A stretch of 61,029 nt of DNA, the filler included, from Dugesia japonica (Eukaryota), in the NCBI GenBank assembly GCA_001938525.1. It is 6 parts of 6 records of this genome, joined end to end, with 100 filler letters (N's around TTAATTAATTAA, not from the genome) between each part and the next. Parts side by side here need not be neighbours in the genome. Positions count along the whole stretch, not along the records: positions 8,771 to 17,485 come from MQRL01301225.1; positions 17,586 to 27,945 come from MQRL01608613.1; positions 28,046 to 40,658 come from MQRL01592463.1; positions 40,759 to 52,455 come from MQRL01596362.1; 2 more parts are not named here. One strand, given 5' to 3'. The position numbers and the translations under genes are program-made. Below, piece after piece: positions 1 through 61,029 of the stretch; position 1 is the first letter of the stretch, and the number at the start of each line of letters is the position of its first letter. The notes beneath the pieces were generated by a model, which did no database searches, had not been told where the DNA came from, and was given only the letters and a program-made list of their open reading frames with translations.

Positions 1-1027
1 TTTATTGTATGTATTTAATTGTATGTATAGGGTTTATTATATGTTTTAACTAGTTCAATTGAGTTGTTTGTGTGAATATAATGTCATTATTAGGTTTATT
101 GTATGTATCGTATGACTATATTGTGTGTGTTTTACTTTATAGGAATTATCGCATGTATTTAAGTGACTTTATTGTTTGTATAATTTTTATTTTTTTTATC
201 TCTCTAAGAAAACAACGTTTCTTAGGTGAAGATTGTTTACATATCGTTTTTTTATCGATTCTTCCGTTCTACTCTAAAGTGACATATATCAAGTGCTATT
301 TTTATGAATTCGTGAGAGACATCTGCATATCTAATCTCGTTCACAGTTTTCATATAACTAAGCCATTTTTAAGAAACCTTTATTTAAGAAGCTTTATTTG
401 GTTCTGACTTTACCAATTCTACTGTGATATCCAGCATCTTGTGGTTCTTTAATTCTTTAAAAATCTTCAGCCGTTAACGAACGATATGTTGGGACAATTT
501 GTGAGGCTTTACCGTGATCGTATTACTGAAAACTGACTTTAACTAACGATATACCGGATTAGAATCCATAATTATGCAAAGTATCTTGAATCCTTATCAG
601 ATTCACAGTATATAATGCTGAGTTTACTCACTGAGATTGATGTAACTTGAATTTTATTCTTTTAGTAAAAAGACTAAGAGATGTTTTGAAGACCTAGCAG
701 AATTCATTCAATAGTGTGAAACTGATAATGAGGCATTCTTTCACAACGTAGAAAAACTGGCGGATAAACTGCTTAGCCATAATCTGTCAAAGGACTCGTT
801 AATAGCAGCACTCCTGATAAACCCAACGGCAAAAAAGAAAGCTAAGAAAGTGTGATATATTTAAATTATGATAATATTTAAATATATCTATATTCAAATT
901 ATTGAATATTTAAAATTTAATATTCAAAATATTAAAATGAAGTTAATTTGTTTTAATATTGCTATTTTATGACATTTAATTTTAACTTGTTAAATATCTT
1001 ATTATTTAATATTTAGATTTATTTAAC

Positions 1028-1969
1028 ATGGCGTCAAATGAGCAGAAAAGTTTCCTGTAGAAATTTTAGTTCAAAGAAAAGGAAGCTAAGTTGTTCAATT
1101 TCAGAAAGAACAATGAAAGTTCAGCCAATATTCGAGAACATTAAAAAAACATCTAGGAATTTATAAATTTATTCGATGCTTGTAGCATCACCACAGAAGA
1201 GAGAATTACTATATTTAACAAATATTTTGACGACAACTTGATGAAGGAAATAAAATGTGATCCAAGCTTTGAGAGTACGAAGGTAGATATCGGTTATTTG
1301 GAAAAACATCTTATCAATTTACTGGATGTTAAACCATCAAAAATTAACCAAGCTATGCCGATACTTGAATTAATGCAGTATCGAGGAGAAAAAATAACGG
1401 ATTTTGCTAAGCTTATTTGCATGGAGAGTAGTGTTTTATCTGACCAAAATCATTGGAAGAGGCAGTGGAAAGTATAAAAGATGAAAAGATGAATACGAAA
1501 CGAATGAAAATNTATTATGTAATATGCGCCAAGAGAATGAAACTATAAAAAATTTGAAAACTGAAACAGAAAAGCTAAAGAATGAAATTGCCAAACTAAA
1601 GAGGCACAATTACAAATCTCGTGCACCACATATGTTTAATAAAAATAGGAATAATAATGCACAAAGTTCTGTAAAAATCCAAAAATGGATAACTGCGGGT
1701 AGACAAGAAACAAAAATATGCTTTACATGTGATAAAAAGGCCATATAGCTAGAAATTGCAATATCAAAAAATGTTTCATGTGTGGAGGCGACCATCTTAA
1801 AAGAAACTGCAAAAAAACAAGCAATCTAAAATACTATTATGAAGAACAAGAGCAAACAGAATCCGTAATCCATGAGGAACCAGAAGAAGAAGATTATAGC
1901 GATCAAGTGAATACGATAAGTGAAAATAAACCATCTTGGAAGATCCAAAAATCTACTGAACTAATTTAA
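1028..1969 (+). pseudogene. gag: gag-like pseudogene with two CCHC zinc knuckles
   Basis: ORF fragments 1238-1477, 1524-1748 and 1778-1969 with CCHC motifs. Confidence 0.75.
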
Positions 1970-2048
1970 CTTTTAAACCGTCACTTATCGAAGGAAATGA
2001 GCACGGCCAAGACAAACACTTTAAAAATATGAACCAACACTAATATCA

Positions 2049-2472
2049 GTGTCAAGGCCAGAAAAAGAAAGAAATAAACCAATTGTTGAATGTCAGGTTG
2101 CTGTGATACCAGTAAAAACTATGTTTGACACGGACGCTGATTCGAATGTTATAAGCAAGGAATTAGCCGAGGGTATCTGTAAAAAGAACCCTGCTGTAAG
2201 AAGTTTTAAATCTATGACAAAAGTAACATGCGAAAATGGTACAACAGAAGAATGTTTGGGGAAGATACAATTAAATATGTCAATTAGACCTGTAATGACA
2301 GCACACGTGTTTTGATATTATGCCGAATATGTTTCCACATCTATATATTGGATTAAGAAGCATGAAAAAATACGAAATAATGGTGGATGCTGCAAATGAT
2401 GGAATAACAATACAGAATGCTAGGATTCCATTTATTTCAAAAACCGTTCTACCTGAGTCAATAAAAAACTAA
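2049..2472 (+). pseudogene. Retropepsin aspartic protease pseudogene
   Basis: KPIVECQV..MFDTDADSNVIS (degenerate DTG), then LYIGLR; ends at A-AAA-AAC-TAA. Confidence 0.8.
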
Positions 2473-2983
2473 CACCGACCGTGTTAATGAGTTGTAATAG
2501 GGGATTCGGAAAAACAGAGACTCATGAGATTTATAATGATAATCAATGTTATAGAATTGCAGTATCTAAAAACCTAGATATAAGTGGAATTGGTGAGGCA
2601 TGATAATGGACCACTCAGATCAGAAAATTACTTATGATACGAGTAAAGAGTGGATTTTCACTGGAGATAAAGATAAAATGGCCGTGCGTAAACTTTTAGT
2701 AACATGAAATTACAATCGATAATAATGGATACATGTGGGTAAGAATATATATGTTAGAAGACGGATGTAAAACTTTACACCGAAACTACACTTGGATATG
2801 TAGAAGAGCTTAATCAAAATGAAGAAGTGTTTGAAAAAGTATTACCCTGACAATTGTCCTCTGAAAAACAAAGAACAGAGGAAGAAATAACAGACAATAT
2901 ACTGCAGAAAATTAAAAATGATATGGATGTTGCAAACAATTATTACGATGTAGTCGAATAAAGATATATTTAGTCGATATAAG

Positions 2984-3960
2984 ATGGATGTGGGTAAAAC
3001 TGATATGATTGAACATAAAATAGAAACAACCGATAGCAGACCAATTGCTTTCAAGCTACGAAGAATACCAAAAGGACTTGAAGAAGAAGTAGAACATATG
3101 GTAAAATATCTGATGGATGTTGGTGCTATAAAGCCGAGTACTTCTCCATGGAACTTTCCAATTATAGGAGTAAAAAAGAAAAACGGTGATAACCGTATGT
3201 GTATTGACTACAGAGAATTGAATGCTAAAAAAATCGACCAATATTTCCAATACCATCATCAGAGGAAATATTTGACAGTATTGCTGGAGCTAACTATTTT
3301 TCAACTCTAGATCTTTCGAGTGGATATCACGAAGTGCCGATAGCTAAAAAGATCAGGGAAAAACAGCATTCAGCACAAAGTTTGGACAATACAAATTTAC
3401 CAAAATGCCATTTGGATTATGCTCAGCACCAGCGACATTTCAGAGGCTTAAGAATATTGTGTTGCAAAATCAAAATTGGAAAAAGTGCGTAATATATTTA
3501 ATAATAAGTTAATATGTATAGAAAGCTGCAAGTAATCATTCAGAGATATGAAAGAGACATTAACAAAGCCACCAATTTTGACTTATCCAGATGTAAGGAG
3601 AAAATTCATACTGGATACAGATGCAAGCTACAACACAATTGGTGCCGTGTTAACACAAATGTACAACAATGGACAAGAAAGGATAATAATCTATGGATTA
3701 CACGCCATGAATAACTACGAATTGGGATATTGTGTAACAAGAAAGGAACTGCTGTAGATATTTGATTTTTGCAACCACGCCAGTGACTATTTATATGACT
3801 GGAAATTCTTTCTACGAACAGACAATAAGGGTTACGTTTATGCTAACTATGAAAATACCTATAATGACAGTTCCAAAATTGGATCAACTACCTTAGTTGA
3901 TCAGACATCAATTTACAGTACAAAAGACTTTCTCTCAAGACAGGCATGTAGCACATATAT
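2984..3960 (+). pseudogene. pol: Reverse transcriptase/RNase H pseudogene with internal deletion removing YxDD and thumb
   Basis: RT reads ...NWKKCVIYL then jumps near 3500-3530 to the RNase H linker ETLTKPPILTYPD. Confidence 0.88.
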
Positions 3961-5284
3961 AGTGTATAATGACACACGAAGATCCTAAAGGGGGTAAATT
4001 AAAAACGAGACGTTTGAATATAATAACGGAGGGAAATGGCAAAGAGATAATGAAGAGATATGTGAGGGTTAATGCGAATCCCGTCCCCAGCCTTACTGTA
4101 TTGTATCAATATACTAGGTATAAACATGACTAAAAATACAATTAACGATTGAAAAAAATTAATTATATTAATATTAATTAATTATATAGTGAGTCATAGA
4201 AACATTAGGAAAAAATACTAAAAATAGAACTAAAATATACTAAATTACTAAAAATAAATAAATTTAAAAATTAATTACTAAAAATACTAATTTTAAAATA
4301 ATAATTTTAAAAAGACAAATACCAAAAATAATGTTTAATTTCAAAATAAGTAATTTATTTTACTGGCCAATCTATTTCTGGTAATTTATTTGATTTGCCA
4401 GTATTAAATTAAAATAAGCAGTTACACATATTTAGAAGAACGAAAATTTGATTATCGATTGATTAGAATTTAATTTAATTAGTGCATTATTTATTTGGAA
4501 TTTTCGCATTTCAGAATCAGCAATTAGGTAAATTTTATTATTATAAAATCAAAGCTATTAATAAGATTATATTCCAATTTATAAAGTTAATATTAAGGAT
4601 TTAAATTATTTGACTTAAATCGAAAAACAATAAAGCTTTTAAACTTAAAAACTTAACAAAACTTAAAACTATAAAAACTTATAATCTGGGCTGTGACTTG
4701 AAAATAATAATAAATATTCTTCCCATAAATCCATCGTTTTTCTAAAGGTGTTGATCCTAAATGGTGACGGACAACGCTTGTTTATTGTTGGAAAATTTCA
4801 TCTTGAATACTCTGTTCTTTATAAGGCACTGCCAAGTAAAAGGCGCGTAAAATTTTCATTAAAATACTATCAAGTTTTATTGGTGTCAATAAAATAAATT
4901 GTATTGTCATTGATAATAAAGTTTTTAAAGTTATTGTGTTTGTTTTCAAATTTACTTGTTATTTATTTATATTGTCTAAAGTTAAAGAATTTATAGTTGA
5001 ACGTAAACGACACAGATCGAAATAAATCATTGTCTTACTAAACTCTCAGAATTTTCCGCAACCGGAAATTAGCTGCTTTTTGTCTCGTCAGATTGAGCAC
5101 ATATTGTAAGGACATTTAAATTAAAATTCATGATACCTAAATATTTAATCGTTTTTTGAACCTCACAGATACGAATATTACGAGAACAAATCAAAGATGA
5201 CTGTTGGGGTACCATCTGAGTTTGGTGTAAAAAAATATGGCTGGTGGAAAAGGCAGCCCTCAGAAGACCCCTCAAAGAATCTAC

Positions 5285-7170
5285 CTAAAGTCCTTTTTTA
5301 GGTCTTCAGTGTAGAGTGATTGACTCCCATCACTTACTTGGAGTTCACACTCGTACACCTTTCGTTCGGGTTCAATGTTTCCCCGATTCACTTAAACTAT
5401 TTAAAATATTAACAATAGATTAAGGAAAAGAATTATTTTATACAAATAAGTTTAATTTCACATGTAGTTTAACGCCCCAGGGTCAAGCCACTGGGCTGAC
5501 TCGTCATTCGACAAGTCAAATGCGGCCTTGTCGTCATCGCTGTTCCACCGTGTCCACGTTTTTAGCTCTAAACAAGTGGACAGGTCGGTAATGTACCGTT
5601 TTAAAAAGGCAATTTTGTTGGTGAGAATCTGCTTGACTTGTTTGCCTAGCTCGTCCTGTTTTTTATTCACAATTTCTAACTTTATTATTAGTCGGTTGCC
5701 CTGGGTTAGGTGCTTCAGTAAGGATCGTTTGCATCGTTTAGAAAAGAGTCTCTCTACTTTTAGTTTCTGGATTATTTTGGGAAATCTACGGAGGCTATTT
5801 AATAGTCGTATTCTAGGCACTAAAAATAAAGAAAAAGTTATTATTTTCAATAGACACCGATGTTTTTATAATTAAGAAAAGTTGAACACCGAAATCAAAG
5901 TTCGTGAAAAGGACAATACTTATTCATAAATTTATTTTCCGCACAACATTTACAATGTCAATTTCGGTTCGGAGTAGTTTGTGTTGATTTATCAATGAGT
6001 AAATACTCTAAGGGTATTTTCTTACGAAGACTTAGGATATTCGCTACCAGTTTGTTTTCTCTTGCATGAAGTGCGGTTATCATCTCAGCGAGGTTCTCTA
6101 ATTGTTTTTTCCACATTCTCTCTTGTGAATGGGAGTCCTCGGCTTCACGCCGGTAATTTCGACATGTAGATTTATAGGGTTTAACCTTATCATTAGCAGT
6201 AGCAGTGTCGGCCTCCTACTTTCTTTTAGATAGACGATATAGGTCCCAAGACATTTCTATGTCCTCACTATCTTCACGGATTTTCTTGGTGAGGGCAATA
6301 GAACGACTTCGAGCACCACTCACTAAAAGGAGAGACTAATTAACATTTGTTTAAAGAGAATCGAATTATGATAAGATTACACATTATTAATCTAGAAACA
6401 TATCTAATCTGGAGATTATTTATCAAAAAACTAAATTTAGTGAGATAACAGAGTCAGATTCAAGAAAAAACAAAGTTAACATAAATACTATTATATTGTT
6501 AAACAAATATTGCTGCACCCTCAATTTTCGGAGCCTCTCAATCTCCACAACATGTCGTCGATGAACTCTCCAACTCAGAAGTAGTGGGTGAGTGAACAAG
6601 AGGATTAGGAATCAAAGACGTTTCGATCTTCAATTCTCTTGTCGTGTGGCGCACACTTTTCTCATCCACTTTGGAAACTGTCGTGGTGAAGTATGACATC
6701 CGAATACGATTGGGACCTTTCCAGTTTCGGTAGGGCTAACGTTCTGTGGCGCCCCAATGACGTTCATTAGCTGCAGCTTCTGAGGAAAGATTCGAATGAT
6801 CAACTAAAAACCCAGCTGATTTGTTGAAGGGAGTGGTGTATTGCTTGCTGGTAGCTCTATCAAGAACTAATTCCCACTTGTGATCCACTAGTTAAACCAA
6901 ATTTAGAAAAAATAAGATAAAATTCGAAGGCATAGTTATTAATAATAAAGTTTTCAAGATTTTGTTAACACCAATGATTATTTATTCACATAGTAAAAGA
7001 CAGATAAATGTAGTATTTATAAATCATGATCCAAGTCAACTTCATGCTGCAATGAAAACATATCTTCAAAGCATCGCATATCTGCTTCATCAGGTGATAG
7101 AACCTGATCTGGTGCCCAAATGTGACCTATTATCTGTCTTCGGGATCTTTTCCTCTCTTGACGGATAATT
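5285..7170 (-). pseudogene. Unidentified multi-exon-like coding relic (coiled-coil rich)
   Basis: GC-richer blocks (about 6500-6888, 6010-6336, 5470-5819, 5285-5397), each preceded on the minus strand by T-rich...AG. Long frames with only 1-2 stops (VDHKWELVLDRATSKQY..., KKQLENLAEMITALHARENKLVANILSLRKK, ORF 5458-5850). Confidence 0.45.
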
Positions 7171-8039
7171 CTTAAAGTTATCTTCAAAATATTAGGCATA
7201 ATTTTTAGGCAGAATATGACCTAAAGTTGATAAATTCTTAATTTTAGAATATTAATGTTAATAATTTTAATTGTGGTCATAGTCCAGGCCTTATACAAAA
7301 TACAAAACATAGGGCATGCGGAAACCCAACATAATAATCATGGGGTTTAATTACAATTTTATATAGTGATTATGATTAAACCTAATTAGTAGTAAACGCA
7401 ACTAAGGAGAATATTAATAAGGAGACTAAAGAAACAAAAATTAAATTTTAATGATAATAATAATGGTAAACCTATTAATTAATAATATCAACGAGATTAA
7501 TAGTAATAATAACGATGCTAATAATAATAATAAGATTAATAATAATACTATGCCTATATTAGAATTGTTTATAATAAGGTTAATAATAATTATGTAATCC
7601 GTATTTAGTAATAAGAAATAGAATTATCCGAATGATTATAATAACATGAACAGACATAATGATTGACATAATAATATCCACAGTCTTAATGATAAAAATG
7701 GACAAAATATTAACCCTAAAATTACATGGCATAATGCATATAACTCCAACTATTACTAATAATAGCGTGAATCGTGTATGTGTCCTTTATACCTACAACA
7801 CTTTTATTATGACTAATAGAGACATCACGCATATGAGAAAAAGTGTTTGCCTCGGTTGCAACTCTACCTCATCTTACTGTTATTCTGAATACATCTGTTT
7901 CTGACAAAGAATTCACTATCATCCCTTATAGCAGGTAGATAGTGGCACACGGGCACAATTTGGCAATGAGCCAAATTATTTTAAAGCAGTTATGTAATAG
8001 GGTTGCAACACGTTCCTAGAAAATTTATAAATTAGAAAT

Positions 8040-8670
8040 AATATAAACCTCATAAACCTTAAATTATACAACTGCTATGTAATTAATTCAAGTTAACTAT
8101 GCATTCCAAACTTTATAATACANNNNNNNNNNNNNNNNNNNNNNNNNNNNNNNNNNNNNNNNNNNNNNNNNNNNNNNNNNNNNNNNNNNNNNNNNNNNNN
8201 NNNNNNNNNNNNNNNNNNNNNNNNNNNNNNNNNNNNNNNNNNNNNNNNNNNNNNNNNNNNNNNNNNNNNNNNNNNNNNNNNNNNNNNNNNNNNNNNAAAC
8301 CTTAAATTTTATGGTTGTTATGTAAATAATACAAGGTTGCTATGCAAATATTACACTCATAAACCTTATATTTTATGGTTGCTATGTAAAAATTACAAGG
8401 TTGCTATGCAAATAATATACTCATAAACATTATAATACATGGTTACTTTGTAATAATACACTCATAATCCTTATAATGCATGGTTGCTATGTAAATAATA
8501 CAAGGTAGCTATGCACATAATATACTCATAAAACTTATATTTTATGTTTGCTATGTAATACAAGGTAACGATGCAAATAATGCAAGGTTACTATGTAATA
8601 ATACATTCATAATCCTTATAATACATGGTTGCTATGTAAATAGTATACTCATAAACCCTATAGATATCAA
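8040..8670 (+). repeat. Complex tandem array (CTCATAAACCTTATA / GGTTGCTATGTAAATAATACAAGG subunits)
   Basis: Repeated subunits visible directly; reverse-complement copy at about 32940-33950. Confidence 0.9.
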
Positions 8671-8770
8671 NNNNNNNNNNNNNNNNNNNNNNNNNNNNNN
8701 NNNNNNNNNNNNNNTTAATTAATTAANNNNNNNNNNNNNNNNNNNNNNNNNNNNNNNNNNNNNNNNNNNN
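8671..8770. other. Artificial contig linker N44-TTAATTAATTAA-N44 (core also at 17530, 27990, 40703, 52500)
   Basis: Identical six-frame-stop 12-mer embedded in N runs five times. Confidence 0.95.
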
Positions 8771-8880
8771 ATATACTAAATTCGTTACAAATATAGTTTT
8801 ATTGCACATAAATAATAATTACATAAACTCATCGATTACCAAATGTTTATTTAATTCAAAGTTAAAATTACCAAGAATTA

Positions 8881-9160
8881 TTAGATTGGCATGGAAGTAA
8901 TGTCTTATTTAAAACCAACATTTATTATTCAAATATTTAAACAAAGAAAATTTGTTAATCATAAAATAATTTCCATGATTTTCTATGACCTTTGACCACT
9001 CCTCAGGAAGCATCTCAATACCCTGTGATTTAAACTGTTAGATGAGTTTGAAGTATAGCAAAACTTGATTCCTTTGAAAATTTATTCACGCAAGAGAACT
9101 CAACATCATTATTTGTTTATTCAAACAAATTCATGAAACCCCTTGCTCTAGTTGGAAATT
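8881..9160 (-). mobile_element. Mariner transposon 3' remnant with TIR
   Basis: TA + TTAGATTGGCATGGAAGTAATGTCTTATTT is a mariner-type TIR. Minus-strand QGIEMLPEEWSKVIENHGNYF matches the mariner C-terminus GIxxLxxRWxKxIxxxGxY. Confidence 0.8.
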
Positions 9161-9479
9161 ATTTTCTAATAAATTTTAAATTTTATATTACATCTTTATT
9201 TAAACTAATTCGAAAATTTAAAGAAAATAATTATCTGCTATCAAAATCTCATTTTAAATTTTCAACAAACTTCAAAGCAAACAATCATTCGATTTTAAAA
9301 TACAATTTTTAATTTTCCGAATTTTAAAACAAAAAATTGTAGTTTCTGAAAATATACATAAAATTATGTATAAAAATTTTTTGAATTAATCTTTAACTAT
9401 ACATAATTGTTGTACCAAAACTTTAATTTAATTTACTTTAATGTATTTCAATTTTTAAATAAAAGATTTTAAAAATATA

Positions 9480-9897
9480 ATTGACTAACAATACCCACAA
9501 ATTACCAAAATTGACTAAATCCGAGGAACTATTGGACTGAATTCACCTAAAAATTACTCTTGTGAGCAAATAATTAACCATGTTCGTCCATACTGAGTAA
9601 TAAATTGACTAACATTACCCAAATCCAGTAAATAATTGACTGAATCGTCCAATAATGAACCAAGTTTACCTAGTTTACTAAGTTTACTGACCAATTCACC
9701 CAAAAATTACTCAGATCAACCATTCCTGACGAAAAATTTGATTGAATTCATCTAAAACCGACCAAGTTTGCCTAGATTCAAACTCACCAAGAAATTTTCA
9801 GCCTATTTCATCTAAACCACCCAAAAATTATCAATCCCGATGAAAATGCCACCCAGATAAATGCAACTGCTCCAGTGCTACACTATCTGCCTACTAT
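9480..9897. repeat. Degenerate short-period array (AAAATTGACT/ATTCACC-type units) ending in terminal motif CACTATCTGCCTACTAT
   Basis: Recurrent aattgact/ccaagttt/aaaaattac subunits; terminal motif at 9881-9897. Confidence 0.6.
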
Positions 9898-9917
9898 TAT
9901 ATTTACATAAAAATGTA

Positions 9918-10193
9918 TAGTAGATAGATACTTCAACACCGGAACAGTGCATTTAGTTGGTTTTTTAAAACAACCAAAAAAGGTTGAAGAACAAAAAATT
10001 GAAGAACAAAAAATTGAAGAACAGAAATTTGAAGAACAAAAAATTGGAGACACAAAAAATTTGAAGAACAAAAAATGAAGAACAAAAAATTGAAGAACAA
10101 AAAATTGAAGAACAAAACCTCCCACACCCCTGTTCTTCTTTTTTCGCCCAGACATATTTAACTGTACCAGTGAAAACGTATCTACCTACTACT
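9918..10193. mobile_element. Non-autonomous mini-element: imperfect ~30-bp TIRs enclosing a 15-bp GAAGAACAAAAAATT array
   Basis: Left TAGTAGATAGATACttcaaCACCGGAACAGT vs reverse complement of right end AGTAGTAGGTAGATACgttttCACTGGTACAGT; about 9 tandem units at 9985-10116. Confidence 0.7.
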
Positions 10194-10199
10194 TTTTTA

Positions 10200-11725
10200 T
10201 CTTCTCATCGTTTCTTTCGAGACTTTTTCAGTTTGGATCTTCCGAGATGTAATGTCTGTCGTGAACCTTTCTCTTGATTTCATAACGATCTTGGTTCTTG
10301 TTTCAACTTTCACTAAGACCTCATCACCGAACTCGAATTGTCTCTTAATCATGATCTTTGTGTACTCTTTAAGTATTTGTTTTAGTACTATTTTTCTCTG
10401 TTTATTCTCTTTTTAAATATGATTTCAGCAGGGCTTTTTACGATGGTTTTCTGTTTTGTAGAACTCAAGGTAAATTCTATATCCGGCAATTCATCCGTCC
10501 AATCTGAGGTCTTTCTTTCTTAAAGTGTCGCATAAATCATATCGCGGATAGTTTTAAACTGTCTCCCGATTTGTCCATTTGTGTTATGATGATATGAACT
10601 CAAAAGCCTTGGGGTAATTCCATGTTCAGTTGCAAAATCTTTCATTGATTTAGACTTGAATGCTTTTCCATAATAGACTTAGGGCACCTGACCTTTAATA
10701 TTCACTTCTCCAATATCGCTTTTCGTATGGTATCTTCATCTTGTCTTAAAATTACTATTAAAACTGCATACTTACTGCATGGATCTATTATACCGAGAAC
10801 AGATATTTTTCGACCTCTTGTTTTCGACAGTGGTTCACACACATAAATAAATAACAACTCAAAATTATTTGCTGACTGCGTCATTTTGTTCCTTCGTTTT
10901 TGATGACAACCCCTTAGCTTTCTGGTATGTTATTCAGCCTTGGTCCACCTCTTATACTTTGCTCTACAAGTCTTTTGCGATATAATTACACTTTATATAC
11001 GCTGCTAAATTTTCTACTCTAGCATGACATAATATGTGGTGTACCCATCTATATAATTTCTTCTATGTTATCATCAAATATCTACGTTTCTTCATCATTT
11101 TCTCCAAAATTGCATTTCAATTTTATATCTAAACTGCTCAAATATTAATCCAACTTTAAAACTGTCATGTAATCGGTTTCTTGGTGTTTAAAAAAAGTGA
11201 TGACTTTATAGTCTGTTCTAAAGATAAATATCTTTCCATATATGTAGTGTTTCAAGTGAATACAAAAATATTAAATTGCGATTATTTCTTTCCGCGTAAT
11301 ACATTATCCTTTCTCATTGCATGTGAGCATTGTTGTCTCTTTGAGATAGTTCTGCACCAATCGTGTCGAAACTCCCATCCGTGTCCAAAGTAAATTCTCA
11401 ATTTATATCTGGAAAACATATTATTAAAGACATCATTAGTGCTTCCTTCATTTTATTAAAACTTTCTTCTAATTCGTTTGCTCAATTAATCTTCTTGTTA
11501 CTTGGCCCACTACACAGTTGTTCCAGCAATCCAGCTTCCTTCGAAATATTTTTAATAAAATTTCCATAGTAATTACAAATTCTCAAAAAGCTTCTCATCG
11601 CCTTAACACATTTTTGTTTACCAAAGTTCATAATTTTTTCTAGTTTAGTTGGATTTGTTTAAAGACCTTCTTTACTGATAACTTGCCCTAAAACTTTGAT
11701 CTCCTTTTGCATGAATTGCCATTTT
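10200..11725 (-). mobile_element. pol: Degenerate Ty3/Gypsy pol (RT end-RNase H-integrase)
   Basis: Minus-strand FMQKEIKVLGQVIS, SFLRICNYYG, FNLDTDGSFDTIGAELSQ, FELLFIYVCEPL..GIIDPCSKYA, YHHNTNGQIGRQFKTIRD. Confidence 0.9.
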
Positions 11726-11916
11726 TCCCATGTAAATGGTTTTAATAATGCCGATATTAATTTTGAAGATTGTAAATCTCCGCCTTCGGCTTTGGCTGCG
11801 CTAAGGTCACCTCCTTTAATATTTATACATAAATCTAAATGTCTTTATTTATTTTTCTTTAAAATTATTTTACCACAATCTTCACAAACCAAACAGATCC
11901 CTTTAGGCTTGGTCAT
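11723..11916 (-). pseudogene. 5' part of a Polinton/adintovirus virion-protein gene with CxxC and GG motifs (likely PLA2-type), truncated by Gypsy fusion
   Basis: MTKPKGICLVCEDCGKIILKKNK*RHLDLCINIKGGDLSAAKAEGGDLQSSKLISALLKPFTWEK; IKGG|D fits the adenain site (M/I/L)xGG|x; starts ~10 nt after the MCP stop. Confidence 0.55.
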
Positions 11917-11925
11917 TTATTAAAG

Positions 11926-13229
11926 CTAAGTATCAAGTCCTCTTAAATTTTCTATCATAACAATTTTACTATTTGCCAATTTCATTTCTATATGTTTTTC
12001 TTCAAGTATGCACCTATGAATAATTGCTTTAAAATCTGGATCTTTTTTAATCTTAAGTGTAACATCAACATTATTAATATTCATTTTATCATCATGGGCA
12101 CTTGCATCAAATCAAAATATTGGATATAAATTACCAAAATCTAAAAGTGATAATTGTGCTTCTGTTAAAAGCTCATGACAATATTTTACATATTTTAAGT
12201 AAGGATAAATCATTTCATTATTTTCCAAATTAAATGCACATTCATTAATTGGGTAATTACTATTGTTCATTTGAATCTGTATACTTTTAATGTAATGACT
12301 TCTTGTAACTTTTTCTTTCTTTTCATTTTCAATAGTTTTACTACATTTTTTTATAAATAAATTATTATTCTTTTCATATGTAATTTCTATTTCTTTAAAA
12401 CAAATTAAAATATATCTAGGTTGATATGCTAAACTACCAATTTTTATTGAATAATATCCACCTTTATCTAAATTTGTTTTTCCTGTTATTCGATTTAAAT
12501 ATGAAACTTTTATTGGTTTGTTTGTTGCTATTCTTTCTAATAAAAATAGTTCTGTTTTTGGTAATAATTTATATTATGGAATATAAAATTTAAGGCTTCA
12601 TAATTTTAATGATGCTGTTGCATCTTTATCGCCATAAAATAATATTTTATCATCTATTTTGCAGTTACATACAAACTCTATCAGTGTGTTGTATAAAACT
12701 CTATTATAACTTTGCATGAATCCAAATAAGTTTCTCAATTGAAAATAACCTTCAAATTTCTTTGTGGCATATAATTTGTTTCTTTTATAATATCCCATGT
12801 TACAATCCCAACTTTTTACTTCAGTGTCACCTTTATTTATATCTGGTATTCAACCTGACATTTGACCATATTCTTTTTTCCATGTTTCTGTTGGAGTTAT
12901 TAAATTTCAAATAGTAGATATTACACCTGTATCATTTATTGATTCTACTTCTGACGAACCAATGGTTAATCTCACGCAATTAAATAAACTTGGAAAGAAA
13001 TTATTTTCCAGGGTATTTTATTTGTATCTGAAACTGTTATCTCAATTCTAAAGTATAACAGTGAATTGCAAATGTCAAGTGGGTTTGTTGATTGAAGCGA
13101 TTGAAATATAATATCACCACGTGCATTTAACTTATTTATTGTACCTGATGATGGTGAAATTATAAGTGTATCATTTTTTATTGCTGTATGTGAAAATTGA
13201 ATATTATTATCTAAATCTAACTTACTCAC
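11926..13229 (-). pseudogene. Double-jelly-roll major capsid protein (Polinton/adintovirus type), few lesions
   Basis: Joined frames give TLENNFFPSLFNCVRLTIGSSEVESI, FQLRNLFGFMQSYNRVLYN, QPRYILICFK, IKSIQIQMNNSNYP, NLYPIF*FDASAH. Frameshift near 13015 and a few stops; about 430 codons. Confidence 0.85.
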
Positions 13230-13440
13230 TTCTTAAATAAAAAATTTATTAATAGCGTCACAAATATTATTACTAAAATTAATATTAAAAAATAAATAAT
13301 ATTTTTTTGTCGTTCAACTTTTTTATTTAATTTTCTTGTGTTATTTATTAAACTTGTTAACTCATTAGTTTTTATTTCCACAGTCATTTATTAAAGTTAT
13401 TGTTTAGATTTCGCTCTCGTTCTACGTAATGCATCTAATA

Positions 13441-13743
13441 CTATTTTGTTTTTATTTTCATCTTGTTCACTTTTTTTATTGCAATTAATTTCATAACTTT
13501 TTCTTTATCATATTCTGTCATACTGCTTATCTCTTCTTCTAATACATTATTTCTTATTTGTAAATCATAAATTGTATCTCCAGCTAAAACTATTGATTCT
13601 GGAAGTAATTTATATTGCGGATAAATAGTTTTTAATAAAACATCTTTTTCTTTTGCTGAAGAATGTACTTCCATTATATAGTCTTCTTTTAATTTACCTC
13701 TAAACTCTGAATCTTGTTTTATTTCATCCATTAAGCACTCCAT
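13441..13743 (-). CDS. Polinton-associated hypothetical protein (100 aa)
   Basis: Intact ATG-stop ORF co-oriented between the HTH ORF and the MCP. Confidence 0.55.
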   Translation of the reverse strand: MECLMDEIKQDSEFRGKLKEDYIMEVHSSAKEKDVLLKTIYPQYKLLPESIVLAGDTIYDLQIRNNVLEEEISSMTEYDKEKVMKLIAIKKVNKMKIKTK

Positions 13744-13768
13744 TTTATAAAGAATTATTATAACATTT

Positions 13769-14269
13769 TTAATGATTTTTCAATATCATCTTCATATTCA
13801 TTTTCTTTTTTCCACCAACACTTGCATTATTTATCCTTTTTCGTTTTAGAGCGGCATTTCCTTTTTCACTATTCATTTCATTTCTTTTTTCTGTTAATGT
13901 TATTTTTGTTTTATCTTGTGGAATTAATTCAAAGTCTTTTGTTGTAACATTAAAAAAATAATTTCCATATTGATCATTTATAAATGTACTTGTTTTTTCA
14001 TTATAATAATATTTTAGTCCATGATATTTTTTTCTTTCTGGTTTTAAATTTAATTCTCTTAATGATTTATTTAAAGCGACGGTAGTTATACCAAGTTCTT
14101 GAGCTATGGTGTGATCTTTCATATTTGGATTTTTCATTTTAATTTCTTTATAATTTGAAACTAAACAAATCTTTTCTGATTTAATAAATAAATTAGAATC
14201 AAAACTATTTGCACATTTCATACTTTTTTCAACCTTTTCACATGTGGACTTTTCATATTCTAATGCCAT
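13769..14269 (-). CDS. Polinton-associated helix-turn-helix protein (166 aa)
   Basis: Intact ORF; KNPNMKDHTIAQELGITTVALNKSLRELNL resembles an HTH; first gene inside the putative terminus. Confidence 0.6.
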   Translation of the reverse strand: MALEYEKSTCEKVEKSMKCANSFDSNLFIKSEKICLVSNYKEIKMKNPNMKDHTIAQELGITTVALNKSLRELNLKPERKKYHGLKYYYNEKTSTFINDQYGNYFFNVTTKDFELIPQDKTKITLTEKRNEMNSEKGNAALKRKRINNASVGGKKKMNMKMILKNH

Positions 14270-14436
14270 TTGCTACTTTTCTATAGCAAAACTTAAGCAA
14301 CTTGTGAGCATCTTTTTTCACCTTAACCGCACTATTTTATCCTCTTAAATATTTCCTCTTAAATGTCTCACGCCATTTTTCGCGCTAAACGAATTCAAGG
14401 AAAATGGCCAATTTTCCTCTTTCTAGATTTTACACT

Positions 14437-14733
14437 TGTTGTGTTCCTTCGGACATTTTACACTCGATGTATTCCTTCGGATATTTTACACTCGACATTT
14501 TTCATAAAATATATTTTACTCAACATTCTACACTCGACATTTTTACACTCGACATTTTACACTTGACCTTTTTTACTCGAAATTTTACACTCGACATTTT
14601 TCATAAAACATATTTCACTCGACATTTTACACTCGACATTCAACATTTTTACACTCGACATTTTACACTCGACATTTTTACATTCGACATTGTACACTCG
14701 ACATTTTTACACTCGACATGTTACACTCGACAT
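14437..14733. repeat. Subterminal tandem array of 15-16-bp TTTTACACTCGACAT units
   Basis: More than 12 near-identical units; lies between the HTH ORF and the putative element end. Confidence 0.92.
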
Positions 14734-14785
14734 TTGAGGGTAAGGGTACCCCCTTGGCTTATAAAAGTATATATATATCATTACT
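14734..14785 (-). mobile_element. Putative Polinton terminus (minus strand begins AGTAATGATATATATATACTT)
   Basis: AG-start with short repeats as in Polinton ends; similar motif AAGTATATATATTTATTACT at 32365-32384. Confidence 0.45.
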
Positions 14786-14816
<31 letters not shown>

Positions 14817-14979
14817 ATGTAAGAGGGTTCATATGAATCTGTTCCCTAGTTTTACAATCTTTTATTTTTTTGTAATTAATATCTCATTATCTTTCATTTT
14901 AAACACTATGGCACTAATAATAATAAATAAATATATAATATAAATAACGCCTATTAAAATAAAACTTTATTGTTATATA

Positions 14980-15015
14980 TTTTCACTTATCAACATTCGT
15001 CATCATCAGAGAAAG
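14980..15015 (-). ncRNA. Degenerate hammerhead-like motif downstream of a Penelope ORF end
   Basis: Minus: CUGAUGA-U-GAC-GAAU-GUU-GAUA (GAAA mutated). Confidence 0.45.
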
Positions 15016-15039
15016 ATGAAACCAATTCGTTTATTCTAT

Positions 15040-15635
15040 TATTTAAACAAAGATTAATGTGATTATACTGAATAAAAGGCAACTATAATTCTTAATTTTT
15101 AAAAATTCTTAATTTTTAAAATAATATAAACAACTTTTCAATAAAAAAAATGAATTTCTAAAATAACATTTTATAAATGTGACTATTACCCAGAAAATCA
15201 AAGTTGATTTTTCAAAAATATTTAAAATTATTTTATTTTTTAAATTGAAAATAAATAGATTTCAAAAATTGAAAAATTATTTTATATCTAAAAATTTTTA
15301 AATGTTTTAATCAATTTAGTCGTGAGAGCTGCATGTACATTAATGCTTGGATTATGAAATCTAATAATTAACGCCTCATACAACACTCTCTCACAGTAAT
15401 TTTTAAATTCTTTGGACAAAATTTTAAAATTTGAAATTTCAACATTCGTATTTATTTTCATTTTTATGCTCAGCAATAATACTACCAATACCAAAACGAT
15501 TATGCTTTTTAACCCTAGTACAGAGATGACGGACTATCTCTCCAAATTATGTGGCATCACACCCATTATATTTATATTGATAAATTTATATTGATTGATT
15601 GGTGGATAAGATTTATTAACAAAGCTGTTAGGTAA
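15040..15635 (-). mobile_element. Penelope-like element 3' remnant (GIY-YIG endonuclease)
   Basis: FKILSKEFKNYCERVLYEALIIRFHNPSINV C-terminal motif; homologous to 17587-18220. Confidence 0.8.
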
Positions 15636-15689
15636 ACCTTCAATTATTAATTCATTTTGCAAATCAGAATTCATATTGTTAGACATTTT

Positions 15690-16345
15690 TATTTTACTAC
15701 TACAAACTATACTTAATAAAAGAAATGACTATTGAATAGTATTTTAAAAATCTTTATCCAGAATTATCTCAATTTCTATTGGCTCAAATTAATGAATAAT
15801 AATTATTTCCTCATATCCCCCTTTCTTAAGAAACTTTTTAAGTTTTCCACATTTCTTTGTAATTGCTGTTCATTTTCTCCTTGTACCACCTTTCGTGAAT
15901 TTTCTCAATTATTTGATAGGGTCCTTCAAATCTGTCTTGGATTTTATTTCTTGTTTTAACCTTGATGAGTACCATATCACCCACTTTGAATTCTTTTTTA
16001 GCAATCACGTCTGAAGTGTTTTCTTTAGCTCTTTCTGAACCATCTGACTCATACAAATTTTCTCTGCTAATTTACTTTCCAAATAAAATCTTGGCCGGGT
16101 TCTTTCCTGTTTCTTCTGTTTGGTCGCGTTCATTGTAAATTCTATTTCCGGTAAAAGATCTGCCCAATCTGTTGACTTTCTTTCGTGAAGTGTTGCAGTA
16201 ATCAAATCTCTAATTCTCTTGAACTGTCTTTCAATTTGTCCGTTTGCATTATGATGAAAGAGACTCGAAAAGCAAAATTTAATATCTAGCTTGTATGCAA
16301 ACTCTCTCATAACTCTGGATTCAAACTCTTTTCCACAATGTAATA
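15690..16345 (-). mobile_element. Gypsy integrase 3' end + polypurine tract + LTR start
   Basis: HCGKEFES..FHHNANGQIERQFKRIRD..FKVGDMVLIK..RFEGPYQI; minus-strand AAGAAAGGGGGATA followed by TG at 15813. Confidence 0.88.
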
Positions 16346-17586
16346 TTAACAATCTTCTGCGATTTAGAAGCAATTTTCAAAAAAGGAAGATCCTTAGCAG
16401 CTTTCAAAATCGAATTCTTAAATTTTCTTTAAACTTCAGATTAAGTAATCGATAAAACAAATGGCCCAATGCAATTTGATAAAATGTTATTCAATACAGG
16501 ATTTTTCAATACAGTTTTAGTCTTTTATGATGACGGTTGATCCATCGAAATATTTATCAATAAAGTTTTATTTTAAATGGCGTAATTTATTTTGTATTAA
16601 ACATTTTCATAGTTTTTTTATATTTAAATAAATATAAAATAATTAATAGAGATAAGTTATAAAATGATGATAATAATTATGTGTAATCATAATTGATAAA
16701 AAATCTAACTTGACATTTTATAGAAGAGAAAAAATTTGCAAAGCTAATTTGAAATTTAATCGATTATTGGAGCTAACGCTATAATTAGTATATTTAAAAT
16801 CAAATTAACAAAACTATACTTCAATTAACAAATAATTGTAAAGTATGATCATGAATCTACTCTGATTAATTTAAGTTTTACATAATGTTGTCAGTGACTT
16901 TTAATTAATAAATCCTTCTCTCTTGAATTTATGTTTTTCATTAAACACATGTTGGGTATTTAACTCAACAAAATATATTTATGGTTCGTTCGTTTGTATG
17001 TAACTGATTTTATATTCAATCGATATATGTGAATACTGTGCTATATATATAAGATATATTATCGAAATTATAAATAACTAATAGTATGTAATGACCTTAT
17101 TTAATAAAAATAAAATAACACCTTTTAAAATTATTTTATTAGTGGCACTATAGGCAATAAGTTATAGAAGCTAAGACAAGCCAATTACAAAAATAGGTTA
17201 TCTTAGTTCAAAGAATGTCTAAAAAATTTACAATTATCATCAGTATTTATACTGATATTTAGAACACACACCTATCAATCATTCATACATCCATTATTAA
17301 AATAAATTATCATTCATTATTAAAACCAATTATTATTCATAAAAATATTTATAGAATTATTCTATAACAAATTATTTATTTATAAAATATTAATAACAAA
17401 ATATTATTCAGAAAATATTTATAGAATATTAATAATAAAGTATTACCAATTTTACAATTGACCTATTTATAATACAAACATTTGANNNNNNNNNNNNNNN
17501 NNNNNNNNNNNNNNNNNNNNNNNNNNNNNTTAATTAATTAANNNNNNNNNNNNNNNNNNNNNNNNNNNNNNNNNNNNNNNNNNNNT

Positions 17587-18220
17587 TAATAGCTTTGTTA
17601 ATAAATCCCATACACCAATTGGTTTGTGTTCTAACCTTGTTTATAAATTTAAATGTAATTGATGTGATACCACATACATTGGAGAGACTGCGCATCATCT
17701 CTGTACAAGGGTTCAAGAGCATAATCGTTTTGGTGGTGGTAGTAATATTGCTGAGCATATATATAAAAATAAAAGTAATTGCAATGCGAATGTTGAATTT
17801 TTCAAATTTTAAAATTTTGTCTAAGCAATTTAAGAATTACTGGGAGAGTGTTGCATTAGGCGTTAATGATTAGATTTCACAATCCAAGCATTAATGTACA
17901 GGCAGCTCATTCTACTAAATTAATTAAAAAATTTTTAAAAATCTTTTGGATATAAAGTAATTATTCAATTTTTGTTGAAATCTTAATTTATTTTCAAAAA
18001 TTTTTTTTTTAGGTATTGTATTTTATTTTTAAAGTAACTTTTAATATAATCTAAAATTTAAAAACAATTATATATTTTGAAATATCTTTGATTTTATAGG
18101 TAAAAGTAATAAAATATTATTATAAAAATTAATTTTTTATTGGAAAGTTGCTAAAAAATTTAAAAAATTAAGAATTATAGCCGTCTCATATTCAGTATAA
18201 TCGCATTAATCTTTGTTTGA
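17587..18220 (+). mobile_element. Penelope-like element 3' remnant (GIY-YIG endonuclease)
   Basis: SNLVYKFKCN*CDTTYIGETAHHLCTRVQEH..SNIAEH is the Penelope GIY-YIG pattern. Confidence 0.88.
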
Positions 18221-18469
18221 NNNNNNNNNNNNNNNNNNNNNNNNNNNNNNNNNNNNNNNNNNNNNNNNNNNNNNNNNNNNNNNNNNNNNNNNNNNNNNNN
18301 NNNNNNNNNNNNNNNNNNNNNNNNNNNNNNNNNNNNNNNNNNNNNNNNNNNNNNNNNNNNNNNNNNNNNNNNNNNNNNNNNNNNNNNNNNNNNNNNNNNN
18401 NNNNNNNNNNNNNNNNNNNNNNNNNNNNNNTTATTATTATTATTATTATTATTGAAAGGAATCTGTGAT

Positions 18470-19800
18470 TTATGTAGAATTTTTAAGTTTGAATGTGCAT
18501 TTGTTTTTTAGATAGTTGAAATGATGCAATTAAATATTTCAAAAATCTGTGTTTTAAATTTGTTTGTGTTGTTTTAGTATCGTGGATTTATTAAGTGTAG
18601 CGTGAAAAATAAACTTTTGAAAAATAAATATTCATAGAAACAAATTCATTTTGAACGAATTGATTTTTCAATTTTATGAATAAATTTTGGAACAATGTTC
18701 TGCGTGGTAAATACTGAACATATAACAGATAGGCTACTTTTGAAGATCAAGAGAATTATTTTGAAGCTAAATGTTTTACGCAGAGAAAATAGCAAGAACG
18801 ATTAATTTCGTGTAGTATTGATGATTTTCGTAAAGAATACACAAAAACAGTAAATAAAAGCATTTGATATTGTGAGGAATATGATAACTGATATGCAGAA
18901 TGGGTTCGAATATAGACGAAAGAAAGAAGACGTAGACATATTTTGAATGTGGATAAATTGTTTAGGAATAAAGAGTTTACTAAAGAAAAGGTGACGGCAA
19001 AGATGTTAGATTTCTGCACAAAATGCAGAAGATCTTAAAAATAAATAATTTTAAGAAAAGAAAATTATTAGATCAAAAAGAAAATCGTACGGAATCTATT
19101 ATTACAGTTCGAAGTTATACAAATGACAGGTAAGAAGATACAAAAAATAAATGATTATGTGAGATACGAATCTCCAAGGTTAGGTAAGAGTGGAAGATGT
19201 TAGAAATATTGGTGGTACAATCAATCAGATTATTGGAAACAAGATTATTCAAAGAAAAAGATGGTTGAATGATAAACAAATCAATAAAAGGGACACATAA
19301 TGAGGCCAATATTGGAATGTTTTGAATGTGGGTAATGAAATCACATAAGGTTTAAATAAAATAAATAGAAGATATTTTGAAGTTATGTTTATAAATATTT
19401 GTGATTCGTTAAAAGAAACAATAGATAGAAAAAAATTATCGTGAATTATTAGATTTTAAAATTTGGTTGCCCTATTAAAATACATTCAGATTGTGGTGGA
19501 ACATTTAAATCCAAAGCGATGAAAACTTTCGCTCATGAGTTAAAAATTGAATTATGTACTTGGAGTCCGTGTCATCACAAGACGAACGGGTAAATTGAGA
19601 GACAATTTTGTAAGATGCGAAATTGAATGAATGAATGAACGTTGCACGATAGAGTTAGTACAAATTAAGAATACTTTGTCAGGTGCAAAATGAATTTGTG
19701 AAGTTTGAATGCGTATTTATTATTTAGAAATTAGTTGAAATAATATAATTAAATATTTTAAAACTTGTGTTGTTTTAATATGGCTGAATTTTGAAGTGTG
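18470..19800 (+). mobile_element. Internally deleted Gypsy relic: gag zinc knuckle and integrase piece between diverged direct repeats
   Basis: LECFECG**NHIR near 19315; ILKFGCPIKIHSDCGGTFKS..SPCHHKTNG*IERQF at 19455-19620; direct repeats about 18476-18600 and 19692-19800. Confidence 0.75.
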
Positions 19801-20103
19801 CTATGATTTGATTTAGCAGAAAACAAGTGAATATATTGGAAGAATAAATAAATTTTGTGTAATATTTATTTTAGTAGTATATGTCGTATAATAGTAAATT
19901 CAACTTTTAATTATTGTAATCACCTTGCTTATAATATAATACATTTATTATTGTATGATTTATTAATTATAAATTTATTGGAGTATATAACATTTGAAAT
20001 TTTCATATGTACTGGCAAATTTTATTAGTATGTTACCAGTGACCTAGCTAGCAAAACTAGAGCCCATCACATCCCGAAAAGCATATAGTATTATAATATA
20101 TAG

Positions 20104-20258
20104 TACTGGTTCCCAAATGTTATTGTTCGTTGACCCCTTACCAAAAAACTATTAAATTTTTTTGGACACAAAATTTTGTCTTGGTGACCATTCAGCGCCC
20201 CTCTGTGAGTGGTGCTATGGCATGATATACCCATTCCTCCCCTCTCGCTACGCCACTG
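20104..20258. mobile_element. hAT-type MITE fragments
   Basis: TACTGGTTCCCAAA..GACCCC and terminal CGCTACGCCACTG (reverse complement CAGTGGCGTAGCG); GC-rich island. Confidence 0.4.
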
Positions 20259-20501
20259 CCTGTTATCTCAGTTATATCCATTGTAAAACAATAATTTAGC
20301 CAATAAAGGTAGCAATTGTTTATTATAATAAAGCAACCTTAAAAATCAACTAATATAGTAAAAGGCATTGATTAAAATTTATTTTTCTTATTTCAAACAG
20401 CTAACTTGAGAGTGATTTGCTCAAAAATTTGTTAATATTTATAATTGTATGTTTTCATTTAATTATAAAAAATTCTAAATAAATAAAAAATTCTAAATAA
20501 C

Positions 20502-20812
20502 CTGTCCACGAACTAAATGATTCAGCATAGGATTAGGGCGTGATGAGCCAATACCAAGCTGTGCTAGATTCACTAAATCGCAATGAGCATCAGGAAGCGA
20601 ACTTGTATCAGATCCTTCAATAGTACCATCATTACTGGCTCCATCGAAGCATGTATTACTAAAGCGATCTGAACCTAATCCAGAAGTAGGAACATTTAAT
20701 CGAGAAACTTGGTCATTTAACAATTTAGCATTAGAAGTTTGGGGAACTCTACAATATGCTGATATACTAACTTCTGACGCTAAATCATCATTCTCTAAAG
20801 ACTCTAGATTTT
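20502..20812 (-). CDS. Host gene exon (unknown low-complexity protein)
   Basis: TTTCAG acceptor at 20814-20813; open frame ENLESLENDDLASEVSISAYCRVP..; CAG|GTTATT donor or terminal stop at 20493. Confidence 0.65.
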
Positions 20813-20858
20813 CTGAAATTAACAACTGACTTTAATTACAAAAATAATTGCAAAATAC

Positions 20859-20990
20859 CATGGAGAATATTTGAAGACGTCATGGGAGGAGGAGTATAAT
20901 AATAAGTTTGGTTGCCAATATTGTTGTACTGCTGATACTGATTTGATGGCATAACAGGTATAAGAGTCTTACCATTATTAGGATCTGTTT
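20859..20990 (-). CDS. Host gene exon(s) YQQYNNIGNQTYYYTPPPMTSSNILH; 5' boundary unresolved
   Basis: A 46-nt GT-AG intron at 20813-20858 keeps frame with the next exon. Confidence 0.5.
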
Positions 20991-21229
20991 CTATATTAAA
21001 ATAATTATTACTAAATTATTCTTTAAAACAAATATACAAAGTTTAATCATTTGTCTCTAATGTGTTATTTTGTATTTCAGAAAATTCTAAGTATGTTGAG
21101 TATTGGCATTCAAAATGTATAAGAATGATTAAAGTGTTAAAAAAAAATAATGAATTCCACTTCCTATTTATGAAGTATTTTAAAAAACTGTAAATTTCTT
21201 AATGTTTTTCTTTTAAAATATTTCCAAAT

Positions 21230-21480
21230 TTAACAATTACAATTATTGCGAGAATAATTGTTGAACTTAACCATTGATCGTATTTGAGATTTCAATAAAT
21301 TAAAAGCTTCAATCAAAATGTTGGTTCGGATTGTTATTAATAATTTTTAATTTGTGACAATTGTCTTCTTTAGGCATTTAAATTCTTTAAAACAATTGTC
21401 GAAAATTCGCATTACTAATAACAAAACAAAAAAAACAAAAAACATTTTGATTGAAGCTTTTAATTTATTAAAATTTCAAA
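21230..21480. repeat. Penelope-type terminal repeat with fold-back and split hammerhead motif
   Basis: Family block ACAATTATTGCGAGAATAATTGTTG..TAACCATTGATCG..AGCTTC shared with 29310, 49980-50060 and 52995-53045; inverted arms around 21350-21413. Confidence 0.7.
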
Positions 21481-21509
21481 GTTTTTATACAAATTTTTGT
21501 TATAAGAAA

Positions 21510-22230
21510 TTAATTCGTTTTTAACAACAAAATAATTTTATTTAAAAATTTTTTAACAAGCAAAGATAAAGTTGCTTTTATTTTATTTTCAATATTTCGG
21601 CAGGAACTATTGTTCAGTAAATTCTTATTACAAATTTTGACATAAAGACGGATTTTAAATAAATCTGAGTAGACTGAATTTTCATTGGTTTTTAATTATA
21701 ATATAAAATTAAATAAACATTTTCCCGGTTAATTGTTGCAAATCAATATGATAAATCTTTTATAAAAAAAATTTTTAAAACTTAAATAAATTCGTTTTTA
21801 ACAATAAATTTTTTTAAATAAAAATTTTTTGTTAAAAATGAATTTGTTTATTGTCAAAACAATAATTTTTAAGGTTTAAAATATTTTAAAAATAAATTTA
21901 TCATATTGCTTTGCAGCAATTAACCAAGAAAATGTTCATTGAATTTTAAATTATAATTAAAAAAACAATGAAAATTGATTTTACTCAGATTTAACAAATA
22001 TTTTGAAAAACAAATTTAAATAAAATTTATTTTCAATGGCAAAGATCAAAACGATGAAACTCAGATTTATTTAAAATCCTTCTTTATGTCAAAATTTTTA
22101 TTAATAATTTACTGAACAATAGTTCCTGAAGAAGGCTATGTCGAAATATTGAAAATAAAAGAACAGCAACTTTGATCTTTGCTTGTTAAAAAATTTTTAA
22201 ATAAAAATTCTTTGTTAAAAACGAATTTAT
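21510..22230. repeat. ~720-bp imperfect fold-back (inverted repeat centred near 21810)
   Basis: e.g. AACAAGCAAAGAT/ATCTTTGCTTGTT, CAGGAACTATTGTTCAGTAAATT/AATTTACTGAACAATAGTTCCTG, TTTTGACATAAAGA/TCTTTATGTCAAAA. Confidence 0.9.
22122..22154 (+). ncRNA. Minimal type-I hammerhead ribozyme motif
   Basis: GUUC-CUGAAGA-A-GGC UAU GUC-GAAA-UAU-U-GAAA. Confidence 0.6.
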
Positions 22231-22751
22231 TTATTGAAAGATCAGTGGTTAAAAAATTAATTTTTAAGTTAAAAAAATTTTTAAAAATAGATTTATTATA
22301 AGAAATTAATTATATTTGTTAAAAAAAATCCAAGCTTTTAAATGTTTTTAATAATAGTTTTAAAATATACTTTTTTAAAATAAATATAATAACTTGTTTA
22401 AATTAATTATTAAAAGGAGAAAAATTGTAAAAAGCAATTTTGAATGTTAAAGTACAGATAAAGTCAGGAGAAATTGAAAGAAGAATTTTTTTTTGTATTT
22501 AATAAAGTTTTGATTTGAAACGTGTGAAATTATTGAAATGAAGAAAACTGCAATAAGACTATTAAAATTTCAATAATTCACGACAAAAGATAAATAACAA
22601 TGTTATTAAGTCATTTCATATTAAAATTCAATAATGCAATAAGTAATATATTACAATAATTTCTACAAAAACTATCTGGATAAACATTTCTATTAAGTTA
22701 AACAATAAAACATTTACATATACATAAACTTTAAATATTGATCAAATGTAC

Positions 22752-22952
22752 CTTTATATATTCCATTTTCCGGAAATGGCAATGAACTCATGAAGTTATT
22801 GATTCCTCCAGGAACGAAATAATTCGATTGAGGATTCATTAACATTTGTAAATGAGAATCTACTTCAGTCTCGCTATTTTGTTCGCTATGTTCTTCATTA
22901 GAAGGCAATCGACTAGTTGGCATTAAGTGGCAATCGTAGTGAACTGATAAAT
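22752..22952 (-). CDS. Host gene exon
   Basis: TATAG acceptor, AAAG|GTACAT donor; 201 nt, phase 1-1, in frame with the upstream exon. Confidence 0.7.
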
Positions 22953-23872
22953 CTATAAGTATATTAAATTTTATATATTTCACTCATTGTTTTTATTTAT
23001 TTAAATTTTTACAAAAAAGCCTGAGGATATAAAAGAAATTATAAAATGAGCAATGTAATTGATTGGCATCAATATCCAAAAAACATAATACATTCGAAAA
23101 TGAATTGTAGCAATCACTAGTTGATTAAATTCTATAAAAATACGACTGAAGTTCTACTACTAAAAAATTACTATTTCAAAATTTCGGTTTTTTATTCTTA
23201 CTTCATAATTTAATTGCCTTATATCTCCCATGTGGTTTACTTAGAATATTTTCATGATTTTTGAAAGAAACCTCATTATTACGTATAATTATTTTAACTG
23301 ATTTTCTTTTTTAAAAATAATTTGATGTTGAAAGAATTATGTAATGTTTGAAAATAATCATTAATACCAATTAAACAAATTGAAGTTCATCAAATGAGAT
23401 CAAATAATTGTTCAACTTATTGAAATAACAGTAATGTGAAACTTCACATCATAATCAATAGCAAAATTATTATGGATAAGTAAAAGATGTTTAAGTAAAT
23501 ATCATTAAACTGGTAATTAAATGTATTTAATGCTATCTAAAGCATTTGAGTGTAAAGATTTGAATTTGAAGATTTTACTGACGTTTTCAATAACTTTAAT
23601 AACACGATCTTTTCATAATTCAATAAACAATATTACAGTAGTTCCATAATTTTAGAATTAAGGCATACATTATGAAATAAGCATTTCATACAATCAAACT
23701 TGATTATAATATTCACACAGTTTCACTTTGATGCAATATTGAGATGATTACTATACGCGAATTTAATTACTTTTAAATATTTTGTTTAAGTGTTTCATTC
23801 ACAACGTCTTTGGAAAAGAATAATTTTCAATAAATAATTTATATTAATAAATATTCAATAATACTTGATTAC

Positions 23873-24455
23873 CTGGATTAAATCTGAGGTTATTTGAATG
23901 ATATTGATGATAACCATCATCAGTGCTACCTACAATATCATATGCTGACGAATTGCTGGTAATAAGAGTTTCTGGTGGTGATTTATTTGCATGGCACGAT
24001 CGAACTTTTATACATTCTTCGCAATCTTCTTCATCACATTCCTCCATATCTTCTTCTCCATTTGATAAAAGTTGCAGTTGAGAATTAGAATTGGAAGCCA
24101 CTGCACTATTTGAAGAAATCAATTGATTATCTAAATCTTCTGTTTGATTCGAAGCATTACAAAGAATTGTAGGTGGTGCGGGTAAAGGGTTATTTTGAGA
24201 CCTTCTATTTAAAGACTTTTGCTTGTGGTTGTGTTTCTTGTTACGAGGAGGAGTAACTAAGGAAGATAAGGCACTAGAACCACTACTCGATGAAGATGAT
24301 GATGGAGAACATGAAGATGAATTGCTTTCACATGACGATAAAGACGACTGACTCCCAGAACTTGGTGACGTTACAGAATTTGAATCATTATTACTTAATT
24401 TTTGTTCTTTACTTTTATGCTTTTTTGAATTGCAACTATGATGAGCTTTGTGATT
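23873..24455 (-). CDS. Host gene exon, Ser/His/Lys-rich with acidic EECDEEDCEEC segment
   Basis: T-rich AAG acceptor, CCAG|GTAATC donor; lies within the 225-codon ORF 23844-24521. Confidence 0.78.
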
Positions 24456-24990
24456 CTTAAAAAAATAAAAAATTGTAAATGAAAAATAAATTTTGAAACA
24501 AACAAAACTAACATACTTCAATATTTTTTTATAATTAAGTATAAAACTTTACAGTTTATAACAGTCAAATGTTCCATATATATCTTATATGTAATGGATA
24601 AAATAAGGATAAAAAGCGCAAAATTTTTTTAAACGTTCGATCAAAATAAACCTTACAAAATAAATTAAACAACAACATTAAATGTTAACTGTAAAGTATG
24701 ATGTATTTTCCCCATTAAAATAAAAAGACAAAATTGAATTTTAATTAAAGTCGCTTTATATCATAATCTTATTCTTAATCTTTATATCATAACATTTTAA
24801 ACTCTTCATATTTTATTAATAGATGCCATAACATGATTTTCAAATCAGTAAAAATATTCTAAAATACAGTAGATACTTTTACCTAGATATGTAAAATGAT
24901 CTTATAATAAACAATGTTTTCCAAATTGTTGTTGATTGATAAGTAATAAAATGACTATTTCGAACTTTGGCTAAGAATAATATTCTTTAA

Positions 24991-27280
24991 TTTTGGATTT
25001 ACGGAAAACTTTTTATCTTTTTTTTAAAAAAACCGTCATTTTGAAAGATCCATTAAAATGAGTTTTTAAAGAATTTAATTGAAAAATAATATAGTATAAG
25101 AAAAACAATAAATTAATTTAATTCGTGAAGATTACATTTTATAACAAGATGAGATTTTTGTTCCTAACATCCTTAGTACACAAATTTCACTGTGTGCATT
25201 TACCGCATATATTCCTTTTGCATTTCAAACAAATATTATTAGTTTTTGTTATTTTTTACAGAACACGATTTGACGACAGGTTTTGTAAAATTTTGAATTG
25301 CTTTGTATTGGTGATAATGGACAAGAAAGTTGTTTTAATTCATTTTTATATTCAGCTGCAAGCTCTCTGCAGTCAATCGAAAGAGATAATCTTTTCGTGA
25401 TATATTTGTTCCAGTGCTTTCATTGTAATGTACCCTCACGATAATTGCAGTCAAATCTAAAATATTGTTAAAAACCTGTAGAGACCATCTGCGAGATCCT
25501 CCTTTTACGCTCTATTTTCGTACCATTTTGTCAAATACATCAAGTCCAAATATAGTTTTGTTATAAGGTTTAACAGTTGTTGAAAGTTAACAACTGACTT
25601 TAATTCTAAAAATAATTGTTGTTGTCAATGTTTACAAATTTATGTTTTGAACTCAAAATTCAAACCTTTTTACGAGATTTGGTTTGCATATTGTTTGAAC
25701 CCAGGACCCAGAATTATTGAGAAGAGTGGAGAATCGATTCATGTTATTTGTTTTTATTAATTTTTACCTCTTTAGTCAATTCCTTTCTGCTGTTTCGCAT
25801 AGTCTCAAATATTATACTTAAAAAAAACTAGTCGGTCACTATATTTTTTTCACATTCTATAAACATATCACTAAGTTTGAGAACTATGAATTTACTTAAA
25901 GGTAAAGCCACTCATGTTGACGTCTACCAGCAACCAAGATTTCATGCCAAACTTGTTCAGTTTTTTTGGCACGCATTACATTAACAGACATCTTGCCTTT
26001 TTTGGAACAATTATTCCTCAAAATTAATGTGTTTACCAGGTTTAAAACAAGTCTGATTATTTAAAAAAAAATTATCCCACAAATGGGAAACTAACGCATA
26101 CTTGTCAGTTTGTAGACATTAATTACGTTAAAAGCTCTGTCAAACCGAAGGCACTCAAGAAATGTGTCTCTTGACATAGTATAAGAAATTAATTAGGACC
26201 CCATTTCTTAGACGATAAATATGTTTTCAAAGATTTAGTTTAATAGACTCCTCAGACATAAAAACTGCAATGAAATCGCAGCATTGCCTTTGCTATTGTC
26301 AAATCTTTCTTAAATTTCTAAATGACTACATTTCAGAGCACTATTTCATGTAGTTTTTATATTTTTCAACATTTTCTCATCAATAATGAGGTAAAATGCA
26401 CTACTTAGATTGTCTAGCATAATCTTTCTCTTGGAGCGAGCAGTTGGTTCTGAAACATTAACACCTCCATCTTCTTGAATTGTTTTCCATAGCAGTTTCT
26501 GTTGTTTTGTTAAGATTTTCCAATTCATCCGAAATTCCCATATCTGTTTTATTCTCAGACTCTGAAAATATACGCATTTTTTTCTAATGTGAAATAAATT
26601 AATTTTTTTTCATTGCTTGAATGTTCAAAATCAATTCCTTCGTCAGAAACCAAATCGATCACAATGCCATTCCCACTTTCACATAATTCAAACTTTATTT
26701 ACATCAGAACTAGTATCAGGAGAGTACTCATTTATATCGATTATTTTATTTTTAGTAATTCAACAACTCAACGAGATTTCTTCATAATTATAGGGTTATT
26801 CACTTTAGAAAAATAAATAATTCATAAATTAATATTATTATTTAATTTCTCAATTAACCTTGAAATAAGATAATAATACTAAAATAAAGTGCAACTAACA
26901 AGATAACTATCAACTATAAAATATACTGTTCATCTAATCAATGTAATAACAAAATGTCAAATGAGAAATATTAGGGGAAATTAAAGTAGATCATATTAAA
27001 AAGAAAAGAAAGAAGAAATTCGAATTAAGAGATTTATTTATTAAGAGATTTATAAAATATCTGTTTTCTATTAACGATGTAATTAGGCAATACCGAAATA
27101 CTTATATTTGAAATTAGGAAGCCTTAATAAAAAAAGAATAATTCATGAAAAATAATTCATGTTTAAATCAATAAATAAATAATTTACACGGTTATTTTCA
27201 AAAAGAAAATATTTTATTTCCTTTGTTTTTGAATATAAAATTTAAAATCCGTCCAGTTGACAGGTTCCGTAAATTTAGTG
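24991..27280 (-). mobile_element. Degenerate full-length piggyBac (PGBD-type) transposon in a probable host intron
   Basis: TMSRDTF..LRFD, CFKPGKHI, KFGMKSW, YNKTIFGLDVFDKM..SRRW, C-terminal Cys cluster. Ends TTAA-TTTTGGATTTACGGA and reverse-complement CACTAAATTTACGGAACCTGTCAA. Confidence 0.85.
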
Positions 27281-28044
27281 TTGATAAAACACTTTCATAA
27301 ATTTTAACAAATAATAATAATTAGAATATTTTTTGTTTAAATGTAATATTAATTATTATAATAAATGAGAATACGTTGTAACAAATTTTGGAACACTTTT
27401 CATATAATTTTTAATACTATTAAATCTTCAGGTTTTAATTTTTTCTGATAAAATGTTGCATTATTTTGTAAAGGAATCTAGTGAAGAATATCTAATATAT
27501 ATTCTTAAATTTTTATCATGCTTATTTTAAAACTTCACATTTGTTATTTTTATAATTAGTTATTATATTATGCAGATTTATAATAATTATAATTAATTAA
27601 AGTATTACTGTTATGAATTCTTATTATGATGTAATAGTTAGATTGTTCACATGTCAGAGTAAATCGATGTTTATATAAATATTCCGATTAATCGAACAAA
27701 TTTATAAAAACCCGATTAATCGTTTTATATTTATTAACAAAACAACAATTTTTAAAGTGTCTTTAATTGCTCAAAATTATTTAACAAACTACGATATTTT
27801 CAAAATGTTGTTTAAATATTCAATTTAAAATTAAAATTTAGAAAAACTGATTATTTTTAACTTTTGCAAAAGTAAGTTCTAATTATAAAAATTAAACAAA
27901 TAATAATTGATTAATTATTTTTAAATTTATCCATGTCAGATAGAGNNNNNNNNNNNNNNNNNNNNNNNNNNNNNNNNNNNNNNNNNNNNTTAATTAATTA
28001 ANNNNNNNNNNNNNNNNNNNNNNNNNNNNNNNNNNNNNNNNNNN

Positions 28045-29050
28045 NTATGTATTCCAAATTGTATTTTTACACTCTTTATTTCTTCGATTATCTTCAATAA
28101 TTTATCTATTAAACTATCCTGTAAAATTATTAGTTTAATATTTAATTTGGACACGTCAAGTTTCAATATTTGATAACACTTATATAGGTCACTTTCTATA
28201 GTAGGTTCATTAAGAGAACCGCCAACTTGCGTATCTTCTTCATCTAAAAACTTTTGTAAAACTATATCTTCATTTCTTTCTTCCAAATCTATTTCATTTA
28301 TTTCTTCTATCATTTCAACATTACTCCAATCTGGTTTATCAATGACTTCTGGTTCCTTGATAACAATTACTTCTGGATCTAATTTTAATTTTTACATGGA
28401 ATTTCTTATAATATTTCCAATAGCAATTGTTTNNNNNNNNNNNNNNNNNNNNNNNNNNNNNNNNNNNNNNNNNNNNNNNNNNACATGTTTTTATTTCTTC
28501 ATCCTTGAAAAATTCCGTATGTATTCCAAATTGTATTTTTACACTCTTTATTTCTTCGATTATCTTCAATAATTTATCTGTTAAACTATCCGGTATAATT
28601 ATTTGTTTCATATTTAATTTGGATACGTCAAGTTTCAATATTTGATAACACTTATATAGGTCACTTACTATAGTAGGTTCATTAAGAGAACCGCCAACTT
28701 GTGTATCTTCTTCATCTAAAAGCTTTTGTAAAAGTAAATCTTTATCTCCTTCTTCTTCATTCATTTCTTATATCATTTCAACATTACTCCAATCTGGTTC
28801 ATCAATGACTTCTGGTTCCTCGATAACAATTACTTCTGGATCTAATTTTAATTTTTACATGGAATTTCTTATAATATTTCCAATAGCAATTGTTTTTTAT
28901 CAACGATAAAACATGTCAAATGATGTACATGCAACCTATAAAATGGATCATATGTACTTAAACCTAGTGTTGTGCATTCTTGGCATATAAAATATTTTCT
29001 ACCGTAATAAACCAGACTTTAGTATTTCTGCATCACTTTATAGCATTTAG
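28045..29050 (-). pseudogene. Polinton pPolB N-terminal region fragments (duplicated across a gap)
   Basis: QVGGS..SDLYKCYQILKLDVS..IIEEIKSVKIQFG is homologous to the segment upstream of pPolB motifs at 57500-57920. Confidence 0.7.
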
Positions 29051-29309
29051 CATTATGTATTGTATTAGTACAGTAGTTTTTTTGCAGTAAACGTTTATCT
29101 AAAGAAANNNNNNNNNNNNNNNNNNNNNNNNNNNNNNNNNNNNNNNNNNNNNNNNNNNNNNNNNNNNNNNNNNNNNNNNNNNNNNNNNTAAAATCATACT
29201 AAAAAGTAATGAAAACTTAAAAATATATATTTATCATTCATTAATATCAGTAAGTTAAATCATTGTGTTCAATTAAAATCATGAAATTAAGTAAAAATTA
29301 TTAATTTTA

Positions 29310-29530
29310 TAATTACAATTATTGTGAGATTAATTGTTGGACTTAACCATTGATCGGATTTGAGATTTCATTAAAATAAGATAAGGCTTCGATCAAAACA
29401 AAACAAAATTTATTTCTAAAAAAAGTTCAAATTTTCGACAATAGTCTTCTTCAGGAACATTGTCGAAAAAACTTTTTTTAGAAATAAATTTTGTTTTGTT
29501 TTGATCGAAGCCTTATCTTATTTTAATGAA
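29310..29530. repeat. Penelope-type terminal repeat with a near-perfect ~61-bp inverted repeat flanking a hammerhead
   Basis: Arms at 29367-29427 and 29470-29530. Confidence 0.85.
29425..29458 (-). ncRNA. Minimal type-I hammerhead ribozyme motif (best copy)
   Basis: GUUC-CUGAAGA-A-GAC UAUU GUC-GAAA-AUU-U-GAAC; stems I and II pair perfectly. Confidence 0.72.
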
Positions 29531-29774
29531 AAAATTATTAAGTTAAAATTTGATAAAATTATTTAAAGTTTAAATCATTACAATAAAAATTGTAATGGAA
29601 TTAATTTAATAATACACTACATATTTGATAATTTTATGTTTAATTTTAATCATTAAAATAAAAATTTATAATGATTATTAACTTAACAAGATAAATAAAA
29701 TCATTAAAATAAAAATTGTAATGAAATTATTGTCATGAAATCACACATCAATAACATAAAATCTAATTATTAAA

Positions 29775-30565
29775 TTAAAATGGAATAGTAACTGGAGACA
29801 CTAACAGTTTTTTCTTAGACGTTAGGAACATTAGACTGGAAAATTTATTGTCACTGATGGTAAAAGATCAACTATCAGATACTTCAAATTACTCGCAAGA
29901 TCACACTCTTTACAACTTAAAAACTCAATTCAGTAGTTGGAAAGTTTACTGCAAATGTACTTGCAATTAGGTGTGCAAGTTACAAATGTTCACAGGGCAG
30001 TTAGATTTTCACAAAATCATATTTTCAAGCAATATATCGATGAAAACACTAAATTATGGGCTGAAAGTGTGAAAGAATTGGATAAAATTTACTAAAGGCT
30101 CATGAACAACAGCTTGTATAGCAAATCAGTTGAAAATCTGAAGGAACGAATAAACCTGAGAATATATGTAATTCAGCAAAGATGTTAATGTTCTATACCT
30201 CAAAACCAGGGTTAAGGAGAACCATTAAGATCGATAAAGATTAAATAGAGGTACAACTAAATAAATACATTGCGCGTCCCAATAGACCTAGCTACATAAG
30301 AGAGACATTTCTTGATTTAAGCAAATTAAGAATGTACCAGCTTCAATAAATTGTGAGATAGGTACGGACATTAATCATCAGTCGTACATTGATTGTTACA
30401 ATAACAATCAATTGGTCTCAGTAAAACAATTTAGAAAAGGAACGAAAAACCACCAGTTGTACAGTTTCTTAGAACCAAAAGTTGCATTAACAAATAATGA
30501 TGACAAAAGAGTGTGGACTGATAAAAAGATAAGCATATCATACGACCATTATTCTATCTTGTAAT
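29775..30565 (+). pseudogene. Polinton protein-primed DNA polymerase B C-terminal relic
   Basis: GDTNSFF..DTSNYSQDHTLY; LGVQVTNVHRAVRFSQ..YIDENT..RLMNNSLYSKSVEN; LDLSKLRMY; KVALTNNDDKR..YDHY. Confidence 0.88.
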
Positions 30566-31429
30566 AAATAAGACTTGGATGAAAAGAAGCGCATGTACAG
30601 GTAAATTATTTTGTTATCTGGAATTATTAATTTTTACCATTAAGATCAAATTCGCAATAAAGATCCATATATTGAAATGATTATAAATAATGTAATGCCT
30701 GTGAGTATCTGTGTGTTATAGACAATAAATNNNNNNNNNNNNNNNNNNNNNNNNNNNNNNNNNNNNNNNNNNNNNNNNNNAACCACCAGTTGTACAGTTT
30801 CTTAGAACCAAAAGTTGCATTAACAAATAATGATGACAAAAGAGTGTGGACTGATAAAAAGATAAGCATATCATACGACCATTATTCTATCTTGTAATAA
30901 ATAAGACTTGGATGAAAAGAAGCGCATGTACAGGTAAATTATTTTGTTATCTGGAATTATTAATTTTTACCATTAAGATCAAATTCGCAATAAAGATCCA
31001 TATATTGAAATGATTATAAATAATGTAATGCCTGTGAGTATCTGTGTGTTATAGACAATAAATTTTATGTTTTGACGTGTTTTGATTTTTTTATTATTAT
31101 TATTGTTAGTAATATTGCTTTAGACTCACTTATGTTAAACAAAAAGGTTAACCGCCCAGGCACAATATTAAAAACTGCAAAAATAATATTGAGGGAAAAA
31201 ACCGGCCGAAAAAAACTTTACCTTAATGGGGATGGGTGTTCTAGGGCACCACTATCTACCTAATGACATAATTGAACACCGCTACAATTGTTTAAAAAAC
31301 AATCATCGTCAATAATTGACTAGACTCAGATCATCGAAATGGTCAGGAATTCCAAGGCAACTGTTTATTATTCAATACATGAAAATTTTAAAATATTATT
31401 TATCACATTTTTGTTTCCTTTTTTTGACC

Positions 31430-31610
31430 ATAATAATGGAAACTTTAAATAACTTTGACCATATAATTATGGAACCTGTAATCATCATAGATCATATAAT
31501 TATGGAATCTTTAATAATCATAGATCATATAATTATGGAATCTGTAATAATCATAGATCATATAACTATGGAACCATTTAATAATATTGACCATATATTA
31601 ATGAAACCTT
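31430..31610. repeat. 30-bp tandem array (GATCATATAATTATGGAA...), about 6 units
   Basis: Direct inspection; produces the repetitive ORF 31316-31633. Confidence 0.85.
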
Positions 31611-32939
31611 TTATTTACATAAATTTAAATTAGTATTTAAAAATATAATTAAAATTTCATTTAAATTAACATATAAAGAAAATAATAATTAAATTCTTCA
31701 TTTTTTAATTTCAAATACAATTTGGTAAATATAAAATTAAACAATCGATAAATATATTGATTGTTTAATTTTTATTACTTAAGGAATTTGAAATTAAAAA
31801 ATGAAAATTTTAATTTCATATTACTATAAATTCTATAATAAAAATTATGGTTACATGAAATTAAGCGAGCAATATATTTATTGATTGTTTAATTTCATAT
31901 TATCATAATTCTAATTATTATAATTATGGTAATATAAATATAAATATTTAAAAGTTAATTTATTATTAGTTACGATGTATTAATTTACATAGTTACCATG
32001 GGTTATTGTTATATTTTAGTGGTTTGAGTTGTTTTAAAAATTCCCAGGCACGTGAAATTTTGTATGTTGCAACTGTGTTTCATTCCTATTAAAATATTCA
32101 TAATTTTAGAAGTTAAAAAAAAATTTCTGAGCAAATTATTTTGTATGTTGCATGCAAAAATGACTTTCAAGTATATTTTTAATGGTTTTTTATGAGATTA
32201 AAAATTATTAGACATGTGATTAAAAATTATTTTATATGTGATTTTGTTGCTCATGTGTTGCATCCGAGTTGCATTAATATGTTTAGTATATATTAGTGGT
32301 TTGAATAGTTTAAAAAATTCAAAGGGTCAAATTTTGTGTTACAATTATGATGCAACCCTATTGTAAGTATATATATTTATTACTTATAAAAAAATAACTA
32401 AAGGGGGGGAGTCTTTGTGTATTTTTATTATAAATTATGAAAAGAGCTGAGTTCATGTATATTATGATAAAGTAATCAAAAAGGAAATTCTTTGTTTTTT
32501 TAAAAAACAAATTCAAAAAGTGTAAAACTTTTATAAAAAGAAATCATTCGCGTAGAACTTTAATATAATAATTTATTACCGTGCAACTTTTATTAAAAAA
32601 ATTCAAAGAGTGGAATCTTTGTGATATTTTCATCTTCAATAGTTTTTTCTTCATTTATTTCTTCATTAATATTGAATTTTCCGTTATCATTGGCTTCCAT
32701 TATATTTTCTATTCCTTCATGGTTATTGTCATTTTCAAGTCCTTCCTCACCTTGGACAGTATTTTCAAAATATATTTCATAAGTATTCATTTTGTAAAAA
32801 GTGAATTTATTTTAAAAAAACAAATTTTGTTTTATATAAACACGGTAACCAATCATATCAATTATAGTAAATATTAACCAATAGGAACTCACAAATAACG
32901 AGTATGTGTGTATCGCAACTAGACGAAAAAACTTAGTTA

Positions 32940-33950
32940 TCATGTTTTATTTACATAGCAACCGTGCATTATAAGGACCATGAGTGTATTATGACATAGT
33001 AACCCTGTATCATAGGGTTTATTAGTATAATATTTGCATAGTTACCTTGTATTATTTACAAAGCAATGTATTATAAAGATTATGAGTGTATTAATACAAA
33101 GTAACCCTGTATTATAGGGTTTATGAGTATATTATTTGTATTATTTACATGCAACAATGTATTATCAGGATCATGAGTTTATTATTTACATAGTTACCTT
33201 GTATTATCTACATAGCAACCATGCAATATAAGGATTATGAATGTATTTATACAAAATAACCCTGTATTAAAGGGTCTATGAGTAGTTTATGGGTTGTTAA
33301 GTATATTATAGAGTTTATGAGTATAATATTTACATATTTACTATGTAATATAATGTTTACGAGTATACTATTTGCTTAGGTACTATGTAATATTTACATA
33401 ACAACAGTTTAATATATGGTTTTTGTGTCTATTCTTTGCATAGTTAACTTGTATTATTTACATAGCAACCACGTAAAATAAGGTTTATAAGTGTATAGGG
33501 TTTATGAGTGTGAAAAATTTCATATATATCCTAAAATTATTATAGAAATACCTTCAATGTCTATATAAAAATTACATGTTTGTATGAATATAAGGTTTAT
33601 GACTGTATTATTTATATATTTACTTATATTATTTACAAAACAAAGGAGTAATATATAAATTATGAGTGTATAAGATTATGAGATTAACAATTTTCCATTT
33701 ATATATAACTAAAGATTACTGTAAAAATACCTTAAAAGCCTATAAAAACTTATAAGTAAATGCTTTATGAAAGTGTAAGGTTATGATTGTATATGGTTTA
33801 TGAGTGTGGGACATTTTCTTATAAATAACTTAAAATAACTGTATAAATGCCTTATAAGTAAATATGTTTAGGAATTTATAAGAGTTTTGTGTGTATAGGG
33901 CTTATGAGTGAGAAACATTTGCATATATATGTATATATATGTAACTCAAA
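32940..33950 (-). repeat. Complex tandem array, reverse complement of 8040-8670
   Basis: TTACATAGCAACC / GGTTTATGAGT subunits. Confidence 0.88.
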
Positions 33951-36900
33951 ATTACCATAGAAATACTTATAATTAAATATTTTTATGACTGTATAGGGTT
34001 TATGTTTATATTAAAAAACAAAATGAGCTTTCATACAGCCAAACCATGTCAATTTAAAGTCAAAAGTGATAAATTTACTAATATATTCTTTAAATCAGGA
34101 AAATATAGAATAATGTGTAGTAAGAAACCATTGAACAACATGATTTGAACCATATGATGTAAAAAATTTACAATTACAGTCACTAACAATTGTCATCAAT
34201 ATGAGAGTTTCAATAAATATGTATAAACTATAAAGAATAGTCAACTGTTGATTTGANCCAGAGTTATTTCCTTCTCTAAGACTTGTAAAATATGACACTT
34301 TATGTGTAAATGTGTTATCAACAGGAATAATAGTGATGCATGGTCTATAAAATATGCATTTTCAGGGATATGTGGATAACATTACTTTAGATTTATTCAA
34401 TTTAATTGAAAAGATTTAGAAAATTTACAACATGGATGCCAAACGTTTACAATTCATGTACAAAAAATATAACTTTTTAAAGCTAATCGAAATTTCCATA
34501 ATATTTTTATTAATTTTTGAAAACTTCCATAAACATTTTAATTATCGTTGAAAAATGACATGGAACTACGTTTTGATCAGTGAAAATCGACACAGGCCTT
34601 TAAAGCACTGTTGAAAATTTACTAGAAACGTTGCAAAAACTAGTCAAAAATTACACGAACTTTTCTAAAACTAGTCAGAATTTCTGCAAACGTTTTTAAA
34701 GCCAGTTAAAATTTACATAAACCTTTCTTTACTTATTACTCTAATACTAAAGAATTGAGTCAAATATTAATACGCTTGAGTAGAAAATCTAAACATACAC
34801 AATACTTACCAACAGCTCTTAAAATATAAAATACTCGCTACCAAAAGCTCTAAACATATGCGAAACGCGCTATCAATAACACTTACCATATTCAATACTC
34901 GCTATCATCATTTTGTCTATTGATTATTCAATTAATGGTTTGATCTACTCATTATTTATTCTTATAGTCTAAAAAAATCAAACAGCACATTTAAGATCAA
35001 TAAAAAGCGAGACTCATAAAGAGTTACAGAATAAAATGTAATGCAATAAATGTAATCTTTTTCAATTTCAAAAATTTGTGATTCGGATTTTTAAGGCAAA
35101 TCTTTTAGCACCTGTGTAATATTATAAAGGAAAATGTGACAAAACTTGTATAAATAATATCTAGACCATACAAATCATTACACCCAATACAGTCAATAAA
35201 CCTAGTATATTCAATGAACTCAATACATTCAATTCATTTACGTATTTGACTTACATATTGTATTCAATGGTTTTATTTATTTTAATTTTATAGTTCAAGT
35301 TAAGCAATGCAGTCACTTAATTCATTGAAGATGTTTAATTTGTTACATTAGACATAGACCTTTAAGCAATAGTTACTATTTTCATTTGAGTTGTTCACCC
35401 AAATTCTCGTAAATATTTTATTTATTTTTAAAAGATTTGAATTATTTAAACCAATTCTTCTATTTCCCAAAGAATTTCCGCAAGGAATTTTAACCAAACA
35501 GACCAACCCGAGAAGATTATTGCCCAAAATTACCCTAAAATAAACCTTCTAGAAGAATTTCCTTAACTAATCATCCAAAAATTTAAATAATTCGGTAAAC
35601 TCTAATATGACCCCTGCGTTGTCCATGCTTTATATTCATATTAAATATAGATTTTCTGAGTTAACATTAATATCAAGCTACGTTACCTTTACATAAATAA
35701 TTTAAAATAAAATCAAGATCTCTATCGAGCAGTTTCTTATGGATCTTAATTTGAAAACTCGTGGTACTNNNNNNNNNNNNNNNNNNNNNNNNNNNNNNNN
35801 NNNNNNNNNNNNTTAATTAAAAAATTTACGCTTTTTAATATAGTTTTACATTTTGTTTTAATTAATAATCATCAAATGTGTTTTATGTTAAATAAGCTAA
35901 AATATAACTGCAAATGTTTGAAACAAAAAAATATTTTATGNNNNNNNNNNNNNNNNNNNNNNNNNNNNNNNNNNNNNNNNNNNNNNNNNNTCTATCGAGC
36001 AGTTTCTTATGGATCTTAATTTGAAAACTCGTGGTACTATAAAACAGATTTAGTTTGCATTTTACATTTTACAGACATTAACTTAATTAAAAAATTTACG
36101 CTTTTTAATATAGTTTTACATTTTGTTTTAATTAATAATCATCAAATGTGTTTTATGTTAAATAAGCTAAAATATAACTGCAAATGTTTGAAACAAAAAA
36201 ATATTTTATGTAGCATTTTAACTGTTTTTTTTTCATATAAAAAATAAAAAAATAGCAAATGACATGAAGCAAAATAATAAAGCGACTGAAAATTGGAAAT
36301 TTTGCATTTAAGTTTTATTAAAACAAATTTAATTGAATTGTACATTTCTAATGTTTTTTATATGAATTAAAATTTTTACATTTTCTACTATTTCTTTCGT
36401 GGCAGTTGTCAGTGGATACTAATTCTCTCTAAAGTAAAAGAAGTTAAAATGATTACAAAATATGTGTTTATAGAATATTTCTTAAAATTCCACAAGTAAA
36501 TATTCCCTATGAAATAACAACGCAATACAATTTACCATAATTAATTTTTTTAATAAATGTATTGAATCCAAATTCAAGAAGAATTGTCAATAAAGACCTG
36601 TATAAACCATAAAATTTGGATTAATTGATTCCTTTAGGATAACTAAAAACAATAGTAAATAATAAAATTAATAAAAATATAAAACATACTTTTATCGTCA
36701 CTAAATAAATTTTCTTTCTTGATGTCCTTTAATACGTATATTTCTTCATCTTCTTTAACATTTAAATTTTCAGACAATATTTGTAATACGCTTTTGAAAA
36801 CACAATTAATAATGAATGTAATATATTATATATTCATGATAAAAAATTGCAACGTAATATATTAATTATTAGAAAATTAATTATCTAAATTAAAATTTAA

Positions 36901-37404
36901 ATTTTTGTACTTGAATTGTATTTGTCTTGCATCTGTGTAGCGAATTTTCTTAACTTTTCCAACCAAATTGAGTAAATATGATTAATTATTATCTACATAT
37001 CTTCGAAAATTCAAATTTTAAAGTATTACTAGTTTTCCTGTTGATAACACATTTACACATAAAAAACTATACTTTACCAATCTTAAAGCAAGAAATAACT
37101 CTGGTTTAAATATAAAGTTTGATATTTTGGCTAATTTATACGAATTTATTACAACTCCCATATACATAATATTATAAGAGTTCTGAAAGACTAATTATAA
37201 GGTTCTACTATTCGAGATTTTTGACATTCAAAATTGTATAGTAAAAGTATACTTGTAACGTGAAATGACATTTTTTACATATTCAAAATCTCATTTTCTT
37301 GCAACACTTTATCTCTGAAATTCATATTATTATCATAATTATTGAATTAATGAGGGACATTGGGGTTTTAACGGAATTAATTATTAATATTTTTTAAAAA
37401 CAAT

Positions 37405-38030
37405 ATGAAAAAATTAAGAAATGATGGAGTCTATCAAATTGTTGAACNNNNNNNNNNNNGGAGAACTTGGTTTGTTCGTAAATTATCAAAATCAGATTTG
37501 TTCAAGTCGAAATTTAAAAACATATACTAACATAGAGGCGAAGATGAAGAGAATGGACTGACTCAATATAAATTTTGAAATATTAATATGAAATAAATGA
37601 TTACGATAAATGATTTCGATAAAAATTGGAGCACAAGATTGCGACAAGGTGATGTTAATGTTGTTGACGATTTGTATCAGGAAGCAAATAAAGAAAGCGT
37701 TTTCAATAATTTATTCATAAAAATATTGAGACATCGTAATGTGACTGTACTTTATATTACTCCAATTCTATTTCATCAAAGAGGTCGTCATAGAACCCGC
37801 AATTTAAATTTTTAATACTTAGTTCTATTCAAAAATCCTAGAGGTCAAACTGTTGTTGATTTCCTAGCAAGACAAGCATATCAAAATAACAGACAATTTC
37901 TTATTGAATAATTTCAAAATGCGACAGAAAACCCACATGGATATTTATTTCTTGACTTTACACAACAATGTCCACATGGCCATAGAGTGAGAACTGATAT
38001 ATTCAATCCCAATTGTGTCACAGTATATTA
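37405..38030 (+). pseudogene. Polinton A32/FtsK-like packaging ATPase
   Basis: Walker A region masked by Ns (..RTWFVRK); Walker B VVDDL; LFIKILRHRNVTVLYIT; YLVLFKNPR..FLARQ; PHGYLFLDF..RVRTDIF. Confidence 0.9.
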
Positions 38031-38289
38031 ACACAAAATGTAATTTTCTTAATATTATAAAAATGACAAAAAATTACAGAAATTTTAAGTCGATCAAGTA
38101 ACGGATGATGGTGTTAAACTTTATGAAAAAAATGTATCGAAAAAAGAGAAAACAATCACGTAAAAAACATCATGTAAATAAAAAACCTCGACTAAATAAA
38201 AGTAAGCAATTGAATTGGATTAAAAAACTGGCTAAGAGAAACTGAGAATGATTAATATATATCATTATAAAAAATGGTATGTATTACTT

Positions 38290-38605
38290 TAATAAATATG
38301 AAATTGAGAAGAAGTATTTACCGCATTGATTAAATCATCCAAATACTCGAGAATGAGAATTTTACAATCATTCTCACCAAATGTTAAAGATTATTTACTA
38401 GAGATTATTATAAACCTTGTTCGTGGTAATATATATTTGAGTGTGGCTAAAAGAAAGCATTGAAAAAACATTAAAATACATTATTAACTCTTGTAAATAC
38501 AAAAATAGGAAATTGATGAGACGAGTAATTAATAATCAAAGGGTAGCTTTATTGCAGCATTACTACCAATTGCATAAGCTGCATTAGGCTTAACTCATTT
38601 CAAAT
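38290..38605 (+). pseudogene. Small Polinton core-like gene
   Basis: LEIIINLVRGNI.L and Q.GSFIAALLPIA-type C-terminus between the ATPase and integrase. Confidence 0.5.
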
Positions 38606-38634
38606 AAACCTGAATTTTGCCTCAAATTGTTATA

Positions 38635-39020
38635 ATGGAGAAACTAAAGACAATATGGAAGAATTTGAAAAGCCCATCAGGTTTTCAAGTAGTAGAAAAA
38701 TTGATGGAAGCATCTCAAATTCGAAATGAAAGACGAAATAATGGTTATCGGGTCAACTAGTGTACAGTCTGAATAAGACAATGTTGAAAGCATTTCCAAC
38801 AAAAGCATATAAAACATAAAATTTATGAATTATAACAAATGGATCTAATGGACATGATTCCATATTCAAGAATTACAAAAGGTTACAAATATATTTTGGC
38901 ATGCATCGTTGTATTCAGTAGATTTGCAAGAGATGTTCCAGTTAAATCAAAAGGAACTGGAAAGAATAAACACTACTTTGTAAAATGGTAAGGATACGAA
39001 AACCATGTTAGATATTAGCA
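38635..39020 (+). pseudogene. Polinton retroviral-like integrase with chromodomain, centrally deleted
   Basis: SPSGF..WLSGQLVYSLNK..QMDLMDM..GYKYILACIVVFSRFA..PVKSKG, then directly HYFVKW*GYE. Confidence 0.88.
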
Positions 39021-39051
39021 TCACAAATAGTCAATCAAGACGAAAATTCCG

Positions 39052-40056
39052 ATGAAATCAAATAGTTTCTATACACATTTACCGAGTAATAGTAGCCCAC
39101 TAGTTCATCCAAATAATTCTGCTAGTAATTACGTTGCTGAGCTTCAAAATCCAATTTACTTGAAAGTTAGTTAGTAAGTAGCCGTGATAAATTTTGCCTT
39201 TATATATTCAGAGATATCAATTTATAGTCAATCTAAGATTGAATATGAATTATTTAAACCAACAAAACTAAACTTTAATGTTGATAACAAAAACACGTGC
39301 TTTTAACTGTTCCTCTCAAGATAAACGTAATAGTAATACCAAAACAGATATACGATAAAAGAAAGAAAATATGATATCCTTCAGAAATCACGTTACATTC
39401 CACAGTTTATCATTACATACTTTAGAAAAAGTATAATTGTATAATATAATAACAATTTTAGTGATAAAACGTTTGTTATTCGCTTTCATACCTTTAAATA
39501 AGATGATTCCGTAAAAACAATAAAAATTTTATATTATTATGCCACTGTAACTAAAGATTATTTTCAATTTGAATCCAATTTTTAAGTAAAGAATCTAAAA
39601 CAACTTAATTATTAAATTAATTAAAAACCTTTCAATGCTATTAAAAACGTTTAAATTAAATAATGATGAACTATTTGAATTTACAATTCAAGTAAAACTA
39701 AAAGAATCAAATTCGATAAAATCTTCAAAAAATCAATAGGATTGAAAGAATCGCAATACACTCGAATACGTCTTAATGATGAACAACTACAGCATGAAAG
39801 TAACAGAAAACCTAGAATATTGAAGTGTTATAATGAAATGTTCGTCTATTTTAGTATTGTTAAACAAATTGTTGGTGATGCTAATGTATCTTTATTAAAA
39901 GTATTTCATAGATCTTTGATAATCCAATATATTTACCTATTTCTTCATCATATATAAACAATATAGAAATCGAAATACGTGATGACAGTGGAAAACTAGC
40001 CAATTTTGCTGTAGACTCAAAAACCCATTTAACGTTATATTTTAGAAAAATTAATA
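39052..40056 (+). pseudogene. Polinton minor capsid (penton) protein
   Basis: FYTHLPSNSS..HPNNSASNYVAELQNPIYL; QIVGDANVSLL; IEIEIRDDSGK..THLTLYFRK. Confidence 0.85.
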
Positions 40057-40277
40057 ATGAATCATGATATTGTACCAATGTATAGTACTAGTCAAGCAAG
40101 GTTTGAATGACCTTACTTTCTTACAAAGCAGTATGGGTCTAGATGGTTGCGAACAAGAAGTAGATTTGATCTACCTATTCTTAAACGTATTGGTTCATTT
40201 TGTATGAAAGCAGCTCATGATGTACTAGCTAATGATGGAAAATACCAACATTAAAATACAATGCATTAGCTAAACTT
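40057..40277 (+). pseudogene. Polinton small core-protein gene (QYGxG type) fragment
   Basis: PYFLTKQYGSRWLRT..LPILKRIG immediately after the penton, as in Maverick gene order. Confidence 0.55.
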
Positions 40278-40769
40278 NNNNNNNNNNNNNNNNNNNNNNN
40301 NNNNNNNNNNNNNNNNNNNNNNNNNNNNNNNNNNNNNNNNNNNNNNNNNNNNNNNNNNNNNNNNNNNNNNNNNNNNNNNNNNNNNNNNNNNNNNNNNNNN
40401 NNNNNNNNNNNNNNNNNNNNNNNNNNNNNNNNNNNNNNNNNATGTATCACGTATAAAGAAAAAAATGAGAGAACATGAAACAATATTTTTAAAATGATTT
40501 GCAGTAAGACTGAATAATGTATTTTTGATTAAAATACTTATACCAAAAAGCTTGAAAAAATTTGTTACCGCTTAAAAAAGCTTAAACCTTTTTAAAATAC
40601 AATAAAAATTTGTAGTTTATGTGCAAAATAATTTGCCAACTAAAATCACATGAAAATANNNNNNNNNNNNNNNNNNNNNNNNNNNNNNNNNNNNNNNNNN
40701 NNTTAATTAATTAANNNNNNNNNNNNNNNNNNNNNNNNNNNNNNNNNNNNNNNNNNNNTTAATTCTTCT

Positions 40770-41430
40770 TGTTTTACTGTGTATAAATCTGTTTGACATT
40801 ATTGTTTATTGTTGACTATTTGCAATTTTGATATTCATGCCACTTTACATAATACTGTTTATTTTCTTTAGTTCCTTTTGATCCCATCATTTTTAATATT
40901 CTAAATACTATACGCGGCGAAATGACTTCCTATTCCCGCTCATAGAATTTTCCTCTAATGATATTATTCTCATAATCCTTAATGACATACATGACCAAAT
41001 TTTGTTTAGTATTAATTTTTATTATTTGAAACACATCATCGCTTCAATTACTATCGAAATTACCGATAAATGGATATGAAATTATTTTGAGATTCTAACA
41101 TGGTCACAAACATTTTATCCATATATGATTACTGTAATATGTTGAAATGATTCAATAAGAACTTGTTTGTTATTAGAATAAGCCTGTCTAGTGAGAAAAT
41201 AAACAATAGTTTAAGTATCTTGAATTTTTAAAGATAACCAAGGATTGAACATTTAAATTACGTTTCCTGTGACTTCCACCTTGATTTTATAGACTTGAAG
41301 AAATGAATATCACAGTCACATTATAATGTCTCGATATCTTTGCAAATAAATTATAAAAATCTTTTTCTTTGTTAGCCTTCTGATATAAGTCATTAATTAT
41401 AGTTACATCTCCTGGGTTCCATCTTATGAA
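40770..41430 (-). mobile_element. Second Polinton copy: ATPase fragment fused by deletion to integrase C-terminus/chromodomain
   Basis: Minus: IINDLYQKANKE..FAKISRHYNVTVIFI..LVIFKNS; DHVRISK; YVIKDYENNIIRGKFYERE; YYVKWHEY. Confidence 0.8.
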
Positions 41431-42146
41431 TTAAATAATTGATAATTTTATATGAATTTTTCTGATTTAAACCATTCTGATGAGGCAAAACAGATACTTT
41501 GAACAAGGAATGACAGTAATAAAAATATTGTGTTCTTTTTTTCATTTTATGTGTGTATTATCATGAAATATTTTTCAAATAAGGTATTATTCCAAAATTA
41601 TGCATTTAGAACCATTGTGGGAAAAATTATTCAAGTTAAAAATAACTGATGATGTAGTACTCATTGAAGAAATTCTTGATGAAAAATGTTAATCATGCAA
41701 AAACAATTTAAATGTTGATGTAAATATGAATGATATTCAATCAAATGATGAAATTATTTATGAAGAAAATAATGATTTTCATAAGACAAAATTACAGAGA
41801 ACCTTTTAAAGGAACGAGGTTTTTATAACTTTTAGTTAAGCAGTATTACTTTTTATTTAGAATCCGTAATTTGAATATTAAATGCTCTATTTCTGATACA
41901 AGCAAAGTGTGGCTCCTGAGCCACATGTAGCACTTTGTCAATTTTTTGAGGATCAATTACAATTTTTAAAGTTACAACTAAAAGTTTTAAATTTTACTTC
42001 TATTTGATTCATTTTTTAGGCACTCAAAAAATAAAGTTTATTTTCTCTTTTTTCCCATACAAATTTATTTCTCCTCATATAAATACAGGGAAATAAAAAT
42101 AATAGAATTTATTACAGCTGTTATAATAATAAAATTAAATTCAGAT

Positions 42147-42445
42147 TCATGTTATATCATTATGTGTTACTTGTGGCTCAACAGCATTTTTAAAATTTCT
42201 AAAATGGCTCCCTATACATAAACTTCTGATCAATCCTACTACTACTAAAAGATTTATTTCATGACATAAAGCTTGTTTTTTATTCTTCGGGAGCTCAATT
42301 CTGCTTGGAATTGTCGATTTTTCTGATTTGATTTGCTTCAAAATATCGTCAATATTGGACTGAATTTCTTTGAAGACTTCAATAACTTGTTCATCAGAAT
42401 TAGCAGGCATGGAAACAGCTACTTCGAAAACGTCATTCAAAATCT
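42147..42445 (-). CDS. Possible exon of an unidentified gene
   Basis: TTTCAG acceptor near 42447 and a 97-codon open frame; no recognisable motif. Confidence 0.35.
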
Positions 42446-42789
42446 CTGAAAATTATTAAAATCCAGATTTTATCATATCTGGGATGATTTTCTTCATTAG
42501 ATTCTCAATCCGATTGATCAAATTTGTATAATGTACATCATTATAATAAATCAGACGAGAATCAATATTATTTTTTCGCACATTGTATGTATTTGAATTA
42601 AGATAATAATTTAAACAAATTAAATCCTTTATTTCTTTTTTCTTGAAATAAAAGAATACTTTTTATTTTCTATTCTAATTTTCAATGTGAGACTTTGAAA
42701 ATAAGAAAAAATTGAAATTATGTATAAACAAATGTACGATAGTATTTTTAAAATTCGGGTATGTTCCTGATATATGAAATTCCCAAATA

Positions 42790-43990
42790 CATGCAGAATT
42801 CTGTATATTTGAGATTGCACATTTTGCGAAACATTTATCTATTAAACTCTTTGGTACAACAATTTTTTGAATGACTTAGTAAGTCTCAGGTGGGATGGTT
42901 CTTAAAGATCCTATAACACAGGTGTACAATTCTTTATAGTAACCAGGCTTTGCTAGTTTTATCTTGTTTTTTAAATTATTATATTTTACTTTAATCTCTT
43001 GATCTATTTTTAAGAAGCCCTCAATTGAGTCATTTTAAAAAGGTCATGTAAAAAAGGACATTTTACATCAACTAGAAATATTCTTTTCCTTTCAGTAATC
43101 ATAATATCAACGCGTTCTAATGAGTCTGGAACCAAAGAACAAGTACGATCAATTACGATTATTAANNNNNNNNNNNNNNNNNNNNNNNNNNNNNNNNNNN
43201 NNNNNNNNNNNNNNNNNNNNNNNNNNNNNNNNNNNNNNNNNNNNNNNNNNNNNNCATTGTGAGAATGACATCGTTGACATAGTCTTTCATCAAAAGTAAT
43301 GATATGTGGTCGAGCATTTATTGAAAGTTTATTTGTGCGTGCTTTGTATATGAAATTCCATTCAAATTTGTCTAGAACACTGCAAAAGATTAGTTTGTTG
43401 ACAACTGGACTAAGACGCACCGCATCAGCTAAAATGTTACTATTATTACTTTTATGCGATATTATTGATTAAGAGTCAGATATGATTTTATGAAGTAAAA
43501 GGCAACTTGTTTTCTGCAGTCACTGTTTACAGTAACCGTCCCATTGGGCATATTAATACGCAATAGTGCACCTTTCATGTCAATTGTAAATGTAATGGTT
43601 ATGTCATGAACTCTTTTAAAGTATTCAATTGCCGTTCTCAGACGCATAAACCGTGTTTTGTCCCTTTGCAATTTTTGATACTAACTTTACCATTAATCTA
43701 GTCAAAACCGTGAAATAAAATCGGTACCTTTATCCCTAATCTTGATGAAGCAGCAATTATAAGAGACTCGTGATTAATTGTTTTGGTATAGTCACAATCA
43801 GTAGTAAATAATCTAAAGAATTGTACAATACTTTGACAATGGTAATCATNNNNNNNNNNNNNNNNNNNNNNNNNNNNNNNNNTTTCTGTTGCTGTGTAAA
43901 AATAAGCAATTTCAGAATGATCAGGTAGATTCATCATTTTTCGAAGTTGTATTCGAAGCTTACTAGTAGAATTATAATAATAATTGCTTG
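42790..43990 (-). mobile_element. RLE-type (R2-group) non-LTR retrotransposon 3' remnant
   Basis: KARTNKL..LCQRCH (CCHC start), RVDIMITERKRIFLVDVKCPF (PD..D nuclease), KIKYNNL, VIGSL. Confidence 0.82.
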
Positions 43991-44664
43991 TTCAAAACCA
44001 TCACACTTAAGTCTCATTCCATTTTAAATTTCATCATACCAAATTAATTATAATCATCATACGCCAGTCATGAAATCACGCTTAGTGCATTTCTCATCTT
44101 TCTTTTTGATACTGCTTTATGCTCCACAAACATATCTTTAATTAAGCATAGCTTGCTCTTCAACTCTTTCTCTTGCGTTGTAGCCCAACCACCGTATAAA
44201 GCAAAAAATACATTGAGAATAAATCAGGAATTAGACATTTGATAATAATCTAAATGAAATATTGCACTTTATTTCACTTCTTTATTTTGCTGTTATGAAA
44301 TTTATTTTAAATATTCGTTTTAGACACATAATTTATTTAAATAAAACTACTAGGGATTTACTTTGTGGGTAATAATACCAAATTTGAACAAGAAAACAAT
44401 GATAATGTGAAAAGACTTTGTATAAATTTTATCATTTTCTAAAATATGAATTAACTAAATTAATTAATAGTCTAACAATTGCTTTAAAATCTTAAAATAA
44501 TATTTAAATAATAATATTAAAATAATATAGAAATAAAGAATAACCAATTTATCTTTGTTTTCATACAGAAAATTATATGAATACTTAAATTTAAATAAAA
44601 CAATGGACAAATCTACTGAAATTAGTGTTACCATATATTAATATTTTTAATTTAATTAATTTTT

Positions 44665-45240
44665 AAGGAAATAAATAATAATTAGAAAATTTCAACCAAA
44701 AGAAATTGTTGAAATTATGTTAAATAATTTTTAAATTTTCATTTGAAAAAAAATGTATGAATTAATTTACAGATTGGGCAGACATTTTTCCGGAAATCGA
44801 ATTTACATTGAACGCAGTAAATCAGAATACGGCTAGAAAGAGTTCAGTTGAGATCGTATTTGGAAAGAAAATTAGCAGAGAAAAGTAGTACGAGTCAAAA
44901 GTTTCAGAGGGAACTAAAGAAAACATTTCAGAAGTGACTAAGAATAGAGAATTCAAAGTAGGAGATTATGCCATCGTCCAGGTAGAAACAAGAAATAAAA
45001 GCCAANNNNNNNNNNNNNNNNNNNNNNNNNNNNNNNNNNNNNNNNNNNNNNNNNNNNNNNNNNNNNNNNNNNNNNNNNNNNNNNNNNNNNNNNNNNNNNN
45101 NNNNNNNNNNNNNNNNNNNNNNATAAGAGGGATATAAGGAAATAAATAATAATAAAAAAATTTCAACCAATAGAAATTGTTGAAATTATGTTAAATAATT
45201 TTTTAGTTTTAATTTGAAATAAAATTATGTGAAATTAATT
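44665..45240 (+). mobile_element. Gypsy relic: LTR 5' piece - integrase tail - PPT - LTR 5' piece
   Basis: Direct repeats TAAGGAAATAAATAATAAT..TTCAACCAA.AGAAATTGTTGAAATTATG at 44665 and 45135; between them TDWADIFPEIEFTLNA..EFKVGD, and AAGAGGGATA before the second repeat. Confidence 0.8.
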
Positions 45241-45350
45241 GTTCTGATTTCGAAATTAAATTATCATTTGAAGAATTATAAAAAAAAAAGTTCTTGAATT
45301 AAAATATTGATCAAAATATTGATTTTCTTTTCTTGAGTTCTTGATAATTT

Positions 45351-45385
45351 TATCAAATTTTCGACTTTGTCTTCATCAGGAATTT
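45351..45385 (-). ncRNA. Minimal type-I hammerhead ribozyme motif with canonical core
   Basis: AAUUC-CUGAUGA-A-GAC AAA GUC-GAAA-AUU-U-GAUA; stem I partly decayed. Confidence 0.62.
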
Positions 45386-46619
45386 ACTTTTAATTTATAA
45401 TTATAATTTAAATAGTATAACAAAAAAGAAAGCATTATTTCTTTTAAAACAACAATTGTTTAAAACAATGTATTTATTAATTGAATAAATAAAAATAAAA
45501 TCACTTGTTTAAATCACCTCTAAATTAATTTACATCTAAAACTATTACATAAATTCTAGCGATAAATTATTCAGCAAAAAAATTACCTATTAACAAAATG
45601 AGAAAACTGTAAGCAGGTAATTAATAAATAATTGCGTTAAAAGCATTNNNNNNNNNNNNNNNNNNNNNNNNNNNNNNNNNNNNNNNNNNNNNNNNNNNNN
45701 NNNNNNNNNNNNNNNNNNNNNNNNNNNNNNNNNNNNNNNNNNNNNNNNNNNNNNNNNNNNNNNNNNNNNNNNNNNNNNNNNNNNNNNNNNNNNNATCCTC
45801 ATCAATAAATCTCTAGTCGATCTGACAAAGTTTGACTACTTATATTATCATGGTGTCCATTTGATTAACTGCACCCACTTAATCTATTAATTATACTTAA
45901 CTTTTCATTTATTAAATGGATTACAATGCGATAAAAGTAATTGTTGTTGATAGCTATTGAGGAAGCAGTTATTGAAGAATATTAATTATAAATTTGTCAA
46001 TATTATAATTATAATTCTTGGTTTGAATTTCAACAGAAGAATTAAGTATCATCATCGAACTAGCTAAATTTTTTTCCATCAAGATATTAATAAAAATTAT
46101 TTATTATATATTAATTAATATTTAATTTCGATTAAAACTTTTGCAATTTTAATTAATCGAAGAAGTTCTAAATAAATCATCATAGGGTATATTTATTTCC
46201 TCACACGTTTTGTCATTATTAGATGTGCTTTAGCTGGTGATTTTCCTGGAGACTTATCTGGAAATTTTCATTTAATTTAACTTTATGAATAAATATTTAA
46301 TTGTTACTTTAATTAACCCCNGATGTATGTATGAATAGATCCAGTAAATAAACTGATCTGTTTTAGTTGTTTAGCAAACACAAATTTTCATTGAGACTCT
46401 GACCTCTCAGGGGTGCAGCTCTTGTTTGAATTAATTTACAGTTTATAGTAACTTTAAATTAATATATTGTTATATACGAAAAATATGGATTTCTTTAAAG
46501 ATGTATTATTTCTTTATTTATATAAGAAATCTTACACATATTACCCAATCTATAGTAAAATATCTACATAAGAACAGAACATCAACAGAATAATATCAAA
46601 CACCTATATAAAACAGTTA

Positions 46620-47570
46620 TAACATAATTCCAAGAATCTAATTAATTAGATACAATTTTTAACCGGTATTTCATAGTTTTAAAATACGATCCATAACATC
46701 GATTTGATTGTTTTTTAATTCTCTTTCAAATCATTGTCAATCTCTTTTGATTTCCGGAAAATCTTCTTATTGTGTTTAGTCTTTAATTTTTATATATTAC
46801 CTTCTATAATTCGTTTGGTAGGAAAACAGCTTTTTATTTAATTCTGCTATTTAATTGCTACTTNTCCGTTAAGCTACTAATATTTACTGAGACTTAAGAA
46901 ACATGAAAATACCACAAAATAAAATCATTTTAATATACTAAAAATTTACAAATATTTTTATCTGTTTCTTCAGATAGTTTTCAATTTCATGACTTTTAAT
47001 ACGAATACATTCTGATTTGTATATGTATATTAAGTTGAATTGGTTGCTCATCTGTTTCTCTACGTATGATGCAGAAACCATTGTTTTTATTTCGAAAAAA
47101 ATGGATAGTTTATATTTTAACTCCGAGTTGAATGGCTGGTTAATTTATGTTTCGATCTAGTTCTGAATTAAATTGACTGCATTGATTCTGCTATATATTC
47201 CTAGATTAATATACTCCTGGAATTTTTCCTGAAAAGATTTGGCGAAAAATAAGTGTAATTTTTAGTATTAATTAAGAGACAAAAGCTTTAATAGAATTTT
47301 CAAAAATTTTAAAAATACTTTCTATCTTGATTCTTGTATTTGTAAAATCCAGGAAATCTACTGCATGTACGTTTATTTGAAGGTTAAGGTATGTCTGATC
47401 TATATGATCTTTTAATTTAATAAATTTTATTGATACTTTTGACTTGAATATTATTGACAAGGAAATTATTATACATCTTTGGAATTTGAGAAAAATTCTG
47501 ATTATTAAACTAGCCTCTTTTTCAGAAAATAAGACTTTGTCTTATCGCCGGTGGGCCATTTCATTTAAAA
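46620..47570 (-). pseudogene. Possible cadherin-repeat-like pseudogene
   Basis: LQINVHAVD, RINAVNL..PFNSELKYKL resemble cadherin VxAxD..NxxxxY spacing; many stops. Confidence 0.25.
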
Positions 47571-48674
47571 TACCTAAAATATGCAATAATTTAAACAATT
47601 TTTAAATGATATGATTTTTTAATTAATTTAAATTACCGTAANTACAAAAAAGCCTTAAAACATCATTATCTCAATGACCAGACATGATGGACTATTAAAA
47701 GTATACATTTTAATGATCAGTATGTCAGGATGCATAAGAAAATGTTTATGTGAACTAAGAAAAAATTTGGACTCCAGTGTTATTTAATCAATAAAGATTT
47801 ATACCGTAAATACGTAAACAAATGTCACGTGTTAGTATTTATTACATGATGTTCAATTTTAAAAATACTTATAATATACAAGCACAATTTTTAACTAGTC
47901 ATTTTGTCAGTATAGGACACAAACATTTCGATAAACTATCATCCAGCTTTTTTAATTGCATGAAATTCAATACATGTATTTTATTTCAAACCTATAAAAT
48001 AATGAAAACTTTCGAGAAGATAATTAATAAATAATATTTTAATATTTCATAATTATATAATATAATATATTTCTTTATATATTTCCATAAAAGATTTCTT
48101 AACAGAGATTATTGTGTGTTTTTAGTAAATTAACAATTCCCTAAATTGTAAGCCCTAGTGAATATTTCTCTTGTAAAAAGAAAACAAAACAATTTTTTAA
48201 TATCGGAAAACACGATAAATTATAAAATTAAAAAAATTTTAAAAAAATCAAAAAAATAATTAATAAATCAAAGCTTTCTGTAATCATGATCATTTCTAAA
48301 AAAATAAGAATTAAAACTAATAAATTTAATTTAAAACCATGAAAAAATTATCAATTTTTTGCTTTTTTTAATTAATAAAACTTAACTTTTTAAAATACAA
48401 ATCTAATTATAAATATTGCTGAATTTCATTTATTAAATAAAAATGAATTTAATAAATTTGTTCATTTACAAAAATTAATTTATTTATTAATTAAAATTTA
48501 ATTTTAATTTTACATTTAAATATTCAAATTTATTTATTGATTTCAATGCCAAATTTTAAGCCGCATGAAATTGAAATTTAATCAAATTCGATTTTTAGTG
48601 GAATATTGTTAATATATTCACAGTTTCACGATTTTGATTTATTAATCAAAGCTTCTAATTAATTCTAATTAATG

Positions 48675-48676
<2 letters not shown>

Positions 48677-48724
<48 letters not shown>
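48677..48724. repeat. (AGT)n microsatellite
   Basis: Perfect trinucleotide run. Confidence 0.95.
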
Positions 48725-49915
48725 TGGGAAGTAAAGTAAACATGGAAAATTTGATGATAATCAATTTACGTCATGGATTAGAGATCTGTTTTTTTTNNNN
48801 NNNNNNNNNNNNNNNNNNNNNNNNNNNNNNNNNNNNNNNNNNNNNNCAATAAAACCGATGAATTTTAATGATATTCATTATTTATGAAAATCGATAAAGA
48901 AATTAGTAAAAAAACAAATTATTTTCTAATATTTATCAAGAAATTAAATTAATTTAAAAACTCTGTTTATTTTATCTAGAACATTATAATTGTTATGTAT
49001 GCAAGAACGGCATCTGTGCTTGTTTGTGTTTGTGTGTTAATCTGTATTCTAAAAATTAACATGATAACTATTTTGTTAAAAAATATGGAGAAACTCTTAA
49101 TTTTCTGTTTTACAGTTTCTTATTATCGAAAAGCATTTCAATTTGATTTAAATTGATGAAACATCGAACTTAGAGTTTTGTTTAAATTTAACTGGCAAGT
49201 AGTAATTTGTTTAAGATTTATATTTGAACGAAAATGATAAATGTTATTTTTCATTTCATTTTGTTATTTAAATTCGAAATCTGAATGTTTATTTACTCAA
49301 TGTATTTACTCATGCTAAAATCAACTTATTATTTTGTAATTGATGAATTAATATCACAGTAATTATAATTTTAATAAAGAGAAGCATATTTCTCAAGAAT
49401 TCTTAACTGCTGCACGAAACAGCTGAGTTTGAAAATTATGAGATTTATGATAATTATTAACCACAGATTTGTCTCGATATAAAATTTCGATGAAATTTTT
49501 ACACCGTGAATGAAATGTGAGAATCTGTGAATTTAAATTGTAATGATAATAAAGAAAATAATAATCATAATAATAATAATAATAATATTAAAAATAAGTA
49601 AATTAATAATAATAATAATATTAAAAATAAGTAATTAAATAATAATAATAACACATTCAACACAAACCTAAAATTTCACCAGAACAACATCACATTACAT
49701 GGATGACACTAGGAACAGGCTACATTTCCACACTTGATAGCAAAAAACATGAAGAATTACTAATTAAAGAAGATAATTTTAAAATGAATGTCATTTATAA
49801 TAAAAAAATAATTAAAATTAAAAAAATAAAATTAACCAATAAAAATTCAGTAAAATAAATTAATTCAAATAAAATTACTATTACTAAATAAATATTGGAT
49901 AAATCTATGAAAGTC

Positions 49916-50060
49916 AATTTCTGGCGAAGACAAAATCGAAAATTAAGATTATTATCATAAATAACAAAATAAATTTAGATCGAAGCTTTAATTTTAATGA
50001 ATTCTGAAAAACTATCAATGGTTACATCCAACAATTATTCTCGCAATAATTGGAATTGTT
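49916..50060 (+). ncRNA. Degenerate hammerhead motif plus Penelope-type terminal repeat
   Basis: AAUUU-CUGGCGA-A-GAC AAA AUC-GAAA-AUU-A-AGAUU, followed by the GATCGAAGC..ATCAATGGTTA..AACAATTATTCTCGCAATAATTG block. Confidence 0.58.
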
Positions 50061-50583
50061 AAACAATAATAAGGATAACAAAATTTTATTAAATTTTTAC
50101 AAAATTACCTTCTGCTAATATTAGTTAAATTTAAAACTTTACAATTTTTCATAAGTTTTTTTATTATCACAAGAGTTTTATTAAAGAAAGAAAGATGAAG
50201 AATAATCCAAAGAATTTAAACAAATAATCTGAGAAATTTAATTTTCATTTTCAATACATTAAAATAAAATATTTTAAAAATATTGATTTTATTTTATAAA
50301 ATTTATATTTACTTTACATAGATTTTAATTATTTTTCAACATAATTTCTTAAAATAATTTTATACTTTTACCTTGTATTATATATTGCAATTATTTAAAT
50401 CAATTTACATTTAAAATGTTTTCTTATTTTAAAAATTTATAATGTACTTTTCTTTTACTATAATATTTGAATTCCTATTTAAATTTTTCAAAAAATAAAT
50501 TTTAATATAATATAATATAATGTATACCAAATTAAGAAATTTACCAGATATTTAAAATCTATGAATTAGTTTTACAGCCACAA

Positions 50584-51129
50584 TGTAAGATAAGTATCCT
50601 TCACAGTCAAGAAATGCCCAACCTGGGAGGAGATCGGTGGGAGATATCGGCACTAACACGGAACCGTGATGGATAACCCACGAGAAATTGCTGAGAAATA
50701 TTTTATATAACTATTTGTGCAGCGACAATCTATGTTTTGAAACAATTTTGCAGATGTAATTTCTCCATTTTAAGAAATTTTTGTAAATTTTGCTATCATT
50801 CTGGTTATAGTTTTGCTGTGAAATCCTCTGAAGAAAAAAACTTGAAGAACTCGTTCAGTACCAGTTTTCTTCATCTATGTTATCGGTGATGATTAGACTT
50901 AGTTGATTGGAGTACCTCAGTCGAGCTCTCAATTGGTACCATTAAAATCCGCTTAATTTTAGTTTCCAGATCAAAATTTCTGAAACCACTTTTGAGACTG
51001 ACTTTAACCGATTGTTCGAATCTGGAAACTTTCTCAATGATGTGTGTTAGATGAGTTTTGAGAACTCATAAGATTATCAACATCAAAATTCAACTCCATA
51101 AATTTAATAAAATAAAAACTATATCAACA
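50584..51129 (+). mobile_element. Possible solo LTR
   Basis: Starts TGTAAGATA (as does the LTR after the PPT at 59716), TATA-like and AATAAA signals, ends AACA; no TSD seen. Confidence 0.35.
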
Positions 51130-51279
51130 CTAATTGTGTTTTTAAACAAATTAAATTTCTGTTTTAGATTGGTGATTGTTTCTTAAAATCTTTTAATATC
51201 TATTAAAAATCATTTGAATTTTTATTCAGATTTTAAAATAAATTTTCAATTTATTTATTGAAACTGTATTTCAAAATTT

Positions 51280-52455
51280 GTCTATCAAGGCTACAAACTT
51301 ACTGCATTGGTCTATTATACCGAGAACATATTTTTTCTGATCTCTTGTCTCTGGTAGTGGTCCACACACATCTAAAAATAACAGTTCAAACATTTCGGCT
51401 GGCTGTGTCTTTTTTGTTTCTTCCTTCGTTTTTGTTGTCAACACTTTAGCTTTCTGACATGTTATACAGCTTCGGACAACCTCTTGTACTTTGCTTCATA
51501 AATATTTCGTGTTGTATTTATGCTTCATATACACTGCTACTTTCTCTGCTCCAGCAGGACACAAAGGATGATATATTCTCATTATAATCTCTTCTATTTT
51601 ATCATCAGGTATCCATGTTCCTTCATTATTCTCAGCAAAGTTGCCTAGTTTTTCTTGAATATCTACTGTATTTAACATCCTTGTTTTTAATTTTACTCTT
51701 TTGACATTGTACACATGTACCGCGTTAACTACTTAACAACATATCCGCATATATATGAAGCGATCTTTTTCTATGTTCCAATTTTATATCTAAACTGCTC
51801 AAATAATTAATCCAGGTTTGAAATTGTGGTGTAATCGGCTTCTTGGTATTTAGCATAAAAGTTATGGCTTTATGATCTGTTCTCAGGATAAATCTCTTCT
51901 ATATAAGTAATGTTTGAAATGAATACAAAAGTAGTAAATTACGAGCAATTCTTTCCGCGTAGTACAATATTCTTTCTCATGACTCGTCATTGCGTGTGAC
52001 CCATATACAATTACTTTTTCTTGCCCATTGCTGTTCTTTTGAGAAAGTACTGCCCCAATCGTATCAAAACTCGCATCTGTGTCAAAAATAAATTCTCTAT
52101 TTATATCTGAAAAACATAATATTGGAGACATCATTAGTGCTTCTTTCATTTCATTAAAAACTTTTAATTCAATAGCCCATTCAATTGTCTTGTTAGTTGG
52201 CCCACTACACAGTTGTTCCAGCAATCTAGCTTTTTTTGAATAATCTTTAATAAACTTGCGATAGTAATTGCATATTCCAAAAAGGCTTCTCATTTTTTTT
52301 AACACATTTTGGTTTATTAAAGTTCTTAATTGCTTCTATTTTAGTTGAATCTGTTTTGACACTTTCTTTACTGATTACGTGTCCCAAAAATTTGATCTCC
52401 TTTCGCATGAATTAACATTTCTTCGGATTAACTCTTAGAACAGCCTTCTTAATTT
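51280..52455 (-). mobile_element. pol: Degenerate Ty3/Gypsy pol (RT end-RNase H-integrase N-terminus)
   Basis: GICNYYRKFIKDYS, FIFDTDASFDTIGAVLSQ, YCTTRKELL, RTDHKAITF, HHCC remnant. Confidence 0.92.
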
Positions 52456-52555
52456 NNNNNNNNNNNNNNNNNNNNNNNNNNNNNNNNNNNNNNNNNNNNT
52501 TAATTAATTAANNNNNNNNNNNNNNNNNNNNNNNNNNNNNNNNNNNNNNNNNNNN

Positions 52556-52612
<57 letters not shown>
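52556..52612. repeat. (TTA)n microsatellite at a contig edge (another at 18431-18452)
   Basis: Perfect trinucleotide run. Confidence 0.95.
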
Positions 52613-52614
<2 letters not shown>

Positions 52615-53919
52615 CTTATTTTATGATTACTTACAATTTTTTCTTTTAACAACAATAAATATATATTATCTATTAATTATTATAAAGCTATAAAAATATA
52701 TTTCATATTATATGTTGTAGAAAATTATCTTTACACTTCTATTTGAAAGACATAATTATCCCCATATCAAGGGGCTGAATCGAACTTGTGCAATTTTTGG
52801 GGAAATACACTAGTTTAACATTGTGCAGTAACAATACATGAGATAATGCGTTGATAACCAAAAGCACTTTTTTTCTGTTGGACAAAATCATGCCTGATTA
52901 TAATAATTTTTATTTTATAAAAAATGATCCACAGACATTTGACATAAAAAAATTTTGACCAAATTTTATTGACAAAATATTTTAACTTAATTCTTTAAAA
53001 CGATCAATGGTTATGTCTAACAATTATTCTTGCAATAATTGCAATTTTAAAAAAAATTTTTGACAAAATTTATTTGACATGAAAAATATTTTACATAAAA
53101 CACTATTTTAAAACTATTTATTACACAAAATTTATTTTAAATAAAAAAAAACTATTTTTTCAATAGTGTTTTCTTTATCTCCTGGCTCAGCAGTTTTAAT
53201 AAAATTATTTTTGAGCAACCTGCCTATATGTTGCAAATAAACTAAAACTTCGTGGTTTCCTTTAAATTCATCATAAGAGCGGACTAAATTTGCAATTCGA
53301 CAGTTTTTTTTATCAGATATTTGTTCTTAATTTGATGCCTGATTTTTCTGTGTTCACCATATAATTGTATGATCAATCGATCGTTTACACATTCATCTCT
53401 TTTAATAAATTCAATAAATTTCCAAATATTCACATGTTTAGATTGAACCGCACCTTGAATTTTATGTCAAAAAAAATTTTGTTGACTTTTTATTTGACTA
53501 TTTTATTTATCCAATACTATATTAAGTAATTATTTAAAATTTATTCTTATTTTTCCTATTTATTATAACTATTTTTAATGGTAATTTACCTCCTCCAATT
53601 TATTTAACCCTTTAATCTAAGATAAAATTATTTCAATTGAAATTATCAATAATTCAAATAAAATCCAACGTGTGACTGCCGTCAGTCATCACAATATTTT
53701 AAAAGTTTTATTTAAAATGTTTAAAATATTTCAAATAAATAAGATCAAATTTTACAATTAGTAATTAATAAAATAAAATATTTTTATCATTAAAACATTT
53801 CAAAAAATTATAACTGGATCTCAAATTATTTGGCTGATTTAATTTGTTTAAAATAACAAAATTAAATATATTATCTTCGTTTGTTAACCCTCAAACGGTT
53901 ATTGTGTGTACAATGGCCA

Positions 53920-56730
53920 TATTTCAGAATAAATTTGTTTATAACACACTTTTTAAATGTGGAAATTAATTTTTTTGAATTACGTATTTTACTATTTGCA
54001 TTAGAACATATTTTTCGGGATTTGTGCGAAAATTTATTGTGCCCATTAGACAATTTTCACCCAGAAATGTTAGAAAAATCTTTTAGCTGTTTAGGGTTAA
54101 TAACCAGTTTATGGAATCTACAACTCTTTTAAATCGAATAATGAGTGCCTTAGACTAATCTAACAATTATAATTATATATTTATTGGTATTTATTTTTTT
54201 ATTTATTAATTATTTTAAGGTACACGCTCAGTTTGTACATTTTGTTTGCAAATTAAATGCTTTTTTCAATTATAAACGTTTTTTTTTGGGTTTTCCAGAA
54301 AGTTCGTGTCGATTTTAAATATATGAAATTAAAACAGGTTGTAATATGTAGAAATGATTGTAAACAAGTTACATATTGTAAAAGTTAAATGACATATTTG
54401 AATTAATAAAGAAAATTAAATAATAATCTAAAGTATTACGTCAATTCTAAAATAAAATTCATTATATACATTTGATGCTTTTCTTTTACCGGAAGAGTTA
54501 AAATGTAACAAGCAGCAACGAATATGAGGTGTTTATTGTAGAAATGCTTTAGAAATGTTCGGAATTGGTTTTTTAGAGTTTAACTTAAACGACTAGGAAC
54601 ATTTAGATCGACTCAGCGCGACTAATAAGATGCGATCAAAACACTTGCCGAGAATAATTCACCATACGACACGTGAATAGCAGAAATGTTAAATATACTG
54701 AAAATCACCATCCATTAGCATATATTGAAGCTTGGATACATAAACCCAAAGTTCGACCGTACGTACGGAACGTGCGCTATTTTTTCTGCCAAATGCGTAC
54801 CGTACGCGTACACTATTTTTTGGCTAAATTAATAAATAGCGTACGTTTTTTGGTTTAAGTTACTCGAAATAAAGTTGTGAAATAAGTTTTTTTAAATTGA
54901 ATTTAAATAACCGAACAAATTTATTATAGAATTACAAAAATAATCGCAAAATTAAAGAAAGACAACCGTTTTAAAACAATTTGCACGTTTATTTTGTATT
55001 CTAAACTACGCTCATAAAGTCCGTCTATGAATTTTGAATTTTATCAATTCATCTTTATTATTATTATATAAATTATAAAGAATGAATCTATAAAGTTGCA
55101 AAACTATCTAAATTTTATTCATCTGGGAAATCTGACTGTTCTTGCATTTGTTCTGATATATCAGTATCACTGATATAATCATATGGTTCATTCCACTCCA
55201 CGTTCTCTTCAACGTAATTGACTTCTTCCACTTTGTCCATTATATGTGTGTTCGCGTGGATATACTCCATCTTCTCAACAGTCATCGGATTCAGCCGAGC
55301 CCTTCTCTTATTCTGGAAGAAACCAAATAAGCTCCAGTCCCTTTCAGCAGCACTTGAAGTTGCGCTTTGGCTTAGTACGCGTATGGCAAATCTCTGGAGC
55401 TCCGGTACACCCGAGCCAAAACTGTGCCACCAATGATGTGCTGGCATAGTACTTGCTGCAGCTTTTGCTACTGTGCATGCACATATTCCATGACTTGATC
55501 TAAAGTAATTTAGTTGGTTTGTTATAATGACTTGCTCTTCCACTTCAGGATGCAATGGTTCTACTAGTTCATAGAATCCAATCATGATTTCGTCGTTTGC
55601 ACGCTGAGCCATGTTAACATACTCCGGATCTAGAAGGAATCCAGAAGTTTTGTTTGAATCATAGCCCATCTTCTAGCAAATGAATCCTGCAACTCTTTAC
55701 GCTGAAATTTTAATATATTTTGAAAGGTGTTTATATATTCCTGGATTGTAAATATTGTAAAAATATGTAAAGATTGTAAATTAATCCAATGATAAATAAT
55801 GAGACAAATTTAAAATAAAAAGTTCTTTAAAAATAAATAAAAGGGGAAAAACTGGATATATAGAAAATAAATTAATTTTCACGACGGAATAACGAGAATA
55901 AGCACAGATAGATAGTGGAGAAAAGGTACCACAAAATACCATTCCCAATTGATATACATAAGAACGCTAGCAATAATAAGAGGTGAATAAGTCGTCCAAT
56001 ACGGACAAGTGATTCCAGAAAGTAATAAAAAAAATTAATTGGCGACTGAAAATAAGTGAAATGAATTATTTAGGTAATAGCATGCTAAAAATATTAATTC
56101 TAAATATAATTTTAGTGATAAATTGATTGTTATGATTTAAAAGATCATAATATATTTGTTGTCAACACTAAATGACACTAATAAATATTAATAGTTTTTG
56201 GGGAATCGATTTTGTAATATGCTGGAGAACTTTCACGTATATTCACTTATTATCAAAGATCTGTGTCAAATTATTAAATAAATGATGAGTTTGTTAGATT
56301 CATCGGTGAATTTCTAAGACTAACACTTTTCATTTCTTAAAACACATATTATGAATTTGTTATTTCAAATTTAAAAAATTTATATCTAAGACGAAAATTT
56401 CAGTTTATTGGCTAGCAACATGTACAAACTGAGCGTGTTCCTTAAAATAATTGATAAACAAAAAAACCAATACCAATAAATATATAATTATAATTGTTAG
56501 ATAAGTCTAAGGCACTCATCATTCAATTTAAAAGAGTTGTAGATTCCATAAACTATTTATTAACTCTAAACAGCTGAAAGATTTTTGTAACATTTCTGGG
56601 TGGCACGTGTCTAATAGGCACAAAATAATGTTGGCACAAATCCAAAAAAATAATGATTATGCAAATAGTAAAATACAATGCAAAAAAATTTATTTCGACA
56701 TTTAAAAAGTGTGTTATAAACTAATTTAAT
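53920..56730. repeat. ~310-bp diverged inverted repeats (53920-54240 / 56420-56730) enclosing ~2.2 kb
   Basis: CACGCTCAGTTTGTACAT/ATGTACAAACTGAGCGTG, TTTATGGAATCTACAACTCTTTTAAAT/ATTTAAAAGAGTTGTAGATTCCATAAA, TTATAACACACTTTTTAAATGT/ACATTTAAAAAGTGTGTTATAA. Confidence 0.9.
54747..55745 (-). mobile_element. hAT transposon 3' part with C-terminal dimerisation domain (ORF 55115-55669)
   Basis: GFLLDPEY, WWHSFGSGVPELQRFAIRVLSQSATSSAAERDWSLF..KRRARL; subterminal CGTACG repeats at 54758-54845. Confidence 0.9.
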
Positions 56731-57290
56731 ACACTCGAACCCCGGTTTAACAAATTTCTAGGAAATCGAAAATTTTTTCGTTAAAGCGTAGCTTTAGTTA
56801 AACCGAATGAAAACCCTACGAATTTGTGTTTCATGATGAATATACACTCTTTCGGTTTATATAAAAGACTTTGGACATTAAATTATTTTTAACACATTGA
56901 TGTCATATAAATCATTCATGCATCGAAAAATTAACGGTGCTTGAATTTGCTTTCATTTGCACACTTATTAATTAGTGGAATCTTCAAACTAAAGAGGAGA
57001 TTTCATTTATTATTTTTCGTTGTTTTATTATCTCTTAGTTGAGATTCTTTTATGTTATTGTAACCAATTAAATATTTTATCCTTTATTTATTCATTTAAT
57101 TTTAACAGTCATGGATTACTGATTGAAACACACTAAAACTGTGTATAATGAATAATCAGTTGAGACGAATTACAAAATCATCAATCATTGTCTGTAAGCG
57201 CCAGCATTTGGATACCGTCTTTTTGTTCAGTGCGGAATCGTGAAAAGACTAGCCACTGCAGCTGCCAGCGATATTGTAGTTATAACTAAC
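56731..57290 (-). mobile_element. pogo/Tigger-like remnant
   Basis: TA-CACTCGAACCCCGGTTTAACAAA..TTCGTTAAAGCG is a Tigger-like TIR; minus-strand KTVSKCWR. Confidence 0.5.
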
Positions 57291-57294
57291 GTAC

Positions 57295-58976
57295 TATGAA
57301 CCGGAAATTGTTAACATTAAGGAAGAACCGATAGAAGTTAAAACTTTAGAAGATGAATCAGAAATTATTACCATAAAGGAAGAAGCAATCAACATAGTAC
57401 CAGAAGAATAAGTAATCATTAATGAAATAGATATAACATCAGAAGATTGGAATAACTTTGAACTAATTGAGTAATTAGACTAAAAAGACATCATATTACA
57501 AGAATTCATTGTTGAAGAAAAAAGTAATCAAGTTGGTGGCACATTAAATTCAGGTGATACAAATGAAGATGTCGTAATAGAAAGGGACTTATATAGATGT
57601 CACCAAATTATAAAAATTGACATGTCAAGTTGGAATAGTGATCAAATTATACTACTAGAAAATTTGATTAACCAACTGTTTAAAATAATAGATGAAATGA
57701 AAGAAGTAAAAATACAATTTGGACTCAACATGGCTATTTTAAGGGATGAGGAGGCCATAACTTTTAGAATATCAAAAAGAGTTTTTCAACTAAGAGACAG
57801 TTTTTTTTTTGAAGAGAGTATTAAACAATTGAACGAAAAAATTTCTATAAGAAGTGGGGTCGGTTCCAGCTGGATACTGATCATGATTTTGGAAGTGTAT
57901 TCAAAATCACAAAGATAGAAATTATAAGCAAATTGTTAGGACATAGTTATATACCAACACCTGATAATTTGAAAGGAAAAACGCAATTGTTAACGTTCAC
58001 AATAGAGATGGTTAATACTTAACAGCATTTTAGCCATTACCATCTATGACCTAAGTCACTAAAATAGATTTAGAGAATCAAATTATCATAAATGTGTGTC
58101 TGAGTATGATTATGAAGACACAGACATGCCAATCCGGTTGAATAGTATCAGAAAATTTGAAAGAAAAAATCCTGGACTTTCAATAAATGTCCTTTCATGG
58201 AATTCAAATAATGTGAAAGATAATGATCAAAATGTTTTCAAACATCCCAATTTATATATTATCCGTAGATCCAAGGTAGTTGATGGAGACAAGATTTATT
58301 TGTTGATGTTATAAAATGGTAACAACTACCATTATACAGCTGTAGTTAACTTAGACATATTGAATAAAGATGGTAAAAACAATAGTACAAGGATCCAATC
58401 AATATGTTGTTGAAATTTGTTAAACAGTTTTAGAAAGGAAATAGCTTTTGCAAAGCATCAAGTAATTTGTGAGAAGATTCAAACCGGAACAACATTATAT
58501 ACCATGCCAACAGATAAAAATTTAGAATTCAAGGATTTCTCTAAGACAATGACACCACCATTCGTCATATATGCTGAAGACGTATATTTTCAAAGACATA
58601 TGNNNNNNNNNNNNNNNNNNNNNNNNNNNNNNNNTTTACTGACAAAACAACATATAAACAGTTTATTGGTAATAACTGTATATATGATTTTTTGAAGGAA
58701 ATTCAAGATATAAATAAAATTATGGTGGCTCCATATTACGAACAGAATAGAAATAAGCCAATGGTAATATCAAGAGCAGAAGAAATATCGTTTGCTGCAA
58801 CCAAAAATTGTTATTTGTGTAAGAACACATGGTCTGTACCAGTTCAAGATTACCATCACTTTACTGGTCAGTATTTAGGCGCAGTATGTTCTAAAAGTAA
58901 CTTGAGTAGAAGTTTGAAAATGCAATTACCTGTTGTATTTCACAATTTAAGAGGGTATGATTTACATCTAATTTAA
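57295..58976 (+). pseudogene. Polinton pPolB N-terminal half with endonuclease-VII-like insert
   Basis: GVGSSWIL, GHSYIPTP, IRKFERKNPGLSINV, NYHYTAV, PPFVIYAE, CYLC..VQDYHHFTGQYLGAVCSKSNL, PVVFHNLRGYDLHLI. Confidence 0.92.
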
Positions 58977-59599
58977 TTTACATCTAATCTAACATATTTA
59001 CTTGTAATTTTGGAATTTAATTAGATTTCGTGTATTTTTAATAAATTGTTCTATATTTATCGTTAAAATAAAATATAAATTTGATTAATAATTTGAATTT
59101 TTATTAAGATTGATTCATTGAAATAATTTCTAAAAATTAATTAAAAAATATCATATAATTGATTGAATAATTAAGTATTATTAGACGTTTGAAGGACTCG
59201 TAGGATAATTAATGTCAAAACTCGTTTCCATGAAAGATGTATTCACACAACAAAATTAAATATATAAATGTGTTTATTTCAAAAATTTTTAAAAATTTAT
59301 ATTTAAAACGGAAAATATTAAATATCAGCATTTTGTATAATATTTTATTTAAAATTTCAATAATGTAAAATTTCTAAAAATATATTTAAAAAAATATATT
59401 TTATTGACAATGTTTTATAAGTTATTTTACTCAAAATTTTATATATTTTATTTTATCTAAAATTTCAATAAAGCAAAATTTTAAAAATACAGTAAAAAAA
59501 TATATTTTATTGACAATTAGAAGTTTGATAATTTTACAAATTATAACAACATTACAAAACTTTTAATACACATTTATTATTTTTATAAATAATGATAAT

Positions 59600-60957
59600 T
59601 TATTTATTTTATAAATTATTTTTATGATACAAATTTAAATATTTAACAAATCTGATCTCAATAAATTCTGCCTTTAAATACAAAAAATTCAGATCTGCTT
59701 TTAAAAACTATCTTACACCCCCCTTTTAAGAATTTTTTTATTTTCTCTATGTTTCTTTTAAGACTTTTTTCCATTTGTAACTTCCAGGATGTAACGTCTA
59801 TCTTAAACCTTCCTCTTCATCTTATGAGGCCCTTCATAACGATTTTGGTTCTTGTTTCTTGAGTCAACTTTCACTAAGACCTCATCACCGACCTCAAATT
59901 ATCTTTTGGTTAGTATCTCTTCATGTTGCTCTTTGTGTACTCTTTTCGTATTTATTTCATTTATCATTTGTCTCTGCATATTCTCTTCCCAAATATGATT
60001 TCAGCAGGGCTTTTCACGATGTTCTTCTGTTTTGTAGCATTCAAGGTAAATTCTATCTATGGCAATACATCCTCATAATCTGAGGTTTTCCTTTATTTTA
60101 GTGTGACATTTATCGTATCCTGCAAAGTTCTAAACTATCTTTCAATTTTTCCATTTGTGTTATGATGATATGGAATCCGGAACCTGCGGGTAATTATATG
60201 TTCAGCGGTTAAATGGTTTATTAATTTAGACTTAAATGCTCTTCTACAATAAACTCTAATTTCTCTTGGACACCCAAACTTTAATATCCACTTCTTTATT
60301 ATTGCTATTAAGGCTACATACTTACTGCATTGATCTATTATGTTGAGAACATATCTTTTTCGAGCTATTGTCTCCTGTAGTGGTTCACACACATCTATAA
60401 ATAACAACTCAAAAATTTTCGGCTGGCTGTGCCGTTTCGTCTTTCGATTTTGTGGTCAATACTTAAGGTTTCTGGCATGTTATGTAGTTTCGAGTAACTT
60501 TTTGTACTTTGCTCCAAAAATGTTTCGCGTTTTATTTATGCTTCATCAACGCTGCTACTTTTTCTGTTCCAGCATGACTTAAAATATCGTGCATCCTCAT
60601 TATAACCTCTTCTACTCTGTCATCATCGTTTTCTCCAAAATTGTTTTTCTTAGATATCTACTGTATTTAACATTCTTGTTTTAATTTTCCACTCTTGAGA
60701 TATTCATGTGACCTTAGACATTATGCACATGTATTTTATTTACTTCTTGCAACATATCCGCATTTGTATGAAGCGATTCTTTTATATATTCTAATTTTAT
60801 ATCTAAACTTCTCAAATAATAATTTCAGGTTTGAAACTGTGATGTGATCGACTTCTTGGTATTTAGGATAAAAGTGATAGCCTTATATTCCGTTCTGAGG
60901 ATAAATCTCTTTCTATATAAGTAGTGTTTGAAATGAATACAAAAGTAGTAAATTGCG
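59600..60957 (-). mobile_element. Degenerate Gypsy RNase H end-integrase-PPT-LTR start
   Basis: LFIDVCEPL..IIDQCSKY..WILKFGCP..PYHHNTNGKIER; minus-strand AAAAGGGGGG-TGTAAGA at 59727-59710. Confidence 0.9.
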
Positions 60958-61029
60958 GATATCGAACCTATCTTTAGAGGAGAAGGTTGCACAAGATGTG
61001 GGAAAAGAGATCACACGTTAGCTTCATGC
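60958..61029 (+). pseudogene. gag-like CCHC zinc knuckle fragment at the window edge
   Basis: CTRCGKRDHTLASC matches CX2CX4HX4C. Confidence 0.6.

Follow-up and report, generated by a model that had tools for sequence, protein, structure and literature searches.

The stretch of Dugesia japonica DNA analysed here (61,029 nucleotides, hereafter the window) carries minimal hammerhead ribozyme motifs in various states of decay, together with remnants of Penelope-like elements (PLEs) (Table 1). An initial annotation had placed one hammerhead pattern at six sites. The motif is real and well beyond chance, as the pattern has 11,001 exact matches in the genome compared with 0 for the reversed pattern, and the window holds 2 descriptor matches compared with 0.01 expected under an order-3 Markov null (3/300 simulated windows). 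The descriptor is that published for minimal hammerhead ribozymes (min-HHRs): a stem I of 3-7 bp, cuganga plus an optional base, a stem II of 3-7 bp, a loop of 3-10 and gaaannuh. It is passed by only two of the six named copies. At 29425-29458(-), a 4-bp stem I (GUUC/GAAC) accompanies an AAUU palindrome and H17=U; at 22122-22154(+), a 3-bp stem I (UUC/GAA) is found with the palindrome AUAU.

Table 1. Hammerhead copies and associated element pieces in the window
Position	Strand	Feature	Remarks
14980..15015	-	Decayed family B hammerhead	C3 15009; G12 and stem II 3' strand mutated; judged against the family B consensus (L119 type)
15300..15585	-	GIY-YIG endonuclease remnants of family B element, upstream of the 14980 copy, same strand	tblastn E 1e-13
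16515..16628	+	Second decayed family B copy, absent from the initial annotation	85-88% to family B loci
21227..21389	-	Head-to-head pair, arm 1: decayed hammerhead and tail	C3 21373; core CUAAAGA; GAAA lost
21392..21480	+	Head-to-head pair, arm 2: starts within stem II, 3' half of ribozyme only	
22122..22154	+	Intact minimal hammerhead, subfamily with different downstream spacer	C3 22126
29303..29460	-	Short PLE copy: ribozyme, spacer and tail reading as the first ~20 PLE ORF codons	Tail translation resembles P0001 N-terminus
29425..29458	-	Intact minimal hammerhead, family A	C3 29454; H17 29429; predicted cut 29429/29428
29460..29531	+	Tail-less inverted second arm, same insertion as 29303..29460	
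45290..45391	-	Decayed short family A copy	Core intact; C3 45379; 5' start ~14 nt upstream of C3
49650..49803	+	PLE GIY-YIG endonuclease, C-terminal part, 5'-truncated, adjoining (AAT)n tract	tblastn P0001 residues 793-842, 66%, E 1e-13
49916..49950	+	Mutated hammerhead in 3' pseudo-LTR of 5'-truncated PLE copy	C3 49921
49997..50062	+	Tail = PLE ORF start	Translation; same sequence leads into ORF in L077 and L424-L453
52978..53071	+	Family A tail-only stub without ribozyme	

The remaining four sites differ from their first description. Despite an intact core, 45351-45385(-) has a stem I of 2 contiguous pairs only and fails the descriptor. In the copy at 49916-49950(+), the core carries A6 -> G and stem II is interrupted by a C.A mismatch; AAUUU/AGAUU, the stem I of this copy, is a decayed AAUUC/GAAUU. 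What had been taken for one split ribozyme at 21350-21413 consists of two half-copies, with AAUGC and the mutated core CUAAAGA on the (-) strand and GAAAAUUC-GCAUU on the (+) strand, so that no single RNA carries both. The site at 14980-15015(-) had been parsed with a 'GAA' in stem I that is the mutated GAAA core; it is a decayed member of family B, a second family with a 6-nt palindrome (AUAUAU) and the stem I UUGU/ACAA. Endonuclease remnants lie closely upstream of two named copies (14980 and 49916). Two inverted pairs are present in the window, at 29303-29531 and 21227-21480; in the former, the second arm, if co-transcribed, would sequester the 29425 ribozyme in a hairpin with a predicted fold of -47 kcal/mol.

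Genome-wide, 55 of 70 sampled copies combine a stem I of at least 3 bp with an H17 that is not G, stem II and the core being fixed by the search pattern. The extra base between 9 and 10.1 and the G10.1-C11.1 pair are present, as expected of min-HHRs, and positions 15.2-16.2 are palindromic as UA in 40 and as AU in 28 of 72 copies, with A/T forced by the pattern at both sites and chance thus at 50%. The proposed covariation of stem I was borne out in part. Pair 4 covaries (A-U in 48 and G-C in 11 of 70 sampled copies), compensatory changes also occur as U-A/C-G, and family B, with 589 exact genome matches, shows the compensatory stem I UUGU/ACAA; these changes rest on few independent events. 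A small UCC/GGA subfamily accounts for 10 of 100 copies among the matches listed (hand count). The suggested AAUGC/GCAUU covarying subfamily is rejected, as its two halves are never found together: the AUGC/GCAU pair has 0 genome matches, GCA occurs in 0/22 UGC copies among the matches listed (hand count), and UGC in 0/30 GCAUU copies. An Rfam scan returned no hammerhead family at E<=5, such motifs falling below the Rfam models. Two same-strand motif pairs, 373 and 943 nt apart, are seen among the genome matches listed.

The carrier had been described as mostly ORF-less and possibly retrozyme-like. Judged by sequence, five of the six named copies instead belong to pseudo-LTRs of PLEs with RT and a GIY-YIG endonuclease, a location found for both families A and B. 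The order in family A is RT, GIY-YIG endonuclease, 3' UTR, hammerhead, a spacer of ~60 nt and the ORF start again, as a partial tandem. Of 50 RT loci, those on 7 distinct contigs have RT, endonuclease and hammerhead on the same strand (L060 and L079 being one contig). The hammerhead stands directly upstream of the ORF start in 5/30 ORF-start loci by exact motif and in 8/30 by eye, and 4 of these 8 also have the 3' UTR before the hammerhead. The element has one ORF, encoding RT and then a C-terminal GIY-YIG with CCHH (CxxC and HxxxH in the endonuclease); P0001, an intact 843-aa relative with RT and GIY-YIG, is 76% identical. Besides the partial tandem, the element structure comprises a tail of the first ORF codons and an inverted 5' copy, and family A copies end at the ORF start or, with the tail, ~20 codons inside the ORF. 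For the 22122 subfamily, ORF remnants were found near copies at 0/6 related loci, and an ORF carrier is thus not linked to it. A tandem retrozyme is rejected for the window, where copies are single or head-to-head pieces of a coding element and there are no head-to-tail arrays. Two motifs occur together at 3 of 69 sampled loci, in each case as an inverted pair.

The 5' ends of the copies fall into two groups. Most family A copies share a main edge 11-13 nt upstream of C3. When 55 uncensored copies were selected by their 3' ends, 18 proved to stop between 10 and 25 nt upstream of C3, and a single one reached beyond 25 nt. A second sample placed the 5' end of 46/84 copies 3-18 nt upstream of C3, with 20 falling at 11-13. 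A similar procedure gave extensions of 151-200 nt for all 14 copies that have an endonuclease upstream. In the second, sharp group, the first base is the one that follows H17, which places the start exactly at the predicted cut site; 8/84 starts fall here, compared with an average of 0.875 at each of the next 24 positions. This roughly nine-fold excess is confined to a single base: next to the 8 copies that start at the cut, each neighbouring position, upstream or downstream, has 2. In targeted samples of core-less copies, the match stops at the cut, with no base shared upstream of it, in 20/27 of the H17=C subfamily and 12/25 of the H17=A subfamily; ~8 of the 20 cut-site C-subfamily copies are solo, not fold-backs. 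The 5'-end samples were drawn from the first-listed contigs, most of them short, and their exact-match anchors restrict them to copies that are young and belong to two subfamilies. The arms of a pair, like duplicate contigs, do not count as independent; without them, 17 events are left. Decay of H17 at CpG as a cause of the peak is rejected, because full copies keep H17 (47 C, 1 T). Later insertions that split old copies at the cut site are disfavoured, in that 0/21 C-subfamily arms have a displaced core upstream within 113-1511 nt of flank; 2/13 A-subfamily arms do. A smaller pile-up 5 nt upstream of the cut site (~12/100, hand count) is ascribed to the AT-rich flank and the complementary stem I arms, which let microhomology shift junctions. 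The main edge is likely to be the RNA start, as read from the DNA, and the cut-site group is likely to record hammerhead cleavage in vivo.

We consider it very likely that these minimal type I hammerheads belong to PLE pseudo-LTRs and that the many gene-less copies are short products of reverse transcription from the leading part of the element RNA. The element protein would prime reverse transcription inside the ORF start, a step modelled on an in vitro result for an anole PLE, and synthesis would proceed toward the RNA 5' end and run off there. Uncut RNA would then give copies with a whole ribozyme and a 5' edge at the transcription start, and RNA already cut by the ribozyme would give those that begin at the cut site (~10%); priming on both nicked strands, or fold-back, would produce the head-to-head pairs. 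For cleavage, stem III (AAUU or AUAU) would form between two ribozymes or with the help of protein, a need that arises because stem III is weak. The initial annotation was right to see type I minimal hammerheads whose stem III would close only in a dimer or with assistance; the obligate dimerisation that it proposed is putative. We further lean towards regarding the copies as a base-exact fossil record of element RNA ends, in which the main edge would be the transcription start, the second edge would stem from cleavage by the ribozyme in the germ line or in stem cells, a hammerhead whose 4-bp stem III is made up of A and U alone would cut in vivo, and the cut 3' product would be retrotransposed in about one event in ten.

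The MFE fold of the 29425 copy is an open hammerhead (-4.6 kcal/mol). Predicted energies speak against this account: the AAUU duplex is at +2.2 kcal/mol, and the active dimer reaches -3.6 kcal/mol compared with -9.2 for two open monomers. Min-HHRs of metazoan PLEs are reported to self-cleave as dimers and not as monomers, and dimer cleavage has reportedly been described by Lunse et al. as well. RNA-read ends, proposed earlier as a check on cleavage, pile up neither at the cut site nor at the presumed start of the RNA in fragmented oligo-dT or cDNA libraries (two loci; four plus four raw-read/contig sets), and 79-100% of RNA reads at two loci continue into unrelated sequence. Back-joints indicative of circular RNA are absent among the joints listed in RNA reads from these libraries, which are unsuited to their detection.

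With the same PLE origin, the cut-site peak might be unrelated to cleavage and arise from an RT pause or template switch at the junction of stem I and stem III, or from junctions drawn by microhomology. Many junctions are indeed fold-backs with short AT-rich repeats, microhomology yields other local peaks as well as internal deletions at GAA, and the reads contain no RNA ends at the cut site. Yet the edge is one base wide, recurs in two subfamilies with different H17 and includes solo copies; moreover, RT stops at RNA structure are expected on the 3' side of a stem, which here means 3' of stem I and not past it. We consider such an origin of the peak possible but rather unlikely. Doubt may likewise be raised about the main edge, which lies inside an A-run, is smeared over ~10 nt and occurs in copies at AT-rich targets, all of which would suit a truncation hot spot at -11 to -13 in place of a transcription start. 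Other A-runs in the spacer show no such wall, however (25/55 copies pass C3 and only 1 passes +25), and Drosophila Penelope also starts shortly upstream of its ribozyme after intron removal, with the start at 371 and a 75-bp intron in the consulted part of PMC2377424 and the ribozyme C3 at 496 in table S1 of PMC4209133; a hot spot is therefore unlikely.

The short copies could also be a non-autonomous element in its own right, of a SINE-like or retrozyme-like kind, with its own transcripts, which the PLE protein would copy. Their 5' and 3' ends are fixed, only 5/100 arms clearly run into the 3' UTR, one spacer variant common in short copies is missing from 8 endonuclease-bearing references, the 22122 subfamily lacks an ORF link, and short copies are plentiful in RNA reads. 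But run-off alone would give fixed ends, the main spacer variants are common to short and ORF-bearing copies, two ORF-bearing copies (L425 and L438) begin at the same edge, copies end within the first codons of the ORF, and the window is without a head-to-tail array. This origin strikes us as quite improbable. Run-off from the element RNA would account for the gene-less copies, which number in the thousands, with no need to invoke a retrozyme of their own.

By sequence features, both motif and carrier are already described in kind, as min-HHRs of PLEs in RT plus GIY-YIG elements. The min-HHRs of Cervera and De la Pena (2014, PMC4209133) share with the present ones CUGANGA plus one extra base, G10.1-C11.1, GAAA-NN-UH with a palindromic NN and a short stem I, and likewise occur as thousands of mostly single copies, with opposite-strand pairs and a pseudo-LTR location. 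The 2-nt palindrome is not the unusual variant initially proposed, since GAAA-NN-UH defines the min-HHRs of metazoan PLEs and their alignment includes AAUU (oyster) and several AUAU examples (PMC4209133). The 6-nt palindrome of family B matches the longer one drawn for Drosophila virilis, and family A lies at the small end of the descriptor, with a 3-bp stem II, as also in the Caenorhabditis briggsae motif, a 3-4 nt loop and 25-26 nt from C3 to H17 (PMC4209133). The present sequences are absent from the examples in that study, which reports no map of copy 5' ends.

What the present data add is that, in the tested subfamily, about one copy in ten has its first base exactly at the predicted cut site; a literature search, with subscription papers outside its scope, found no earlier account of PLE copies with a footprint of either the cut site or the start site. 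The role of PLE hammerheads has been called unclear (PMC8557442), and their in vitro activity is low (PMC4209133). The excess of starts is an indirect pointer to PLE hammerhead cleavage in cells and makes this question testable family by family from genomes alone; if the reading is true, it would provide a sequence-only assay of hammerhead activity for any PLE family. In the anole Poseidon element, which uses internal priming, cleavage is not needed in vitro, the ORF starts in stem II and no RNA-seq ends occur at the cut site (PMC11167929); here, by contrast, the ORF starts only after the entire ribozyme, and a group of copies begins at the cut site. The R2 ribozyme offers a parallel, as its cut site coincides with the 5' junction of genomic copies, but it is HDV-like and sets the 5' end of full elements, according to the part of PMC3774820 consulted, rather than being a hammerhead reflected in a minority of short copies.

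Animal non-LTR retrozymes (bioRxiv 10.64898/2026.07.22.740005; PMC7229834, in the part consulted) resemble the present copies in their type I hammerhead, mostly ORF-less copies and likely dependence on PLE protein, but form head-to-tail arrays with a ribozyme per unit instead of single or head-to-head pieces of a coding element. EN+ PLEs (PMC3846280, PMC8557442) agree in the order RT then GIY-YIG, partial tandems, a tail of the first ORF codons, head-to-head arms with the tail on one arm, and insertion near AT-rich microsatellites. Placed by motif comparison only, the element protein shares the DKT motif and the CxCx5C linker with the Hydra clade, but keeps the CCHH that Hydra elements lack.

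The recurrent hammerhead pattern that the initial annotation proposed is real. Across the genome (854 Mb, 648,594 contigs), a stringent search pattern covering the core and stem II matches exactly at 11,001 places, its reversed control at none; the published minimal-hammerhead descriptor (supplement Fig. S7, PMC4209133), scripted and run on the window, gave two matches, against three per 300 windows simulated under an order-3 Markov null. An Rfam scan of the window returned no hammerhead families. The six stretches of the window are AT-rich (24-30% G+C), with CpG not depleted. The motif is a hammerhead of an already known class. The accessible text of PMC4209133 defines it as cuganga[N]...gaaannuh and already mentions the additional base, the palindrome at 15.2-16.2, truncated copies that occur singly and pairs on opposite strands; it describes no cleavage of monomers and low cleavage of dimers. 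Because this definition and the accompanying alignment (one AAUU example, several AUAU examples) contain such cases, the 2-nt spacing is the norm for the class, and the proposal of an unusual variant with a short stem III falls away.

Two of the six copies originally named pass the descriptor; the other four are damaged or were misread. The copy at 14980 belongs to family B, the second hammerhead family carried by Penelope-like elements (PLEs) here, whose pattern has 589 exact matches genome-wide and none in the control. Alignment to family B rules out the earlier parse: the final 'GAAAA' corresponds to the mutated core, with AUAUAU as palindrome and UUGU/ACAA as stem I.

Hammerhead copies, carrier-element remnants and other repeats in the window
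Feature	Position	Strand	Remark
Named copy	29425-29458	-	passes published descriptor
Named copy	22122-22154	+	passes published descriptor
Named copy	45351-45385	-	core whole; stem I of 2 bp
Named copy	49916-49950	+	core change A6 to G; stem II mismatch
Named copy	21350-21413	both	head-to-head pair, 5' half on one strand and 3' half on the other
Named copy	14980-15015	-	family B
Further family B copy	16515-16628		decayed; similar to family B loci
Endonuclease end	49652-49801	+	upstream of 49916 copy
Family B endonuclease remnants	15585-15300	-	upstream of 14980 copy
Family B GIY-YIG remnants	17618-17934	+	3' UTR enters assembly gap at 18221, before ribozyme position
LTR-retrotransposon pieces	1157-3310, 10390-11075, 16005-16376, 51282-52335, 59966-60911		broken; presumably Gypsy-like
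hAT dimerisation domain	55118-55672	-	Pfam E 1e-9; between 284-nt inverted repeats (53984-56676)
Short frames	12112-14272, 27990-28895, 57484-58976		taken to be Polinton/Maverick-type by appearance
Duplication	28046-28895		at 472 nt across gap; related to 57577-57723
Tandem repeats	14424-14737, 9945-10132, 31430-31627, 8020-8645, 32931-33677		minisatellites of 14, 15 and 33 nt among these; 64-nt period on two stretches, opposite orientation
Exact duplication	30448-31063		283 nt, across 50-N gap; probably an assembly artefact

The carrier was sought by a GIY-YIG family search and a reverse transcriptase (RT) search of the genome (6,899 first-look RT candidates). RT, endonuclease and hammerhead follow one another on one strand at 3 of 30 loci in one set and 5 of 20 in another, on seven distinct contigs. 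The sequence after the ribozyme and spacer (the tail) translates as roughly the first 20 residues of P0001, an intact 843-residue relative (76% identical) with RT, GIY-YIG, CCHH, DKT and CxCx5C linker, and continues into the ORF in locus L077 and the ORF-start loci. Of 30 ORF-start loci, 5 have a hammerhead just upstream when the exact motif is required and 8 when judged by eye; in four of those loci a 3' UTR precedes it. The arrangement of pseudo-LTR (pLTR), tail and inverted arm is as described for PLEs in the accessible parts of PMC3846280 and PMC8557442. For five of the six named copies, the carrier suggested at first, a possibly retrozyme-like repeat, gives way to a PLE. DKT and the CxCx5C linker are as described for the Hydra clade, whereas CCHH is intact here and absent there; by the clade marks in the available text of PMC8557442, P0001 mixes Hydra-like and Neptune/Nematis-like features, and the protein of family A, the first of the two families (P0001; L074, L077, L081), is possibly an intermediate lineage. 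Its close relatives P0004, P0006 and P0007 have a Neptune-type CxxC linker.

The subfamily of the 22122 copy (window 21500-22300; L019, L021, L149, L157, L167, L178) has its own spacer, different from that of family A, and no recognisable ORF-start tail; an ORF link was absent in the six loci examined. It is a candidate non-autonomous element or a not-yet-found PLE family. The copy itself sits within a nest of inverted duplications.

Covariation of stem I, as first claimed, holds between subfamilies, but the examples offered mix it with decay, as the following counts and a missing double change indicate. In the first 69 loci listed, which hold 72 motifs, 40 palindromes read UA and 28 AU, and 69 motifs have a base other than G at H17 (the base 5' of the predicted cut). 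Both flanks are present for 70 of the motifs; here the fourth pair of stem I is A-U 48 times and G-C 11 times. Copies in which position 2 of stem I is something other than U number 132; by hand count among the 100 listed, 10 are compensated (UCC/GGA), with compensation in none of 22 UGC and 29 UAC copies. UGC occurs in none of 30 GCAUU copies, and AUGC and GCAU together have no match in the genome.

By established hairpin geometry, 2 nt are too few for stem III to close on itself in a single molecule, so two ribozymes would have to pair to make it; the 5' and 3' pLTR copies of a partial tandem, about 2.6 kb from each other, are one example. A weak dimer is predicted (-3.6 versus -9.2 kcal/mol for two open monomers; predicted duplexes +2.2 for AAUU, +1.6 for AUAU and -1.7 for ACGU), in keeping with the reported assistance of protein to the anole ribozyme. 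No cis partner is available from head-to-head pairs, and a predicted -47 kcal/mol hairpin would enclose the 29425 copy.

Many copies begin at a wall just upstream of the core cytosine C3. In a sample chosen by copy 3' end (2,844 matches; 72 arms, that is, pair halves or solo copies, 55 with enough flank), 30 end downstream of C3 or within the core, some being internal deletions, and the others stop upstream at 0-9 nt (6), 10-25 nt (18) or beyond (1). A second anchor (1,854 matches) gave 100 arms, of which 84 are uncensored; 46 of these end between 3 and 18 nt upstream, including 20 at 11-13. Five more extend weakly and five censored arms clearly enter the 3' UTR. The wall is not a loss of sensitivity, since a similar test follows each of the 14 endonuclease-bearing copies for 151-200 nt. 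We infer that it marks the RNA 5' end, because priming by a PLE protein takes place within the ORF start, with extension of both nicked strands and no need for ribozyme cleavage (available text of PMC11167929), and the Drosophila transcription start is placed inside the pLTR (available text of PMC2377424). Short head-to-head copies (L228-L285) often carry one particular spacer variant that the eight endonuclease-bearing references lack.

A further group starts at the predicted cut site itself, and this footprint is the part worth following. Of the 84 arms, 8 start precisely on the base that follows H17, whereas the next 24 positions average 0.875 each (Poisson p 4e-6, the arms not all being independent). 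Patterns excluding the GAAA core (162 and 120 matches) yielded, from 30 loci examined each, 27 arms with H17=C (three with core remnants dropped) and 25 with H17=A (five dropped); no base matched upstream of the cut in 20 and 12 of these core-lacking arms, respectively. Once an internal deletion, a duplicate and a second arm are taken out, 17 events remain, whereas the seven positions that follow have 7 in all (p 6e-11, uniform model). The C before the cut is missing in 64 of 100 core-excluding matches listed (hand count) and kept in 47 of 48 full copies; none of 21 C-subfamily arms has a displaced core upstream. Both arms of several head-to-head pairs start at the first base after the cut, separated by a few additional T or A.

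Most simply, these starts would reflect run-off on RNA already cut by the ribozyme, and they may be likened to R2 5' junctions (accessible part of PMC3774820). Local microhomology peaks and sampling bias count against this reading, as does the finding that RNA ends do not pile up at the cut site in RNA reads aligned to two loci or, in the available text of the anole study (PMC11167929), in that species. At cut-site junctions, perfect palindromes or short, repeated restarts are frequent (L368, L370, L390), which would suit an RT that folds back or primes anew on reaching the end of its template.

Among the other repeats, the broken LTR-retrotransposon pieces match aspartyl protease (weakly) and RT RNase H in Pfam, and a repeat search relates three copies. 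Pfam gave no match for the short frames, which, like those of locus L076, resemble Polinton/Maverick-type genes.
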